DNA from: a virus
IMG/VR virus record: IMGVR_UViG_3300049215_000223
Location: 32,001-96,000 of that record
Reading direction: 5' to 3' (one strand)
DNA length: 64,000 nt
Below the pieces are notes generated by a model. The model ran no database searches, was not told the origin of the DNA, and worked only from the letters and a program-made list of their open reading frames with translations. Position numbers and translations under genes: made by a program. This document shows, piece by piece, positions 1-64,000 of the stretch. The stretch's first letter is position 1, and each line of letters begins with the position of its first letter.

Positions 1-14
1 TGAGCGAATGCACA

Positions 15-30
15 TGGCATACTTATTGCT
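15..30 (+). promoter_or_regulatory. sigma54-type -24/-12 box (single)
   Basis: TGGCATACTTATTGCT: GG-N10-GC spacing, close to consensus TGGCACG-N4-TTGCW. Confidence 0.55.
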
Positions 31-167
31 CACGTAGTCCGCGCATGAGTACATGCACCTTGGATACCGCAACAATTGCACGACAACCGTTTTACCGTAT
101 CGCCGCGACTGACAACCTACCTTTCATACCGTTTGGCGATGGGACATTCATCCAGCTGCAATTGACT

Positions 168-202
168 TGGCTCGAACATTGCACATTGCAAAACCAATGC
201 CA
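168..202. promoter_or_regulatory. Face-to-face sigma54 double box, copy 1
   Basis: TGGCTCGAACATTGCA-CAT-TGCAAAACCAATGCCA; + box 168-183, - box 187-202 (TGGCATTGGTTTTGCA), both GG-N10-GC. Confidence 0.65.
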
Positions 203-219
203 ACCAAAAAGCAGAACGC

Positions 220-251
220 AAAAAAGCCCGACACCCTTTCGGGCATCGGGC
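220..251 (-). terminator. Rho-independent terminator of ORF 273-1055
   Basis: Minus strand GCCCGATGCCC-GAAA-GGGTGTCGGGC followed by a T-run, 21 nt after the stop codon. Confidence 0.85.
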
Positions 252-272
252 TCTTTCTGCTGCGGCTGGAAA

Positions 273-1055
273 TCAGCTTTCCAGTGCGGCGCGAATCTCG
301 GCGAGGCGATCTTCTTCGAGCTTGATCGTCTGCGCGTAGGTCAGCGCTTGCGTCGCACTGAGCACCGCGAAGCACTCCGCTGCTGGCATGGCGAGCGCTT
401 GATCGAGCAAGCGCATCTCGTTTTCGCTGAGCGCTTCCCTCGCCGCTTCGCGAGTCTCGCAGATCGTATCAGCCGCGAGACGTTCGCGAGCGATCAGATC
501 GCGCATCCGTCGCGCCTCGTAATCGGGCATTCCTGCGACGTAACCCTTACCCGTGGCGCGACGTTCGACCGTTTGGACGGGGCGAGGGTCGAGCGCACGG
601 ATCGCTGTCATGTTGGCGCGCAATTCTTGCGCCCCGAACGTGAGGACGTTGTGCTCGTGAACGTTGCCCGAATCATCTACGACGCGCGGACCTTGCGCAT
701 CGTAGCCAGTGAACGCGGCGATGGCACGGATCTTGTCGTTCAGGATCTCCTTGTCCAGCGTGAACGGAATTCCGTTCTCGGTGTAACGAGTGCCAGCGGC
801 GCGCATGGCGAGCACGAAACCCTTGGCATCGATCGTGCCTTTCGGCTCGACGGGAAAGGCGAGACGCGGGGCGGCGAGCTCGATGGGTGCGCTCTCTTCT
901 TTCTTGGCACGGAGCTTGCGCATCGTGGGTTTCACGACGGGCGACGCAGGGCGGTCGATCGCCTCGACGATGGCATGGCTCTTGCTATCGTCCGTGACGG
1001 GCGAGGCGTAGGACGCGGCGAGGGAAGCGAGAAACGTTGCGGTCAGATCAGTCAT
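273..1055 (-). CDS. Hypothetical protein, GC-rich, Ala-rich with predicted C-terminal helices
   Basis: 260 aa ORF with GGAGG SD before the ATG, a sigma54 box upstream (1139-1154) and a terminator downstream. Confidence 0.75.
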   Translation of the reverse strand: MTDLTATFLASLAASYASPVTDDSKSHAIVEAIDRPASPVVKPTMRKLRAKKEESAPIELAAPRLAFPVEPKGTIDAKGFVLAMRAAGTRYTENGIPFTLDKEILNDKIRAIAAFTGYDAQGPRVVDDSGNVHEHNVLTFGAQELRANMTAIRALDPRPVQTVERRATGKGYVAGMPDYEARRMRDLIARERLAADTICETREAAREALSENEMRLLDQALAMPAAECFAVLSATQALTYAQTIKLEEDRLAEIRAALES

Positions 1056-1119
1056 GGCGGGAACCTCCTAACCCTAGGTGCTAGCCGTTTGGCGATGGGG
1101 CGACCGCCCTGTTTTGCCT

Positions 1120-1154
1120 TGGCTCGGGCTTTGCATAGTGCAAAAGGTATGCCA
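1120..1154. promoter_or_regulatory. Face-to-face sigma54 double box, copy 2 (the - box would drive ORF 273-1055)
   Basis: TGGCTCGGGCTTTGCA-TAG-TGCAAAAGGTATGCCA. Confidence 0.7.
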
Positions 1155-1199
1155 AAGTAGGGAAAACTCCCACCATGTAGGCAAAACTCTTATCCTTCG

Positions 1200-1234
1200 T
1201 GGTACCGACCTTGCTTATTGCAAAAACAATACCA
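1200..1234. promoter_or_regulatory. Face-to-face sigma54 double box, copy 3
   Basis: TGGTACCGACCTTGCT-TAT-TGCAAAAACAATACCA. Confidence 0.6.
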
Positions 1235-1310
1235 ATGATCAATAAGAAAAGAAAAAACTATTATGTTATCATTGTAAAAGAATAATTACTATCTAATTGT
1301 AATTGATCGA

Positions 1311-1345
1311 TGGTATGATCATTGCTTAGAGCAATAACAGTGCCA
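1311..1345. promoter_or_regulatory. Face-to-face sigma54 double box, copy 4
   Basis: TGGTATGATCATTGCT-TAG-AGCAATAACAGTGCCA. Confidence 0.65.
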
Positions 1346-1389
1346 CCCCCAATTCCACAGCCAGAGTAAACCTGGGGGATGACCGGCAT

Positions 1390-1405
1390 TGGCACGCTTC
1401 TTGCC
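1390..1405 (+). promoter_or_regulatory. sigma54-type -24/-12 box (single, consensus match)
   Basis: TGGCACG-CTTC-TTGC. Confidence 0.65.
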
Positions 1406-1612
1406 TCCCAAACGGGGGTCTAACTGCCAATTGAACCACCAAACTAGATACAAACAGATACAAACTAACCCCAAACAAACATAATTACCATATCTGTATC
1501 GCCATTACCATATAAAACCATACAAATATCGTCACATATGGTCATTTTACAATTCCATATTCCTTAAAGCATCTTATCACATTATAAACAATATAATATC
1601 AACCATACATGA

Positions 1613-1667
1613 ACATATATGACCATATGTTGCCATACATATATGACCATATGTTGCCATACATATA
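1613..1667. repeat. 24-bp tandem direct repeat, about 2.3 copies
   Basis: ACATATATGACCATATGTTGCCAT at 1613-1636 and 1637-1660, with a partial third copy. Confidence 0.9.
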
Positions 1668-1966
1668 GTATCACATATAGTCATTCAATAGATTAGGGTA
1701 GCCAGTCAACACCAGGCGAGGATAACCTACCTGACACCCAATTGCTGGCACGAGAATCAATTTAAAACTATCTTCCCACCCCAAACAACCCCATGACGCC
1801 AGAAGAGAGACCAAGAGTCTTATAAATAGATTTAAGGGCAAAGCTCATCCATAAATATTAATGAGTAAAATGCAAATAGATCAAAAGGTTCTGGGGTTAA
1901 TAAGGCATTTTTCTTTTAACCTTCTCACACGCAAGCCACCTGCAGGGTTAGAAGATCGGAATTTAC

Positions 1967-2743
1967 ATGAAGAACGCTTCAAGATTGCTCGCTCTTTTCA
2001 CATTGGCATTAGTAATAACCTCATGCGGAGGGATGATAACCAACAGGCAACCCAGTTCATTAGTAAGGCACATGGGAAGTAGTACGGTAGCATTAGTATT
2101 CCAGGTAGAGGGAGAATACAGACCATTTTGCACAGGTGTATGGGTAGAAGACAAGAAGATACTAACAGCCAATCACTGTATTAATGCGGTAGCCAAGGCG
2201 ATAGCTCAGAAGGAATCAGGCGATGAGGAAGCGCTTGTACCAGACGATACGGTAGGCACACCAATTCATTATATTTTAGAGAACGAAGTCCAAGCGGTAG
2301 GACAAGAGCCATATGCCATTCACTTAGGCAAAGCGGTCAAGGTAGATGAGGATCATGACTTAGCATTAGTGGAAGCATTAGGACCGGTACCATCGCATGA
2401 CGTAGCGAAGTTAGTAAGTACCTCACCAGCGATTGGAGAGAAGCTACATTTTGTGGGACATGTTAGAGGTTTGTATTGGACATATGTTGATGGAATAGTT
2501 GCAGCATATCGTGAGGATTTGGTACATAAGGGACCAATCATGCAAGTATCAGCACCAGTTTACTTTGGTAATTCTGGAGGCGGAGCCTTTACAGAAAGTG
2601 GCGAGTTATGTGGCATTGCATCTTATTTGATGCCAGCACCAATTACAGCGGGATACATTCACGCAGAGAGCATTCGCAAGTTTTTAATGCCATCGGACGA
2701 TGTTAAGGCACCATTCCGTGGCAAGATCATCAACAAGGAGTGA
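1967..2743 (+). CDS. Trypsin-like (S1) serine protease, lipoprotein
   Basis: Lipobox LVITSC; catalytic triad motifs ILTANHC, DHDLAL, GNSGGG. Confidence 0.9.
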   Translation: MKNASRLLALFTLALVITSCGGMITNRQPSSLVRHMGSSTVALVFQVEGEYRPFCTGVWVEDKKILTANHCINAVAKAIAQKESGDEEALVPDDTVGTPIHYILENEVQAVGQEPYAIHLGKAVKVDEDHDLALVEALGPVPSHDVAKLVSTSPAIGEKLHFVGHVRGLYWTYVDGIVAAYREDLVHKGPIMQVSAPVYFGNSGGGAFTESGELCGIASYLMPAPITAGYIHAESIRKFLMPSDDVKAPFRGKIINKE

Positions 2744-2747
2744 AAGT

Positions 2748-3383
2748 ATGTTTAAACGCTTTTGCTTATTCGTTATGGTTATCATTCTTAGTTTAGTTGG
2801 AGTAGATTGTGGACCGCCACCGGTTCGCCCATTTGCTTATACGCATCACGGACATGCAGCTTATGCACCCATTAAGATCATTCCAATATGGATTGACAAG
2901 GAATTTAGTGAGGGAGATAAGCTAGCGATAGACGATGCGATTAACCAATGGAATTTTGCATTGAACAACTACATAGTGTTGAGGGTAGTGAACGACAACT
3001 TTGATATGGAGCCGAGTGTAATTAATCGGGTTATGTTAAAGGGCGAGGGATGGTTGATACTCAAGATTAACAGTGGCAGTGAGTTTGTGCATGATGAAGG
3101 GTGTATGTTGACACTTGCCTTTGTGAACGAGATAGGTGGAAACAGGGCATACTTTATTAGGGACAGGCTTGGGAGTGATCAGATGATAGGGGTAGCGATG
3201 CATGAGATTGGGCATTTGCTAGGTGCAAAGCATGATCATGCTCATTTGATGAGACCTGTATTTAATTGGGCGACTTATCGATGTGTAGATGAGGAAGCTA
3301 TCAAGAAGGTAGCGGCATATCAGCATTTAGAGTTCAAGTACATGAATTACTGTGAATATGGACCAGAGCTTCAGGACAAGTGA
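2748..3383 (+). CDS. Matrixin/M10-like zinc metalloprotease, secreted
   Basis: Signal peptide from ATG 2748; HEIGHLLGAKH (HExxHxxGxxH) and Met-turn HLMRP. Confidence 0.88.
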   Translation: MFKRFCLFVMVIILSLVGVDCGPPPVRPFAYTHHGHAAYAPIKIIPIWIDKEFSEGDKLAIDDAINQWNFALNNYIVLRVVNDNFDMEPSVINRVMLKGEGWLILKINSGSEFVHDEGCMLTLAFVNEIGGNRAYFIRDRLGSDQMIGVAMHEIGHLLGAKHDHAHLMRPVFNWATYRCVDEEAIKKVAAYQHLEFKYMNYCEYGPELQDK

Positions 3384-3384
3384 T

Positions 3385-3634
3385 TTAGGAGAACAAAGAA
3401 TAGGAGAGGAACTTATCTTTGACGTTCATTGGATTGATATTATTAGGACTCATCGGCTTCGATGAGAGTTTTATTTTCCACTGTATCTAGGGCGATGGCA
3501 TAGCTATTTTCAAGGAAGATATCTCGCCATCTAGAATAGATTTGAACTCTAGTAACGCCTGGATGTTTGGCATTGGAGCAGGTAGAACAATAGCCAATGT
3601 TTACTAGGGTATTTTGGCAGAATGGGCAGATCAT
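3385..3634 (-). pseudogene. Frameshifted member of the FS-tag Zn-ribbon family
   Basis: CPFC..CSTC start; a second frame reads SPNNINPMNVKDKFLSYSLFS-TAA(3385); span 250 nt is not a multiple of 3. Confidence 0.75.
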
Positions 3635-3984
3635 GAGAAGGTTAGGATGGTTGCTAGTTTTTGCTCGGCATTTTGGGGAGTGACATTTTGGATGAGATAA
3701 GGGATGTCAAGGATTTTTTTAGCGAAGAACCAGGTTAGTTTTGAGTTATTAGTTTCTGGATTTTTGGTACGAAAGATGATGGTACGATTGCCAGTGAGCC
3801 GCAGATTGAGTTCATACTCGAAGTCTTCCTTTTGGATTTTGAATACAATCTCTTGGAGGTCTTTGTCATGGTAGAATCTAGCTTTGCAAGGTTCGCAATT
3901 CCACCAAGGGGACATGACAGTAGAACAGGCTCCATGGCAGAAGGGACAATAGAATTGGGGCGTTTTGAAGATATTGGGGTCCAT
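3631..3984 (-). CDS. FS-tag Zn-ribbon family protein
   Basis: CPFC..CEPC; ends NAEQKLATILTFS. Confidence 0.85.
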   Translation of the reverse strand: MDPNIFKTPQFYCPFCHGACSTVMSPWWNCEPCKARFYHDKDLQEIVFKIQKEDFEYELNLRLTGNRTIIFRTKNPETNNSKLTWFFAKKILDIPYLIQNVTPQNAEQKLATILTFS

Positions 3985-4030
3985 GAGGGAGGGTCCGGGC
4001 GAGATCGGAAATTTATGTCGCGTAAATTTA

Positions 4031-4369
4031 TTAAATAAAGGTTCTTAGTTTATAGAATCTATCTGCCCAATCCTTGGCGTTATTTGGATTGATATTTGGA
4101 AGATAGTCTAAGGAGATGAGATGGTCATCTTTGGATCTAGATTTGTTGAGGATGTAAGAAGCGAAGGTATGTTCTTGGATAGCGAGGCAGAGAAGGATAT
4201 TATATTCTGGAGTTTGGACTTCGAATTGAATTAGCCAAGGTTCGATGCCTTCATTTTCGGATGGATCCTTTTTGAACATATACATTATTCTTGAGACAGG
4301 GCAGGCATCACAGACCCAAATGAGTCTGGTAAGTCTATCTGCTTCACACTGACAATATCTGCATTTCAT
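4031..4369 (-). CDS. FS-tag Zn-ribbon family protein
   Basis: CRYC..CDAC; ends NAKDWADRFYKLRTFI. Confidence 0.85.
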   Translation of the reverse strand: MKCRYCQCEADRLTRLIWVCDACPVSRIMYMFKKDPSENEGIEPWLIQFEVQTPEYNILLCLAIQEHTFASYILNKSRSKDDHLISLDYLPNINPNNAKDWADRFYKLRTFI

Positions 4370-4692
4370 GAGAATACTGCCAGCTTGAGGAGTTTCAATG
4401 CCAATGCTTCAACTTGTTTAAGATTAATTTCGGCTGGCATTTTGTTAACATTCATTATATGACTTCCAGAATTGGAGTATCTTCCGTCATGAAGAGGTCT
4501 GAAATTATCTTTCAATCCACTTAAACTAGTTGTATTCTTTGCTAGATCGATATCAATTTCATATTATTTATCTTTAAGAATCATATAAAAAGTAATACGA
4601 TTAGGTCTAAACCAAACGCGACATGGGGTGCAGTATTGCGTATCGTGGGTACCAGAGGTAATTTTAGAACAGAATTTGCAAAAAGATATCAT
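4366..4692 (-). pseudogene. FS-tag Zn-ribbon family member with one in-frame TAA (absent from ORF track)
   Basis: MISFCKFC..YCTPC..LKDK*YEIDID..ALALKLLKLAVFS; TAA at 4564-4566; ATGA overlaps at both ends. Confidence 0.85.
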
Positions 4693-4958
4693 GAGAATAA
4701 CACGTAGGTTTTAACTTTTTCAATCATATTTTCGGGCGTGAAGTTTGGCAAGGAATCCATCTGGAACAGCAGCTCTCCATTTGTATATATTTCGCACTTT
4801 TGATCTTCAAAGTTAAGATAAACTTCATATTTGCCTGTAGCTAAAACAACGCCATTGAGTTTGTCTTTTTTACCAAACTGATGGACGACCACGACAGAAT
4901 GGTAATCGCAACAATTACTTACTGGAATGGGAGACTGGCAGTAGTAACATTTTTTCAT
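4689..4958 (-). CDS. FS-tag Zn-ribbon family protein
   Basis: CYYC..CCDYH; ends NMIEKVKTYVLFS. Confidence 0.85.
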   Translation of the reverse strand: MKKCYYCQSPIPVSNCCDYHSVVVVHQFGKKDKLNGVVLATGKYEVYLNFEDQKCEIYTNGELLFQMDSLPNFTPENMIEKVKTYVLFS

Positions 4959-5269
4959 GAAAAGGTAACAATAGTTTTAAGTTTGGCGTACAATTTTTCT
5001 GGGGAGTCTAGTTTGAGTTCTTCATTAAGAACTATTGGCATATCTCCAAAATTTTTGGTTTCTTTATTATAATAAAATATATAAGACTTACCATTGTACA
5101 AGTGTAATCTAAAGGGAGGGATGCTACATACTTGTAATTGATTGGTAGTATGTAGAGAATAATGAGATTGCTTGATGAAGGTGTCAGCATCAAAACTAAT
5201 ATGAGTAGGACAGATAAAATCCTCAAGGGCGGCAGGAGTTAGTTCACGTTGGCATAATGGACATTTCAT
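4955..5269 (-). CDS. FS-tag Zn-ribbon family protein
   Basis: CPLC..CPTH; ends KLYAKLKTIVTFS. Confidence 0.85.
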   Translation of the reverse strand: MKCPLCQRELTPAALEDFICPTHISFDADTFIKQSHYSLHTTNQLQVCSIPPFRLHLYNGKSYIFYYNKETKNFGDMPIVLNEELKLDSPEKLYAKLKTIVTFS

Positions 5270-5637
5270 AGGAAGATTAGATAGGTTTTGAGTTTGTGCT
5301 TAGCATTCTCGGGAGTGATTGGAAGGATTTCGTTAGCAATCATTAGAACGTCTACCAGTTTAGCACGGACACGTTGACGTTCAGGAGTATATGGAACTTT
5401 ATAAATCAATAGAGTTTGAGTCGTTTCGAAATCAAATTGAAAATGATAAGTTCCATCCTTAGTAGGATCATTTGTATGAAGGGTGAATTCCACATAAACC
5501 AATTTACCATTATTGTATCTTATAAGCGTGGTACAATGTTTAGTACAAGTTTCACAATACCAAGACTCTGGCTGACGATCCTTAAACATAGGTAAAGGAA
5601 CTGTATGATCAGGGGTTTGGCAGAATGGACAATTCAT
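5266..5637 (-). CDS. FS-tag Zn-ribbon family protein
   Basis: CPFC..CETC; ends NAKHKLKTYLIFL. Confidence 0.85.
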   Translation of the reverse strand: MNCPFCQTPDHTVPLPMFKDRQPESWYCETCTKHCTTLIRYNNGKLVYVEFTLHTNDPTKDGTYHFQFDFETTQTLLIYKVPYTPERQRVRAKLVDVLMIANEILPITPENAKHKLKTYLIFL

Positions 5638-5935
5638 GAAAAAGTTAGTAGAGTTGGAAGTTTCTTTTCAAAGTTTTGGGGTGATACTCTAGCTCTAAAA
5701 TGATATTATTAATTTTGACATCAGTACTATTGGTAGTTAGTCTAAAGAAAGGCTGATCAAAATAGAAGAAAGAAGCAGTATAGTTCTTATAGTAAAATGA
5801 ATAAGAAGCTATATCATTCATCACTATAGAGAACCAATAGTTAACATTATACTTGGAACAGTGATATCGTATGTATGCTCCATCATTGGTACTGAACATT
5901 TCAGTAATCATTCTTACACAGAAATAGCACTTCAT
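5634..5935 (-). pseudogene. Frameshifted member of the FS-tag Zn-ribbon family
   Basis: CYFC start; frame stops at 5645, but an alternate frame gives PQNFEKKLPTLLTFS-TGA overlapping the next ATG. Confidence 0.8.
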
Positions 5936-6270
5936 GCGAATGTTAACAAGGTTTGGAGTTTTTCTTTTACATTTTGCGGATTGACTCCCTGGATTAGTTC
6001 TGAGATTTCCAAGATAGGAGGCTTATACATGTCGAGCCCATTGAAGAGTCCAGTCTCACTATGTAATGCTCTGACTCTAGTTTTATTTTGGGTAAACAGT
6101 AGTTCTATAATATACATGGTGTTGGGTTTTCTGACAGAGAACGACATAGCCTCTAGTGATTCGGGACCTTCTTTAAACTCGACGCAGCATACGGCACATC
6201 TCCACCAATCACCAGGTTGGATGGTTATTTTAATACAGCGCCCGGAGCAGAAATAGCAATAGTAGTTCAT
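5932..6270 (-). CDS. FS-tag Zn-ribbon family protein
   Basis: CYFC..CAVC; ends NVKEKLQTLLTFA. Confidence 0.85.
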   Translation of the reverse strand: MNYYCYFCSGRCIKITIQPGDWWRCAVCCVEFKEGPESLEAMSFSVRKPNTMYIIELLFTQNKTRVRALHSETGLFNGLDMYKPPILEISELIQGVNPQNVKEKLQTLLTFA

Positions 6271-6629
6271 GAAAATGTAATTATTGTTTTGATTCTTTTA
6301 GGAGAGATTAATGTGGAAGTAAGATTATCAAACTGTTGCAGTGGCATATCATAAATCTTGCTATACCCCGAGGCGTCTCGTCTTTCCAACCAAACAGCTG
6401 TATAGTCCATTTCGAAAAAAGAAGTTAACGAAATTATTCTATCATCATAGAAATATGCAACTTCAGCATAAGACATTCCTGTTTTAGGACGAAACTCAAA
6501 CCAAGACTCAGGAATTGAATGTTCTCTAAGTTTACTAACTATTTCTTTATTACAGTAGTATATTTGTTTCTGAGCATCTGAATGATGAAGTTGTAATATA
6601 CTTTGACAGATGGGGCACTTATAACTCAT
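6267..6629 (-). CDS. FS-tag Zn-ribbon family protein
   Basis: CPIC..YCN; ends PKRIKTIITFS. Confidence 0.85.
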   Translation of the reverse strand: MSYKCPICQSILQLHHSDAQKQIYYCNKEIVSKLREHSIPESWFEFRPKTGMSYAEVAYFYDDRIISLTSFFEMDYTAVWLERRDASGYSKIYDMPLQQFDNLTSTLISPKRIKTIITFS

Positions 6630-6943
6630 AGGAATGTTAGGATAGTTGTGATTTTAGATTCAATATTTTTAGGATTAATATTGGGGGCTGGATTAAAATG
6701 ATGGATGTTCTGACCCTTTTCATCTATCAAATCAGCTTTATCAGCTTCGGGGAAAATATGAAGTATATATTTTTTACCTCTAATAAGAGTCCACAGTTCA
6801 ATAGTATATGCTGTAATTTGTCTATTAACACGAAATGTAGATCGGCAAGACGTACAACCCCAATATATATTATTACCTGACATTTTACCTATTTGGCATC
6901 GGCGCTTACAAAAATAACAAATATAAAATAATGATTCGCTCAT
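6626..6943 (-). CDS. FS-tag Zn-ribbon family protein
   Basis: CYFC..CTSC; ends NIESKITTILTFL. Confidence 0.85.
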   Translation of the reverse strand: MSESLFYICYFCKRRCQIGKMSGNNIYWGCTSCRSTFRVNRQITAYTIELWTLIRGKKYILHIFPEADKADLIDEKGQNIHHFNPAPNINPKNIESKITTILTFL

Positions 6944-7251
6944 AGGAAAGTTAAGTACAGTTTAATTTTTTCTTCTACATTGCTTGGAGTAATATTGGGT
7001 GGAATAAATGGAAGACGAACAACCGAATCATGAATATATCCGGGACCACATATTTCAGAGCATTTATACTCTAAGTCTATAACAAAAGAATATCCAGGCT
7101 GATTGCCTTTCTTACCAAGTTTACAATCCATGAATACCCATTTAATAACATCCTGTTCAAGTTGGTATTCTACATTGCAATCGAAGCATTTACGACGAAT
7201 AGCGGAGCCGTAAAACTGTGGGAGCATGTTATTGCAATATAAGCAGTTCAT
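6940..7251 (-). CDS. FS-tag Zn-ribbon family protein
   Basis: CLYC..CFDC; ends NVEEKIKLYLTFL. Confidence 0.85.
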   Translation of the reverse strand: MNCLYCNNMLPQFYGSAIRRKCFDCNVEYQLEQDVIKWVFMDCKLGKKGNQPGYSFVIDLEYKCSEICGPGYIHDSVVRLPFIPPNITPSNVEEKIKLYLTFL

Positions 7252-7607
7252 AGGAAATAAGCTAGTGTTTGTAGCTTCCTATCTAAATCTTCTAAATTAA
7301 AAATATCTATTTTCTTAGTTGGCAGTTTAATGAGTGTGGAAGCAACGCCGCCATAGCGCTTTAATATTTGTCTGGAATAGATATGAGCTTCGTTAGGGAA
7401 CGAGGAATTTTGGAAGTAAGTGTATACATTAAAATTTTTAGTAGAGAACCGCAAATAACTTAATTCTGGCTCATCAAAAGCATCCTTGAAATACTGCGAG
7501 TATTCAGTTGCACAATACCCACTACAATATTCATAATACAATCTGCCCTGCAAAGGTGGACGATGGATAGCTCCATTACAATAGGGGCAATGAATAAATG
7601 GTTTCAT
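7248..7607 (-). CDS. FS-tag Zn-ribbon family protein
   Basis: CPYC..CSGYC; ends DLDRKLQTLAYFL. Confidence 0.85.
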   Translation of the reverse strand: MKPFIHCPYCNGAIHRPPLQGRLYYEYCSGYCATEYSQYFKDAFDEPELSYLRFSTKNFNVYTYFQNSSFPNEAHIYSRQILKRYGGVASTLIKLPTKKIDIFNLEDLDRKLQTLAYFL

Positions 7608-7972
7608 GAGAACGTTAGATAGACAGGTAATTTAGACTCTACATTTTCTGGTGTAATATCGGGGTGAAAGTCTAAGGTAAAAATAGTTTCGCTGGGTTTC
7701 CTATTATCGAATGGAATCTTAGCGATGGAAAATTTGGGGTGAGTTGGATCTAACTTGCCGTGGTAGAAGTTGACACGGTAATTTGTTTCTTTGAAGCGGC
7801 AGATCAAAGATGTCCATGTATAGCTAGTAACATCGCCAAGAGCCATCGCAATAAATTGTACCCTTACTGAACCATGATAATCGCACTGATAGGCAGGAAA
7901 ATTCATTCTTCCCCCAGGTCTATCGTTGGTTGCAGTTTTACGACACTCAGTTTGGCAATATGTACATTTCAT
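7604..7972 (-). CDS. FS-tag Zn-ribbon family protein
   Basis: CTYC..CDYH; ends NVESKLPVYLTFS. Confidence 0.85.
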   Translation of the reverse strand: MKCTYCQTECRKTATNDRPGGRMNFPAYQCDYHGSVRVQFIAMALGDVTSYTWTSLICRFKETNYRVNFYHGKLDPTHPKFSIAKIPFDNRKPSETIFTLDFHPDITPENVESKLPVYLTFS

Positions 7973-7973
7973 G

Positions 7974-8303
7974 TTAGCTAAATATTAGATAGGTTTTAAT
8001 TTTGTTTTCTATATTTTGAGGAGTGATATGATCTGGTATAAAATTTAGTGAGAAGATTAAATCTCCAAACCACATAGACATAAAATCATCTCTTATCCAT
8101 TCTAGGATTTCAAACTTATTACTTACAATATGTAATCTGGCATCGTAATCTTTATTATTAATAGTTCTTCTAAATAGAATTAAATCATAAACATTATCTT
8201 TCTTTCGAAAGTAACAATTACAAGATTGGCACGTCCAATGTTCTTCCTGAGAAATATTCCACTCATACTGTGTACAAGATGTATTACAATAACTACAGAT
8301 CAT
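7974..8303 (-). CDS. FS-tag Zn-ribbon family protein
   Basis: CSYC..CQSC; ends NIENKIKTYLIFS. Confidence 0.85.
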   Translation of the reverse strand: MICSYCNTSCTQYEWNISQEEHWTCQSCNCYFRKKDNVYDLILFRRTINNKDYDARLHIVSNKFEILEWIRDDFMSMWFGDLIFSLNFIPDHITPQNIENKIKTYLIFS

Positions 8304-8632
8304 GAGAAGTTGATATACGTTCTTATTTTATCGGCAACATTTTGTGGAGTAACACCAATTAAAATATATGGGAATGACACTACAATAATAAGGGTTCCCT
8401 CGGGATCTTCTGGGTAAGCAACTATTCTAGATTCACCACTATCGTACATTAGTTGTAGACTATAAAGATGATTCTTTACCCGTGCATCTAAACAAACAAC
8501 ATTCACGTCGCCATTATAGTGAATTTGATAATGAGCCATACAATCTTCACAATACCACCAATCATCAACTAAATCAGCCTCATCTCTGTCCATGCAGTTT
8601 TTATTGCAAAAACTGCAAATTGGTGTAGTCAT
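8300..8632 (-). CDS. FS-tag Zn-ribbon family protein
   Basis: CSFC..CEDC; ends NVADKIRTYINFS. Confidence 0.85.
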   Translation of the reverse strand: MTTPICSFCNKNCMDRDEADLVDDWWYCEDCMAHYQIHYNGDVNVVCLDARVKNHLYSLQLMYDSGESRIVAYPEDPEGTLIIVVSFPYILIGVTPQNVADKIRTYINFS

Positions 8633-9069
8633 GTGAACACCGTCAGATTCATAAGACGGTTGAATAGTTTCTGCGCTTCTGTGTGCATATCATTGTCAGT
8701 TGAGATTGGTATAAATTTGACGCTAATAATAGGGGATACGAGATTTTTAGCCGTCCAGCTTGAAGGGATCATGTACCCATCCATCGTACTGAACGAAGGG
8801 CTAGCTTTCCCTGTAAGTTGATGTATTCTAGTACATTGTTTGCCTTCCATAGCAAACCAATTATTTTTAACTTTGAAAGGCAGATGGTAATTCCAGCACT
8901 GCCACCTTTCACTCTCACGGACCAAGACTCCCATATGAGGAGTGTACGCTACTTTACGGGCTGGGCAATCAATGTTCCAGCAATGCAAGTCCATGCGTTT
9001 AGTTGTTTCATTAAACTTATTTATCTCACTGCGATTATACATTACTGAGAAACAAGATGGACAGTTCAT
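8629..9069 (-). CDS. FS-tag Zn-ribbon family protein
   Basis: CPSC..CWNIDC; ends KLFNRLMNLTVFT. Confidence 0.8.
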   Translation of the reverse strand: MNCPSCFSVMYNRSEINKFNETTKRMDLHCWNIDCPARKVAYTPHMGVLVRESERWQCWNYHLPFKVKNNWFAMEGKQCTRIHQLTGKASPSFSTMDGYMIPSSWTAKNLVSPIISVKFIPISTDNDMHTEAQKLFNRLMNLTVFT

Positions 9070-9434
9070 AGGAAGACCTTTAGATTCAAAATTCTTCTAA
9101 CCAAATTCTCATAGAAAGAAATGTCATCGGCAACTGGGTAAAATTGATTATCAAGTGTTATGCATTGATTTGCGCTCTGCCCTGGTTGCCATATTTCTGA
9201 ATAAGACCAACCATCATTATAACTAGTGAAATCATAGCTTTTGCCATCTACTACAATATTAATTTCATAGTCATTAATACGCTGGCTAGGATATTCTGCA
9301 AATCCCCAGAATCTAGTATTCTCTCCATCATCTAGACAGTAAGGGTTTTGACATTCCACTTCATAATACCTAGGACCTCCCTTAGGCTCTCGTTCTTTGA
9401 ATGTAAGTGGAGTTAGGCAGACGGGGCAGTTCAT
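9066..9434 (-). CDS. FS-tag Zn-ribbon family protein
   Basis: CPVC..CQNPYC; ends LVRRILNLKVFL. Confidence 0.8.
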   Translation of the reverse strand: MNCPVCLTPLTFKEREPKGGPRYYEVECQNPYCLDDGENTRFWGFAEYPSQRINDYEINIVVDGKSYDFTSYNDGWSYSEIWQPGQSANQCITLDNQFYPVADDISFYENLVRRILNLKVFL

Positions 9435-9775
9435 AGGAAAGTTAGTATAGTTGATAGTTTATGTACGACGTTGGATGGAGTGACGTTGGGAATGGTAGGC
9501 AACTCAAGCACGACTCTTTGAGTAAATTGTGCATCATCTGCTTGTAAAATTTCAGTGATACGACATTCCTGACCAGGATATAACAATTGAACTGAATATC
9601 TATTGTTACTTATTGATACTGCCAAACAAATCATACTTAGTTCTTGAGTCTTAACATCTACAGTATGACGAACCATAACTGGACATTTATGACATTTCCA
9701 AACCTCAAGAAATTGGGACAGATTGTCTTCTAGTTGTGCCAGCTCGCATGGTTGTTGGCAGAAGTGACAGTTCAC
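9431..9775 (-). CDS. FS-tag Zn-ribbon family protein
   Basis: CHFC..CHKC; ends NVVHKLSTILTFL. Confidence 0.85.
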   Translation of the reverse strand: MNCHFCQQPCELAQLEDNLSQFLEVWKCHKCPVMVRHTVDVKTQELSMICLAVSISNNRYSVQLLYPGQECRITEILQADDAQFTQRVVLELPTIPNVTPSNVVHKLSTILTFL

Positions 9776-10173
9776 GAGAACACCAGTAGCATTCTTATTT
9801 TAGCCTCAACATTCTGTGGCGTCATCTCAGGAAAGATATCTCCCTTGTCAGCATCAAACTGCCTAATGCACTGTAAGTCCTTATTGACTTTCTCACCAGG
9901 AATACCGGGATCTCCGATATACCAGAGCGAAGCAATCTTCCTATCAGGAGTGCAGCTCCATCGATACGTCTCTCCATTAATTTTGGTATAGAGATTGATT
10001 CCGCTTATATTTCCGCTTTGATAATGTAGATATTCAGATTGACAATGATGACAAAAATAAACGCTCATACCATATCTACTTACTTCTTCTAATGGAGCAT
10101 ATGGCGCGGGGCGTCCGCAGAACTTACATGGTTTAGGTAAATGATGCTTTTGAAACTGATTATCATCACTCAT
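9772..10173 (-). CDS. FS-tag Zn-ribbon family protein
   Basis: CKFC..CHHC; ends NVEAKIRMLLVFS. Confidence 0.85.
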   Translation of the reverse strand: MSDDNQFQKHHLPKPCKFCGRPAPYAPLEEVSRYGMSVYFCHHCQSEYLHYQSGNISGINLYTKINGETYRWSCTPDRKIASLWYIGDPGIPGEKVNKDLQCIRQFDADKGDIFPEMTPQNVEAKIRMLLVFS

Positions 10174-10556
10174 AGGAATATCATTAATTTTTGAAGTCTG
10201 TCCAATAGATTTTCAGAAGTATCAGCTTTAATCCGAGAGGTTTGTATCACAAACTTCCAGGCATTCATCATGGTCTTGTTTGCATATTGGTCATGAATTT
10301 TATAAACTCTAGATTTTGATTCATTTCCAAAATTATCTATTGCATATGGAAGGACATACATATGCTGGATAGCCGCGCGATTATCCGACTCCACTTCATA
10401 GTGATTGATTTCGTGAACGTTGGTAGCCCCTTGCAACTCAACTTTGGTAGGACAAAAGTATACGTTGACTTTTGCCACCTGACGGTACTGTAATACTTTA
10501 CCGCACAGTGGACAGGTCCTAATTTCAAAATTAATCATAGCTGGGGAGGGCTCCAT
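10170..10556 (-). CDS. FS-tag Zn-ribbon family protein
   Basis: CPLC..FCP; ends LLDRLQKLMIFL; start codon uncertain. Confidence 0.8.
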   Translation of the reverse strand: MEPSPAMINFEIRTCPLCGKVLQYRQVAKVNVYFCPTKVELQGATNVHEINHYEVESDNRAAIQHMYVLPYAIDNFGNESKSRVYKIHDQYANKTMMNAWKFVIQTSRIKADTSENLLDRLQKLMIFL

Positions 10557-10593
10557 CCTATATTGTATGTCTTTTGAGGCGCAGAGTCAAGGA

Positions 10594-10965
10594 TCACGAG
10601 AACACTAAGTACATCTTTATGCGGTTAACAACCTCTTGTGTATCGTGCCAAGGCAAATAGAGTGCCTTCTCCAACGTTATAAGATGTTTTTCAAATTGAT
10701 TGGGTCCTTCTAACCCATCTCTCCAGTCTGTAGTGCAAATTCTTGTTTTCTTGGCATCTTCAGTATCCCACATGGTTATGTCATATGGTCCAACTTCTAG
10801 AGAGAATATCTCTGGATTATTATTATATGGATTAACCCAAACAGAAGCATGACTAATGTTAACCATAATTTCCAAATCTTCTATCCAAGTTTGTTTTTTA
10901 GGGCATTGGAGAATTTCTTTATTGAAAGTAACTTCCATTAAATTATTACAAATAGGACAATTCAT
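10594..10965 (-). CDS. FS-tag Zn-ribbon family protein
   Basis: CPIC..QCP; ends VVNRIKMYLVFS. Confidence 0.85.
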   Translation of the reverse strand: MNCPICNNLMEVTFNKEILQCPKKQTWIEDLEIMVNISHASVWVNPYNNNPEIFSLEVGPYDITMWDTEDAKKTRICTTDWRDGLEGPNQFEKHLITLEKALYLPWHDTQEVVNRIKMYLVFS

Positions 10966-11291
10966 GAGAACAACATTAGGGTATCTAGTTTATCTTCCAT
11001 CAAATCAAGATTCTTAAAATCAGTTTTAAGAACTCTGTCAATTTTAACTGCATCGTATAACAAACAATAATCTAATTTATAAACAATAGTGTGTAAATCA
11101 TCATAGTTTATTCTAACGTAATACTTACCCAACATAAATTCTTGTCTAGATATTGTGGTTGGATAGTTATTATAGATTGCTATAAAGCGAGCCATATCAC
11201 TCACAGCACAGCCTGATGCCGTACACCAATACGCAGTGTCATTTAGGGCTTGATGAGACATCAGCTTTGCAGCGCAGAAGGGACAATTCAT
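10962..11291 (-). CDS. FS-tag Zn-ribbon family protein
   Basis: Start moved to ATG 11291 (ATGA overlap); CPFC..CTASGC; ends MEDKLDTLMLFS. Confidence 0.85.
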   Translation of the reverse strand: MNCPFCAAKLMSHQALNDTAYWCTASGCAVSDMARFIAIYNNYPTTISRQEFMLGKYYVRINYDDLHTIVYKLDYCLLYDAVKIDRVLKTDFKNLDLMEDKLDTLMLFS

Positions 11292-11914
11292 TTCCAAATT
11301 TTGCCAGCGACAATAAGACCAATTGTTCTGTGAGATACTCCGTATTTCTCTCCCAATAATCTGTGAGATTGACCACCATTTTTATAATCTAATCTTATGA
11401 AGTTAACAATTTCATAAGTAAGCTTTGCATTTGGGTTATTTTCACCCTGAACTTTTAGAGCAACTGATTTAGATATCTTTTTGGAAGTTTCGATAGATAT
11501 TGTTTTCCCAAAATTTGCATTATTAGCACCAGAATGTGCGAGAGACATTTTTAATTTAGTATCTTTAGATGCGCATTTGCCACGCTTTATCACAGACATT
11601 TTCTTTTTACTTTCTTCTGAATGTTTGCCGTGTGAACCGCCTTCTTTGATATTATAACCAAATTTATTATTTCTGGTTTCTAAAAGATTTATCCAAAAAA
11701 TCTCAGCAATGTCTACCTCCTCCTGAGTTGTAAAATTTTCGATGGGCACAAACTGAAATTTATCTATTCCATATTTTTGCATTGCTAGATAAATGGGATA
11801 TTTGTATCTAGTTGAATTATACTTGTGCCTGCTCCATCTACCAAATGGATTATCTGTCTGACCGACATATAATTTACCGTTTATAATATTTTTGATTATA
11901 TAAATAAAGTGCAT
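11288..11914 (-). CDS. GIY-YIG homing endonuclease with NUMOD3-like repeats, free-standing
   Basis: FIYIIKNIINGKLYVGQT, RWSRH, EIFWI, GYN; HSEESKKKMS repeats; C-terminal NPNAKLT/HTH. Confidence 0.9.
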   Translation of the reverse strand: MHFIYIIKNIINGKLYVGQTDNPFGRWSRHKYNSTRYKYPIYLAMQKYGIDKFQFVPIENFTTQEEVDIAEIFWINLLETRNNKFGYNIKEGGSHGKHSEESKKKMSVIKRGKCASKDTKLKMSLAHSGANNANFGKTISIETSKKISKSVALKVQGENNPNAKLTYEIVNFIRLDYKNGGQSHRLLGEKYGVSHRTIGLIVAGKIWK

Positions 11915-12279
11915 TAGCTAAAAATTATATAAAGAGATACTACTTCTTTTAATTTGGTTAAATCAGGGAAATCTGGAATTAGCATTTTTGGTATGTCAAT
12001 ATACGATGACTTGCCTTCTTTCATACAATTAATTCTACATTTCTGTAGAACAAAATCTATCTCTAAAAATCTTGAATATTTTGGATTCAAAGATAGCTTC
12101 ATAAAATCTACTTTACCAGTTTCTTCATTAACTTTTAGTTGTAGAGTATGATTCATTCCCCTATTACAGGTACGCTCTTTACAATAGGTTAAAGTTGCTG
12201 AATTTGGTGCTACGGGCTCTAATTTTCTTAAATTACGAAGCTTATTGCCACAGATTGGGCAGGTCAGAGTATCGTCCAT
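11914..12279 (-). CDS. FS-tag Zn-ribbon family protein
   Basis: CPIC..CNRGMNH; ends KLKEVVSLYIIFS. Confidence 0.85.
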   Translation of the reverse strand: MDDTLTCPICGNKLRNLRKLEPVAPNSATLTYCKERTCNRGMNHTLQLKVNEETGKVDFMKLSLNPKYSRFLEIDFVLQKCRINCMKEGKSSYIDIPKMLIPDFPDLTKLKEVVSLYIIFS

Positions 12280-12351
12280 GTATCAGTATATAACCCACGA
12301 AATCGAGTAATAATGTCGCATCCTTACAATAAAAGAAAAGATAAGGAAAAT

Positions 12352-12747
12352 ATGAAATTATTTGACAGAGTTGAATGGTACTACAAACTGGCACAAGAAA
12401 CCACTTCACCACATCAAATACTTAAATCTGTTATTCAGAATATTATTAAAACCGTCGAGTCACGCCCACATGCTTCTGCAGAAGAGAAGGGCGACCTACT
12501 TAAAGTACTTAAAGAAGCTACCAGTAATGGAGAACCTGATGGTAATGTTGATGCTACCTGGTCTGCAAAATTAGCCAAACTAATGGATCAAGTTAATTCA
12601 TTAAGAGGGGATGAAGATCAAAAGGATCAAGATAAAGTGGGACACGATGTGTTTCATACTTTAGAATACGCCTGGAAACATATAGAGAGTTGTGGGCACA
12701 AAGCACACGTGCAAAAGCCAGTAGGAACCAGTAAGTTAGGAAAATAA
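12352..12747 (+). CDS. Hypothetical helical protein with N-terminal ..YYKLAQ motif
   Basis: AAGGA SD before ATG 12352; MKLFDRVEWYYKLAQ. Confidence 0.65.
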   Translation: MKLFDRVEWYYKLAQETTSPHQILKSVIQNIIKTVESRPHASAEEKGDLLKVLKEATSNGEPDGNVDATWSAKLAKLMDQVNSLRGDEDQKDQDKVGHDVFHTLEYAWKHIESCGHKAHVQKPVGTSKLGK

Positions 12748-13125
12748 CGTATAGGTATCTAATTTCTTTTTAAGCAATTCAAGATCATAGAATGGAAGTT
12801 CCAGCAGACTATCTATCTCACATACTGGTTTAGATAATGACATTGGTTCCATATCTGGAGAGTTCTCAAAAATTCCAATCACGTTCTTAAAAATCATTGT
12901 ATAATTACACTTACTACTTATCAAGCTTCTGCGATAGAACAAATTAATATAGTACTCATCAATCCTAAAAGAGTCAGCCAACATATTATTAGAAGCATCA
13001 TACAATCTTCTGTGTAGGGTATTATATTTTGGAAACTGACAGTTTCTACATTCCCTTAATGTGAGCAAATCAGAATTGGTATGACTAGCCCAAACTAATG
13101 GTTGATGGCAAAAAGAGCAGTTCAT
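12736..13125 (-). CDS. FS-tag Zn-ribbon family protein
   Basis: CSFC..CRNC; ends LKKKLDTYTLFS. Confidence 0.85.
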   Translation of the reverse strand: MNCSFCHQPLVWASHTNSDLLTLRECRNCQFPKYNTLHRRLYDASNNMLADSFRIDEYYINLFYRRSLISSKCNYTMIFKNVIGIFENSPDMEPMSLSKPVCEIDSLLELPFYDLELLKKKLDTYTLFS

Positions 13126-13454
13126 GAAAATGTTATGTAAGTTTTTAACTTTTTAATCAAATGTTTATAATCAGAGAAATCAGGTTCAAAATATGGCAAG
13201 TGCTGACCTTCTGTCTTACTAGTATTTCTAATCTCTAGATCTTTAATAAGCGGAGACCATATTACTATTACTCCATGTGTTAATGGAATTGATACCAATG
13301 ATAATTCATCATATGAGTCCATCAGAGAAATATAGTATATTTTGTGATCTAATTTATTGGTACATTCTTTCTGTAAGCAATTACTTTTTTCGGAACCTAA
13401 AAATGAATTGCACAATGGTTCTTTACAGATTGGACAGTTGATTGGCATTTTCAT
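13122..13454 (-). CDS. FS-tag Zn-ribbon family protein
   Basis: CPIC..CTNKLDH; ends LIKKLKTYITFS. Confidence 0.85.
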   Translation of the reverse strand: MKMPINCPICKEPLCNSFLGSEKSNCLQKECTNKLDHKIYYISLMDSYDELSLVSIPLTHGVIVIWSPLIKDLEIRNTSKTEGQHLPYFEPDFSDYKHLIKKLKTYITFS

Positions 13455-13517
13455 GATGAATGGATTCCGTATATTTTTTATACATAAGCATGTATAGATT
13501 CAAGAGAAGTTAAGAAG

Positions 13518-13943
13518 ATGAGTGTAGTTAGAAGTAAATTAGAACATAGAACGATACTAGATTTTAGCAAGGGCAAGTTATCCAAGAATTTAGTTAAGAA
13601 CTCGCTGCGACAAGTGGATGTACTAGATTGTGTGTCAGCTCCTGGAGTTCATAAACTGATTGTCAACAGAATAAAAGTTGGCATGTATATGATTCAATTA
13701 TGGTTTTCAGATAGAGACACTTCTAGAAATAGAAGAAAATTAAAAGAGTATGGGAAGTTCAATATTCATATTTATGAAGAATGCGCTTCTGGAGATTACA
13801 GATTGATTAGATTAAACCGTGATGTTAGATTTAATAACCAGTACTGGGCATCACTTAATAAAAAGTCAGGCTTAATGGCTAACTCTCTCACTGATGCAAT
13901 TGTTCATTGTAATAGACTCAGTCGTTTAAAAGCATTCTTATGA
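13518..13943 (+). CDS. Tagged protein without Zn ribbon (KAFL subtype), paralog of 18199-18741
   Basis: Ends NRLSRLKAFL; shares IKVG, IYEE and RF..xW motifs with 18199-18741. Confidence 0.75.
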   Translation: MSVVRSKLEHRTILDFSKGKLSKNLVKNSLRQVDVLDCVSAPGVHKLIVNRIKVGMYMIQLWFSDRDTSRNRRKLKEYGKFNIHIYEECASGDYRLIRLNRDVRFNNQYWASLNKKSGLMANSLTDAIVHCNRLSRLKAFL

Positions 13944-14591
13944 AAACATATTGTATATTTTTATCTTATTGATTAGCTGCTCTTTATTGTGAGTATTGGT
14001 TAGATTAACGGCAGGAACACTCAAGTCCATGAGGTCCTCTAGTTTCTGTGTAAAATCAGCGCGGAATATTCTAGATGTGCCAGTGGTAAAGTCCGTGTTA
14101 ATATGGAAGAAAGAGTTATCTAAGCTGAACCCAGCAAACTCACGAAACATCCAACAATTGTAAGTACCATCATCATTAATATTCAGTGCAAATGAATAGA
14201 AGCAAATCTTCTTCTTCAAATTATCAATAGAAGAAAAAACAGATGGCGTATGACTCGTTGCTGCCATAGTCATATTGCTGCTACTGAGACTAGGAGCTGG
14301 AGTACTTGGTTTTATAAGTCGAGTGTCTATATCGTAATTGCAAACGGGACAAGTTTTGCACACAATAAATGGTTTGGCATAAATAGACCAAAATCGGTCA
14401 CCAAGTTCATAGGTGCCATCAAACTTGAAGTTAGCATATACTCTACCCTTAGGTTTGTCTTTGAGGCGGATGCGTAGTTCGTCTGGACTAACGGACAAGC
14501 TCATTCCCACTAACTCTGCACTACCAACAATCATTGGTCGTTGACAGATCAGACACTTATTACGATAGTTTAATAGCTCTTGTAAATTCAT
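13938..14591 (-). CDS. FS-tag family, long (double-unit) form
   Basis: LLNYRNKCLIC, second CKTCPVC; ends LINKIKIYNMFS. Confidence 0.85.
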   Translation of the reverse strand: MNLQELLNYRNKCLICQRPMIVGSAELVGMSLSVSPDELRIRLKDKPKGRVYANFKFDGTYELGDRFWSIYAKPFIVCKTCPVCNYDIDTRLIKPSTPAPSLSSSNMTMAATSHTPSVFSSIDNLKKKICFYSFALNINDDGTYNCWMFREFAGFSLDNSFFHINTDFTTGTSRIFRADFTQKLEDLMDLSVPAVNLTNTHNKEQLINKIKIYNMFS

Positions 14592-15202
14592 GAAAATATC
14601 AAGTAAGTTTTCATCTTGGTGAGAAAATGTTCCTTGTTCCTAAACCTATATCGTGGTAGCAACGGAAGTACGATTGAACCAATAGAATCAGCTCCCCAAT
14701 TATTTTCTAGACTATAATCTTTTTTACCATATGTCAAGGCGCTTTTATTTTCTTTAAAACTAGATGCCATCACATACCAATTGATATTATCACTACAAGA
14801 TAATACTTCATTCTCAATAGGGAATGAGTAAATAAATTCTTTAGTTAAATCAAATCGTAAACACTCACTTTTAATATAAGTAAGACAGCTGCAAAAAGAT
14901 TCTATCCAAATATCATTCTCTGTTAAAAATTTTAATAATCTGGGCTCATCATTTGTTTTAAACTTATTGGTCTTATGAAATATTTTAAGTTTGAGAGTCT
15001 TTTTGTAAGTAATTCTTAAATTCATTTCTACATACTCTGGTGTTACCAGAGGAGTTATCTCTACATTTTTTTCTTCATCAGATTTAGATCCTCTTCCTGT
15101 AGTAATTGATTTTCTAGTTACTATTTTAATAGTAACCGCTTCGCCACAACTGAAACAGGGATTATTATAAGTAATAAAATCTTTAACAGTAAATTTTTTC
15201 AT
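14588..15202 (-). CDS. FS-tag family, long (double-unit) form
   Basis: FITYNNPCFSC, second CSC; ends FLTKMKTYLIFS. Confidence 0.85.
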   Translation of the reverse strand: MKKFTVKDFITYNNPCFSCGEAVTIKIVTRKSITTGRGSKSDEEKNVEITPLVTPEYVEMNLRITYKKTLKLKIFHKTNKFKTNDEPRLLKFLTENDIWIESFCSCLTYIKSECLRFDLTKEFIYSFPIENEVLSCSDNINWYVMASSFKENKSALTYGKKDYSLENNWGADSIGSIVLPLLPRYRFRNKEHFLTKMKTYLIFS

Positions 15203-16296
15203 TATTCTAATTTACTCTTTGTATGAAGAAACGAAACAATGAACCCATGTAAGTTCCCATTAAGCACATCATCGGCATCCCTAATCTCATGTTCAGTACG
15301 ATGATCTTTAACAAGTTGATAAGGAGAAAGCGTGTATGTACGCATTTGATTACCAAAAGCATTTTCTGATTGTGATAAGAAGTATTTTTCTTTTTCGGAC
15401 ATTTGCTTCTTCAGTTCTATGTCATACAACTTAGCTTTAAGCATTTTTAGAGCCGTTCGTTTGTTAGCGTGAAAGTCTCTTTCCGTTCTAACGAAGATAT
15501 GTATACCACTAGGAAAATGCTTTAATCTAACTGCCGAACTTACCTTGTTCTGGTTTTGACCTCCAGGTCCACCAGAAGTTTGAGCTGTTATTTCCATATC
15601 TTTATCATTTATCTTTATGTCAATTGTGTCTTCAATGTCAGGCACAACAGCCACAGCGGCAAAAGAGGTATGTCGAGCGTCGCCAGAGTTAAAAGGAGAG
15701 TTACGGATCAGTCTATGAACTCCAGCTTCTCCCTTAAAGAAACCATATGCATAAGGACCATCTATCCTTAGAGATACAGAATCGGTACAGATGCCGCCAT
15801 GCTCTTCAGATGGCTTCATGTCTAATATCTCTAGTTTGAATTTATAACTATCTGCATAGCGAGAATACATACGGAGCAGCATAGTAACCCAATTGGCTGC
15901 CTCCAAGCCTCCTGCGCCTGCGCTGATGGTCAAAATGGCAGGGTTGTTATCTGTAGGATCATTCATCATTTCTTGAAACTCAATTCTGGACAGAATCTCT
16001 TCTACCAAACTGATTTCAGGAATCATAGCCTCTGTTTCTTTAGGCATGGTATTCAGGCACTCTTGAAAGAAAGATACCTGCTCTTTGAGGTATGCCAACT
16101 GCTCTAACAAATCGGATAGCTTCTGCCTTTCCTTCATAAGATCGGCAGCTTCTTTAGGATTGTCCCAAAAGTTAGGGTTGTTGACGAGACTATCTATTTG
16201 TTCCAATCGCAATGTGTGCTGATTGACTGGAACCATTTTTTCCAGGGATTTTATTTTGCCCTGGCAGGATTCAATTAATTGTATTATAGTTTTCAT
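15202..16296 (-). CDS. prfB: Peptide chain release factor 2 (phage-encoded)
   Basis: 364 aa; GEAGVHRLIRNSPF (SPF peptide anticodon), GGPGGQNQNKVSSAVRL (GGQ), WVTMLLRMY, FGNQMRTY. Confidence 0.95.
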   Translation of the reverse strand: MKTIIQLIESCQGKIKSLEKMVPVNQHTLRLEQIDSLVNNPNFWDNPKEAADLMKERQKLSDLLEQLAYLKEQVSFFQECLNTMPKETEAMIPEISLVEEILSRIEFQEMMNDPTDNNPAILTISAGAGGLEAANWVTMLLRMYSRYADSYKFKLEILDMKPSEEHGGICTDSVSLRIDGPYAYGFFKGEAGVHRLIRNSPFNSGDARHTSFAAVAVVPDIEDTIDIKINDKDMEITAQTSGGPGGQNQNKVSSAVRLKHFPSGIHIFVRTERDFHANKRTALKMLKAKLYDIELKKQMSEKEKYFLSQSENAFGNQMRTYTLSPYQLVKDHRTEHEIRDADDVLNGNLHGFIVSFLHTKSKLE

Positions 16297-16916
16297 GAGA
16301 AGGTAACCAAAGTTTTTATGCGTGTAATTATCTTATCTCTACCCATACCCTCTAGATTCATAATCTTTGTTCTAAGGGGTTCGGTGTTCGCATTATCGCG
16401 GAGGTAAATGTTGGTAGAGTTAAAGATCCAGTCATTCTGAACCCAGAGATTGTCTACCACAAAACTCTCCATATATAGTCGAACACTTCTAATTTTCCAA
16501 ACTGAAGGTTCGTTCGGTACTGAGTCACATCTAAAGTTATCGCTAGAGATACAGTAATTTAAACCACATGATCTACTGGGGCAGTATAGCTCAATGTGTG
16601 GTCCCAAATTTTCGAATGTCTCTTGTACCAAAAAGCAATCTAGTATTTCAGTACTGCGATCTTCTTTATTTAAAAGATCGAACTTAACGAGATTAGTTCT
16701 AATGTCTATTTCTACATTAGCCTCTAACTCAAAGCCCGGCGTCGTATGCTTCATGTGAAATTGGAATTTACCATCTTTTTCCTTGGACTTTATAATAGGA
16801 ACATCATTGGAAGAACGGCTGAAATTGATGAATATTATTTCCAATTTGCCACCACAGAAGACGCAACTTTCTTTTATCTTAAAGAAGTCTTCTATGCTGT
16901 CAAAATAACATTTCAT
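16293..16916 (-). CDS. FS-tag family, long (double-unit) form
   Basis: FFKIKESCVFC, second CPSRSC; ends IITRIKTLVTFS. Confidence 0.85.
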   Translation of the reverse strand: MKCYFDSIEDFFKIKESCVFCGGKLEIIFINFSRSSNDVPIIKSKEKDGKFQFHMKHTTPGFELEANVEIDIRTNLVKFDLLNKEDRSTEILDCFLVQETFENLGPHIELYCPSRSCGLNYCISSDNFRCDSVPNEPSVWKIRSVRLYMESFVVDNLWVQNDWIFNSTNIYLRDNANTEPLRTKIMNLEGMGRDKIITRIKTLVTFS

Positions 16917-17518
16917 ACAAAAACTAATAGCCTCTTTATCCTACTCAATGCTTCTTGTGGATTTTTGAGATCCATAGGAATCAATGGAATATATTCGTCA
17001 TTAATGGATCCGTCAACTAAGTGTGCAGTGTAATGAGTTTGTTTGGTTGAATAAATACTAGTGATTTCATACAAGATTCCGTTTTCTTCTAAACTAACTC
17101 TTTCTGAGTTTAATAAAACTTTAGTTAATTTCTTATCAGTTAAATCAATACATATTTGCCAAGTACATGAAAATAAGAAACACTGTTCACATTCTGCTCT
17201 TAGACCCTGATATAAAGTCCCAGAGCGGGGAAGAGGGTTAGGATTAGATGCTATAATTCCCTTAACCCTCCCGCCTGTATACATATGCCGTGTAACTTCC
17301 CTACCGTAAACCTCTATTTTAATTTCGTTGGTATGTGGGTCGATAGTTAAAATATCCTCATTGTTTCCGCCAGACAAGTAAAAAGATATTTTTTGTTTGC
17401 CTCCCTGCCACACAAAATCTTCTACCATAAACTCATTGTTAAAAGTAAGCGTGGAGTCACAGAATGGGCAGTATTTGTGATATTCTAGCGCTTGCTTGAT
17501 GTCAGTGAAAGATATCAT
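16913..17518 (-). CDS. FS-tag family, long (double-unit) form
   Basis: LEYHKYCPFC, second CEQC; ends ALSRIKRLLVFV. Confidence 0.85.
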   Translation of the reverse strand: MISFTDIKQALEYHKYCPFCDSTLTFNNEFMVEDFVWQGGKQKISFYLSGGNNEDILTIDPHTNEIKIEVYGREVTRHMYTGGRVKGIIASNPNPLPRSGTLYQGLRAECEQCFLFSCTWQICIDLTDKKLTKVLLNSERVSLEENGILYEITSIYSTKQTHYTAHLVDGSINDEYIPLIPMDLKNPQEALSRIKRLLVFV

Positions 17519-18168
17519 GAGGATGACGAGTCGTAATATTCATCGAACACTTCTTCGGTAAGTCCTGCGTCAATCAAAATAGGACGACCATCTTTGGTTC
17601 CCCAGGAAGATATCCTAGCAATGTCTCCTGCCAGTAAATCAAATTTTTCGCCTAGACGTTTCATTTCTTTATAAACCTCTGAGTCGGCAACCTTATCAAA
17701 TCCTTTAGGCTTTTCTGAGGTGGACTTCAAACCATATCTAAGAGCCTCACCAAAATCATCAAAATCTAGCCCAGTCATCTCTTTGAAATCTTTGGTAGTT
17801 ATCTTGTCTAAATAGTGTGTTTCTAGCCAGGAGTGATTCTTTGCGCAACTGATGATTTCATTGATGAACTTGGACTTCATCTTAGGGTTGCATTCCACTT
17901 CGTTTTGAGCAATTCCTTTGTCATTCTTAGCCATTTTAACAACTGTCTTATCAGGTGTCAAATACACAATTCTGGAGGAGCCAGAGGATAAGTGCTCTAA
18001 GTTTTTCTCAGCATATTCCTTGCGGGCGGTATACGTTTCCAGCCCTTCCAAGTTCTTTAGGATTGTCTTTAGATCCTTAGAATCGGCAGGCAGCTCTTCG
18101 CTTTCGGCTAGCGATTGGAAGAAATGGGCTAATTTGAGCAACTTATTGATATCCATACGATAATGCAA
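17515..18168 (-). CDS. Protein-kinase-like fold protein (degenerate)
   Basis: SSGSSRIVY, VVKMAK, QNEVE, GDIARISSWG, LIDAG; likely start MDINK at 18156. Confidence 0.6.
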   Translation of the reverse strand: MHYRMDINKLLKLAHFFQSLAESEELPADSKDLKTILKNLEGLETYTARKEYAEKNLEHLSSGSSRIVYLTPDKTVVKMAKNDKGIAQNEVECNPKMKSKFINEIISCAKNHSWLETHYLDKITTKDFKEMTGLDFDDFGEALRYGLKSTSEKPKGFDKVADSEVYKEMKRLGEKFDLLAGDIARISSWGTKDGRPILIDAGLTEEVFDEYYDSSSS

Positions 18169-18198
18169 ACTTAGTAATATTACGTTATATTTTAGAAT

Positions 18199-18741
18199 AT
18201 GAACAATGTATCTAAGGAAGAATACCTAAGACTTATTGAAGAATATGTCAATGACCAATATGGTGATAATGATGGCGATGAAACAACCTTAGACGTTGGA
18301 GCATTTGAAGGGGGATGGATCCCCGCCGATCCACCTGCCAAAGAAAGAATGAAAAATGCTCTAGGTGGGGGCAGTAGCTGCATTGATTTAACCACCGCTA
18401 AGAAAGATAAGATTTCAGACGCACTTTACAAATATCACAATATAAAGGTTGGGGAATTCATTATTAGAATTGAAGAATATCACGGCAGACCTGGTAAAAC
18501 TGGTAAGACTGTTAACCTAACAATGGACGTTTCAGTATGGGAAGAAGTATACAGGACCCCATCTGGTACCCCTTGTAAAATGACATATCGTAAGAATTTC
18601 CACCAAGATAATAAATTTGACAAACGACCTTGGCTAAACTACTTTAGTAATAGTGGAGATGCTCATAACATCCCAGCAGATACAGTAGTTGATGTTATTA
18701 GATGGATGCAAGCTCTTAAGAGAATGACTGCGTTTCTTTAA
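18199..18741 (+). CDS. Tagged protein without Zn ribbon (KAFL subtype), paralog of 13518-13943
   Basis: Ends MQALKRMTAFL; IKVG, VWEE, KFDKRPW. Confidence 0.75.
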   Translation: MNNVSKEEYLRLIEEYVNDQYGDNDGDETTLDVGAFEGGWIPADPPAKERMKNALGGGSSCIDLTTAKKDKISDALYKYHNIKVGEFIIRIEEYHGRPGKTGKTVNLTMDVSVWEEVYRTPSGTPCKMTYRKNFHQDNKFDKRPWLNYFSNSGDAHNIPADTVVDVIRWMQALKRMTAFL

Positions 18742-19379
18742 GAGAACAATATTAATTTTTCTAATCTTTTCAAAGTCTCATCATGAGATGTAAATGGAAT
18801 TAAACCTGTATGCAAATGATTAGTTAATTCATCAGTTATATATTTATTTTCTCTCAAAGATTTAACTTTACCATAATTAATAAAAGTTTCCTTGGATTTA
18901 TAGTATGTTACCATGCTGTATACTTTATAGCCACCTAACATTGCTGGCTTAATTAGCCAACATTGTTCAGTGTGAACTGATAATTCTCCAATAGAGCAAT
19001 TTTTATAATCAAAATTCAAAGGGTTAGTTGCATAATTATATCTTTCACAACTATTACAGTGTTTGTAAATCTTATAACCAGCCAAATTTTCATCTAAACT
19101 TTTGAATCGATCCATTAGAAATCGTGGAGATACATCCTCATATCTAATTTCATCGTGAGTAAAAAATTCTATTCTAAGAGAGTTGTCATCGAATCCAAAA
19201 GAATAACCAACCTTGTAGTGCTTCTGCTTTTTGGTCAAACCATCTAACGGAAACAGAATCAACATACGATTATCTTCAAACCTAATTTTTTGTCTTCTGT
19301 TAGAGTGAAATGCAATGTTCAATGGGTTTTGACAGATAGGGCACTCTTTTTTATAATCAAGGAATTCGCGTAGTTTCAT
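18738..19379 (-). CDS. FS-tag family, long (double-unit) form
   Basis: FLDYKKECPIC, second CNSC; ends TLKRLEKLILFS. Confidence 0.85.
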   Translation of the reverse strand: MKLREFLDYKKECPICQNPLNIAFHSNRRQKIRFEDNRMLILFPLDGLTKKQKHYKVGYSFGFDDNSLRIEFFTHDEIRYEDVSPRFLMDRFKSLDENLAGYKIYKHCNSCERYNYATNPLNFDYKNCSIGELSVHTEQCWLIKPAMLGGYKVYSMVTYYKSKETFINYGKVKSLRENKYITDELTNHLHTGLIPFTSHDETLKRLEKLILFS

Positions 19380-20218
19380 GGGATAGTCTTACAGCATCTA
19401 AAACCGGTATCATAATAGGAAAATGTGGGTCCATGACCATCTGTTCGGGGGCTGCAACGATTTCTAACGCCATGTGGGTGTCCACCCTTAAATACAGATA
19501 CATAAGGTGTGCCGCCTGATGAAACTGCCCACTCATCGGCATTCCCCGTCATATCATATACTCCATATGGTGAGATACAGTTTGGCATTGAACCGGAAGG
19601 AACAGTTTTATCTAGTTGCTCAAAGGTATGTGTTGCTGGGTCTTGCCAAGGTAAATCTATACGGCAAGCATTGGTATCACGAACATACCCATAAGGGTAT
19701 GGAAGATCACTTGGACCTCGACAAGCTTGCGTCCATTCTGTATCTACACAGAGACGTTTACCTTCTGATTCACAAGTCGCTTTAGCTTGATTCCAAGTAG
19801 TTTGCAATTGAGGTTTACTTCCTAATTTATTTGGATATTCGTATTTATCAATACAAAAATTCATGTGTCTAGTCTGACCTTTACAGACCGTTGGCTTCTG
19901 GAACTCCCCGCACCTCATCGGAGAACTCCACTCTTCACAAGTACCAGCATCGTCTTTCTTTACACAAAGAGGAGCATCTAGCCATTTGAGGCAAATCTCT
20001 TCTAGATTTATGCAATATTCTCCGGTTATTTGAACCATATCAGATGGGCAGGTAGATACTGGTTGCACCACAACATCATCTAATGTCAGATCTATAGGGC
20101 TAGAATCTTTTGTTATTGTCTGTGCTCCAATCCGAGATGAAAATTTCTCCGTAGCACAACTCGTTAAAACCAACAAAACTAAAATACAAATACTACTGCG
20201 TCTCATGCAACCTCGCAC
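19376..20218 (-). CDS. FGE-sulfatase (SUMF1) domain lipoprotein
   Basis: Lipobox LTSC; CPSDMV, FCIDKYEYPN, GKRLC..EW..AC, YPYG, GVYDMTGNADEW, GFRCC. Confidence 0.9.
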   Translation of the reverse strand: MRGCMRRSSICILVLLVLTSCATEKFSSRIGAQTITKDSSPIDLTLDDVVVQPVSTCPSDMVQITGEYCINLEEICLKWLDAPLCVKKDDAGTCEEWSSPMRCGEFQKPTVCKGQTRHMNFCIDKYEYPNKLGSKPQLQTTWNQAKATCESEGKRLCVDTEWTQACRGPSDLPYPYGYVRDTNACRIDLPWQDPATHTFEQLDKTVPSGSMPNCISPYGVYDMTGNADEWAVSSGGTPYVSVFKGGHPHGVRNRCSPRTDGHGPTFSYYDTGFRCCKTIP

Positions 20219-20252
20219 CCATATAATATAGCCACAGTGGGGCGAAGTGCAA

Positions 20253-20951
20253 CTAAGAAAACAATAACAGCGTCTTGAGTTTATTCAGTAAAAATTCATG
20301 CTCCAGAGGATACCTTAAAAATTTCTCCGAATTCATTTGTATAACTTGCTGCGTCCCCAAGATGTAGGGTGGCATTGGCATATTGTAAGTAATGCTAGTA
20401 GTCTCTGTTGCAAAATCAGTTTTGAAATAATACTTCATTCTCATACCATTGAGAATGAAGTATTCCGATATAAGAGTAATTGGTTTTAGCTGCATCATGT
20501 CCATGTCAAAAATAATAGGTCCTGTAGATAATTGGTATCTGTACTGACAGCTGGAATGATGGGAGCACTGCAATCTTAGATTGATATTGAATCCAGTTTG
20601 TAACTGTTGAGTAAAGTGTCTCTTAACAAAATCATCCGGTGATGTACTGTATTCCGTGACTGTAGAGACTCCACCCGTTTCATAATATTCAGACTTAATA
20701 CTACAGGACGGATCTTTTAAGTTAGCAAGTATAAGAAAATATACCTGTCCTGATGGAGAAAGACGAGATTCCAAACAGCATGGGAAGGCTACCTGATCTC
20801 CCCCTTTAACTAACTTATAAGCACTCATTGGCTTGATAACAGTATAATCATCATCCATATGAATACCATGATTGAATACGATGGATAAAGGATTACCGCA
20901 TAGACAATTAGTCCTGAAGTTGAAGAGCTGCTCAAATGTCGCAAGTTGCAT
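20253..20951 (-). CDS. FS-tag family, long (double-unit) form; first gene of the array
   Basis: LFNFRTNCLC, second CSHHSSC; ends LLNKLKTLLLFS-TAG; GGAGG SD. Confidence 0.85.
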   Translation of the reverse strand: MQLATFEQLFNFRTNCLCGNPLSIVFNHGIHMDDDYTVIKPMSAYKLVKGGDQVAFPCCLESRLSPSGQVYFLILANLKDPSCSIKSEYYETGGVSTVTEYSTSPDDFVKRHFTQQLQTGFNINLRLQCSHHSSCQYRYQLSTGPIIFDMDMMQLKPITLISEYFILNGMRMKYYFKTDFATETTSITYNMPMPPYILGTQQVIQMNSEKFLRYPLEHEFLLNKLKTLLLFS

Positions 20952-21020
20952 GATCGTCTATATAACTCCCTCCCCCTATAAGATCCCCCATGCGAATGTC
21001 GAGATCGGGTTGGGCAAAAA

Positions 21021-21060
21021 GAAAAAATAAAGAGCGGCAAACTTTGACATTTGCCGCTCT
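21021..21060 (-). terminator. Rho-independent terminator upstream of the array
   Basis: Stem AGAGCGGCAAA (21031-21041) / TTTGCCGCTCT (21050-21060), T-run on the minus strand. Confidence 0.85.
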
Positions 21061-21143
21061 AAGATTAAGCTATGGGTTGTGTACGCTACCGAACTAACAG
21101 ACCTGGTAGTGGGTCATTACATAACTACCCGACACTCGGATTA

Positions 21144-21656
21144 TTAAAATGGTGCTTTGGTTACTAAGCCTGGATTTTTAACTTGTAGGTAAACTTCTTT
21201 AATAGCGTCGGCAGTTCCTGGTTTGCTATAAGTCTTTTTGAACTCACTAATGGCTTTTTGGGTCTCTGGACCTAATATGCCGTCTACTTTTATTGGAAGT
21301 ATTTTACCGTATGGTACTAATATTTGGTTTAATTGATCTTGAGTTTCTTTTGAAACAGATGGTGCGGTCGGAGCAACAGTTGCGGGAGGAGCAGGTGCAT
21401 CCTCTTTGGTTACCATATCTTTCCAGCTTTTTAATGGCTTATCTTCTACTCCGGACAATTGCTCACGCAAAGTAAGCTTCCTACCACCAGGCGTTCCTGG
21501 TGAACCTGGAGTTTTAACGGTTGGTCCAGTCAATGTTGCTTGTGGTACTGGTATTTGTCCTTGTGCTATTGCTTGTAAGAATGTAGCGCGGTCGCCATAA
21601 ACGGCAAGTTTCTCAAATTCTTCAGCTCTTTTTAACAATGAATCATATTTCTTCAT
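21144..21656 (-). CDS. Protein with C-terminal peptidoglycan-binding (PG_binding_1-like) domain
   Basis: IKVDGILGPETQKAISEFKK; Pro/Thr linker; N-terminal LLKRAEEFEKLA. Confidence 0.7.
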   Translation of the reverse strand: MKKYDSLLKRAEEFEKLAVYGDRATFLQAIAQGQIPVPQATLTGPTVKTPGSPGTPGGRKLTLREQLSGVEDKPLKSWKDMVTKEDAPAPPATVAPTAPSVSKETQDQLNQILVPYGKILPIKVDGILGPETQKAISEFKKTYSKPGTADAIKEVYLQVKNPGLVTKAPF

Positions 21657-21707
21657 ATTTAAGCACCTTCTGAAAATACTACAAAATATATGTTGTTATG
21701 CCTAGCA

Positions 21708-22400
21708 TTATTCATCATCATCGTCATCTTCTTCTTCATTTTCAGGGAGAGGGTAACAATGATCATCGTCATGGTTAATGGGTATTTCTTCTAATAATTC
21801 TCCCAATCCCTCTGATTCGGGTCTGAGTTTATCCCCAAATACACCTTCATCAATACCATTTCCCTCTAGATTTTCTACTCCAAATAGTTCTAATGCACCT
21901 AATCCTTCAGGGCGCCTTGGACTCAAATGGAAATGTGGCTTTGGATTCTCTGGGGTCTGAGTTTGAGGCGGGGCAAGAGGGTGTGGGAATGGTGAACAGG
22001 CTGAATTGGAGCCTTTGATGCCATTTATCAAATTCCAAATATTGAGTCGCATAACTGGCAAAGTTAGTCCAGGAGGACCGAAGTTATTTTTTTCTACACT
22101 GGCAAGACCCGCCTTGGCAAAAATAACAATATCAGCCAGGTTTCGGTTGGTATAATCCCTGAAGTCAGGTAGCACCACCAAAATTCTCAGACGCTGGAGG
22201 TGCACATTACTTGGATAATTTGGATCTGCCGCCACTCTAGCATTGAATTCAATTAGACTCATAGCCTCATTGATTTCTAATTGCTTTGCTAAAGTAGATT
22301 CAATACTTTGGTTTTGGCTGGTATCAGTTTGCAACAAACCCAAAACACTTGAGTTAATGGTGTCGTTGACAAAGATGATAATTCCTGGCATTTGACTCAT
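21708..22400 (-). CDS. Hypothetical protein with acidic C-terminal tail
   Basis: 230 aa ORF ending EEEDDDDDE. Confidence 0.7.
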   Translation of the reverse strand: MSQMPGIIIFVNDTINSSVLGLLQTDTSQNQSIESTLAKQLEINEAMSLIEFNARVAADPNYPSNVHLQRLRILVVLPDFRDYTNRNLADIVIFAKAGLASVEKNNFGPPGLTLPVMRLNIWNLINGIKGSNSACSPFPHPLAPPQTQTPENPKPHFHLSPRRPEGLGALELFGVENLEGNGIDEGVFGDKLRPESEGLGELLEEIPINHDDDHCYPLPENEEEDDDDDE

Positions 22401-22422
22401 AATTGTATGATATTTTATCCCA

Positions 22423-22451
22423 TTGACAATTTAAAGGATCGTGATTAAGTT
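22423..22451 (+). promoter_or_regulatory. sigma70-type promoter for the dut operon
   Basis: TTGACA-N17-TAAGTT just upstream of dut. Confidence 0.55.
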
Positions 22452-22454
22452 GTC

Positions 22455-22976
22455 ATGACATATTTTGGAGAAACCATGATTGATAATCCTACTTTTCGTT
22501 TTGCTATTAGAGAAGACTTATCAGACCAAGAAGATAAGTTTGTACCGTCACGTGGCACTGAACGTGCGACTGGCTGGGATGTGCGAGCCGCAATGAAAGA
22601 CCATCAAAATCTAGTAATACGTGCAGGTTTCTATTACAAAATTCCGCTGGGGTTTCGCGTTTTTGCGCCTGAAGGCTGGTGGTTAGAACTACGTCCCCGT
22701 TCCTCAACCTTTGGCAAAAAGCAATTACATTCTTTATATGGTGTTATAGATGAGGACTACGAAGGCGAGTGCCTATTTGCCTGCCAATATCTACCGGATA
22801 TTAGAAGCATGGGCGCGGACCTCACAATTGAATTTGGAGAAGCCATTGGTCAGATTCTTCCCGTCAAAAGACAAGAAATGCAAGTCGAGAAAATCTCGAA
22901 CGAAGATTACCAACGTGCATGTCAGGCAAGAAATGCCAAAAGAGGAGCTGGGGGCTTTGGCTCAACAGGAAAGTAA
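22455..22976 (+). CDS. dut: dUTPase (trimeric type)
   Basis: Five motifs: ATGWDV, RPRSS, GVIDEDYEGE, GQI, RGAGGFGSTG. Confidence 0.92.
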   Translation: MTYFGETMIDNPTFRFAIREDLSDQEDKFVPSRGTERATGWDVRAAMKDHQNLVIRAGFYYKIPLGFRVFAPEGWWLELRPRSSTFGKKQLHSLYGVIDEDYEGECLFACQYLPDIRSMGADLTIEFGEAIGQILPVKRQEMQVEKISNEDYQRACQARNAKRGAGGFGSTGK

Positions 22977-22977
22977 T

Positions 22978-23904
22978 ATGATAGATTTATTTGATAACAG
23001 CAAACATTACGAATTGGATCCAGAGAGCTTGAAAAAGAAAGATAATCCAACCGCTCACAAAGAACACGCCCGCACACTATTGGGAGCTAGTGGAAGCACT
23101 GGTCCTATGGGAGCGACAGGGTATATGCCACCCACGGTGGTGGGAGTTACTGGACCCACAGGATCTGCAGGGCATACATTCAGACCCATCGTAACTCCAG
23201 AGGAAGAGGATGTTATTAAAAAGTTCTTTGATGCGAACCCTCAACTCAAGGCTGACAAAGAAAGTATAGATAATTCACGCTATGTAACTAGCGTTTTTGT
23301 TGAAGGAAATGATAGAACTTATAAATATGATCCAGATGTTGAGTGGATTCAAACCTATTCGGGCAGACGTTTTTGTCCAACCAATCCTAATCCAGACGCT
23401 ATTGTCATTCAAGATATTGCTCACTCACTAGCCATGCAGTGCCGCTTTAGCGGGCATGTAAAGAAGTTTTATTCAGTAGCTCAGCATAGCGTATTAGTTA
23501 GTTACATCTGTGACTCTGCTGATGCTCTATGGGGATTGATGCATGACGCTTCAGAAGCTTACCTAGTAGATGTGCCGCGACCGCTAAAGCGCTCCGGTAA
23601 GTTTGATGCTTATTTAAGGTTTGAGGCAGAAATGCAAAGAGCCGTTTGTACCAGATTTGGATTGCCAGAAAAAGAACCGCCTTCAGTCAAGAGGGCTGAT
23701 ACCATATTACTAGCCACAGAAGCTAGAGACTTAATGTCGCCACTACATCCAGATTGGACTCAGGCATGTGATCCATTACCATTCAAGATTGATCCATTGC
23801 CACCAGATAAGGCTAAAGATCTATTCATGAAGAGATTCTTTGAATTGACTGGAATGCCTGGAGCCTATGAACATTATCTGGATTATGAATACAATAACTC
23901 TTGA
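22978..23904 (+). CDS. HD-domain phosphohydrolase (YfbR/5'-deoxynucleotidase-like) with N-terminal extension
   Basis: DIAHSLAMQCRFSGH, YSVAQHS, LMHDASEAY; start set to ATG 22978 after the dut stop. Confidence 0.85.
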   Translation: MIDLFDNSKHYELDPESLKKKDNPTAHKEHARTLLGASGSTGPMGATGYMPPTVVGVTGPTGSAGHTFRPIVTPEEEDVIKKFFDANPQLKADKESIDNSRYVTSVFVEGNDRTYKYDPDVEWIQTYSGRRFCPTNPNPDAIVIQDIAHSLAMQCRFSGHVKKFYSVAQHSVLVSYICDSADALWGLMHDASEAYLVDVPRPLKRSGKFDAYLRFEAEMQRAVCTRFGLPEKEPPSVKRADTILLATEARDLMSPLHPDWTQACDPLPFKIDPLPPDKAKDLFMKRFFELTGMPGAYEHYLDYEYNNS

Positions 23905-23917
23905 TATAGATATATTT

Positions 23918-24307
23918 ATGAAAAATCCTCAATTTGATAAAGCTAAAGCTCAGATAGAAGCTCTCTTTAAAGTAAAGATGGCTGAAGCTGAAACAAAAGA
24001 GCAAGAGACAGAAAAGAAAAATTTAGTTGCCAAGGCAAAAGCTGAGCGTACCCACGCACTTAAAGAATTGACAGCAGCTTTACCTAAACCCAAATACTAC
24101 TACGATGTTAAAGTAGAGTGTATGTTGCCTGCCACTTTGACCTATAGAGTTCTAGCTGAAGATGCTCAGCAAGCGGCTGAACTGATTAAAGGCAAAAGTC
24201 CAAACTCTGTCCAACATAAGTTGATTGGTAGGAAAGAGATGGTTCTTAGAGTTTACGATGCTAGTAGTACGATGATGAGATTTATGAAAAAGCTATTGGG
24301 GGGCTAA
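23918..24307 (+). CDS. Hypothetical protein
   Basis: ORF between HD and SET genes; coiled-coil N-terminus; start uncertain. Confidence 0.7.
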   Translation: MKNPQFDKAKAQIEALFKVKMAEAETKEQETEKKNLVAKAKAERTHALKELTAALPKPKYYYDVKVECMLPATLTYRVLAEDAQQAAELIKGKSPNSVQHKLIGRKEMVLRVYDASSTMMRFMKKLLGG

Positions 24308-24799
24308 ATGTATAAGGATTATCTTAGAAGACTTCCTACAGCAAAAGGTTTTGGAGTTTTCACAACAGTAGTTATTCCTGCCAAAGTACCTATTGTAGAA
24401 TTTAAAGGTGATTTGTTTTTAACAGATCAAGTTAAACATGATAGTGAATATATTCTTCAGATTGGTATCAATACCTTTTTAGGTCCATCCGGAGAAATAG
24501 ACGACTATATTAATCATAGCTGTAATCCGAATTGCTTAGTTCATATTGTTGGTAATAGAGCTATACTTTATTCCATGTATCTCATTCCAGCTAATATAGA
24601 ATTAACCTTTGATTATTCAACAACTGCTACCGACACTCCAGAAGAGTGGAGCATGTCTTGTCAGTGTGGATCTTCCAATTGCCGAAGAACAATTAGCGGA
24701 TATAATACATTAGATCGGCAGGCAAAGGATAGTTATAAGAATGCTAATGCGCTTCCGTTGTACATAACTAATCCAAGTATGGTTCAAAAGAAATTCTAA
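24308..24799 (+). CDS. SET-domain lysine methyltransferase with post-SET Cys cluster
   Basis: KGFGVF, YINHSCNPN, ELTFDY, CQCGSSNCR. Confidence 0.92.
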   Translation: MYKDYLRRLPTAKGFGVFTTVVIPAKVPIVEFKGDLFLTDQVKHDSEYILQIGINTFLGPSGEIDDYINHSCNPNCLVHIVGNRAILYSMYLIPANIELTFDYSTTATDTPEEWSMSCQCGSSNCRRTISGYNTLDRQAKDSYKNANALPLYITNPSMVQKKF

Positions 24800-24814
24800 T
24801 ATTTAAGAGGAAAG

Positions 24815-25468
24815 ATGAGTTTATTATATTATGTAATCGATACAGAAACTACTGGATTAAAAGCTGGCTATAATGAAATGACCGAAATAGGTATCATACG
24901 TTGTACAGATCGTGTGCAACTATGGCGACAAATCAGATGTGAATATCCTGAAAGAGCAAACTTCGATGCTCTTGCCATTACCAAAAAGACTATGGCAGAT
25001 TTGGATAAAGGGTTTAACAAAGAAGCAGTAGTTGGAGAGTGTAATAAGTTCTTTGCAGAAGATGGGGCAACTTCGGCTCATCGATGCATCGTCGCACACA
25101 ATGCACCCTTTGATAGGCGCTTTTTGCATGCTCTTTGGGAATCATGTGGTTTAGAATTTCCAGCCAACTTATGGCTAGATACCATCGCCCTAACTAAGGA
25201 CTACGCCAAGAAAGTAGGGCTGGTTGCACCAAATGTCAAGCAATCTTTTGCCTTACACCCAGCTTGTGACTTGGTGGGAATCAAAAAAATCTCTGAAGCT
25301 CACAATGCTAAAGTCGATAGTAGAAACACTTTCTTACTGCATCGCCATCTTGTGGAAGAGAAGAAATGGGATTACCTTCCTTTCGTCAAGACAGCTGTTC
25401 ATACTGTAACGACACAGCCAGTTGCAGATGATGATGAGGGATTAGATCCATCATTACTTGATTTATGA
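24815..25468 (+). CDS. DEDDh 3'-5' exonuclease (DnaQ-like)
   Basis: VIDTETTGL, HNAPFD, HNAKVD. Confidence 0.9.
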   Translation: MSLLYYVIDTETTGLKAGYNEMTEIGIIRCTDRVQLWRQIRCEYPERANFDALAITKKTMADLDKGFNKEAVVGECNKFFAEDGATSAHRCIVAHNAPFDRRFLHALWESCGLEFPANLWLDTIALTKDYAKKVGLVAPNVKQSFALHPACDLVGIKKISEAHNAKVDSRNTFLLHRHLVEEKKWDYLPFVKTAVHTVTTQPVADDDEGLDPSLLDL

Positions 25469-26115
25469 AAAGCCCTAGCCTCGATAAACTGTACGCCATA
25501 TTAAATAAGCATATATTATTAGCTCAGTCTTATACTGAGATTGATGGATTAGAGTTTATCATTAAGTCTTGCAGATTAAAACCATATTCATACTTCTTTG
25601 AAGATAGAGATGAGAGAATAATTCTACATCGTCATTGGTTTGATGAGTTCGGAAATTCTATCAAAATAGATAAGAACAAAAGAGTTAGAATAGTCTATGG
25701 AGATCTTTCCTTGGATCAAAATAAGGCTGTGTGTACAGATTTGTACCATGGTCTGTCTATGGAGAAGGTTGCTAAGATGAGCAAGCTGGCTTATCTATTG
25801 GCGGGTAAAGATGAGGATTTGTACGAGGACTGTTTCTTTTTAACTTTCCTAGGGATTGACAATTATCTCAGGTGCTACACCTATCTGTATAATGAATGGC
25901 ATCAGGTTTCGCCATTGATACTAGGAATGAAGCATTTAAAAAACATCAGTAAAAACGCGGATATCAAGCATTTTCTGGAATTAAAAAACAAAGATAATAT
26001 GCCGGTACCTTGCATTTCGGTAAATGAATGGATAACATTGATGCCACCCAATGCCGAATTCACGGCAATTATCGAGAAGCAGCATGAAGTTGTCTCTCAA
26101 TTTTTTAGAAAGTAA
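25465..26115 (+). CDS. Hypothetical protein
   Basis: 216 aa ORF, ATGA-coupled to the upstream gene. Confidence 0.75.
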   Translation: MKSPSLDKLYAILNKHILLAQSYTEIDGLEFIIKSCRLKPYSYFFEDRDERIILHRHWFDEFGNSIKIDKNKRVRIVYGDLSLDQNKAVCTDLYHGLSMEKVAKMSKLAYLLAGKDEDLYEDCFFLTFLGIDNYLRCYTYLYNEWHQVSPLILGMKHLKNISKNADIKHFLELKNKDNMPVPCISVNEWITLMPPNAEFTAIIEKQHEVVSQFFRK

Positions 26116-26118
26116 CGT

Positions 26119-26337
26119 ATGAATAACAGAGATAGACTGGAATTTGAAGGTGAAGTGCTCGATGCGAACAAAGGAAAATTTAAGGTCAAGGTTCATGAGA
26201 ACATGATCGTCCTTTGTACTTTGAGCGGAAAAATCCGCATGAACTCCGTTAAGATTTTAATCGGAGACAAAGTTAAAATTGAAGTTTCAGAGTATGATAC
26301 TACGCAGGGTAGAATAATTTACCGCATCAAAGCCTAA
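26119..26337 (+). CDS. infA: Translation initiation factor IF-1
   Basis: 72 aa; FEGEVLD, LSGKIRMNSVKILIGDKVKIEVSEYDTTQGRIIYR. Confidence 0.93.
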   Translation: MNNRDRLEFEGEVLDANKGKFKVKVHENMIVLCTLSGKIRMNSVKILIGDKVKIEVSEYDTTQGRIIYRIKA

Positions 26338-26455
26338 GCTTCTTTTCTAGGCGCGACAAAAAGCTAACCAACCTTTGCAAAAGCGAAGGGGCGGCGGCTG
26401 TCTGTGCAGAAACATGGGATGGCTCAACTAGAATACTATGTATATCTATACTCAT
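26327..26455 (-). CDS. Possible small protein (42 aa, not in ORF track)
   Basis: MSIDIHSILVEP..LSRLEKKLRL; starts just after the 26462 gene; unsupported otherwise. Confidence 0.3.
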   Translation of the reverse strand: MSIDIHSILVEPSHVSAQTAAAPSLLQRLVSFLSRLEKKLRL

Positions 26456-26461
26456 GTGCTC

Positions 26462-26734
26462 TCAGGCGTCATCAAATTCTAATTTCTCTAAAGTTACCTT
26501 GATGTTAGGCAACTCCTTCAAAAGGTCCATATTTTCTTTTAGATCCTTAAGAAGGTAAGAGTCGTAGTCCTGTATCGAAAATAGATCAGGAAAGACTATT
26601 TCAACTTGTGGTAACAGGTAATCGACACTGGCGTGAAACCTAATGTCTTGAATTAAACCAATTTGGCGATCACCTACGAAAACTTTGGTGGTCCCAGTAG
26701 TTGGTCCTACAATTATCTTTAATTCTTTATCCAT
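26462..26734 (-). CDS. Hypothetical protein
   Basis: AGGAG SD before ATG 26734 (MDKELKIIVG). Confidence 0.7.
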   Translation of the reverse strand: MDKELKIIVGPTTGTTKVFVGDRQIGLIQDIRFHASVDYLLPQVEIVFPDLFSIQDYDSYLLKDLKENMDLLKELPNIKVTLEKLEFDDA

Positions 26735-26831
26735 CTTAAAACTCCTGATAGGTGGCAAAATAAACCACCATATATATACGATAATATGAGGGATGATATA
26801 GGTTGCGCGGTGCTCAAATTGCGGAGGCAAA

Positions 26832-27875
26832 ATGATTCGTGAAGGCTTAACATTTGATGATGTGCTACTTGTTCCTCAACACTCCACCGTAGAAAGTCGC
26901 TCCAAAGTAGACCTTTCTGTTACTTGGGGAGATTTACACTATAATCATCCCATTATTCCTGCCAATATGAAAACCGTAACTGGTTTAGAAATGGCAACAA
27001 AAGTAATTGAGAGTACTGGTCTAGCCATACTACACCGCTTCATGCCTATTGAAGAGCAAATACAGGCAGCAAAATTTTTAAACGATAAGTTCAAAAATAA
27101 GCATTTCGCAATGTCTGTAGGTGTAAAATCATCTGACCGTGAAGCAGTCAAACGCTTCATGGAAGTGGGTGTTAGGATGTTTTGCATCGATATTGCCCAT
27201 GGCGATTCCAAACATTGCCTGGATATGATTTCCTGGATTAAAAATAACAGCATGATGGGCGCCTTTGTAATTGCTGGAAACGTGGCTACAGGTCATGGAG
27301 CTAGACTATTGTGGGAAGCTGGCGCTGATGTAGTTAAAGTAGGCGTTGGTCCAGGCAGTTTGTGCACCACTAGGATTGAGACAGGTAATGGTGTTCCTCA
27401 GCTAACCGCCCTAATGGATGTAGCAGAGACTCAAAGACAATTACGAGAGCGTGAACGAGCTTCTAAATATCCAAATGAAAAACAGCGTACATTTCCATTC
27501 ATTGCTGATGGTGGCATCAAGAGTCCTGGCGATGTAGTCAAGGCTCTTTGCTTTGCTGATATGGTTATGGTGGGTAACATGTTCGCTGGTTGTGCAGAAA
27601 CACCAGGTCAAGTATTGTCAATAGATGGGCGCTCTTTCAAAGAATATGTTGGAAGCTCTACTCATAAAACAAACCGAGTGGAAGGTGTAGCTGCTATCGT
27701 TCCTATCAAAGGAACATTCCAAAGCGTCTTGAACAAGCTTATAGAAGGATTACAATCAGGCTGCTCATATCAAGGTGCCCATAATTTGGCTGAACTTAGG
27801 GATAATCCCGAATTTATTAGAATCACTGTAGCGGGATTAAAAGAATCCCACCCACATGATGTAATTTTAAAATGA
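26832..27875 (+). CDS. IMPDH/GMP reductase family enzyme lacking CBS domains (GuaC-like)
   Basis: LTFDDVLLVP, IIPANM, IDIAHG, GNVAT, GVGPGSLCTTR, IADGGI, KEYVGSS..VEG. Confidence 0.9.
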   Translation: MIREGLTFDDVLLVPQHSTVESRSKVDLSVTWGDLHYNHPIIPANMKTVTGLEMATKVIESTGLAILHRFMPIEEQIQAAKFLNDKFKNKHFAMSVGVKSSDREAVKRFMEVGVRMFCIDIAHGDSKHCLDMISWIKNNSMMGAFVIAGNVATGHGARLLWEAGADVVKVGVGPGSLCTTRIETGNGVPQLTALMDVAETQRQLRERERASKYPNEKQRTFPFIADGGIKSPGDVVKALCFADMVMVGNMFAGCAETPGQVLSIDGRSFKEYVGSSTHKTNRVEGVAAIVPIKGTFQSVLNKLIEGLQSGCSYQGAHNLAELRDNPEFIRITVAGLKESHPHDVILK

Positions 27876-27882
27876 GGATAAC

Positions 27883-28098
27883 ATGCCAATCGCACTTAGA
27901 ATTGTATTAGCTATCGCCACTTTGCTTACTACTTTATTCCTATTGGGATTAGGTGTGTATGGATTAGTTACAGGATCAATAGGGCTAGCTATCACCTGCC
28001 TGTTTATGGGAGCAGGTTTCGGTTATTTTGATTACATAGATTACAGATTCTTTTTCATGAAAAAGACTGTTGCAACGACACCTCCACCTAAAGAGTAA
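27883..28098 (+). CDS. Small two-TM membrane protein
   Basis: Two hydrophobic segments and a basic tail; GAGG SD. Confidence 0.7.
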   Translation: MPIALRIVLAIATLLTTLFLLGLGVYGLVTGSIGLAITCLFMGAGFGYFDYIDYRFFFMKKTVATTPPPKE

Positions 28099-28103
28099 GT
28101 AAT

Positions 28104-29000
28104 ATGAATGGGGAAGAATTAAGTTATTTACAACTACTGGGAGAGATCTTACATAAAGGCTCTCAGCGCGAGGATAGAACTGGTGTTGGTACCATTGGAT
28201 TATTTGGAACTCAGCTAAGATTCTCTTTGGAGAATAGTAAAGTTCCCATGCTAACTACCAAAAAGATGTTTACCAAAGGTGTAATTGAAGAATTGTTATT
28301 CTTCCTACGCGGTGAGACAGACACAAAGAAACTAGAAGCCAAAGGTGTTAACATTTGGAAAGGTAATACGAGCCGAGAATTCCTTGACAAAAGAGGACTT
28401 CAGCATCTACCCGAAGGTAGCATGGGTAAAGGTTATGGCTTTCAGTGGAGAAACTTTGGCGGATATGTCGATCAGGTAAGTGATGGCGGCATTGGATATG
28501 AACTATATGATATTCCAGGTATCGATCAATTAAAGAGTGTTATTAATACCTTAAAGTATAATCCAACCGATAGGCGCATAATCATGTCAGCCTGGAATCC
28601 ACAACAGCTACCAGAAATGGCACTGCCACCATGCCACATGATGGTTCAATTCTATGCTGATGCTGGTAAGTTGTCAGCCCAATTCTACATGCGCTCCGTA
28701 GATACCTTCCTAGGGCTCCCATTCAATTTATTAAGTTATGCCATCCTGACCCACATCATTGCCCATACCGTGGGCATGGAAGCGAAGGAGCTGGTGTTTG
28801 TGGGCGGCGATACCCATATTTATCAGAACCACATCCAGCAGGTAGTTCAGCAGATTAGCCGAGAGCCTTATCCATTCCCAACTATGAAAATAAATAAGAG
28901 CTTGACTTGCGTTGAAGACATAGAAGCCTTACAATTATCAGACTTTGAATTTATTGATTATCAATGCCACCCTGCAATTAAAGCAGAAATGGCAGTATGA
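28104..29000 (+). CDS. thyA: Thymidylate synthase
   Basis: DRTGVGT, GYGFQWR, RRIIMSAWNP, MALPPCH, RSVDTFLGLPFN, GDTHIY. Confidence 0.97.
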   Translation: MNGEELSYLQLLGEILHKGSQREDRTGVGTIGLFGTQLRFSLENSKVPMLTTKKMFTKGVIEELLFFLRGETDTKKLEAKGVNIWKGNTSREFLDKRGLQHLPEGSMGKGYGFQWRNFGGYVDQVSDGGIGYELYDIPGIDQLKSVINTLKYNPTDRRIIMSAWNPQQLPEMALPPCHMMVQFYADAGKLSAQFYMRSVDTFLGLPFNLLSYAILTHIIAHTVGMEAKELVFVGGDTHIYQNHIQQVVQQISREPYPFPTMKINKSLTCVEDIEALQLSDFEFIDYQCHPAIKAEMAV

Positions 29001-29332
29001 TTACTAGAAAATTGAAATCTATGTCTAATACTCCTATGATTGTTACCAGCGGATTTACCAGCACTCACTTGTTCTTCTATCATGAAGGTGCTGCTGTGAA
29101 GATTTATCGTAATAGATTAGTAGTCACTGGAAGCCTTAAGAATGCCGCATTTGCACTTGCTAGAGATGTGTTGAATGATAAAGCAGTTTCCACAAGCTGG
29201 AATAACATACTTGAAGCTAATCGTAGTTCTGGCAAATATGTATTGAAATATTTAAAAAATAATAAACCAGATTTTTTTGATGAGCTTAATCAACATTTTC
29301 AAAGAATTTGTAACATGAAAGCATTTTGGTGA
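28997..29332 (+). CDS. Hypothetical protein carrying the tag (KAFW)
   Basis: Ends FQRICNMKAFW; ATGA-coupled to thyA. Confidence 0.7.
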   Translation: MITRKLKSMSNTPMIVTSGFTSTHLFFYHEGAAVKIYRNRLVVTGSLKNAAFALARDVLNDKAVSTSWNNILEANRSSGKYVLKYLKNNKPDFFDELNQHFQRICNMKAFW

Positions 29333-29336
29333 AACT

Positions 29337-29774
29337 ATGCGTGTTAATGGAAGTTTTACAGATAATTATAATAGACTGTTAGAGATGAATAAGCAATTGG
29401 GTGATGATGTTGAAGAGCATCTATTAGTATGGGCGCGCGATGTAGTGGACACTTTAAAAGCGCTTAATAAAAAAGCTACCTATAAAGTAGTTATTACTTT
29501 AGAGCCCAACCCTTCTGATGAAAAGGGTACCGATAATGCTAAAATAGAAGTATGGCAAACTGATCAAAGTGAAATGGAAGTTACTCTCCAGGACCACTAT
29601 TGGGTTGGCGCTCAACACAAACCATTCATTAAAGTAATGTCTGGCAGGCGCGATAATTTAGCGACTTGTATTAAAGAAGTTAATGAACGCATGGACAATA
29701 TTGCTAAAAGATTAGCAAGCTCCGACATCATTGAAAAAGATGGCAAGAAATATAGATTGGTGGAAATCAAATGA
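29337..29774 (+). CDS. Hypothetical protein
   Basis: 145 aa ORF in operon, ATGA-coupled to folA. Confidence 0.7.
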   Translation: MRVNGSFTDNYNRLLEMNKQLGDDVEEHLLVWARDVVDTLKALNKKATYKVVITLEPNPSDEKGTDNAKIEVWQTDQSEMEVTLQDHYWVGAQHKPFIKVMSGRRDNLATCIKEVNERMDNIAKRLASSDIIEKDGKKYRLVEIK

Positions 29775-30307
29775 TTGGAATTATAGCTGCAGTAACACAA
29801 AATGGCGTAATCGGTGTCGAAAACAAATTGCCCTTCGACTATCCTGAAGACATGAAACACTTTAGAACTACGACAGCAAACTCTACTATTATCATGGGAC
29901 GTAAGACTTTTGAAGGTATCGGAAAGCCATTACCAAAGAGACGCAATATTGTCATCAGCCGAACAAAAGTAGATGTGCCGGGTGTTGAAACTTTTCCAAG
30001 TATTTCTGCTGCCGGGGATGCTGGTGCATTCCATGCTTTAGAAGTACAATTTACAAATGAAAAAACTGGTGAGGTAAAGATTATCCCTCAACCCAATACT
30101 TGGTTTATTGGTGGAGCCTCAATATATGAAGAGGGCATGCAACATGCTCACAAGATTGTTCTCACCCTAACGCCTGATGTAGAGCTACGTACCCCTGCCA
30201 TTAAGTTTCCCTGGATCAATCCAATGAAGTTTTCGCTCGACAGCGTGATGCCACTTTCCGAAGGTAGTGTTTTACGACTAGCCACTTATACGGCAGTTAG
30301 TGTGTAA
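29771..30307 (+). CDS. folA: Dihydrofolate reductase
   Basis: IIAAVTQNGVIG, DMKHFR, IMGRKTF, LPKRRNIV, IGGASIY. Confidence 0.95.
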   Translation: MIGIIAAVTQNGVIGVENKLPFDYPEDMKHFRTTTANSTIIMGRKTFEGIGKPLPKRRNIVISRTKVDVPGVETFPSISAAGDAGAFHALEVQFTNEKTGEVKIIPQPNTWFIGGASIYEEGMQHAHKIVLTLTPDVELRTPAIKFPWINPMKFSLDSVMPLSEGSVLRLATYTAVSV

Positions 30308-30785
30308 AAGTAGAAACAACTGTAATATTAATCAGAGTGTGACCACTTGGAGGATTGGTATTTGGTGATCCGATCCCAACCCAAGTTTCATAAACAGCGC
30401 CCGCAACATAGTAGCCTTGCATCTTGTAGTAAGTAATCTCTACTATTCCAGTAATGGAACCAATACTCGCTATACGACCAGAGATAACAGCTCCTTCTGG
30501 CACATCAGCTGCACTTTGCGTCGTACTAAACTCAGCATATACCTGACCTTGGCTAGTTCCAATGTTATTATTAATACGTCCAGCTGGTGTCAGTTTAGAT
30601 GTTAAACCAACTTGAGCATCTGATTGCAGATTGGGCTGTAGCTGTCCAATAAGTATTTGATCATTATAAGAATCACCTTGCGCTCCAGAAGAGGATAGTG
30701 CTGGAAAGGCAGTGCCAGACCTTCCCAAAGGTGAAATTGGGCTGCTTAATCCAGTATGTGCTATATTCCAATCAGTTGATGCCAT
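30297..30785 (-). CDS. Putative virion structural protein
   Basis: Gly/Ser/Thr-rich; last gene of the structural block. Confidence 0.6.
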   Translation of the reverse strand: MASTDWNIAHTGLSSPISPLGRSGTAFPALSSSGAQGDSYNDQILIGQLQPNLQSDAQVGLTSKLTPAGRINNNIGTSQGQVYAEFSTTQSAADVPEGAVISGRIASIGSITGIVEITYYKMQGYYVAGAVYETWVGIGSPNTNPPSGHTLINITVVSTFTH

Positions 30786-30789
30786 TTAT

Positions 30790-32682
30790 TTATGCCTGTA
30801 CTTGTACTGATACTCCGTCCCAAGGACCGATTACGAAAGCATAGGTTTGTGTGGTGTTAGCATTAGCTAGCTGTAACCAAAGTTTACCACCATATAGATC
30901 GCCACCAACTCCACCCTGAACAGCTTTCAGCCAACGACAACTTCCCTTACGAATTTTGCCTACAGGTGTAGCTCCAGTTAAAAGTGCTTGGTACGAAATA
31001 CACCATACATCTTCTAAAACGTAAGTATCATTATATGTATTTGCCAGTTTTTCTCTATCATAGTTATTTTGTGAGATAACTACAGTAGCCGAGGCTTGAG
31101 CAGTCATTAGACCAAATGTTCCATTTTGAAACGAATCATTGACTCCACCCCAACCACGCCTTCTCCAGAATCTAAAGTAATTATTTCCAATTGAAACATT
31201 TTGTGGTTGCCACAAATCTTGGCTTGCTGTTGTAAAGGTTGTAGTTTGAGCGGTTCTACTTGGGGTGAATATCGCATCAGCAGTTGGGCAATACCAAACA
31301 TATGGATCCACGTCGCCATCTTCTTGGTTATCAACTCGTGTAAATGCAAATCCCATGTACGAGCCAGCATTCACAAATGGCGTTCCAATTGCCAGAGTAA
31401 AAGAGCCGTCAGCTGATACTCCAGTACCATAAACATTGTTTACTGCAACAATAGCAGCTTTTCCTATATTATTAATGCTAGTTGAGTTACCAAACCAGTT
31501 AGAGGGCGTGTTTACACCACCGGTACCTTCAATTACAAATGTTCCGGCAGTTGGAAATCCATTATTAGTACCTCCGCCCGCAGGTGCGATGATTCCCGTA
31601 CATCCGGTACTTGTAGATAAACTAGAGAATCTAGAAGTAGATTCTGCATAACCATCTACGCACTGATAATATACTGTGCCCGATGTGGTAGTATTTTGTT
31701 TCCAGATAACAATTTCCCTGAAAAATTCAATTGCTGTTGCACTTGGCGTCACTGAAGCGCCCGATAAATCTCCAGTGATAACGTGAGTGTGATCCCAGCC
31801 ATGAGGGTCTGCTCCATATCCATCTACACGAGGTTGTACTACCAAATAACCTTGTCCTTGCGCAACTGAACCGCCTGTGGACATAGTTCCTGTACCACCA
31901 GAACATCCAGTAAAGCTGATTCCATTTGTTCCAGTATAGGTAACGGTCTGAACTCCAGCATTTGTAGTTACTAAAATAGTTCCTGAAGAGTAAAATCCAG
32001 TAGTAGAAGTAACGTTTATAACTGATTGTGGAAGAACAGCAGCATTAGAGCCCGATGTGATAGTAGTAGAAAAAGCAGAGGCATCAAACAAATATCCTAG
32101 CAATTCTCCTTTGGCTCCAGTTACAGCTTGTGAAATATTTTCTCCACGAATAAATGAGCCATTAATTCCAGGCGACTGTGCAGCTGCCAATGGCATTTTA
32201 AGTGTACTTGGACCTTGAGCATTCCACCATCCAGCTACCTGATCCACGCTAATAGCATTATTTCCAATTTGGCTGTTTGTTGGAATAGTTCCAATTCCTC
32301 CAGAGCATCCTGTAAAAGATGTTGCGCCCAAACCAGTATAAGTTATTGTTTGCCACCCATTAGCAGCAGTAGCCACTAAAATAGTACCTGAAGTAGGAAA
32401 GCCCGCAGTGGCTGGGTTGGTGGCAGTGTTTATTGTGGCTGCTGGCAAGTTTTGAGAACCAGTGCTTAAAACGTTAATGGCTGTATACGTATCTGCGAGT
32501 GCATTAGCATTAGCTCCCCACAAATCATTGCTAGACAAACCAGAGGTATCTTTAGAGGTACCGTTGCCGCTAGATTTATAAGTCCATCCAGAATTTTTTA
32601 AAGCACGTGTCATCTTCCAAATAGCACTGAATTCGTGGTTGGAACTGAGCGGTAGGTAGTTTGCTATAATTGTATTAACCAT
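30790..32682 (-). CDS. Putative virion protein, paralog 1 (modules A+B)
   Basis: WKMTRALKNSGW, WWNAQGPSTLK, DGDVDPY, IGPWDG; two FTGCSGG modules. Confidence 0.75.
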   Translation of the reverse strand: MVNTIIANYLPLSSNHEFSAIWKMTRALKNSGWTYKSSGNGTSKDTSGLSSNDLWGANANALADTYTAINVLSTGSQNLPAATINTATNPATAGFPTSGTILVATAANGWQTITYTGLGATSFTGCSGGIGTIPTNSQIGNNAISVDQVAGWWNAQGPSTLKMPLAAAQSPGINGSFIRGENISQAVTGAKGELLGYLFDASAFSTTITSGSNAAVLPQSVINVTSTTGFYSSGTILVTTNAGVQTVTYTGTNGISFTGCSGGTGTMSTGGSVAQGQGYLVVQPRVDGYGADPHGWDHTHVITGDLSGASVTPSATAIEFFREIVIWKQNTTTSGTVYYQCVDGYAESTSRFSSLSTSTGCTGIIAPAGGGTNNGFPTAGTFVIEGTGGVNTPSNWFGNSTSINNIGKAAIVAVNNVYGTGVSADGSFTLAIGTPFVNAGSYMGFAFTRVDNQEDGDVDPYVWYCPTADAIFTPSRTAQTTTFTTASQDLWQPQNVSIGNNYFRFWRRRGWGGVNDSFQNGTFGLMTAQASATVVISQNNYDREKLANTYNDTYVLEDVWCISYQALLTGATPVGKIRKGSCRWLKAVQGGVGGDLYGGKLWLQLANANTTQTYAFVIGPWDGVSVQVQA

Positions 32683-32721
32683 TGTTATTCCTAGTAAAAT
32701 ACGTCCTTATTGATATGATTA

Positions 32722-34635
32722 TTAATAGGTGGTTGGGGTAGTATAACCGTCCCAAGGACCGATTAATAGTGATGCTTGTGGTAGGCCAGTTGGATTTTGA
32801 ACTCCTGATATAGAAATCCAACTTTTGGTATTAAAACCATACGTGGAATTTGCATCACTTACAGTGCATCTAATCCATCTAAGGGAACCTTTTCTAATTT
32901 TCATTCCTCCACCAATAGAGACTGCCCAAATAAAATCACCCATATATACATTAGAAAAGGCTGCCGCCTCTTTCTCACGATCCCAATAAGAAGCGGCATG
33001 ATGGAAATTAGAAATAGCTATCTGAGACGCGCCTGCGGCTGTTAGTGCTGGCATGCCATTAACCCCAGTATCACTGGTTGAAAAGCCACGACGGCGCCAC
33101 ATACGGAAAAAATAGCTTCCGGCACCTGGCGCATTCCATTGAGTTGTCAAAGTATTTGTATTTGTTTCAATTATATTTGTAGTAGATAATTTTGCAGATG
33201 GAATAGGTCCTGGGTTAACAAAATTTCCAGTTGTTAAAGTTCCTGAACCACCAGAACATCCGGTAAATTGATTTCCACCTGAAGTACCAGTAAATGTGAC
33301 ATATTGTGGTCCATTGGATGAGTTTACAAACATTGTTCCAGGATTTGTAAATGAACCAGTGCTAGATACGTTAATTGTTGCTTGTGGAAGAGTAGCTCCA
33401 TTAGAGCCTGCAGCAATTGTGACTGATGCAAGATCCCCGTCATTTGAGGGGGTCCAGAAAACATACGGATCCACGTCGCCGTCTTCTTGATTATCAGTTC
33501 GTTGATATCCCCAAAGTGTTTTATAATTGCCAGGAACAACTGATATGTCACGTGATACAGCCACTATAAATGAACCATCAGCGGATGTATTAGAGCTATA
33601 AGTGGCATTTGCTGCAATAATTTGAGATTTGCCTATATTGCTCAAAACCACGTTGTTAACAAATACTTCTTGTCCAGCTAATGAGCCACCAGTTCCTCCT
33701 GCTGTATAAGTCCCAGCAGTTGGGAATGCGTTACCAGATCCACCACCACCTGGAGCGACTGCTCCTGTACATCCTGCACTGCCAGCTAAAACAGATAATC
33801 TTTGCGCACTTTCAGAACTTTGATCAACACATTGCATATAAGTAGTTGCATTGTTAGTTGTTATACCCTTCCAAAATACAATTTCCCTAACAAACTCTAT
33901 TACAGTTGCACTAGGTGTAACGTTGGCGCCTGATATGGAGCCAGTAATTAAATGAGTGTGATCCCAACCATGAGGGTCTGCACCGGACCCATCAACACGA
34001 GGCATAACAACTAAGAATCCTTGTACAGCATATCCGTCAAAAATATAACCGATTATTTCGCCTTGAGCACCAGTAGTTGCTTGTGATATTATTTCGCCGC
34101 GCATGAAATAACCGTTAATACCTGGCACAGCAGAAGTAGTGATTGGAATTTTAAGGGTGCTTGGACCCTGGGCGTTCCACCAGCCCGCAACTGTATCCAT
34201 ATTAATTGCTGCATTGCCAATGGCACTTCCGGCTGGAATTGAACCAGTTCCACCAGAACAACCAGTAAAAGAGGTGCTGGTAGTGCCTGTATAAGTTATT
34301 GTTTGCCAACCATTAGCAGAGGTAGCTACTAAAATAGTACCTGAAGTAGGGAAGCCTGCAGTTTGTGGGTTAGTTGCATTGATAGATGCTGCTGGCAAGT
34401 TCTGAGGTCCACCAGTGCTAACAGTACCTATGCCAGCATAAATGTCGGTGGCGGGATCAGTGTTTCCTCCCCATAAATCATTGCTGGCAGTACCAGAAGT
34501 GTCTTTAGAAGAACCGTTACCGCTGGACTTATAAATCCATCCAGCCTTTTTCATGGCACGTGAAAGTTTCCACAAAATATTAAATGCATTAGTGCTATTT
34601 ACTGCTGTAAAATTGGGAAATATTACATTACTCAT
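32722..34635 (-). CDS. Putative virion protein, paralog 2 (modules A+C)
   Basis: Start MSNVIFPN at 34635 (ATGA overlap); same scaffold motifs; two FTGCSGG modules. Confidence 0.75.
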   Translation of the reverse strand: MSNVIFPNFTAVNSTNAFNILWKLSRAMKKAGWIYKSSGNGSSKDTSGTASNDLWGGNTDPATDIYAGIGTVSTGGPQNLPAASINATNPQTAGFPTSGTILVATSANGWQTITYTGTTSTSFTGCSGGTGSIPAGSAIGNAAINMDTVAGWWNAQGPSTLKIPITTSAVPGINGYFMRGEIISQATTGAQGEIIGYIFDGYAVQGFLVVMPRVDGSGADPHGWDHTHLITGSISGANVTPSATVIEFVREIVFWKGITTNNATTYMQCVDQSSESAQRLSVLAGSAGCTGAVAPGGGGSGNAFPTAGTYTAGGTGGSLAGQEVFVNNVVLSNIGKSQIIAANATYSSNTSADGSFIVAVSRDISVVPGNYKTLWGYQRTDNQEDGDVDPYVFWTPSNDGDLASVTIAAGSNGATLPQATINVSSTGSFTNPGTMFVNSSNGPQYVTFTGTSGGNQFTGCSGGSGTLTTGNFVNPGPIPSAKLSTTNIIETNTNTLTTQWNAPGAGSYFFRMWRRRGFSTSDTGVNGMPALTAAGASQIAISNFHHAASYWDREKEAAAFSNVYMGDFIWAVSIGGGMKIRKGSLRWIRCTVSDANSTYGFNTKSWISISGVQNPTGLPQASLLIGPWDGYTTPTTY

Positions 34636-36320
34636 GAGTTCACCGGAGTTGTATATCCATCCCACGGACCCACAATAAATGGAACAGAGCTTTCAACATT
34701 TGTTTTACTTGAAAGTCCAATCCAAGATTTATTTCCAAAAGTATCGGTACCAGATGCATTAATACCGGAGCCTACTGTGCGCATCCATCGAAAACTACCC
34801 TTGCGACACCTAACAAAGGCTTGTGAAGAAATTGCCCAAATATCATCAGATACATAAGTTGTACTAAAAGTGCAAGCTAGCGTCTCTCTATCTCCACCAC
34901 CAGGTAAGGCGACGTTTGGAGCGTATAAATATTGGTTAAAATTGCCAGTTTGACCTATATACATACCACTATAAAGTCCCGTAGTAAATCCTTCACCAGA
35001 TAATCCGCGACGACGCCAAAAACGGAACATAGGAGATGCTGATTGTGAAGAGCCTGTACCACCTGTTGTAAAGGTTGAGTCGTTACCACCACCAACTACT
35101 GTTAGAGCCGTAGCAAATTTTTGATTATATGGGGTATCACCACTTGGTACATAAAAAGCATACGGATCCACATCGCCAGACTCTTGATTATCGACACGCC
35201 CAAAATGGAAACCGTGCCAAGAGCCCGCATCTACAAGGGGCTGACCAATAGCAATCGTAAAAGAACCATCAGCCGAAACATTTGGACCATAAGTTGCATT
35301 TACTGCGATAATTTGTGCTCTAGTTTGGCTGAGGCTTGGTGTATAATTTGTCCAGAGATTAGATGAGGCTAATGGTCCGCCACCAGTTCCTATGAATGTA
35401 AATGAACCGACCGATGGAAAATTGTTTTCTGCAGCCCCTCCGCTACCAGGAGCTTGTGCGCCGTTAGCGGTTGCGGTTGTAGCTAAAACTGAATATCTAG
35501 AAGACTTTTCATTATAACCATCTACACGTTGATAATAAATATGACCGTTGGTAAGATTAGGTGGGGAGGTTGTGTCTTTCCAGAATACAATTTCACAAAC
35601 ATATTCAAGTACAGTAGAACTTGGCGTAACAGTAGCGCCAGAAATAGATCCAGTTATTGCGCCAGTATGGTTCCAGCCATGTGGATCAGCTCCGATTCCA
35701 TCTACACGTGGAGAGATTACTAAATAACCCTGGCTTTGTGTAACCGCTCCACCCACTGCCATTATTCCTGTACCACCTATACATCCTGTAAAAGATGTTG
35801 CAGTAAGACCCGTATAAGTCACAGTTTGTGCACCATTTGTAGTATTAACTAAAATAGTTCCAGAGGAAAGAAATCCAGTTGTAGAATTGACGTTGATAGT
35901 AGATTGTGGTAATAAAGAACTGTCCGAAATAATACTAGTTTGTGTGGAAGCTGCATTAGTATCAAAGATGTACCCTAGTATTTCACCATGTGCACCAGTA
36001 CTAGCCTGATATCCGTCTTCTCCACGCATGAAAGTGCCAACAGAAGCAGATGTAATAGGAACCTTTAGAGTACTTGGACCTTGAGCACACCACCAAGCAG
36101 AAACGCTACCAAATGAAGGATAACTGTCTAGTGCAGGATCAGCGTTACCACCCCATTTATCATTTGCGGGATTACCAGACGTATCTTTACCTAAACTAGT
36201 GCCGTCGCCACTTGCCTTATAAATCCAACCAGCTTTTTTCATAGCTCTGGTTAGTTTCCAAATGACATTAAAAATATCATTGGTTACCATTCCAAAATTT
36301 GGGAAAATTACATTTGCCAT
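34632..36320 (-). CDS. Putative virion protein, paralog 3 (module B)
   Basis: WKLTRAMKKAGW, WWCAQGPSTLK, SGDVDPY, VGPWDG; one FTGCIGG module. Confidence 0.75.
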   Translation of the reverse strand: MANVIFPNFGMVTNDIFNVIWKLTRAMKKAGWIYKASGDGTSLGKDTSGNPANDKWGGNADPALDSYPSFGSVSAWWCAQGPSTLKVPITSASVGTFMRGEDGYQASTGAHGEILGYIFDTNAASTQTSIISDSSLLPQSTINVNSTTGFLSSGTILVNTTNGAQTVTYTGLTATSFTGCIGGTGIMAVGGAVTQSQGYLVISPRVDGIGADPHGWNHTGAITGSISGATVTPSSTVLEYVCEIVFWKDTTSPPNLTNGHIYYQRVDGYNEKSSRYSVLATTATANGAQAPGSGGAAENNFPSVGSFTFIGTGGGPLASSNLWTNYTPSLSQTRAQIIAVNATYGPNVSADGSFTIAIGQPLVDAGSWHGFHFGRVDNQESGDVDPYAFYVPSGDTPYNQKFATALTVVGGGNDSTFTTGGTGSSQSASPMFRFWRRRGLSGEGFTTGLYSGMYIGQTGNFNQYLYAPNVALPGGGDRETLACTFSTTYVSDDIWAISSQAFVRCRKGSFRWMRTVGSGINASGTDTFGNKSWIGLSSKTNVESSVPFIVGPWDGYTTPVNS

Positions 36321-36363
36321 GTTATTGATCTTTATACTTTTTTATTGCTAAAATGGGTCTTTC

Positions 36364-38163
36364 TTAATATTGTATTAAAAATCTAGCCATTGTGCAGGTG
36401 ATGAAATCACTTGTGCCACCCCCGGCTCCCATTTCAAATTGTGCCTGATAAACAGCGGATCCATTGGTCAAATTGGCTGAAATATCACTAGTTGTTAACA
36501 AGGTTGTCGTAGTATTACTGGTTGCCAAGGTAGTTCCAGTTACTACAGAGGTTGCAGAATAATTATATAATCTTATTGTTGCATTAGGACCAGTTGTTTC
36601 CAATAATACTTGAAATTTAATACTCTTGAAATTAGGAGCTATTGTTTGCGGATTAAATTCTCCCGCACCTATTACAGTAAACAGTGAAATATTATTGGAG
36701 GCTGAATCGCCAGATAATAAAGGAAAGTATTTAACTGTTCCTGAAATCTCGCCATTAGGAGAAAAACTAAGTCTACCAGTATCATCAACTGCAGCATAGC
36801 CGTTTCCATGATGTGCTAAGTTAGATGCTGCAACATATCCATCAAAATAGTGTTGCCATAGAGTTCCATCGTTGGCAGCCACTATGAATGCTGGATATGC
36901 GCCAGTAAGATCTACGTTATTAGAATTCCAACGAGTAGTTGATGCGTGCCCATTAAAATTATTATAAACGGTATTAGCGCCCGCACTTTGAGGAAAGGTA
37001 CAATTATCAAATACCGTTCCAATAGAGCCATCAAAATAGTAATTATTAATATCTATTTGACATCCAATAAATTGAACTCCTTGCGTAGATTGTAGTAAAA
37101 TATCTCCGCTATAGATCATACAGTCTACGAACTTCTCACCATTGGATTCATTATTCCACACAAAAACGTTTGTAGTATTGTGATTGATTTCGAATCCAGA
37201 AACAACACCGTGCGCATCGTCTCCACCACCGTCTACTTTGAATCCTGTAGTACAAGCCGTAATAGTTCCGCCAATAAAGGCTTGATTACCACCTTCACAT
37301 TCAATACCAACGCCGCAACCATCAATTTGGACGGAAGATGTAAGAGCGTACTCTCCAAGCAACCATAAACCAGTACCACATTGCCAGCATCTAGAGTTAG
37401 AAATTAAGGAGGTAAAGTAAGGAGTAACGGTTGCAATTGGACCCGGAATTTGATAAGTAAGAACGCCTGCACCACCAAGAGAATCGAATGTCATTCCATT
37501 GACACGCATCCAATGAAAACCCGTATTAAATCCGGCACCTAAGTTCTGGTTAGCAATACCAATTTGACTGGTTGCAAGTGCTCCGCTACCCACAATTTTA
37601 AAATTACTAAAAGTTACGTGATCGCCAGATTGAATAAAAAGAGCGTTGTTCGTTGCCGTTTTTACAATAGAGCTGTCACCATAACCTATAATAGTTACAC
37701 CAGCAGGTACATTATATGGAGCCGAAGCACTAATAAGATAAGTTTTATTGGAACCAAGTTGAATAGTGCCGCCGCCAGCTACAGCTGCTAAAGCAGAAAG
37801 CATTGCGAAGGAATCATCTGTAACTCCATTACCAACAGCGCCATACTTTTCAAGCGTTACTACATTTAGTTTTGAAAAACTAATAATAGAGTTATTTGCT
37901 GTGCTTCCAATAACATCTCCAAACATATTATTATCTGAAGCCTGTAACCAGTTACTATTATCTCCTGGAGCGCCCAAAGTATAAAGATAGCCGTCAGCCT
38001 GGACATATACTGCCATTCCTATTTTTCTATTCAGAGTGGGAATGCTATTTCTGTCAGCAATAGTAGCTCTAACCTGGTAACCACCATAACCATCCACGTC
38101 TTCAAAGACCGGGAAAGCTCCAGAGTTATATGGTTTTATTTTGGATATTAAGGGGATTGGCAT
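36364..38163 (-). CDS. Tailspike/depolymerase-like protein, pectate-lyase-3 beta-helix
   Basis: TLEKYGAVGNGVTDDSFA..GGGTIQL followed by beta-helix-like repeats; N-terminal NRKIGMAVYV. Confidence 0.8.
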   Translation of the reverse strand: MPIPLISKIKPYNSGAFPVFEDVDGYGGYQVRATIADRNSIPTLNRKIGMAVYVQADGYLYTLGAPGDNSNWLQASDNNMFGDVIGSTANNSIISFSKLNVVTLEKYGAVGNGVTDDSFAMLSALAAVAGGGTIQLGSNKTYLISASAPYNVPAGVTIIGYGDSSIVKTATNNALFIQSGDHVTFSNFKIVGSGALATSQIGIANQNLGAGFNTGFHWMRVNGMTFDSLGGAGVLTYQIPGPIATVTPYFTSLISNSRCWQCGTGLWLLGEYALTSSVQIDGCGVGIECEGGNQAFIGGTITACTTGFKVDGGGDDAHGVVSGFEINHNTTNVFVWNNESNGEKFVDCMIYSGDILLQSTQGVQFIGCQIDINNYYFDGSIGTVFDNCTFPQSAGANTVYNNFNGHASTTRWNSNNVDLTGAYPAFIVAANDGTLWQHYFDGYVAASNLAHHGNGYAAVDDTGRLSFSPNGEISGTVKYFPLLSGDSASNNISLFTVIGAGEFNPQTIAPNFKSIKFQVLLETTGPNATIRLYNYSATSVVTGTTLATSNTTTTLLTTSDISANLTNGSAVYQAQFEMGAGGGTSDFITCTMARFLIQY

Positions 38164-38170
38164 GTTATCC

Positions 38171-39295
38171 TTACGTTACAACCACTGTAATGTTGCCCAA
38201 GCCAAGGTTGTCACTTTCATACAAAGTATAATTCTCAGTAAAACCATTGGTGTTAGTAACTGAAATAGTAGAAGAGTCTAATGCGAACCCTCCAGAGAAC
38301 CCACCAACTGTAAAGGTAGCTGCACCATATGCAGTACGATAGGCATAGTAAACTTTTTGAGTAGGACCAGCAGTTACGTTAAAGGTTCCATTTCTAGACA
38401 ATTGAAGTTGACTATTGCTCAAAGCTTGAATAAATGCAGCTCCTCCGCCTCCTGCTGCCGCAACGCCCCAATAAACCAATTGTGTCCAAGTCGTAGTCGC
38501 TGTTGGAGTTACTGTTGAATTTCCATCACTTGTAGTTAGTGTGAATGTTTCAACGGCACCATAAGTATTTTTTGTATAGGAGTATGGACTATTGAAGGCG
38601 GTTGGTGTTCCAATAACGTTTACTGGAGCATTGCCGTCGCTATCAGTAAACACTGCGCTTGTAGGAGGTCCCACACCACCAGAATAGCTAGCCGTAAATG
38701 AAGGGGTAGCTACAGTGGATCCAACTTGAGTCAAAGTTGGATTGACATTTAGGTTAGCTAAATAAGGACTCGTAGCAACGCCCTTTGGAATCCAGGTTGT
38801 GCCATTCCAAGTCAATACTTGATTGGTGGTTGGAGCTGTTGATGAAACAGGAAGACCTTGTAAACCAATAACTCTTTGTGAGGTTGGTAATCCTGACAAG
38901 TCACCACCTGCTACGAAGTTACCACCACCGCCACCACCACCTGATTGTGGTGCAGGGGTCCAAGCAATGCCGTCCCAAACCAAAACGTCATTTAGATTAG
39001 GCGCAACTGTAGAAACAGGTCTGCCCTGAATTCCAATAACTAAAGGATTCTCTAAAGTGCCACCTAAATCTTGTGCAAGCTCAATAATTAGTAATCCGCC
39101 AACAGTATACTCTAGCGCATCAAGTCTTGCCCTAACCGTACCATAAGATCCGCTTGGTTTAACACCTAATTCTGACTCAATTGCCAAGATGGCATTTCTT
39201 GAAGCATTAAAAATAGAGCCTTGAACTGGCGTAAAGTTATCTACGGCAGAAGGTAAGGTAATGCTTGTATCTATTTGGGCGGGGAATATTGTCAT
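38171..39295 (-). CDS. Putative fibre/decoration protein with shared N-terminal anchor
   Basis: MTIFPAQID..ESELGVKPSGSYG..IGIQGRPV..WDGIAW shared with 39345-41453. Confidence 0.75.
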   Translation of the reverse strand: MTIFPAQIDTSITLPSAVDNFTPVQGSIFNASRNAILAIESELGVKPSGSYGTVRARLDALEYTVGGLLIIELAQDLGGTLENPLVIGIQGRPVSTVAPNLNDVLVWDGIAWTPAPQSGGGGGGGNFVAGGDLSGLPTSQRVIGLQGLPVSSTAPTTNQVLTWNGTTWIPKGVATSPYLANLNVNPTLTQVGSTVATPSFTASYSGGVGPPTSAVFTDSDGNAPVNVIGTPTAFNSPYSYTKNTYGAVETFTLTTSDGNSTVTPTATTTWTQLVYWGVAAAGGGGAAFIQALSNSQLQLSRNGTFNVTAGPTQKVYYAYRTAYGAATFTVGGFSGGFALDSSTISVTNTNGFTENYTLYESDNLGLGNITVVVT

Positions 39296-39312
39296 TAATT
39301 TTCTCTAAGGTA

Positions 39313-39337
39313 CAAGTATATGCCGCATTTATGGCAT
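39313..39337 (-). promoter_or_regulatory. Candidate late promoter motif ATRCYA-N7-GGCAT-N4-TTG
   Basis: ATGCCA-TAAATGC-GGCAT-ATAC-TTG, just upstream of ATG 39295. Confidence 0.4.
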
Positions 39338-39344
39338 GGCTAAG

Positions 39345-41453
39345 TTATGAGTTACTAATTCCAGTTGCTGGAAAACAAGGATTGAATACTGTATTTCCAA
39401 ATCCGCCACCACCAACAGTTGTATATAGGTTTGCCCATGTTAAATTTCGAGATGCTGTTGGAATAAAGGTTACTGGATCAACAGCTGGCAAAGCTGTATA
39501 ACCGCTACCAAGTGAAAAGTCTCCTTGAACACCTGTAAGTTTGGGCTGTACACCATCAATTATCAATTGGTTACCCGCGCCCACAGATACTCCAAATCCG
39601 ACAGCTCCAGAACCCCAGATTGGGTTTCCTCCTCGATCGACAAATCGTACGCGTGCAGTTGTACAGTAATGACCAGAAGAACCAATCTGTATAGCGTCCC
39701 CATTGTCAATAGCGCTAACAAGAACCACCGAATCCCATACCGAAATCGAAGAACGGATTTGACAGTCTCCAACTGCCCAGATCGAACCGCCCTGAATTGT
39801 TGTCCACCAATCAAGAACTGCAGAGTCTCCCGCACCTCCTGTCACTTGAGCTACTGCTGGGAAGCCATCAGTTCGAATAAGAGCCCCACCGAGCCACTGA
39901 AACCCTTCATTGTTTGCATTGATGAACGGAGCGGTTATACCTGGCGCTACACAGTTGCCGAAACCAATGTTTCCAGAGTTTCCTCCGTAATACGGTCTGC
40001 CTACGAATGAGCATTGAAAGAAAGCTACACCCAAAGCTGGCGGAACCTCACCCAAAGTAAAGATTACACTGTTTGAGTTATCATTGACCTTTACATTTGA
40101 AATCTGCAAAGTTAGGAAGTCGCTGAATTGCGCAAAGATGTTGTTTGACATCGTTAATCCCCACTCTCCAAATGCTACTAGAACAGGATCCTCAACATTG
40201 TAAGTATCGGTTGCAATTGGGTTGATATTGGCAGGGATGATGTTGGAGTTAGGCTCGTCACAAAACTGTGGAATGCTAATACGAGCTTTGTTGCTGCCCA
40301 GGTCCTTTAACACATAGGCATAAGAATTCACGCGTGGGAAGTGAATACGCTTCCCTAGGTACGGCGTCCAGTCAGCAACACCTGGATCGGTAATTTCAGT
40401 AGCTTGTCCACCACCCCCAGCATTTGGATTTGCTGCTGTAAATACGCTGATCGTACCACTAAGAAGCAATGTAGGAGTTTTGTCACCAAGAATTCTAACA
40501 TAAGTATCATTAGCTAGATTCCAAATCATGTCGATGGTATCGCCCGTAATCATTGGATTAAGAATGTGAATGATAATTTCAAACGCATTCACACCTGTTT
40601 GGTTGGAAGAAATCGTCTCTCTCTGCCACCTTCTACGTAGCTCTTGAGCAGTTTTCAATGCTGCAGGAGAGCCTGTTGGGCTAGTATAGATTCCCTGATT
40701 CTCATCATTTCCACCAACGGGATCGATGTAGACGTCAGAAATATTAGTTCTCCAAGCTGGATGACTATAAGTATCACGTACCCATCTGGTATTGCCACCA
40801 TTGGCAGTAGCCTCTACCGTAATGTGATCAATTGTAAATAGTGCACCAGATGCCACATATTTCCACGGATTTTTTACTGAGGCTACATATACAGAAAATC
40901 CTTCTTGTCCCGCCAGGGTAGTGAGCGCAGCAATATTAGGTACTGTTGGAGATTTAGCCTTCCAATATCCATTAATACTATCCCAGGATAATGCATACCC
41001 CTCTTGACAAGCGCCAAGTATCTGTGTAAGAACCGGGTTACCTTGAATACCAATTACTGTTTGAGATGTGTTATTTCCTGCAAGATCTTTAGAAAAATTG
41101 ACTGGTGGTCCTGGCACCCACGCAATTCCGTCCCAAATCAAAACATTCAACAAACTAGGCGCTGTTGAAGAAACTGGTCGTCCCTGAATACCAATAACGA
41201 GTGGATCGATGAGTGTATTACCTAAGTCTCCTGCAAGATTTATTATTTGCAAATTACCAATAGTTGTTTCTAATGTATCTAATCTAGATCTAATCGTGCC
41301 ATAGATGCCACTAGGCTTTACACCAAGCTCATCTTCAACCGCAAGGATAGCGTCTCTCAGGCGATTGACAATCAGACCTTGAGCAGCAGTCGAATTATCT
41401 ACCACCGTTGGTAACGATGTAGTAGTGTCTATTTGTGCAGGATAATTCGTCAT
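39345..41453 (-). CDS. Putative tail fibre/spike protein with shared N-terminal anchor
   Basis: MTNYPAQID..EDELGVKPSGIYG; YIDPVGGNDEN; C-terminal beta-rich region. Confidence 0.75.
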   Translation of the reverse strand: MTNYPAQIDTTTSLPTVVDNSTAAQGLIVNRLRDAILAVEDELGVKPSGIYGTIRSRLDTLETTIGNLQIINLAGDLGNTLIDPLVIGIQGRPVSSTAPSLLNVLIWDGIAWVPGPPVNFSKDLAGNNTSQTVIGIQGNPVLTQILGACQEGYALSWDSINGYWKAKSPTVPNIAALTTLAGQEGFSVYVASVKNPWKYVASGALFTIDHITVEATANGGNTRWVRDTYSHPAWRTNISDVYIDPVGGNDENQGIYTSPTGSPAALKTAQELRRRWQRETISSNQTGVNAFEIIIHILNPMITGDTIDMIWNLANDTYVRILGDKTPTLLLSGTISVFTAANPNAGGGGQATEITDPGVADWTPYLGKRIHFPRVNSYAYVLKDLGSNKARISIPQFCDEPNSNIIPANINPIATDTYNVEDPVLVAFGEWGLTMSNNIFAQFSDFLTLQISNVKVNDNSNSVIFTLGEVPPALGVAFFQCSFVGRPYYGGNSGNIGFGNCVAPGITAPFINANNEGFQWLGGALIRTDGFPAVAQVTGGAGDSAVLDWWTTIQGGSIWAVGDCQIRSSISVWDSVVLVSAIDNGDAIQIGSSGHYCTTARVRFVDRGGNPIWGSGAVGFGVSVGAGNQLIIDGVQPKLTGVQGDFSLGSGYTALPAVDPVTFIPTASRNLTWANLYTTVGGGGFGNTVFNPCFPATGISNS

Positions 41454-41471
41454 TCAGACCTCAATAAATTT

Positions 41472-41496
41472 CAAATACATGCCAAACTTTTAGTAT
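41472..41496 (-). promoter_or_regulatory. Candidate late promoter motif
   Basis: ATACTA-AAAGTTT-GGCAT-GTAT-TTG, just upstream of ATG 41453. Confidence 0.4.
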
Positions 41497-41522
41497 GTTG
41501 ATAGATACAATCAGGAGTTACT

Positions 41523-41885
41523 ATGAGTTCTTTGAAGAAAATGGCAGATTTAGCTAATAAATTTGAACATAAACTTGCCCAAGTTCAACATACTCAAAGT
41601 GCACAGCCTAGTGAGCTGGAAAAGGCATTAAGAGCTGCCGGGGTTAGACCAGAAGCCGAACATATTGCGCCCTTTTTGGATAAGGCTAGGGTACCAACTG
41701 ATGCCTCCGTAAATGTTCAACTTAAAGTAAATCCTAATCAAAGTGTATCTTTTGTGACGACACCAGTATTTGCTGCTTTAAATGGTTTGCTTAACCAAGC
41801 ATATTCAAATAAAATGCAAGCCGCCCTAAAAGCAGCAAACTTGGCACCAGCTGAACCAATGGTGCTTAACCTGGCAACATTTTAA
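41523..41885 (+). CDS. Hypothetical protein with N-terminal ..LANKFEHKLAQ motif
   Basis: AGGAG SD; 120 aa. Confidence 0.75.
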   Translation: MSSLKKMADLANKFEHKLAQVQHTQSAQPSELEKALRAAGVRPEAEHIAPFLDKARVPTDASVNVQLKVNPNQSVSFVTTPVFAALNGLLNQAYSNKMQAALKAANLAPAEPMVLNLATF

Positions 41886-41920
41886 GGAAAATCCATGTAA
41901 ACAAATGGGGAGGTACGAGA

Positions 41921-42574
41921 ATGTCATTTCAAGATCTAGTAACCGCAGCGCAACAGTATTTCCCTGATTTACAAATTAAGTATAAAAACCAATCATTATT
42001 CATGAAAATTTTAGGAATGATTTTATTTTTCAATCCTACATTCATGACCTCTTACATTACCACTATTGGTTCTACAGTATATTTCCCAAATACTGATGAA
42101 ATTAATAATAGACCAAATTCAGCAGCTATTGTTCTTTTACATGAATTAGTTCATATTCACGATTCTAAAAAATGGGGAAGATTGTTATTTTCATTTTTAT
42201 ATCTAACACCACAAGTTTTCTTATTGTTGGCTATACCCGCACTATTAATAATCTGGAAAATAGCTTTAGTGCTTTTTCTATTATTTGCATTGCCTTTTCC
42301 GTCTTATTTCAGAATGCTTTTTGAAAAAAGAGCTTATCTAACATCTTTATATGTTTTGAATGCATATGGTAAAAAACAGAATTTTCCACCCCTTCTTGCT
42401 TCTCAAAAAGATATCTGGATAAAACATTTTAAGGATTCCAGCTATTATTTTATGTGGACATTTAGTAACATCGATAAAGATTTTGATGCTGCTGTTGTAA
42501 AAATTCAGGCAGGACAAAGACCTTTTGAAGATCCTGTCTTCGATATTATAGACAATCTAATCGCGGTGATATAA
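41921..42574 (+). CDS. Membrane-anchored zincin-like metallopeptidase
   Basis: LLHELVHIHD (HExxH), two TM segments, FEKRAY. Confidence 0.65.
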   Translation: MSFQDLVTAAQQYFPDLQIKYKNQSLFMKILGMILFFNPTFMTSYITTIGSTVYFPNTDEINNRPNSAAIVLLHELVHIHDSKKWGRLLFSFLYLTPQVFLLLAIPALLIIWKIALVLFLLFALPFPSYFRMLFEKRAYLTSLYVLNAYGKKQNFPPLLASQKDIWIKHFKDSSYYFMWTFSNIDKDFDAAVVKIQAGQRPFEDPVFDIIDNLIAVI

Positions 42575-42584
42575 TAACCGTTAC

Positions 42585-43796
42585 ATGAGTAATTTTGATG
42601 TTGGAATTATTGGGGCTGGTGTAGCTGGAGCTTTTGCCACTTTAAAAATGGCAAAAGACCACAAAGGGGCAAAAACCATCCTATTCGATTTAGGTCGCCC
42701 ACCTATGAAGCGCAGAAGACAACTCGAAGGTTGGCTTGGTTGTTTACCCAACAGTGATGGTAAGCTGTATCTTAATGATATGGACAAAGTATCTAATTTA
42801 GTAGGCTCCAGAAAAGCTAAATCATCTTTTAATTATTTTGAAAAAGTAATTTCAAATGTAAATGACTTTAAGGTAATTAAAGACAAATCTCCATCTATTT
42901 CTATGGAAAAGAAATTAGCAAAAAATGGATATGATTTATCTTTAAATGATCATATCCAAATTTATCCAAAAGATATTCATGCTTTGTCTAAGTATATGGC
43001 AGAGACTATAGAACAGTCTAAAAATATTACATATTGTTTCGACAATGAAGTGAAGAAAATTTACAAGAATAAAAGTCATTTTACCATTGTTTCTGAAAAT
43101 CAAGAATATAAATGCAAGAAATTAATCATAGCTGTAGGTCGTAGTGGCTGGCGCTGGGCTAAAGAGTTGTATTCCGATTTTGGCATCATTGACAATAATG
43201 ATGTGGCTAAATTTGGAATTCGTATAGAAGTTAGCTCTAGTATAATGAAAGATTTTAATAAATCAAACTGCACTCTTACCAAAGGAGATATTGAAATTGG
43301 ACCATTCTCTTGGTTTGGTACAGTTATTCCGGAAGATCATATAGATTTAGCTATATCTGCCTTTCGTTCTAATGAAAATCGTTGGAAATCTGATAAAGTT
43401 TCTTTTTCTCTAATTGGCAGTCGCCCATATCCTGGAAAAGGTTTTGAACAAACAGATAGAATTGGCAAACTAACTTTTGTGTTAGCCAATGATAGAATCA
43501 TTAGAGAAAGAGTGTCTCATATCTTAAATGGCAAAAGTAAAATCTCTATTCTGATACCAGAGTATGAGTGGCTAAAGGCGGCAATCACAGAGCTGTCAGC
43601 TGTAGTGCCAGAAATATCTACAAAGGCTTATTTCCACGTACCAACCATTACAGCAATGGCTCCACAAATCAATATTGGAACCAATTTAGAAACCGAAATT
43701 GATGGTATGTTTGTAGTTGGCGAAAGTGCCGGAATCCATGGTATATTAGCTGCTGGAACCATGGGCATTATCGCCGCTGACCACGTATGCAAATGA
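42585..43796 (+). CDS. FAD-dependent oxidoreductase family protein
   Basis: DVGIIGAGVAG Rossmann motif, SDGKL, IIAVGRSG, GMFVVGESAG. Confidence 0.8.
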   Translation: MSNFDVGIIGAGVAGAFATLKMAKDHKGAKTILFDLGRPPMKRRRQLEGWLGCLPNSDGKLYLNDMDKVSNLVGSRKAKSSFNYFEKVISNVNDFKVIKDKSPSISMEKKLAKNGYDLSLNDHIQIYPKDIHALSKYMAETIEQSKNITYCFDNEVKKIYKNKSHFTIVSENQEYKCKKLIIAVGRSGWRWAKELYSDFGIIDNNDVAKFGIRIEVSSSIMKDFNKSNCTLTKGDIEIGPFSWFGTVIPEDHIDLAISAFRSNENRWKSDKVSFSLIGSRPYPGKGFEQTDRIGKLTFVLANDRIIRERVSHILNGKSKISILIPEYEWLKAAITELSAVVPEISTKAYFHVPTITAMAPQINIGTNLETEIDGMFVVGESAGIHGILAAGTMGIIAADHVCK

Positions 43797-43803
43797 GAAA
43801 CTA

Positions 43804-44160
43804 ATGGCTAATAAAACACATTCAGATGGAACAAGCACCTCTACAACTTCGGAAGAACCAAAAGATCGGAACTCCAAATATAGTTTTGGTAAATTCGAAT
43901 ATGATCTTTACCACGAAGAAGATGATGTTTCTTTGCCCGTAGTCAGAGTGAAGCATGTCAGCATGCCTAACAAAGGTGAGCGCTGGAAAATCTTCGAAGA
44001 TAATAAAGTAGTTTTTGTGGTTGAAGGCGCTAAGCTGAACAATAAAGAAAAAGATTTTTTGAGGGGAATTGATGGGGTAAATTTCTTAATTGCTCAGCAT
44101 AAATCTGGTATTAAATCATTTAATTCGCTTAAGACCGAGATCAAAAAAAGATTGAAATAA
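43804..44160 (+). CDS. Hypothetical protein
   Basis: 118 aa ORF in operon. Confidence 0.7.
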   Translation: MANKTHSDGTSTSTTSEEPKDRNSKYSFGKFEYDLYHEEDDVSLPVVRVKHVSMPNKGERWKIFEDNKVVFVVEGAKLNNKEKDFLRGIDGVNFLIAQHKSGIKSFNSLKTEIKKRLK

Positions 44161-44167
44161 ATTGAGC

Positions 44168-44195
44168 TTGACGGCTCCATTACAATGATTAAACT
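44168..44195 (+). promoter_or_regulatory. Possible sigma70 promoter
   Basis: TTGACG-N16-TAAACT upstream of the 44224 gene. Confidence 0.35.
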
Positions 44196-44223
44196 AAACT
44201 GGTAATATAGCCAGGAGTATTCT

Positions 44224-44814
44224 ATGGATTTTGTACTTTATGTTGCAGACTGTGAAACCACTGGTCTAGACTCTCGTATTCATGACGTGATCGAACTTTC
44301 CTTACTCAGGTTGAGCGATGGTGCCCAAAAGACTTGGTGCCTGAAGCCATTTAGTCCAGATGCCATTGATGTTGCATCTCTCAGAATCAATGGACACAAG
44401 ATGGAAGATTTGCGTCATGAAACGAAGGATGGACGTGGAAGATATCTAGACCCCAATGTGGTTATAGTGGATATCGAAAATTGGATTATGGAAGACGGCG
44501 TGCCTGCCGAACAACGAGTGTTGGTTGGACAAAACGTCGCCTTCGACCGCGAAAGATTTGAACAGCTTTGGAATAAGTGTAACTCGAAAGATTCTTATCC
44601 TTTTGGAAGAAGAATGATGGACACAATGATGTTGGCTTTTATGTTAGATTATGTTCAAGGGACTATGGCTGAGGGCTATAGCCTAAATAATTTAATTAAG
44701 AGATATGGAATCAAAAATAAACAGGCTCACTCAGCAGAAAGCGATGTTCTTGCCACAAAAGAATTATTTGAAGCCCAGATGAATGATTTAAAAAAGAAGT
44801 TGGGTATTAAATGA
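44224..44814 (+). CDS. DEDDh 3'-5' exonuclease (second paralog)
   Basis: VADCETTGL, QNVAFD, HSAESD. Confidence 0.9.
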   Translation: MDFVLYVADCETTGLDSRIHDVIELSLLRLSDGAQKTWCLKPFSPDAIDVASLRINGHKMEDLRHETKDGRGRYLDPNVVIVDIENWIMEDGVPAEQRVLVGQNVAFDRERFEQLWNKCNSKDSYPFGRRMMDTMMLAFMLDYVQGTMAEGYSLNNLIKRYGIKNKQAHSAESDVLATKELFEAQMNDLKKKLGIK

Positions 44815-44829
44815 AAATTTGTAGGGCAT

Positions 44830-45816
44830 ATGTTGAAAATACTTTATGCGGCAAGTAATAACGAGAATGCAAAAATTCAACTGTCTCGTTTTTTAGCAGC
44901 CATTAAGGACAAGCCTTATACTGTCAAGGTAGCCGCATATAAGAAATCAAGTCCCCAAGTCAATATAGACTGGACTTTAGATTGCTTGCAGAATATGTTC
45001 AAGCCAGATCTAGTATCATTAGATAATGATAATTTTGAGACCTATTTTGAACAAGTAAAGTACTACGCTCCCGATCTAATCATTAGTGATATGGAGTATT
45101 TTACTTCCTATATTGCTGGAGTCCTAGAAACTACACTATGGCAGTGTAGTTCATCTCTCATTAACTTTGCAGTGACTGATCAAGAGAAATACAATCTTGG
45201 ACTCTTTAAAAGATATTCATTTCTCTTGGAGAAAAATAATCCTCTACGCACTCAGCGAACAGTTAATATCATAGATAATTCTAATTACAAATTCGTGTAT
45301 TCTCATCTAGGAGATTGTGTGACGCCTCCTGCCTTAAAAGAGGGATTTGAGTGGATTAGACCATATCATTCGATAGCAAAAGAATCTGTTCCATGTCGCC
45401 ATAATCTTGTGGCAGGCATGTTACGTAATAATAAAAACATTTTCACTCTTCTTCGCAGATATCCAGATTCGGTGGCTTTCACTGAATTCAACGAAGAACA
45501 GCACACAAATCTGTCGCTGAAGGATATAGAGAACCAGGAAGAATATTTTTGTAATCTGAAAAATTCAAACCTTTTCATTTGTGAGGGGCAGACTAGTTTT
45601 TTAGCGGATGCCTTTTACAATAACAAATACTCTGTGGTAATGCCCAACTTCAAAGACGTAGAGTGCATCACCAATAGTATTTTCTCGGAGCATCGAAAAC
45701 TAAGTTCCAATATTTATGAATTTTCTGAGAACATAGAGGAATACCTCAATCGACCGATTATTAGTAATTACAATGATCGTGTGCAATTCTTACACGAAAG
45801 ACTGGACGAATTATGA
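44830..45816 (+). CDS. Glycosyltransferase-like (GT-B, MJ1255-like), degenerate
   Basis: MLKILYAA, PDLIISDME, ICEGQTSFLADAFYNNKYSVVMP resemble MJ1255-type motifs (recognised from memory). Confidence 0.55.
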   Translation: MLKILYAASNNENAKIQLSRFLAAIKDKPYTVKVAAYKKSSPQVNIDWTLDCLQNMFKPDLVSLDNDNFETYFEQVKYYAPDLIISDMEYFTSYIAGVLETTLWQCSSSLINFAVTDQEKYNLGLFKRYSFLLEKNNPLRTQRTVNIIDNSNYKFVYSHLGDCVTPPALKEGFEWIRPYHSIAKESVPCRHNLVAGMLRNNKNIFTLLRRYPDSVAFTEFNEEQHTNLSLKDIENQEEYFCNLKNSNLFICEGQTSFLADAFYNNKYSVVMPNFKDVECITNSIFSEHRKLSSNIYEFSENIEEYLNRPIISNYNDRVQFLHERLDEL

Positions 45817-46421
45817 AGTACATAGCATTAGATATCGGTAACGTATTATGTGATATGAAGCCTATGCCGTTTTTAGAGAGTCTATCTGAGACTTTCAACA
45901 TAACTATTCCAGAAGCACATCGCTTTCTCAAAAGATTCCAACAACTACATGATCTTGGTTATACTAACATGGAAGATGAGTTAAAAGACAAATTTAATGT
46001 CAAGTCTCCTATAGTAATCAAAAAGCTGGTTGATGGTTGGAATGATTCAGTTAATACTAATCTTCATGTTATTAATAGGCTGAACAATCTAAGAGAGAAT
46101 CATGGGCTTCAAGTTGCTTTGCTGTCCAACATAGGAGTAGAACATGCTACTATGGTTGAAAGTAAATTGGCACATGGCGGATTCTTTGACAATGCTATCA
46201 AACATTTCAGCTGTTTTGTCGGGGCTCGTAAGCCATCCTTTATCTTTTATCAAAGCTTTCTATTACAATATCCTGAATTTAAAAATTGTTTATATGTCGA
46301 TGATTTAAAGGAAAATCTAATTGCATCTAAACCATTTGGATTCCAAACTTTCAGATTAGCTTTAGATGAGCATGATGTGAATGCTAAAATAGACGAACTA
46401 GAGGCTGAAATAGTTGGATAA
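45813..46421 (+). CDS. HAD-superfamily phosphatase (YihX-like)
   Basis: IALDIGNVL, LLSN, RKP, YVDD. Confidence 0.85.
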   Translation: MKYIALDIGNVLCDMKPMPFLESLSETFNITIPEAHRFLKRFQQLHDLGYTNMEDELKDKFNVKSPIVIKKLVDGWNDSVNTNLHVINRLNNLRENHGLQVALLSNIGVEHATMVESKLAHGGFFDNAIKHFSCFVGARKPSFIFYQSFLLQYPEFKNCLYVDDLKENLIASKPFGFQTFRLALDEHDVNAKIDELEAEIVG

Positions 46422-46466
46422 ATGATGATATATTTAGTTGTAGAGCCAAATTAAAAGGAATATACA

Positions 46467-46955
46467 ATGGTTAAAGCTGAAGAAAAGAAAGTTAACAAGT
46501 TTCAACAACCTGGCAGAGTCAAAGTTATCAAGGGAAGCATTCTCACTCCAGAAAATGCTGGACTACGCTTTGTCTTGAGCATTAACAATATGGAAGGCAA
46601 GCCAGATGGCAACCCTCTTTTGCCAATTTTTGATAAGAAATGGAAGAAGGTTAAGGAAGAAAGTCGTGGTTGGTATGCAACTAAGACTGGTGCCTATAAG
46701 TTAGGTGCTATCAATACCACCGCTGTCCAAAGCGACACTTGGGTTATTCATATGCTTTGCCAAGATGGAAAGTTTAATACTGATACGAAGGCTCTTGAGG
46801 AATGTTTGAAGAAGGTTTGCGCTAGTGCTAAGTATGAACGCGCAAGTGTTCACGTTAGCACCGTGCTAACTGGCGCCGTTCCTGAGTTGACTGATTTGCT
46901 CAATACCTGCCTAGTAGAGCAGGGTGTATCTGTTTCGTTCTACGAAGAGCCATAA
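46467..46955 (+). CDS. Macrodomain-fold protein (Poa1p-like), degenerate
   Basis: VKVIKGSIL..WVIHMLCQ..ALEECLKKV..ASVHV..V(S)FY layout; lacks the GxGxAG loop. Confidence 0.6.
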   Translation: MVKAEEKKVNKFQQPGRVKVIKGSILTPENAGLRFVLSINNMEGKPDGNPLLPIFDKKWKKVKEESRGWYATKTGAYKLGAINTTAVQSDTWVIHMLCQDGKFNTDTKALEECLKKVCASAKYERASVHVSTVLTGAVPELTDLLNTCLVEQGVSVSFYEEP

Positions 46956-47128
46956 TGCAACCATTAAAGAAAACTGTTACAACAACAGTGAATGTAAGTC
47001 CTCGCATTGCTGACCTTGTTTACTTTGCGCGCTCACTAGCTAATCGCGATATAAAGAGTCTTTCAGACGGAGAGCTGATTGAGCTTGCTGAGTGTTTTTG
47101 GGATACGGAGCACGGCGAAGACGATTGA
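46955..47128 (+). CDS. Small hypothetical protein (57 aa, not in ORF track)
   Basis: TAATG overlap; MQPLKKTV..FWDTEHGEDD. Confidence 0.6.
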   Translation: MQPLKKTVTTTVNVSPRIADLVYFARSLANRDIKSLSDGELIELAECFWDTEHGEDD

Positions 47129-47153
47129 GAATGCCATAATCTAGCATTCTCTT

Positions 47154-47537
47154 ATGGTCAATTTAAAACCCGGTGATCGTGTAGACTGCCGTGTGAAGGC
47201 TAATGCTATCGTTGGTCCGTATAGAGATTACGATATACTTAAAACCTTTGAGATAGTCGCTACCGATCAATATGGTTATTACCTGTATGTTCCTATACAC
47301 TTGACCATCAAAGGATCAGTTAAGGCAGATCAGTATCAGTGTAAGCAATTAGGAATTGACAAACGATTTGTAGATGAACGGATTATCTACATTCAAGGCA
47401 ATTTAGTATTTCAAATTAACCATATAATGGATGGAATGTGCTGCGCCAGATGTAGAGAGTTTTATCCAATGGCTAGCGCCAACCAAGACGATGGCACGCT
47501 AATCTGTTTTAGTTGCCGCTCTAATCCCTATAGATAA
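47154..47537 (+). CDS. Hypothetical protein with C-terminal Zn finger
   Basis: CARC..CFSC. Confidence 0.75.
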   Translation: MVNLKPGDRVDCRVKANAIVGPYRDYDILKTFEIVATDQYGYYLYVPIHLTIKGSVKADQYQCKQLGIDKRFVDERIIYIQGNLVFQINHIMDGMCCARCREFYPMASANQDDGTLICFSCRSNPYR

Positions 47538-47555
47538 ACTTTATGGATACTTTAT

Positions 47556-47680
47556 ATGTTTTCTAAGCATATTGTTGTTGTGCCATGCTGTATGTACTGT
47601 AATAAAGCTAAACTAGACAGAACACAGAAAGAATTTTTCGAGTGGGTTGTAAAGGTATATAATTACCAAATTACGGTAAT
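47556..47680 (+). pseudogene. C-terminal remnant of an HNH endonuclease
   Basis: VVPCCMYCNKAKLDRTQKEFFEWVVKVY with no upstream HNH half. Confidence 0.55.
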
Positions 47681-49783
47681 AAATCCAAGTGCACCTGTAG
47701 CTCCAGGACCGCCTACGCCAGCAACACCGCCTGCCGCGCCGCCGCCGCCTCCACCACCACCTGCACCGCTATTAGCTGTAGGTGCGGCACCAATTAGACC
47801 AGATCCGCCAGCAGCGCTACCACCATTTCCACCATTAGCAGGAATAGCTGTACCGTGAGTGTTAATACCACCAACACCACCACCGCCGCCGCCACCATGG
47901 TTGTTACCGTCATTAGGTCCACCAACTCCACCTACGTTACCAGAAGGCGGGGAAGAGGCTGCTACAAGAACAGCTACAACAGAACCGTTGGCGCCATTGT
48001 TGTTACCGTTTCCACCAATTCCAGCATTGCCTCCAGGGTTGATACCTGGAACACCACTTGCTCCATAAGCTGATGAACTTCCGCCTACTCCACCAGCGCC
48101 ACCAGAACCTGCTCCACCGTTTGCACCAGCAGAACCGCCCTGTGCTCCTAAGAAGAAGATGCCGGTTCCACCAAAGCTAGAGTCGCCTCCGTTTCCACCT
48201 GCACCAACTGGAGAGTTCGTGCCACCAGCACCAGGGCTGCCAATATTGATATTGAGTACACTGCCTGGAACAAGTCCAGTAACTAATACGTGTGATACTG
48301 CTGCTGCACCACCGCCGCCTCCTCCGCCGCCGCCGCCGAATGGGCTGCCTGCACCTGCTGCGCCTTGTCCGCCACCTCCGCCGCCTCCACCGCCACCAGC
48401 GCCACGAACTTGAACAACAGTTACGTTAGCTGGAACTGTGAAAGTACCAGAAGCATTAAAGGTTTGAGCAAACAATACACCAGTTGGTGTAGCAGCTCCA
48501 GCTGGACCTGTTGGACCGGTTGCGCCTTGAGGACCGGTTGGTCCGGTTGCTCCTGCTGGACCTGTTGGACCAGTAGCTCCCGTAACACCTTGAGGACCAG
48601 CTGCACCAGCAGGTCCTGTTGGTCCAGTTGCGCCAGCAGGACCTGTCGGACCTGTAGTTCCTATAGTTCCACTTGGACCCTGAGGTCCGGTAGGACCTGT
48701 AGCTCCTGCTGGACCTGTTGGACCAGTTGGACCTTGTGGACCAATGCTTCCAGTTGCGCCTGCAGGACCTGTTGCACCAGTTATGCCAGCAGGACCAGTT
48801 GGACCTGTTGGACCCTGTACTCCTGCTCCTGTTGGACCTTGAACGCCTGCTGGAGAAACTAAGCCACCACCACCAATGAAAACACCAGGCGAAGAGTTAG
48901 TATTATAACCAAGATTAGTAACAAGAAGTTGTATATCAGAGACAACACTCGCTACTTGATAGTAACCACCACTTGCAACAAATATATTCTCGCCTGCAAC
49001 AACCCAAGTAGCAGTTGCAATTGACACAGATATTTGAGTACCAACAGCAGGTTGAGTATATCCGGCAACAAGTTGTGTAACAGCTGGTAATCCGTTAATT
49101 CCGTTAGCACCATTGGTTCCATTAGTGCCTGGAGTTCCAGTTGGACCTGCTACACCAGTAACACCTGGTGTGCCAGCAGGAGTAACTAATACGTTACCGC
49201 TAATTGTGGCTCCTGGTGAAGCATTGCCCGCAACTGCTAAATTGGTGACAGTAATTTGATTACCAGTATGAGAAGTTATTTTGTAATAACCGCCAGTGCT
49301 AATAAAGACAGTTTCTCCATCAGCTGCCCAAGTAGTAGTTACGACTGAAACGGTAACGCTAGCATTAGCAGCTGGCTGGGTAAAGCTAGATGTAGTAGTC
49401 GTATATGCAGGAGCACCACCCGGACCAGTTGCTCCAGTGCCTCCCTGAGAGCCTGCTGGACCTATTGTTCCTGTTGGACCTTGTGGACCTGTAGCGCCTG
49501 CTGGACCCGTTGGACCAGTAACTCCTTGAATGCCTGTTGAACCAATAGTTCCGGTCGGACCTTGTGGACCTGCGGGACCTGTTGGACCCTGAGGTCCGGT
49601 AGGACCTGTTGGACCCGTTGGACCGATAGGACCTCCGTTAGGACCTGTTGGACCTGCGGGACCTGCGGGACCTGTTGGACCTGGAGGACCGTCTGGTCCG
49701 ATTGGTCCTATGATTTGTACGTCGGGATCGGTAACGTATTTAGTTCCATCCCATCTAACGTATCCTGGTCTCAAGATTGGCAT
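47663..49783 (-). CDS. Collagen-like fibre protein with Gly-rich C-terminal domain
   Basis: Long GPT/GPA/GAT triplet runs; two xTQPA..TW..GE..GGYY repeats; poly-Gly C-terminus. Confidence 0.9.
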
Positions 49784-49808
49784 TCAATATCCTTTTGGCG
49801 CTATTGCT

Positions 49809-49833
49809 CAAAAGGATGCCAAATCTTTAGTAT
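49809..49833 (-). promoter_or_regulatory. Candidate late promoter motif
   Basis: ATACTA-AAGATTT-GGCAT-CCTT-TTG upstream of ATG 49783. Confidence 0.4.
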
Positions 49834-49837
49834 ATTC

Positions 49838-50401
49838 TTAGGCGGGCAACGTTCCCTTATAGAGGCTTAAAATAGAATCGATAAATCGAGTACGTTCTTG
49901 CATATTGTCTATATTAATTTGAAAATACCTTAATTGCCACATTTCCAATAAAAACTTAACCATAGCATCAATTGCTACCACTCCGTCCCACGTCAGATTT
50001 TCTCTAACCCCGTCAGCTTTCAAAGTGGCTTTAGACGGGCGTACAAAGAATATAAACGAGTCTGGGTCTGAAAGCTTAGCGATGTAGTCAGATAGCTCAG
50101 AAGAATTTAGTAAATTAGGTAGGATGCGAGTATGCTGGGCTGCATAGGCTAGGCAGTCAAAGCTTCTGTCAGACACAAATTCGTCATGTTTTGCCTCCTC
50201 TTCCAACTGCCTATAAAAGATAGCCGACTGATATTCATCTACCAGTTTCATATCATATCGAAGGGTATCTAATTGTAACTCTTTTTCTGATAAAATAGCT
50301 CTAGCTACTTCTGGTATAAGTGGGACATTATATTTTTCTGATGCATATCGAGCAAGAGTGCTTTTACCAACCGAATGAGATCCTATAAAATATATTCTCA
50401 T
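49838..50401 (-). CDS. P-loop nucleotide kinase (AAA_28/NadR-like)
   Basis: IYFIGSHSVGKSTL, PEVAR, DRSFDCLAY. Confidence 0.8.
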   Translation of the reverse strand: MRIYFIGSHSVGKSTLARYASEKYNVPLIPEVARAILSEKELQLDTLRYDMKLVDEYQSAIFYRQLEEEAKHDEFVSDRSFDCLAYAAQHTRILPNLLNSSELSDYIAKLSDPDSFIFFVRPSKATLKADGVRENLTWDGVVAIDAMVKFLLEMWQLRYFQINIDNMQERTRFIDSILSLYKGTLPA

Positions 50402-51210
50402 GTTAAACTTCCAGCAAGTATGTATTTACGTGTAAGATATAGCGTAGCTTTATTGTATAGTAAATTTGTAATATTTTTGACATCTTCTTTGCCACTATAC
50501 TCTAATCTATATATTGATTTTGTTTTGCCAATTTTAGAATTAGAATTGAGTTTTAATAGTGAGTTTAATGATTTTTTATACTGTTCCAGAAAAATTTTCG
50601 TCCCTACCATCTTAAAATGTAAGCTATTATTTCTTTTATCTAGATAGAATGACCCATCACCGTCAAAATATCCTCTCATAAAATGATTTAGTAGTGGATG
50701 ATTTAATAACCAATCAGGCATGTAGTATGTTGCAGTTTTATTGGGAATAATATTAAATCTTTTTAAATCTTGAAATAATTTAGAGCTAGTTATTTGCACA
50801 GCAACACATTTAGACCATTTAATACCTTTTTTAGTTTTATATTTCTTAATATATTTTTCTGTTTTATGATCACTGCCCAATACCATTTTAATTAATTCAA
50901 GATGCGATGCATCTTTAACTGCTAAACTTATTTTAAGAATTTTTGAATATTTGGCAGAAGTCAAGCTTCCATCAGCAGCAATAAATCCTGCAATATAAAA
51001 ACTTTGTTCATTGTCTCTCGAAAAGAAATCATGATCGACAATATATTTATGATCATATCTTGTTTTAGTTTGAATGCCATTTATTTTAAGAAGTCTTCTA
51101 GCAGTTTTATCAGTCATACCATACTTGTTTGCTATCGCAACGGCACTTCCAAGTTTCATATAATCTTTCTCAAGAAGCTCTTTAGTAAGCCAACTATATT
51201 TGCTAGCCAT
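50398..51210 (-). CDS. LAGLIDADG homing endonuclease (two-motif), free-standing
   Basis: YIAGFIAADGS and FMRGYFDGDGS; N-terminal HTH-like segment. Confidence 0.88.
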   Translation of the reverse strand: MASKYSWLTKELLEKDYMKLGSAVAIANKYGMTDKTARRLLKINGIQTKTRYDHKYIVDHDFFSRDNEQSFYIAGFIAADGSLTSAKYSKILKISLAVKDASHLELIKMVLGSDHKTEKYIKKYKTKKGIKWSKCVAVQITSSKLFQDLKRFNIIPNKTATYYMPDWLLNHPLLNHFMRGYFDGDGSFYLDKRNNSLHFKMVGTKIFLEQYKKSLNSLLKLNSNSKIGKTKSIYRLEYSGKEDVKNITNLLYNKATLYLTRKYILAGSLT

Positions 51211-51267
51211 TTATTTCTCCTGTAATGATAGGTAAATATTAGCAGGTTATGCCGACAAAGTAAACTT

Positions 51268-51750
51268 TCATAAGAACGCCTTTAGGTTTTGAAATTTCTT
51301 GAGGTAATAGAGTACACAATCTCTAGCACCTTCATAGTCATGGTATTTAGTGAAGAAGAATAAAAATATGTGTTGCAGCCGCCAATCAGTAGCGCCATCT
51401 AAGGTTTTGAAACTGTCAGTAAAAGACACTTCAATATAGGGAATCGTATCACCCCATGTTTTATTTTGTTCTTTGAAGAAATCATACCCTTTCTTCAATT
51501 CCCAAAGAGCACTAGATGCGTTGTAATTGTCTCGGGAAATTCCAGCGAATACAATCTCATCCTTACATTCCTTCGACATTTTATTAATGTCTTTCAATAC
51601 TATATACGAATCTATGTTCAAGCCAGTAAATAGTTTGTCTATTTCTGGAGACTCTTTAATCTTACATTTTTCTTGAATGCCAGCCAACATTTTATAAGCA
51701 CTTTGTATTTGCTCAGATGCAATGTATTCATCTTGACTGTACCTAAACAT
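51268..51750 (-). CDS. Hypothetical protein carrying the tag (KAFL)
   Basis: Ends LKKFQNLKAFL. Confidence 0.7.
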   Translation of the reverse strand: MFRYSQDEYIASEQIQSAYKMLAGIQEKCKIKESPEIDKLFTGLNIDSYIVLKDINKMSKECKDEIVFAGISRDNYNASSALWELKKGYDFFKEQNKTWGDTIPYIEVSFTDSFKTLDGATDWRLQHIFLFFFTKYHDYEGARDCVLYYLKKFQNLKAFL

Positions 51751-51752
51751 AA

Positions 51753-51920
51753 TTAGCCCAAATTGGAAATAAGTTGCTTAAATTCTTCTTCAGTAAGTTC
51801 TACTGTATTAGTAATCTTTTTGAGAGGATTTTGATGATCTTTTGCGGAAATCATTATAGTAATCTTACCATTTTCTTTTCGACACTCAATATAGCTTTTG
51901 TCGGTAAAAGTGATCTTCAT
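51753..51920 (-). CDS. Small hypothetical protein (55 aa, not in ORF track)
   Basis: ATGA overlap with map; MKITFTDKSYIEC..FKQLISNLG. Confidence 0.65.
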   Translation of the reverse strand: MKITFTDKSYIECRKENGKITIMISAKDHQNPLKKITNTVELTEEEFKQLISNLG

Positions 51921-52711
51921 GATCTCTCCGTAATAATTTCAACATGATCTTCATGAACGAAGATGCTATGTTCAAAGTGTGCGCCTATGTCATTGGTTTC
52001 CACGGTCCAACCATCAGCAGCCGTCTTAGTGGTTGGGGATCCTATAACAAGCATTGGCTCGATGGCGATGGCAAGTCCTGGTTGAATGCGAAATCCTTCT
52101 TCAGGGTCTGCTTTGTTGGCTACGAATGGGGCAGCGTGCGGCGTATCCCAATCCAAACCATGTCCACCATAATTGTTAACTAATCCAAAACCATGTCCTT
52201 TAGCGCATCTAGAAATGGCATAACCAATACAGCCTAACTTCTTGCCAACCGCAATAGACTGAATGCCCTTCATCAAAGCCTCTTCAGTAGCTTTAACTAG
52301 CTTGACATGCATCTCAGATTTTGGCGCTCCATAAATACATGTTATCGCTGTATCAGCAATAGCGCCACCAATAGTAACGCCCAAATCAAAACTTACGATA
52401 TCACCTTCTTGTAGCTTGTAGTCAGTCGGTATACCATGAACTAGTTGTTTGTTGACAGAAATACATACGCCAGCTGGAAATCCCTTATAATCTTTGAAGG
52501 TAGGAATTCCTCCAGCTTTTTCTATCATGTCCTCAGCTATGATATTGAGTTCGACTAAAGAGTAACGTGTCATGCCTTGAACTAATAATTCCAAATGGCG
52601 TAAAACTTTGGCTGCGATTCTACCAGCTTCACGCTGTTTGTCAAGCCAATCCTGTCCCTTTAACTTAAACAGCCCATTAGTGCTGAATGAGTTCTTTGAT
52701 TCCAATCTCAT
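51917..52711 (-). CDS. map: Methionine aminopeptidase type I
   Basis: YKGFPAGVCISVN..VHGIP, GDIVSFD, ADTA, YGGHG, IEPM, AHFEHSI. Confidence 0.95.
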   Translation of the reverse strand: MRLESKNSFSTNGLFKLKGQDWLDKQREAGRIAAKVLRHLELLVQGMTRYSLVELNIIAEDMIEKAGGIPTFKDYKGFPAGVCISVNKQLVHGIPTDYKLQEGDIVSFDLGVTIGGAIADTAITCIYGAPKSEMHVKLVKATEEALMKGIQSIAVGKKLGCIGYAISRCAKGHGFGLVNNYGGHGLDWDTPHAAPFVANKADPEEGFRIQPGLAIAIEPMLVIGSPTTKTAADGWTVETNDIGAHFEHSIFVHEDHVEIITERS

Positions 52712-52733
52712 TTTAACTTACCTTAATAAAGAA

Positions 52734-53012
52734 TTACTTAATCTTTTCCAGCTGACCCGTTTGTGGATTGCGCCTAAGACCAGACTTGATGTTGGTATTT
52801 TTAACAACCTCTTTAATAGCAGATCTGACATCACCATAATTAATATATTGTCTAAATTCTTTACCTTGTAGAAGTTCAACAATCTTCTTATCAATCATTA
52901 ATAGCGCACCGTTCATATAATTAACGGCTGCTTTATCCAAAGCTGGATTGGCAGTTGAATTAACAACATACTGCCTAACAGTGATAAGATTAACTAGCTC
53001 TCTTAAATCCAT
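52734..53012 (-). CDS. Hypothetical protein
   Basis: 92 aa ORF in operon. Confidence 0.7.
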   Translation of the reverse strand: MDLRELVNLITVRQYVVNSTANPALDKAAVNYMNGALLMIDKKIVELLQGKEFRQYINYGDVRSAIKEVVKNTNIKSGLRRNPQTGQLEKIK

Positions 53013-53314
53013 TAGATGCCTGCTTGTTGTTTAGCGGCGGCTGCAGCAGCACCGCGATGAATATCGCCATTCTCACTAATAGCATCAGCTTCAGTCAAAC
53101 CATACTTCATGTACAGCTGTAAAACTACATATTTGTAATTGAGTTCAGCATTATCATTGTTGGCTAAAGCTGTTTTAGCCTCGGCAGTTGCAACGAGCTT
53201 TCTAGACTTAGCAAGCTCTAGTGCCATTCTATCTAATTCAGACATCTTTTCAGCTGCCTTTGGTGTTTCTGGAACTGGGATAACTGCTGGTACTTGTTCT
53301 GTCTCGGTGCTCAT
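53012..53314 (-). CDS. Hypothetical coiled-coil protein
   Basis: 100 aa ORF, TAATG overlap, AGGAG SD. Confidence 0.7.
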   Translation of the reverse strand: MSTETEQVPAVIPVPETPKAAEKMSELDRMALELAKSRKLVATAEAKTALANNDNAELNYKYVVLQLYMKYGLTEADAISENGDIHRGAAAAAAKQQAGI

Positions 53315-53322
53315 AAAACTCC

Positions 53323-54627
53323 TTACAATATTTCGGCTGCTGTAGAAGCTAACTTGCTTCTCTCTCCCTGTGTAAAGGTGACGTGACCAGCTAGGTCAGA
53401 GTCCTTAAATCTTTCAATTACATGGGTTAATCCGTTACTAGTTGCATCTAGTAGAGAATTATCGATCTGTTCTATATCACCAGTCAAAATAATTTTGGTA
53501 CCGTCACCAGCTCTGGTTAGAATGGTTTTAACCTCTTCCTTGCTAAGGTTTTGGCATTCATCAATTAGGATAATTGCATTTGGAATACTTCTACCTCTAA
53601 TATAGGTAATAGCTTCCATTTCAATTTTACCCTTCTTTTGGAACATTTCTAAATCTCTTTTCCAATCAAATCCAACCTTGTTTCCAAATAGAAGTTCAAA
53701 GTTATCCATGATTGCCTGGAACCAAGGAGCGAGCTTTTCTTCCATAGTGCCTGGCAGATAACCGATATCATTTCCGACCGGCTGAATTGGGCGGTAAATA
53801 ATAAACTTATCATATTCTTTTCTGCTGATGACTAGCTCTAAAGCGGATGCCAATACAACCAAGCTTTTACCAGTACCAGCGCGACCAATCAAAGTAACCA
53901 AATCAACTTTCTTATCCATGATCAAATCAATGGCAAAAGCCTGTTCTTTGTTTCTGGAAGAAATGTTCCAAGGATAAGATTTTCTAATTAGTTTGATCTT
54001 ATCATCATCTGTCTTGCGACCCATAGCAATCCCATCGCCATCTGGACCTTCAAACAATACACATTCATGTGCGTGTAAATTAAATCCGTATGTTTGGGGA
54101 TCGATAACGCCATTCTTGATCAATTCAATACCAGCTTCTTCGTGAACAATAACACGCGTACCAGAATACAAATCACTCAATGAATAACGATCGCCTTCAT
54201 GAGAAATGGCATCAATATTTCTAGACTTAGCTTTAACTCTTAAATTAATATCATTGCTGACCAGAGTTACATCATGTTCTGGATGAGCAGACCAAGTATC
54301 AATGGCGCAAGCTAGAATTTGAGTATCTACATATGTTGGATCTCCCAACCCACTTGAGCCGCTTAGATCGCGATATGTTGCATCAATTTTAAGCAATACA
54401 TCATTGTCTAATGTAATACCGGTGCTAATGTCGAGCTTTTCGCTGGTCTCATCTAGTAAGCGAATGCAAACACGGGCATTTCTACCAGCTTCACCGGATT
54501 GCTTTTTCAATTTGTCTAGCTCATTCAATACTGCAATTGGAATGATGACATCACAATTTGGGAACTGCTTCCAAGCGCAAGGATCATAGATTAGAGCCGA
54601 AGTATCAAGAATGTAAATTTTTCTCAT
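53323..54627 (-). CDS. phoH: PIN-domain + PhoH ATPase fusion (PhoH2-like)
   Basis: YILDTSALI (PIN), LVSNDINLR, GRAGTGKS, YIRGRS, IDECQN, GDIEQID. Confidence 0.92.
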   Translation of the reverse strand: MRKIYILDTSALIYDPCAWKQFPNCDVIIPIAVLNELDKLKKQSGEAGRNARVCIRLLDETSEKLDISTGITLDNDVLLKIDATYRDLSGSSGLGDPTYVDTQILACAIDTWSAHPEHDVTLVSNDINLRVKAKSRNIDAISHEGDRYSLSDLYSGTRVIVHEEAGIELIKNGVIDPQTYGFNLHAHECVLFEGPDGDGIAMGRKTDDDKIKLIRKSYPWNISSRNKEQAFAIDLIMDKKVDLVTLIGRAGTGKSLVVLASALELVISRKEYDKFIIYRPIQPVGNDIGYLPGTMEEKLAPWFQAIMDNFELLFGNKVGFDWKRDLEMFQKKGKIEMEAITYIRGRSIPNAIILIDECQNLSKEEVKTILTRAGDGTKIILTGDIEQIDNSLLDATSNGLTHVIERFKDSDLAGHVTFTQGERSKLASTAAEIL

Positions 54628-55010
54628 TTTTCTGTTTTCTCTTGGGAATCTGCTTCTTCAAATAGTGACCAACAATTTACTTCCATTTCCAAGTATAATT
54701 GTTTCCTTGGATCAAGTTCACGAAGGTCTCTTTTCAGCTTGTAGGTACACTTATACCATTCGGCTACTCGCTCGCCTTCAACGTATACTTGCATGGTTCC
54801 ATCCAAGTCATCTATAACCTGGATGCCGTAAGTAGCAAGGATACCTCGTAGTTTTATTCTTTGCTCAACCGACAAGGCGCTATCTGTCGTCCAAAATTCT
54901 TGGATCGGGACGCCCATTTGTTCGAGTATGCTTCGTAGAAAACGAGTCTTTTCTTCTTCCTCTACTTGCTTAGTATTCTCGCTGTGGTTGAGAAGTATTG
55001 TACCTTTCAT
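54624..55010 (-). CDS. Hypothetical protein
   Basis: 128 aa ORF, ATGA-coupled. Confidence 0.7.
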   Translation of the reverse strand: MKGTILLNHSENTKQVEEEEKTRFLRSILEQMGVPIQEFWTTDSALSVEQRIKLRGILATYGIQVIDDLDGTMQVYVEGERVAEWYKCTYKLKRDLRELDPRKQLYLEMEVNCWSLFEEADSQEKTEK

Positions 55011-55036
55011 CTCATTTTAATGCCGTACAATTAGTA

Positions 55037-57541
55037 TCAACATTTACTCCAGCCACAATTTGTACAGGTTAAGCACTTTTCCTGATAAGCAAATGAATTA
55101 TCTTTATTACAAGAAGGGCATTTTCTTTCCATAGTAGATTTAGTTCCATCCACAATGTAGTTCTTGAGCACTCTAGCAACTACTTTAGAAAATGATGTAA
55201 TTTCAGAATGTTTATCTTTTAGCAGCTGTTCTACTACGTATTGTAATGGAGTACCATGACGTAGTGCCAGGGAGATAGTACGAGTAAAGGCGCCGAAGGT
55301 AGTATTCTCAAAGACGTTCGCAATATCTTTGATTGTCATTTCATCTTCACCTTCACCAAGAATCAAATTATAAGTGGTTAATCCATCCACTTTACCATTC
55401 TTAGCAATTCTTCCAGTTTTGTATTTATTAGGAATATCGACATACTTAGAAAGTCCTCCGAATACTTCGTATGGTTTGCCATTGAGTACACCAACGAAGA
55501 TGGTCCACGCCTCTCCACTAATTCTAACCTTCTTAATATCACATGTAAGCGTTACAGGGCGCTTAGGAGCATCACAGATTTCAATATCTGTTGGTCTTCC
55601 ATCGACTTTCTTCTTGGCATCATCTTTGTTGATCAAAACACCATCTCTAGATTTATCACGATAGACAGTAAATCCTTTGCAGCCAGCTTCCCAAGCTCTC
55701 ATATAGACCTTGGATACTAATTCTTTGGTGGCATTTTCAGGAAGATTACAAGTCTTGCTGATGCTATGATCAACTGATTTTTGAGCAGCGGCTTGCATAT
55801 CAACAGATGCCATCCAATCAATTTCGTTAGAGGTAGCTCCCCAATATGGAGACTTCTCAACATTCGTCTCTCCAGTAGCATCCATCCACTTTTTGACGCC
55901 GTGATGATAAACTGTAAATTCTTGCCACTGATCACCCATAGCATCTACGAAGTCAACACGAGCATTCTTATCAGATGGGTTATGCTTCTTGCGACGAACA
56001 TAAGCAAGCATGTACACGGGCTCAATGCCAGAAGTAGTTTGGGTTAATGCGGAAACCGATCCGGCAGGAGCTGTAGTAGTATTAGCTATGTTGCGGCGAC
56101 CATACTTCTTCCACATCTTTTTAATTTCTGGAACACAGTCATCAAAAATACTATTGAGGTAGGGGTGATCCTTTTCTAATTCATAATCAAAAATTGGGAA
56201 AGCGCCTCTTTCCTTTGCTAGAATACAGGATGAAGAATGAGATCCGACTGCTAATGCACGATAGATTTTATAGGTCATGTCAACGGCAGACTTTTCCCCA
56301 TATTTGATTCCTAACATGGCTAAAGCGTCGCCTAATGCAGTAATGCCTAAACCAGTACGACGTCCGCTAATGTTCATAGCACGAATCTTTTTCCACAAAT
56401 TCAATTCTACCCGCTTTACTTCTTCGGGTTCAGGATCAGCCTTTACTTTGGCAATAATACGATCAATAGCTTCTAATTCTAAATCAATAATGTCATCCAT
56501 CAAGCGCTGAGCAATAATGGTATGTTGATGAAACTTTTTAAAATCGAAGACGGCATCTTTCGTGAAAGGATTTTTGACGTAAGATGAAAGGTTGAGAACC
56601 AGCAATCTGCAAGCATCATAGGCTGGTAGCACAATTTCTCCACACGGATTGGTACAGATCGATTTGTGACCAAATGCAGCATAAATGTCAGATGGAGTAT
56701 TTCTCTGAACTGTATCCCAAAACAAAAGACCCGGTTCGGCTGACGACCAAGCAGAGTCTATGATCTGATCCCATATGGATTTCATATGGACTTTCTTAAC
56801 TACCTTAGCTTCTTCGGGCTTTTTATCTACTGGCCAACGTAAACTATATTCTGATTCATTCTTGACAGCATTCATAAACTCATCACTGAGTCTAAGAGAA
56901 ATATTAGCGCCAGTTACTTTAGTCAAATCTCTTTTAATATTGATAAAGGTTTCAATCTCTGGATGGTTGCCATCTAGTGTTTGCATTTCTGCTCCACGAC
57001 GACCATTCTGAGCAACTTCACGACAGGTATTAGAATACCTCATCATAAAAACCGCTAGACCATCAGTGGTCTTGGCGGCGTTGTTAGTTACTACATCTTT
57101 GGGACGAATGCCGGAAATATCTAATCCGCACCCACCGCGACGCTTCATGATTTGTGCTAGCTCCTGATCGGCTAACATAATGCCGCCGTAAGAATCTAGT
57201 TTATCAGAATGCACCCCCTGAATGACAAAGCAATTAGAGAGACTTTGCATTTGATATGGATTTCCAATGGCAGACATTGGACTTCCTTGTGGTACGATAA
57301 ATTTAAAATGATCTAACAATGAAAAAATGTTTTCTTCAGAAATAGGATTGGGATATTTTTGTTCAATCCTGGCAAACTCCTTTGACAAGCGCTTGTGCAT
57401 GTCAGATGGAGTTAGCTCCAAATACTCACCTTTTAAGTTCTGCAAAGCATATTTGTCAACAAAAACTTTTGCCGCAAATTCGTCACCTTGAAAATACTCT
57501 GTTGATGCTTCCAAAACCTGAGAATAAGTGTATACACCCAT
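55037..57541 (-). CDS. nrdJ: Ribonucleotide reductase class II (B12-dependent)
   Basis: SLSNCF, RRGGCG, TNPCGEI, TTTAPAGS, GCKGFTVYRD, C-terminal TSCPD-like domain and Zn ribbon; no beta subunit adjacent. Confidence 0.9.
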   Translation of the reverse strand: MGVYTYSQVLEASTEYFQGDEFAAKVFVDKYALQNLKGEYLELTPSDMHKRLSKEFARIEQKYPNPISEENIFSLLDHFKFIVPQGSPMSAIGNPYQMQSLSNCFVIQGVHSDKLDSYGGIMLADQELAQIMKRRGGCGLDISGIRPKDVVTNNAAKTTDGLAVFMMRYSNTCREVAQNGRRGAEMQTLDGNHPEIETFINIKRDLTKVTGANISLRLSDEFMNAVKNESEYSLRWPVDKKPEEAKVVKKVHMKSIWDQIIDSAWSSAEPGLLFWDTVQRNTPSDIYAAFGHKSICTNPCGEIVLPAYDACRLLVLNLSSYVKNPFTKDAVFDFKKFHQHTIIAQRLMDDIIDLELEAIDRIIAKVKADPEPEEVKRVELNLWKKIRAMNISGRRTGLGITALGDALAMLGIKYGEKSAVDMTYKIYRALAVGSHSSSCILAKERGAFPIFDYELEKDHPYLNSIFDDCVPEIKKMWKKYGRRNIANTTTAPAGSVSALTQTTSGIEPVYMLAYVRRKKHNPSDKNARVDFVDAMGDQWQEFTVYHHGVKKWMDATGETNVEKSPYWGATSNEIDWMASVDMQAAAQKSVDHSISKTCNLPENATKELVSKVYMRAWEAGCKGFTVYRDKSRDGVLINKDDAKKKVDGRPTDIEICDAPKRPVTLTCDIKKVRISGEAWTIFVGVLNGKPYEVFGGLSKYVDIPNKYKTGRIAKNGKVDGLTTYNLILGEGEDEMTIKDIANVFENTTFGAFTRTISLALRHGTPLQYVVEQLLKDKHSEITSFSKVVARVLKNYIVDGTKSTMERKCPSCNKDNSFAYQEKCLTCTNCGWSKC

Positions 57542-57599
57542 AATTCACCCTTACGAGAATTAAGTTATTTAATCCGTTAAAACTAGTTCCGCTAGTTGT

Positions 57600-58229
57600 T
57601 TATATTTTGATGGTGTCTTTCATAGAGGAAAGAGCGCCGTTAATCATCTTTATGCAAGATAATCGAGATATACCTAACTTTTTGCATATCTTGTTAATCG
57701 ACATTGGTTTATCACCATCGAATCCAAATGCTAGATTAATGACTTCTTTCTGCCGTTGATTCAATACAGAGATTGCGCCGTGAATAGCCTGTGTAGCTTG
57801 AGACTCTTCCAGCTCTTTATCTGGACAGTATCTCTCCTCGATCATCAAAGGCATCACAGACTCTTTGTGAGGTGTGGTGTTCTTTGCGACCTTTAATGGA
57901 TATCTAATTGTGGTGTGCAAATTGGCGCTTCTAGAAATTCTAGTGTCGATGTATTTATGTGCCCACCAAAAGAAAGAACCCTTCTTAGGGTTGTAGTTGT
58001 TCATGGCTTTGATAAGAGCCTCGAACCCTTCTTGATTCAAATCATCATAATTGCTGAATGCCTTGTAACGACCAGTCTTCATGGTTACAAGGTATCTAAA
58101 CTTCTCCATGCAAACCTTTTCATGCCTCTTCAATTCATTAGTGATCTTTGGATCGGCAGTCTCTTTTACCTGCACTCTGAGATCAATTAATTTGGTCATA
58201 AGGTCTTGAGCTTCTTGTTCTGTTAGCAT
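57600..58229 (-). CDS. Phage-encoded RNA polymerase sigma factor (sigma70 regions 2 and 4)
   Basis: DDLNQEGFEALIKAMNNYNP..FFWWA; LNQRQKEVINLAFG..SINKICKKLGISR. Confidence 0.9.
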   Translation of the reverse strand: MLTEQEAQDLMTKLIDLRVQVKETADPKITNELKRHEKVCMEKFRYLVTMKTGRYKAFSNYDDLNQEGFEALIKAMNNYNPKKGSFFWWAHKYIDTRISRSANLHTTIRYPLKVAKNTTPHKESVMPLMIEERYCPDKELEESQATQAIHGAISVLNQRQKEVINLAFGFDGDKPMSINKICKKLGISRLSCIKMINGALSSMKDTIKI

Positions 58230-58320
58230 TCTTTTTTCTCGCTTAATGTCGAAAGTAAATGTATACTGGATTATTGATACGCACTAATAATATAGATAAA
58301 AAATCTGTAACGCCACGAAT

Positions 58321-58476
58321 TCACTTGGCGATTTGTTCCTCTAATAATTCAATGACTGACTCGATTGTGTTCTTAATGATCTCTTCATCATCTAAAGTTA
58401 GAGCCAATTTCAACAGGTCTGCCATTTGTTGCAGCTTCTGCTTTGTATCATCTGAATTTTTAGACTTCTTTGGCAT
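58321..58476 (-). CDS. Small hypothetical protein
   Basis: MPKKSK..EEQIAK; start uncertain. Confidence 0.55.
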   Translation of the reverse strand: MPKKSKNSDDTKQKLQQMADLLKLALTLDDEEIIKNTIESVIELLEEQIAK

Positions 58477-58480
58477 GGTA

Positions 58481-58699
58481 TTAACTGTAATTGTCCTTCG
58501 CCCAACCACCGCCATTCAGAATGAAGCTTCCACCACCTGCAATGAGTTTCTTAACTTTTTGAAAAGTTTTGCGACCACCAAGTGTTAAATCGCCTTCGGC
58601 TTCTGTCTCACATTGAGGACAATATTCCAACTCTTCATTGATAGAATGTTGATGTTCAAATTCTCCGTGAATTGGGCACTCATAAAGGTAGGTTGGCAT
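58481..58699 (-). CDS. FmdB-family Zn-ribbon protein
   Basis: MPTYLYEC..CPQC..KKLIAGGGSFILNGGGW; GAGG SD. Confidence 0.85.
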   Translation of the reverse strand: MPTYLYECPIHGEFEHQHSINEELEYCPQCETEAEGDLTLGGRKTFQKVKKLIAGGGSFILNGGGWAKDNYS

Positions 58700-58718
58700 T
58701 TTTCCTCTAATTTCTCTT

Positions 58719-58931
58719 TTAATATCGTAATCTAATTTCTCTTTTAATATTGTCAATTTCCATGCCAACTTTACTTAATTCTTCTCGAATCTTTTTAGTT
58801 TTGGCTAGTCTGTCCTCAAGTGACGATTTAAGATCATTTTCCACGCCCTCAATTTGCTCCAATAAATCTTGGACTGCCCAGCTGGCAGCGATTAATTGTG
58901 CGCGAAAATAAGAACGCTTCGTATTGCTCAT
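58719..58931 (-). CDS. Small coiled-coil protein
   Basis: 70 aa, ATGA-coupled. Confidence 0.65.
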   Translation of the reverse strand: MSNTKRSYFRAQLIAASWAVQDLLEQIEGVENDLKSSLEDRLAKTKKIREELSKVGMEIDNIKREIRLRY

Positions 58932-59266
58932 CTACGTCTATCTCTCTTTTGCTGATCCATTCTGGTTTGCAACTGCTGATACTTATCTTCACCTAGTAAG
59001 TTAGCATATACTTTTTCTTTTGCAGCAGCATCGCTCTTAAGAGTGCGAATATCTCCCTTAACCTTATCAACTAAATCTTGTCCGGTCAGCTCTACAGTGC
59101 CTCTACCAGAGCCACCGCTAATCAATCGCACAACCTGACCCTTGGCTTTGCACTTAGGACATTCGTCAGGAGTTGGTGCTTTAATGGAAAGCCACTCTTC
59201 CCATTCATGGTTGCATTGGGTTTCACCTTCTATTACTGCTCTACATTGAAATTCATAGGTTGGCAT
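58928..59266 (-). CDS. FmdB-family Zn-ribbon protein (second paralog)
   Basis: MPTYEFQC..CNHEWE..CPKC..VRLISGG. Confidence 0.85.
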   Translation of the reverse strand: MPTYEFQCRAVIEGETQCNHEWEEWLSIKAPTPDECPKCKAKGQVVRLISGGSGRGTVELTGQDLVDKVKGDIRTLKSDAAAKEKVYANLLGEDKYQQLQTRMDQQKRDRRR

Positions 59267-59267
59267 A

Positions 59268-59450
59268 TTATTCACTTTCTTCTACTAACGACTTATCTAT
59301 CAGTCTATATTCTATATCTTTAGTCCAGTTCTTTTTGATATCTTGCTTGTGCTTTTCATCTTTTACTTCAAAGACAATATAGAGCTTTCCGGTCTTTTCC
59401 TCATATTCAATACGCACAGCCTCAGCAACAATTTTTTCAGTACTACTCAT
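59268..59450 (-). CDS. Small hypothetical protein
   Basis: 60 aa, ATGA-coupled. Confidence 0.65.
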   Translation of the reverse strand: MSSTEKIVAEAVRIEYEEKTGKLYIVFEVKDEKHKQDIKKNWTKDIEYRLIDKSLVEESE

Positions 59451-60095
59451 AACATTTTCCTAAAATCATTTTCCCAAATACTAATAACAACATACCCATT
59501 CTCTTTTAATATTTTTTCTTTATTCAAAGTATTAGAATACATTTCTCCAAAAGTTTTTTTTAGTTACTTTGCAATAGCCATTTGGAGGATAAAATACCGG
59601 GTTGCCGTGCCAAAAATCTCCATAAAACTCATAAACTGTTTTAGTATTTTGATTAAATCCATCTACTCTAAATGTTATTTTACCTATCTTAATTGTTACC
59701 GATCTATGCTGTTTATCATCCGGTATGCCAATAAAATCTAGCCATTTAGATTCAATAGAAGAGATGACCCTATTACACTTCGGACATCCATGACCATCTA
59801 AATGATCGTTTGGTTTTTGATAAAATCTTCCATGTTTTTTGCATACTATTTCTATTGGCTCTTTTGCATTGTGGTAAATAGTAGTTGAGTAATTATATTT
59901 ACCATTGTGTTTTTGCTCAGCCATTATAATAAATTCTTGTGTGCTTAAAGTATTTTTAATTGCTCTAGTTTCACTTCCGCATTGTGGACAGCCACAGCCA
60001 AATAAATGCGATGCTATAGTTTGCTCAAATGCACCATGTTTTTTGCATTGTATTATGATTTTATCTTTATTGTTAACAAATTCTAAAGTTCTCAT
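59447..60095 (-). pseudogene. Zn-repeat (DUF723-like) endonuclease, 5'-truncated and frameshifted
   Basis: CKKHG..HL.G.GCP.C repeats, VDGF..YEFYGDFWHG; +1 shift in an A8 run (59554-59561) restores KTFGEMY..IWENDFRKML. Confidence 0.75.
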
Positions 60096-60706
60096 CCTCC
60101 ATAGATGAGTACGGTAATTCTGATTGCGGAATAATATGATCTAGCTGCCAAGTCCATGTCGTAGGGTCGTTATCGTCCCAGTGATCGGCTATATAAGTCC
60201 CACGATTATTCCAATTCATCCATGACTCAAATTGGGCTTCAATGTGATTTTTCAATTGCTCTATAGAATAATCTAAATACTGCAAACAAGATTTTCGATG
60301 TTTCGTACCATTTCGTGAGGAGAGCATTAGAGCAATAGCCCTGGAGACTGTGTTTCGCAGGGCAAACACGGCATCTACTTGTGCCTTCTTTCTTTTGTAT
60401 ACTAATTTTTGCGCAATTATCTTTTTCCTATTTAAAGAATAATACTTATGATCTTTTTCTTTATATGAGTCTATATTCTTTTTTCGGTGTACCTTTTGTT
60501 TTTGGCGGATCGTGCTCCTATTATCCTTGTAGTATTCTTTCTTTTTATCGAGCAGTTCTTTCTTATGTTCAGAACGATAATTTTCTTGATATGCTTTATT
60601 GCATTCCTTACATGTATTATCATACTTCTGCGTCTTTTTTATAAAACTAAAATAGCCATCATTAGTGTTCTTGTCCTGCCCGCATTTTATACAAGTTTTT
60701 TTTCAT
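60073..60706 (-). pseudogene. HNH endonuclease, frameshifted at the start and 3'-truncated
   Basis: ATG(60706)+A8 run, then KTCIKC..CKEC, K/E-rich helix, MNWNNRG, WQLDHIIP, ends ENFRIC* before the second HNH motif. Confidence 0.75.
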
Positions 60707-62106
60707 ATGTCCAACAATTCGATTTTCGTAGATATGTCATCTATATCACGCATCTCAAAGGTCGTTGGATCTTCCTCTACCTTATCGTCCAGTAGAGTGC
60801 CGCAAGCTAGATTTTTAATAATTCTGCCTTCACCCAATTCACCATCACGATTCTTGATCAAATGGTACTTCATATCTGGATAGCTTTTTTCATTAGGGCG
60901 GGTTTCGATTTGAACTGCAATGTTGGCATTCTGCATAATCAAAGCGGAACGACCAATACGATGCAATCCAATCTTATCCTCTTCCTTGGCACCCTTGGTA
61001 CGATTCAACTGAACTGCGCTTAGAACGATGCAGTTATGAACTCTTGCAAATTCATGAATCTTCTCTGCAATCTTACCTAGCTTCAGCCAGTCTTCCATAT
61101 CCGTGCCATCGTAATCCATCAATCCTAGATAGTCGATAACAATTATCTTAGGATCGAATTTAGCTTTAGCTTCTTCGTAGATTAGCTCCAGGCTTTCCAT
61201 GGTAGCGCCTCTAGGAATATCGATAATTTCAAATTCGTATGGATAATTATTGATGAACTTTAAAGACTTCTTTAGCTTACCGGCATCGTCTGGACCAAGC
61301 GTCGCATTTCTAATCTGCTTAGATGGGCTAGCTGACATTCTAGCTAACACACGATTCAAGCAAGGCTTGAATGGCATTTCTAAAGAGAAATACAACACGC
61401 TATTGCCAGGACCAAAATTACTGGTCATATCAATATTATTATTCTGCATCCAAATCTGAATTGCCATGTTCATCAATAACATGGACTTACCACCACCAGA
61501 TTCGCCACCAATGAGCAACAACTCTCCTGGACGCAAACCATCCGTTACACGATCTAGGTAGGAATAACCTGTAGTAATACCTTGGTCAAACTTGGGATCT
61601 TCTAACTTAGCATTATACTCTTCTCTAAAAATAGGAACAGCTTCTTTTAGAGTCTTACGTTCATATGCTTTTACTTGGCTCAATGACTTAATAGACTGAA
61701 CCGTCTTTTGCATATCTGTAATAGCTCTAGAAACATCCATGCTACCAGCCTCTAACTTAGAGAAGCTGTCCTTCATAGTTAGAATTTGTTTCTCAGCATA
61801 CCTTTTCTTAATCTTCTCTAAATCATGCTTATATTCTCTATCATCATAACTGATTCGATCAAGTTGTTCCCACATCTTTTTAACATGATCAATTAGTTTT
61901 TCATTGTTGCCTTTAGACAACTTCTCAACCATGACTCTTTGAGTTGGAACTTCCTTATAAGTACGGACATAGCTAACTGCTAGGTTGGCAAAATTCCATA
62001 CCTCGGGCACAAACAACTTTGGATCGCATTCATTTACGAAATCCAATGCATGCTTCTTATTTGTGACTAGTGTCTTTAGGATAACTAGATCTAACTCATT
62101 ACTCAT
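60703..62106 (-). CDS. dnaB: Replicative DNA helicase (DnaB-like)
   Basis: GITTGY, GGESGGGKS, FSLEM, IDYLGL, VQLNR, IKNRDG. Confidence 0.93.
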   Translation of the reverse strand: MSNELDLVILKTLVTNKKHALDFVNECDPKLFVPEVWNFANLAVSYVRTYKEVPTQRVMVEKLSKGNNEKLIDHVKKMWEQLDRISYDDREYKHDLEKIKKRYAEKQILTMKDSFSKLEAGSMDVSRAITDMQKTVQSIKSLSQVKAYERKTLKEAVPIFREEYNAKLEDPKFDQGITTGYSYLDRVTDGLRPGELLLIGGESGGGKSMLLMNMAIQIWMQNNNIDMTSNFGPGNSVLYFSLEMPFKPCLNRVLARMSASPSKQIRNATLGPDDAGKLKKSLKFINNYPYEFEIIDIPRGATMESLELIYEEAKAKFDPKIIVIDYLGLMDYDGTDMEDWLKLGKIAEKIHEFARVHNCIVLSAVQLNRTKGAKEEDKIGLHRIGRSALIMQNANIAVQIETRPNEKSYPDMKYHLIKNRDGELGEGRIIKNLACGTLLDDKVEEDPTTFEMRDIDDISTKIELLDI

Positions 62107-62492
62107 AGAGTTCCCTTTGGCAATTTGCCTGGCACATATGCTGACTTTCTATTTCTTTTAATAGGAATCAATAGTTTAGCATCTTCTTGTTCTTTTTTCC
62201 AAAGCTCTTCCTGAAAATGCTTCTTCAGTGCAACTGCATCAATAACAACATCAGAATCAGGAATGATGCCCGCTCTTTTAGCAATAGCATCAAATTCTTG
62301 CTGAGTCATGTGTGAAATTAATTCGGCAGCTACCATGGCTTCCGGGCAACCCGAACCATTTTCAGAGCCCCTAGCAACATCATCACCTTCCCTCATGAAC
62401 TTACAGTCACAAGGCTGCTTAGTATAAGAGCACAAGGCGGCAGATAATCTACACAGAGATTTCACTAATATTTCTTTTTTAGGACTATACAT
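62103..62492 (-). CDS. Hypothetical Cys-containing protein
   Basis: 129 aa, CSY..CDC..GC; coupled to dnaB. Confidence 0.65.
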   Translation of the reverse strand: MYSPKKEILVKSLCRLSAALCSYTKQPCDCKFMREGDDVARGSENGSGCPEAMVAAELISHMTQQEFDAIAKRAGIIPDSDVVIDAVALKKHFQEELWKKEQEDAKLLIPIKRNRKSAYVPGKLPKGTL

Positions 62493-63196
62493 TATTTCCT
62501 CTTTCTAAAATCTTCACCCATTACTGGGAATATTTTCAAATAGCCCTTCATCAAACTATCAATGCTCTCTTTGAGAGGACCATGAAAACTGGATACTACA
62601 TTGGGACTATTAGTACACATCAATGTAGGAATTTTGTTTTGGCTACGAGTCCTAAAGACACTTTCCAAACTACGAGCATATAGATTGGCTGCATTCTCTG
62701 AAGACATGAAGCGAGGATCGAATTCATCGATTGCCAAGAAGTCCACCAAAGCGAGTTCACGGCGAGCTATGTAGCGGTCTTCACCAGAAGCTTGCGTAAG
62801 GACAGATACTATATCACTCAGTGTGGTATACAGGCAGGTAAAACCTTTCTGACTTGCTTTTTTCAAGACGGCAGTTATTGTCATGGTTTTACCTAGACCA
62901 TGACCACCAGCAAAACAAATAGAAGATCCAGTAATATAAGAGTTTTTTAGATCAGCAATATATTCGTTGTATTTGGCGAGCAAACGAGAGTCGCCTACAA
63001 AGTCTCGATCCATCTTGAGAGTCCAATATTCAAGAGGAATATTACTTTCCGCATATCGATTGATGGCAATTAGTCTGACGTGCTTCTCGTCATCATTCAT
63101 CGACTGGTCGTTGCTTACGGCGTCCAGTGCCTCCTTGAGTTTGCGGGGCGGGATGTTGTTGAGCGCTTGACTTCTTGAAAAATCCGGGATATCCAT
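62492..63196 (-). CDS. DnaC/IstB-like ATPase (helicase loader)
   Basis: GGHGLGKT, FLAIDEF, TLMCTN; upstream of dnaB. Confidence 0.85.
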   Translation of the reverse strand: MDIPDFSRSQALNNIPPRKLKEALDAVSNDQSMNDDEKHVRLIAINRYAESNIPLEYWTLKMDRDFVGDSRLLAKYNEYIADLKNSYITGSSICFAGGHGLGKTMTITAVLKKASQKGFTCLYTTLSDIVSVLTQASGEDRYIARRELALVDFLAIDEFDPRFMSSENAANLYARSLESVFRTRSQNKIPTLMCTNSPNVVSSFHGPLKESIDSLMKGYLKIFPVMGEDFRKRK

Positions 63197-63668
63197 ATTC
63201 TACCTTCTTCACTTCATTTATATTATGGTCTTTTAGTTTGTCTTCAATGATCTTTCTATCAGCTTCAGCCATCATAATTCTAAGATCAGCTAGCCTTTTA
63301 ATGCGATTAGGATCACTACTTGGTTGTTCTAATACTTCTTCAAATTCAGCCTGAAGTTCTTCAGGATTGGTCCAAGTTATTCCACCATCTTTATAGGATA
63401 TAAAAGCACCACTTGGAGGATCTTCGTCAGATGGCGCAGGAACCCCAGTAATAGACTCGGCAGGCTCCTTGTAATCCTCCGCAATATCATCATCCAAAAC
63501 AATCTTAGTAAGCATTATATCTTGGTCTGGATGATGTATAATTAAAACACTTCCATGATCTAAAGATATTAGTTTAACATAATTGCCGAACCATTCTTCA
63601 ACAATACCTTCTGCTATTGCACCATTTCTAAGCAAACATTTAACGTGCTGTCCAGTCTCTGGAATCAT
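63093..63668 (-). CDS. Hypothetical protein
   Basis: 191 aa; 3' end overlaps the loader gene by 104 nt. Confidence 0.6.
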   Translation of the reverse strand: MIPETGQHVKCLLRNGAIAEGIVEEWFGNYVKLISLDHGSVLIIHHPDQDIMLTKIVLDDDIAEDYKEPAESITGVPAPSDEDPPSGAFISYKDGGITWTNPEELQAEFEEVLEQPSSDPNRIKRLADLRIMMAEADRKIIEDKLKDHNINEVKKVEYGYPGFFKKSSAQQHPAPQTQGGTGRRKQRPVDE

Positions 63669-64000
63669 ACGATCCTCCCTAATACCTCTACATCAAATCC
63701 CTCAGCAACTATCTTCTGGAAAGCCACAGATAATGCGACAGGCATTGGATCCATTTGAGATACGAATGCTAACTCGCCATATGTATTGATTACTGTGCCA
63801 GCTTCGGCAAAGGCTTTCTTATAGACATCTGGTAGCGGTGTAGAGCGATCTACATTAAGATTCTTTTTACCCTTCAACAAAATGTTCATCTTATAGTCTT
63901 GCACTACACCTTCATGTGTCATGAAAGAAATAGAAGTCAAACGCCTCTTAGCTTGCACCACCTTGGTCTCATAAATCCAATCAATATATTCTTTTAGGAT
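63665..64000 (-). CDS. Hypothetical protein, 5'-truncated by the window edge
   Basis: Frame stays open to 64000 (ILKEYIDWIYETKVVQAKRR..). Confidence 0.65.
   Translation of the reverse strand: MLKEYIDWIYETKVVQAKRRLTSISFMTHEGVVQDYKMNILLKGKKNLNVDRSTPLPDVYKKAFAEAGTVINTYGELAFVSQMDPMPVALSVAFQKIVAEGFDVEVLGRIV

Follow-up and report, generated by a model that had tools for sequence, protein, structure and literature searches.

The closest described counterpart of the gene array analyzed here is found in Bacillus phage G, which carries a lineage-specific zinc-ribbon expansion of ~35 copies (Iyer, Anantharaman, Krishnan, Burroughs and Aravind 2021, PMC7824862). We read the 28 genes of its tandem array, gp447-474; the paralogues all carry a CPxC...CxxxC zinc ribbon and, after it, a conserved helix at the C-terminus. 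A second point of comparison is the set of internal proteins of T-even phages, which share a capsid targeting sequence that is N-terminal in T4 (PMC3012670). There, one short constant address is borne by many unrelated or highly diverged small proteins, which are encoded in a variable part of the genome and act in counter-defence. Constant C-terminal elements are also familiar from partners of ring proteases, since proteasome activators dock by their HbYX motif and HslU by its C-terminal tail.

The window studied here, a 64,000-nucleotide stretch (positions 32,001 to 96,000) of IMG/VR record IMGVR_UViG_3300049215_000223, is part of a 179-kb (178.7-kb) record representing a fragment of an uncultured megaphage of ~0.43 Mb. 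It contains a 17.5-kb array encoding ~32 very divergent small zinc-binding proteins (pI 4.4 to 9.7). Like phage G, this is a giant phage with a tandem array of divergent paralogues, and the longest cultured-phage match of its DnaB helicase is to phage G (80% of the query, 25% identity). However, an hhalign comparison of the zinc-ribbon alignment (A1) with that of phage G (A5) aligned only 25 zinc-ribbon columns at 61% probability, and alignment A2 likewise matched A5 in the ribbon only (50%), with no homology beyond it. The phage G proteins have an additional N-terminal domain of ~110 aa and end in the motif YWKENDRYLxKIL followed by a variable end, whereas the proteins here end in F-x-COOH and the phage G motif is absent from all members in the window. 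Given the ribbon-only alignment and the missing motif, we rejected membership in the phage G expansion. A T4-type capsid targeting sequence was also rejected, as it is an N-terminal peptide, while the N-termini here are zinc ribbons and the constant element is a helix at the C-terminus that doubles as part of the fold. The ending resembles HbYX and HslU tails in its order of a hydrophobic residue, an aromatic residue, one further residue and a free carboxylate, but the HbYX motif was rejected on its penultimate Tyr (Phe in 147 and Tyr in 1 of the top 150 hits), at least 30 small non-ATPase proteins bear the ending here, compared to one activator, and the record yielded no partner ring.

ORF lists bore out the gene count of an earlier note on this DNA: 29 intact genes (between 3631 and 20951) and 3 broken ones on the minus strand (3385-20951) plus 2 on the plus strand, all ending in Phe-X, with 23 consecutive members spanning 3385-11297. 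The broken members are 3385-3634, in which a frameshift leaves the zinc-ribbon body (3443-3634) and the tail ..NPMNVKDKFLSYSLFS (..LSYSLFS) in different frames; 4366-4692, with an in-frame TAA at 4564-4566 and the tail ..LKLAVFS; and 5634-5935, frameshifted directly ahead of its tail ..SPQNFEKKLPTLLTFS (..KLPTLLTFS). Intact small members of the run, all on the minus strand, lie at 3631-3984 (117 aa, zinc ribbon, tail ..TPQNAEQKLATILTFS), 4031-4369 (112 aa, intermediate tail ..FYKLRTFI, body-only HMM E of 7e-11), 4689-4958 (89 aa), 4955-5269 (104 aa), 5266-5637 (123 aa), 5932-6270 (112 aa), 6267-6629 (120 aa), 6626-6943 (105 aa), 6940-7251 (103 aa), 7248-7607 (119 aa), 7604-7972 (122 aa), 7974-8303 (109 aa), 8300-8632 (110 aa), 9066-9434 (122 aa), 9431-9775 (114 aa, GTG start), 9772-10173 (133 aa), 10170-10556 (128 aa; its orthologue in the relative G001 is 43% identical and ends in ..LVAYL), 10594-10965 (123 aa) and 10962-11297 (109 to 111 aa). 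The run also includes a 146-aa CxxC protein (8629-9069) with a type-2 tail (..NRLMNLTVFT), in which the family body model fails (E of 7.4). Further small members follow at 11914-12279 (121 aa; the G001 orthologue is 64% identical), 12736-13125 (129 aa) and 13122-13454 (110 aa).

The six large members are also on the minus strand, at 13938-14591 (217 aa), 14588-15202 (204 aa), 16293-16916 (207 aa), 16913-17518 (201 aa, tail ..RIKRLLVFV), 18738-19379 (213 aa) and 20253-20951 (232 aa, the first gene of the array); the first listed has an N-terminal CxxC, a second, mid-protein Cys pair and the C-terminal module of the family. Four minus-strand genes within the array are not members. Phage release factor 2 (RF2; 15202-16296), with PCRF and RF-1 domains and SPF and GGQ motifs, is embedded such that its start and stop overlap the adjoining members, and its location is identical in G001 and in a 480-kb contig. 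The others are a conserved gene (17515-18168; phrog_4301, unknown function) that is 72% identical in G001, an FGE-sulfatase-like protein with a hydrophobic N-terminal leader (19376-20218) and an inserted GIY-YIG/NUMOD3 homing endonuclease (11288-11914) without a counterpart in the G001 array locus. Directly upstream of the first gene, a strong terminator-like hairpin on the minus strand (21031-21060; 12 pairs and a T run) divides the array from the preceding gene. Sigma70-like boxes, which are consensus matches only, occur in the rare array gaps at 10557-10593 and 20219-20252; the total of 84 such boxes is close to the 72 expected by chance.

Judged by their sequences, the zinc-ribbon genes are one undescribed family. 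The earlier note had not recognized it, and we likewise obtained no curated match: no hit reached cut-off in Pfam-A, PHROGs v4 matched neither the 23 small members nor the large members, A4, A6 or the 28997 type (the last three discussed below), NCBIfam 20 gave chance-level hits only and the best match among PDB sequences had an E of 0.16. The proposed N-terminal zinc ribbon was seen as a CxxC in 26 of the 28 ORFs checked, and the strong divergence was evident from pairwise identities of 13 to 29% to the reference member. By contrast with the curated databases, 1.84 billion representatives searched with a profile of the 23 small members gave 1336 metagenome clusters (E<=1e-3), almost all of them ~100 to 130 aa long and aligned end to end. 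Syntenic arrays were found in G001 (18 matches), in L028 and L035 (~18 to 20 genes) and in the 480-kb contig (~25 genes around RF2). Identities between array genes and their G001 orthologues range from 28 to 64%, compared to 66% for RF2 and 83% for RNR. The block of members at 3631-9775 with TPxN-type tails has only 2 to 3 counterparts in G001, which points to gene gain and loss.

The tail follows the consensus (I/V)TPxN-xxx-K-(L/I)-K-T-(Y/L)-(L/I)-x-F-(S/L)-COOH, and a helix start of the form (T/N/S)PxN is present in 12 intact members and 2 broken ones. Among 30 ORFs, one of them the C-terminal piece of a broken gene, 19 end in FS and 7 in FL, with one each in FA, FT, FV and FI. Of 249 crude genes in the whole record, 35 have a penultimate Phe, all but 4 of these at 3.4-21 kb of the window. 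In addition, a position matrix trained on the C-terminal 14 residues of the 23 small members gave the six untrained large members scores of 9.5 to 25.3, compared to 7.4 for the 99.99th percentile of 47,185 control 14-mers. Together, the clustering and the scores indicate more than chance. The codons of the motif vary synonymously (Phe TTC 19, TTT 11; Ser TCA, TCG, TCT, TCC and AGC), so selection acts at the protein level. Two known motifs were considered and rejected. The bacterial beta-clamp motif (QL[SD]LF or QLxLxL) needs Gln in its first position and Leu in its second, while aligned position 103 is K in 69, P in 21 and Q in 13 of 139 sequences and Thr comes next in 101 of the 139; three partial records yielded no clamp gene. 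The ssrA-like ClpX C-motif 1 (LAA-COOH) has small non-polar last residues, while the endings here are x-F-S or x-F-L.

We asked how the tail relates to the rest of the protein. AlphaFold modelled the member at 7974-8303 as a compact domain (pLDDT 94.6, pTM 0.84) consisting of a zinc ribbon, a long beta-meander of 7 strands and a C-terminal helix (residues 98 to 108). The earlier note had described a C-terminal tag; in the model, the tail of the zinc-ribbon family is instead a helix inside the compact domain, placed with a pLDDT of ~96, suggesting that it is at least partly a structural element. Structural searches of the PDB and the ESM Atlas gave a best Foldseek match with an E of 0.088, a best VIA-align Z of 6.2 (LolB, over 72 residues that exclude the helix) and ESM Atlas matches to parts of beta-propellers with TM up to 0.59. 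The strands alternate between conserved hydrophobic positions and nearly unconstrained ones. The idea of variable binders on a constant end thus survives in part: the family is divergent, its ends are constant and the alternating strand positions fit variable surfaces, but the tag is not a loose one.

The explanation that we tentatively prefer is that these proteins are a varied set of binders, all of which offer one constant docking helix to a common partner. Its main rival, a serious possibility although we lean against it, is that the helix is purely structural. The tail would then be a core helix of one old, fast-diverging superfamily of small domains, with paralogues acting singly (for example, each inhibiting a different host protein) and no shared partner. 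The compact, high-confidence model that takes in the helix is consistent with this, as is the fit of a hydrophobic stripe (I98/L102/Y105/L106) and the conserved alternate strand positions to helix-on-sheet packing. Furthermore, large and small members have their C-terminal 55 to 95 residues in common, not the tail alone, and where Phe is replaced, the substitutes are hydrophobic (L, W or Y in 150 relatives; Y, M or I in G001), a pattern expected of a buried core position. On the model, then, most of the tail conservation could be accounted for by structure alone, which weakens the docking reading. However, positions 101 to 109 each carry 1.9 to 4.1 bits, compared to 0.3 to 0.7 bits at variable strand positions, and conserved positions 103 and 107 lie on the face opposite the hydrophobic stripe by a 100-degree helical period. 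Conservation on both faces of these last nine residues exceeds what one-face packing would call for. Alongside the hydrophobic stripe runs a second, near-invariant one (N97, K101, T104, F108), and the stop falls exactly one residue past Phe in 267 of 271 sequences (zinc-ribbon relatives, A4 and A6). In P0013 and P0046, two-domain proteins of a single lineage, the internal domain copy retains the body (E of 1e-10) and the hydrophobic stripe (..TPSSTTEEFNKWLE..) but lacks N97, K101, T104 and F108.

A further point against a purely structural helix is that the same ending occurs on proteins with no other detectable similarity, in agreement with the note's claim of a shared tag on dissimilar bodies. 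The two plus-strand genes within the array, at 13518-13943 (141 aa, no zinc ribbon, tail ..NRLSRLKAFL) and 18199-18741 (180 aa, tail ..ALKRMTAFL), are real and are paralogues of each other (family A4). Outside the array and beyond those listed in the note, we found two more: an unrelated 111-aa protein at 28997-29332 (plus strand, tail ..ICNMKAFW; ..VKLRMFW in its G001 orthologue) and an A6-family protein of 160 aa at 51268-51750 (minus strand, tail ..KKFQNLKAFL). The penultimate residue is Phe in 147 of the 150 best hits of the zinc-ribbon family profile, 107 of 108 A4 homologues, 13 of 13 A6 homologues (all ending in L[KR]AFx) and both copies of the 28997 type. By hhalign, A1 showed no similarity to A4 or A6, while A4 and A6 match each other only over their last 15 residues (E of 4.8e-4). 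Member 9066-9434 combines the family body (E of 2e-4 with the tail removed) with an A4/A6-type (type-2) tail, ..RRILNLKVFL. Such a distribution is as expected of a portable module, and, from these sequence comparisons, the shared ending may be a docking or address signal of this phage group. Alternatively, A4 and A6 could be far-diverged relatives of one beta-sheet-plus-helix fold. The A4 model has a terminal helix at pLDDT ~85 to 93 and a best structural match of Z 4.3.

If the ending is an address, it might, by analogy with T4, send the proteins into the procapsid for injection with the DNA as a counter-defence cocktail. One constant end on many diverse small bodies would suit this, as would the space for many proteins that a megaphage capsid presumably offers. 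We nevertheless consider it unlikely, since the array's genomic setting is one of accessory genes (RF2, proteases, thyA/folA) and not of head genes, its promoter-like boxes of host type point to early expression instead of late and the T4 signal sits at the opposite terminus. Less likely still is a degron or protease-docking signal, a C-terminal Hb-F-X recognized by a ring protease of the host or by a ClpP pair of the phage, which would make the proteins short-lived or have them act on the protease. The resemblance to the C-termini of proteasome activators and HslU would fit by analogy, and relative G002 has two tandem true ClpP genes (165 to 167 bits to PF00574), the only such pair found, but ClpP was not found in G000 or G001 (both partial records), nor was a clear ClpX-type unfoldase, the penultimate residue is Phe rather than Tyr and the helix is modelled as packed rather than as a flexible tail. 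Finally, a helix taking the proteins to the inner membrane, as those at the C-termini of MinD or FtsA do, is very improbable even though the tail is C-terminal, ~13 residues long, has Lys/Arg beside Leu/Phe and has a hydrophobic moment of 0.25 to 0.34 (similar to 0.27 for the E. coli MinD tail), given that the model packs the helix against the domain, that an invariant Asn and Thr and an obligatory stop just past Phe are not known from membrane-targeting helices and that there is no other pointer to the membrane.

Returning to the docking helix, our tentative explanation is that the array consists of translationally coupled operons, through which the uncultured megaphage would encode a multigene family of small cytoplasmic proteins specific to its clade. 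Every protein would be a single compact domain of a four-Cys zinc ribbon, a long beta-strand meander and a C-terminal helix belonging to the fold, in which the I98/L102/Y105/L106 stripe would pack on the sheet, while the N97, K101, T104 and F108 stripe and the obligatory free end one residue after Phe would form the docking surface. The variable positions may bind targets and the constant stripe a partner. The proteins would then be a repertoire of diversified target binders, most likely effectors of early host takeover or counter-defence, all presenting the same small helical docking surface to one partner.

The region from 3385 to 20951 carries 29 intact and 3 broken minus-strand genes whose products end in Phe-X, as the earlier note had described, together with the two plus-strand genes that it reported, both ending in AFL. 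The broken members, all on the minus strand, are a frameshifted copy at 3385-3634, one interrupted by an in-frame TAA at 4564-4566 (4366-4692), and one frameshifted just before the tail (5634-5935). A penultimate Phe occurs in 35 of 249 crude genes of the whole record, all but four of them within 3385-20951, and one C-terminal element is common to ~14% of the genes of this fragment. When a position matrix was built from the 23 small members of the zinc-ribbon family, the six large members, which were not used in training, scored 9.5 to 25.3, compared with a 99.99th percentile of 7.4 among 47,185 control 14-mers.

The small members (89 to 146 aa) are 13 to 29% identical to the reference member and share the invariant columns M1, C3, C6, C25, and F108, while the large members (201 to 232 aa) have their C-terminal 55 to 95 residues in common with them. 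The family had gone unrecognized when read from the sequence, and no sequence match to it was found in Pfam, PHROG, NCBIfam, or the PDB. Since a word-index homology search recovered only 5 proteins, an exhaustive profile search was required; run against 1.84 billion representatives at a cutoff of E ≤ 1e-3, it yielded 1336 clusters, almost all of 100 to 130 aa and aligned through the final residue. Phe was next to last in 147 of the best 150 profile matches (FS ending in 92, FL in 43). The array is real and constitutes an undescribed, very large phage family. Among metagenome relatives, P0009, P0035, P0059, P0075, P0081, P0106, and P0109 (160 to 178 aa) have an extra N-terminal zinc ribbon of 55 to 70 aa, and P0013 and P0046 are full two-domain forms. 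A related-locus search with a single member as the query found nothing, and no usable lead came from feature searches of the ESM Atlas.

We modeled one member (7974-8303) with AlphaFold2 from a paralogue alignment and obtained a confident compact domain (pLDDT 94.6, pTM 0.84). The model consists of three short zinc-ribbon strands, long strands at residues 38 to 48, 51 to 58, 63 to 72, and 77 to 86, and a helix at 98 to 108 with a pLDDT of ~96; a homodimer prediction for the same member scored 0.04, a value that speaks neither for nor against binding. Fold searches of the PDB and ESM Atlas returned no clear match beyond generic beta-meanders (Foldseek E of 0.088), and the best Z match, LolB (6.2), left the helix outside the aligned part. 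Conservation among 139 relatives is highest at C3, C6, C25, C/H28, Y53, P95, N97, K101, and F108. Along the strands, conserved hydrophobic positions alternate with nearly free ones, as in a constant frame interspersed with variable sites, an arrangement to be expected to some degree of any small beta protein.

One explanation of the shared ending is that the tail is a purely structural helix, which we consider possible but somewhat doubtful. In the model the helix is packed on the domain, residues 98, 102, 105, and 106 line up as a hydrophobic stripe, and the only substitutes for the penultimate Phe are L, W, or Y in relatives and Y, M, or I in the related megaphage G001. However, four results exceed this purely structural reading. 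The final nine positions all hold 1.9 to 4.1 bits, compared with 0.3 to 0.7 bits at variable strand positions; the conserved residues 103 and 107 point away from the hydrophobic stripe by helical period, and a second stripe, made up of N97, K101, T104, and F108, is nearly invariant. Furthermore, the chain ends exactly one residue past Phe in 147/150, 107/108, and 13/13 sequences of three families. In P0013 and P0046, an internal copy of the domain has kept its body (E of 1e-10) and the hydrophobic stripe but lost N97, K101, T104, and F108, although these two represent one lineage only.

The fourth result is that the same ending is carried by other protein bodies. The plus-strand pair (13518-13943 and 18199-18741) lacks a zinc ribbon, differs in predicted topology, and shows no profile similarity to the zinc-ribbon family, and its homologues end in (M/A)FL in 107 of 108 cases. 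The protein at 51268-51750 likewise has no similarity to the zinc-ribbon family, and its match to the plus-strand pair is confined to the last 15 residues (E of 4.8e-4). The protein at 28997-29332 ends in KAFW and its G001 orthologue in RMFW, and a second related megaphage, G002, encodes two further non-ribbon proteins with such endings. Array member 9066 combines the family body (E of 2e-4 with the tail removed) with a tail, NLKVFL, of the type found in the plus-strand pair and at 51268-51750. Counted back from the C terminus, position -8 is basic in all of them, -7 and -4 are hydrophobic, and -1 is Phe.

The description of the ending as a tag survives in part: it recurs on other bodies, but in the zinc-ribbon family it is modeled as a packed helix of the domain. 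The cross-family and internal-copy results move the balance somewhat toward a module. The tail is a structural helix that probably doubles as a common interaction element. A docking role for it is a sizeable possibility, if short of probable. The broader proposal, a hitherto unknown C-terminal signal by which a clade of megaphages of ~0.4 to 0.5 Mb would each direct at least 35 proteins, built on several unrelated bodies, to one receptor, seems to us unlikely as it stands. Such a signal would take the form of a short helix, basic-Phi-x-x-Phi-x-x-F-x-COOH, and candidates for its receptor would be the ClpP pair encoded by the phage itself, some other hub inside the infected cell, and the interior of the capsid.

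Several other ideas were rejected. A DNA-level cause of the ending, such as start/stop overlap or a repeat, is contradicted by the variable codons used for Phe and the final Ser, by retention of Ser where there is no start/stop overlap, and by weak junction repeats. The codon variation and the Ser kept without overlap indicate that the constraint acts on the protein, and since the only DNA-level repeats are gene junctions of 60 to 75% identity, neither duplication nor conversion has occurred recently. The spread of pI (4.4 to 9.7) led us to reject uniform nucleic-acid binding or DNA mimicry, and the tail lacks a defining feature of each of the HbYX, clamp-binding, and ssrA-type motifs. No sliding clamp, PDZ domain, or clear ClpX-type ATPase was found in three partial records, and a clamp-binding motif and PDZ or ClpX partners were set aside accordingly, although incomplete records do not establish absence. 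G002 does encode two tandem full-length true ClpP genes (G002:C1:84801-85952; L039:8768-9952), at 165 to 167 bits to PF00574, which make the ClpP pair a candidate partner, a lead and not a finding. An FtsK-like ATPase and topoisomerase I lie near this pair, with no ClpX seen.

Of the described cases, the closest is the zinc-ribbon expansion of ~35 proteins in Bacillus phage G (PMC7824862), the only remark on such arrays that we found in the literature. The phage G array (352.5 to 371 kb) comprises gp447-474, 28 proteins of ~200 aa with a CPxC...CxxxC ribbon midway along each chain and a conserved C-terminal helix of their own, YWKENDRYLxKIL. The layout is alike, but alignment to the family described here is limited to the ribbon, and the terminal motifs differ. 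Functionally, the closest analogy is with the internal proteins of T-even phages, diverse defense proteins with only a capsid targeting sequence in common (PMC3012670), although that signal is N-terminal and the array tail is C-terminal.

Arrays are the rule within this megaphage clade. G001, whose ribonucleotide reductase is 83% identical, has at least 18 members at a syntenic, inverted locus; two 10-kb contigs carry 18 to 20 members apiece, and ~25 members surround the release factor gene RF2 on a 480-kb contig. Gene order shared with G001 runs through an FGE-sulfatase-like gene, large members, the phrog_4301 gene, RF2, and small members. In the conserved half of the array, identity between orthologues is 28 to 64%, compared with 66% in RF2 and 72% in the phrog_4301 protein. 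Only two or three G001 counterparts exist for the block at 3631-9775, which holds the members with the helix-start motif TPxN, so the family expands and contracts by lineage. The phrog_4301 protein itself (17515-18168, minus strand) has no Pfam match but contains Gly-rich, VxK, and DxG-like motifs that by eye resemble those of kinases; its starting helix (..LLK.A..F..LA..) resembles that of the otherwise different protein at 21144-21656 (minus strand).

Upstream of the first array gene lies a strong terminator-like hairpin (21031-21060), and most array genes are joined by ATGA overlaps, with a TGA stop in 23 of 30. The phage RF2 (15202-16296, minus strand) is full length with SPF and GGQ motifs and is translationally coupled into the array, and it occupies the equivalent position in G001 and the 480-kb relative (three genomes seen). 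The few intergenic gaps have sigma70-like boxes (e.g., TTGACT-17-TACAAT at 10562-10590), but the region holds 84 against a chance expectation of 72, which only weakly supports early transcription by host polymerase. In three of these gaps (20952-21030, 12280-12330, and 3985-4030, minus strand), a (C/G)CGACAT box lies ~17 nt upstream of a TATA-like box, which may be a promoter motif. A GIY-YIG/NUMOD3 homing endonuclease gene (11288-11914, minus strand) lies between two array members, its ends overlapping both, and resembles a mobile insertion, since none of the proteins encoded at the G001 array locus matches it. Flanking the array are a trypsin-like protease and a metzincin-like protein (HEIGHLLGAKHD) (1967-3383, plus strand), both with hydrophobic N-terminal leaders, and a peptidase C39 also occurs at the array flank in relatives (L028 8142-8927 and the 480-kb contig).

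The window covers bases 32001-96000 of a linear phage record of 178,722 bp in IMG/VR, rated 42% complete by CheckV, from which we estimate a full genome of ~0.43 Mb; contigs of 480 to 506 kb carry homologues of genes from the array phage. Neighboring genes are phage-like (ribonucleotide reductase, DnaB, PhoH-PIN, a collagen-like protein, and virion-like proteins). Cultured phages include no close relative. A DNA search of them gave no matches, nor did protein searches with one zinc-ribbon member and one plus-strand member; the DnaB match with the most query coverage was to Bacillus phage G at 25% identity. A host lookup with the RF2 protein returned only matches at 39% identity in unrelated MAGs.

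Large paralogue arrays are already known in jumbo phages, while the logic behind them is not, and here an element crosses family borders. Should the tail be no more than a core helix, the array simply adds another uncharacterized expansion, though a very large one. If instead the tail serves for docking or as an address, it would represent a code for sorting or recruitment that is new to phage biology, the tail peptide would offer a handle with which to fish out the hub of a whole effector repertoire, and the family would provide a natural small zinc-stabilized scaffold with many diversified surfaces.
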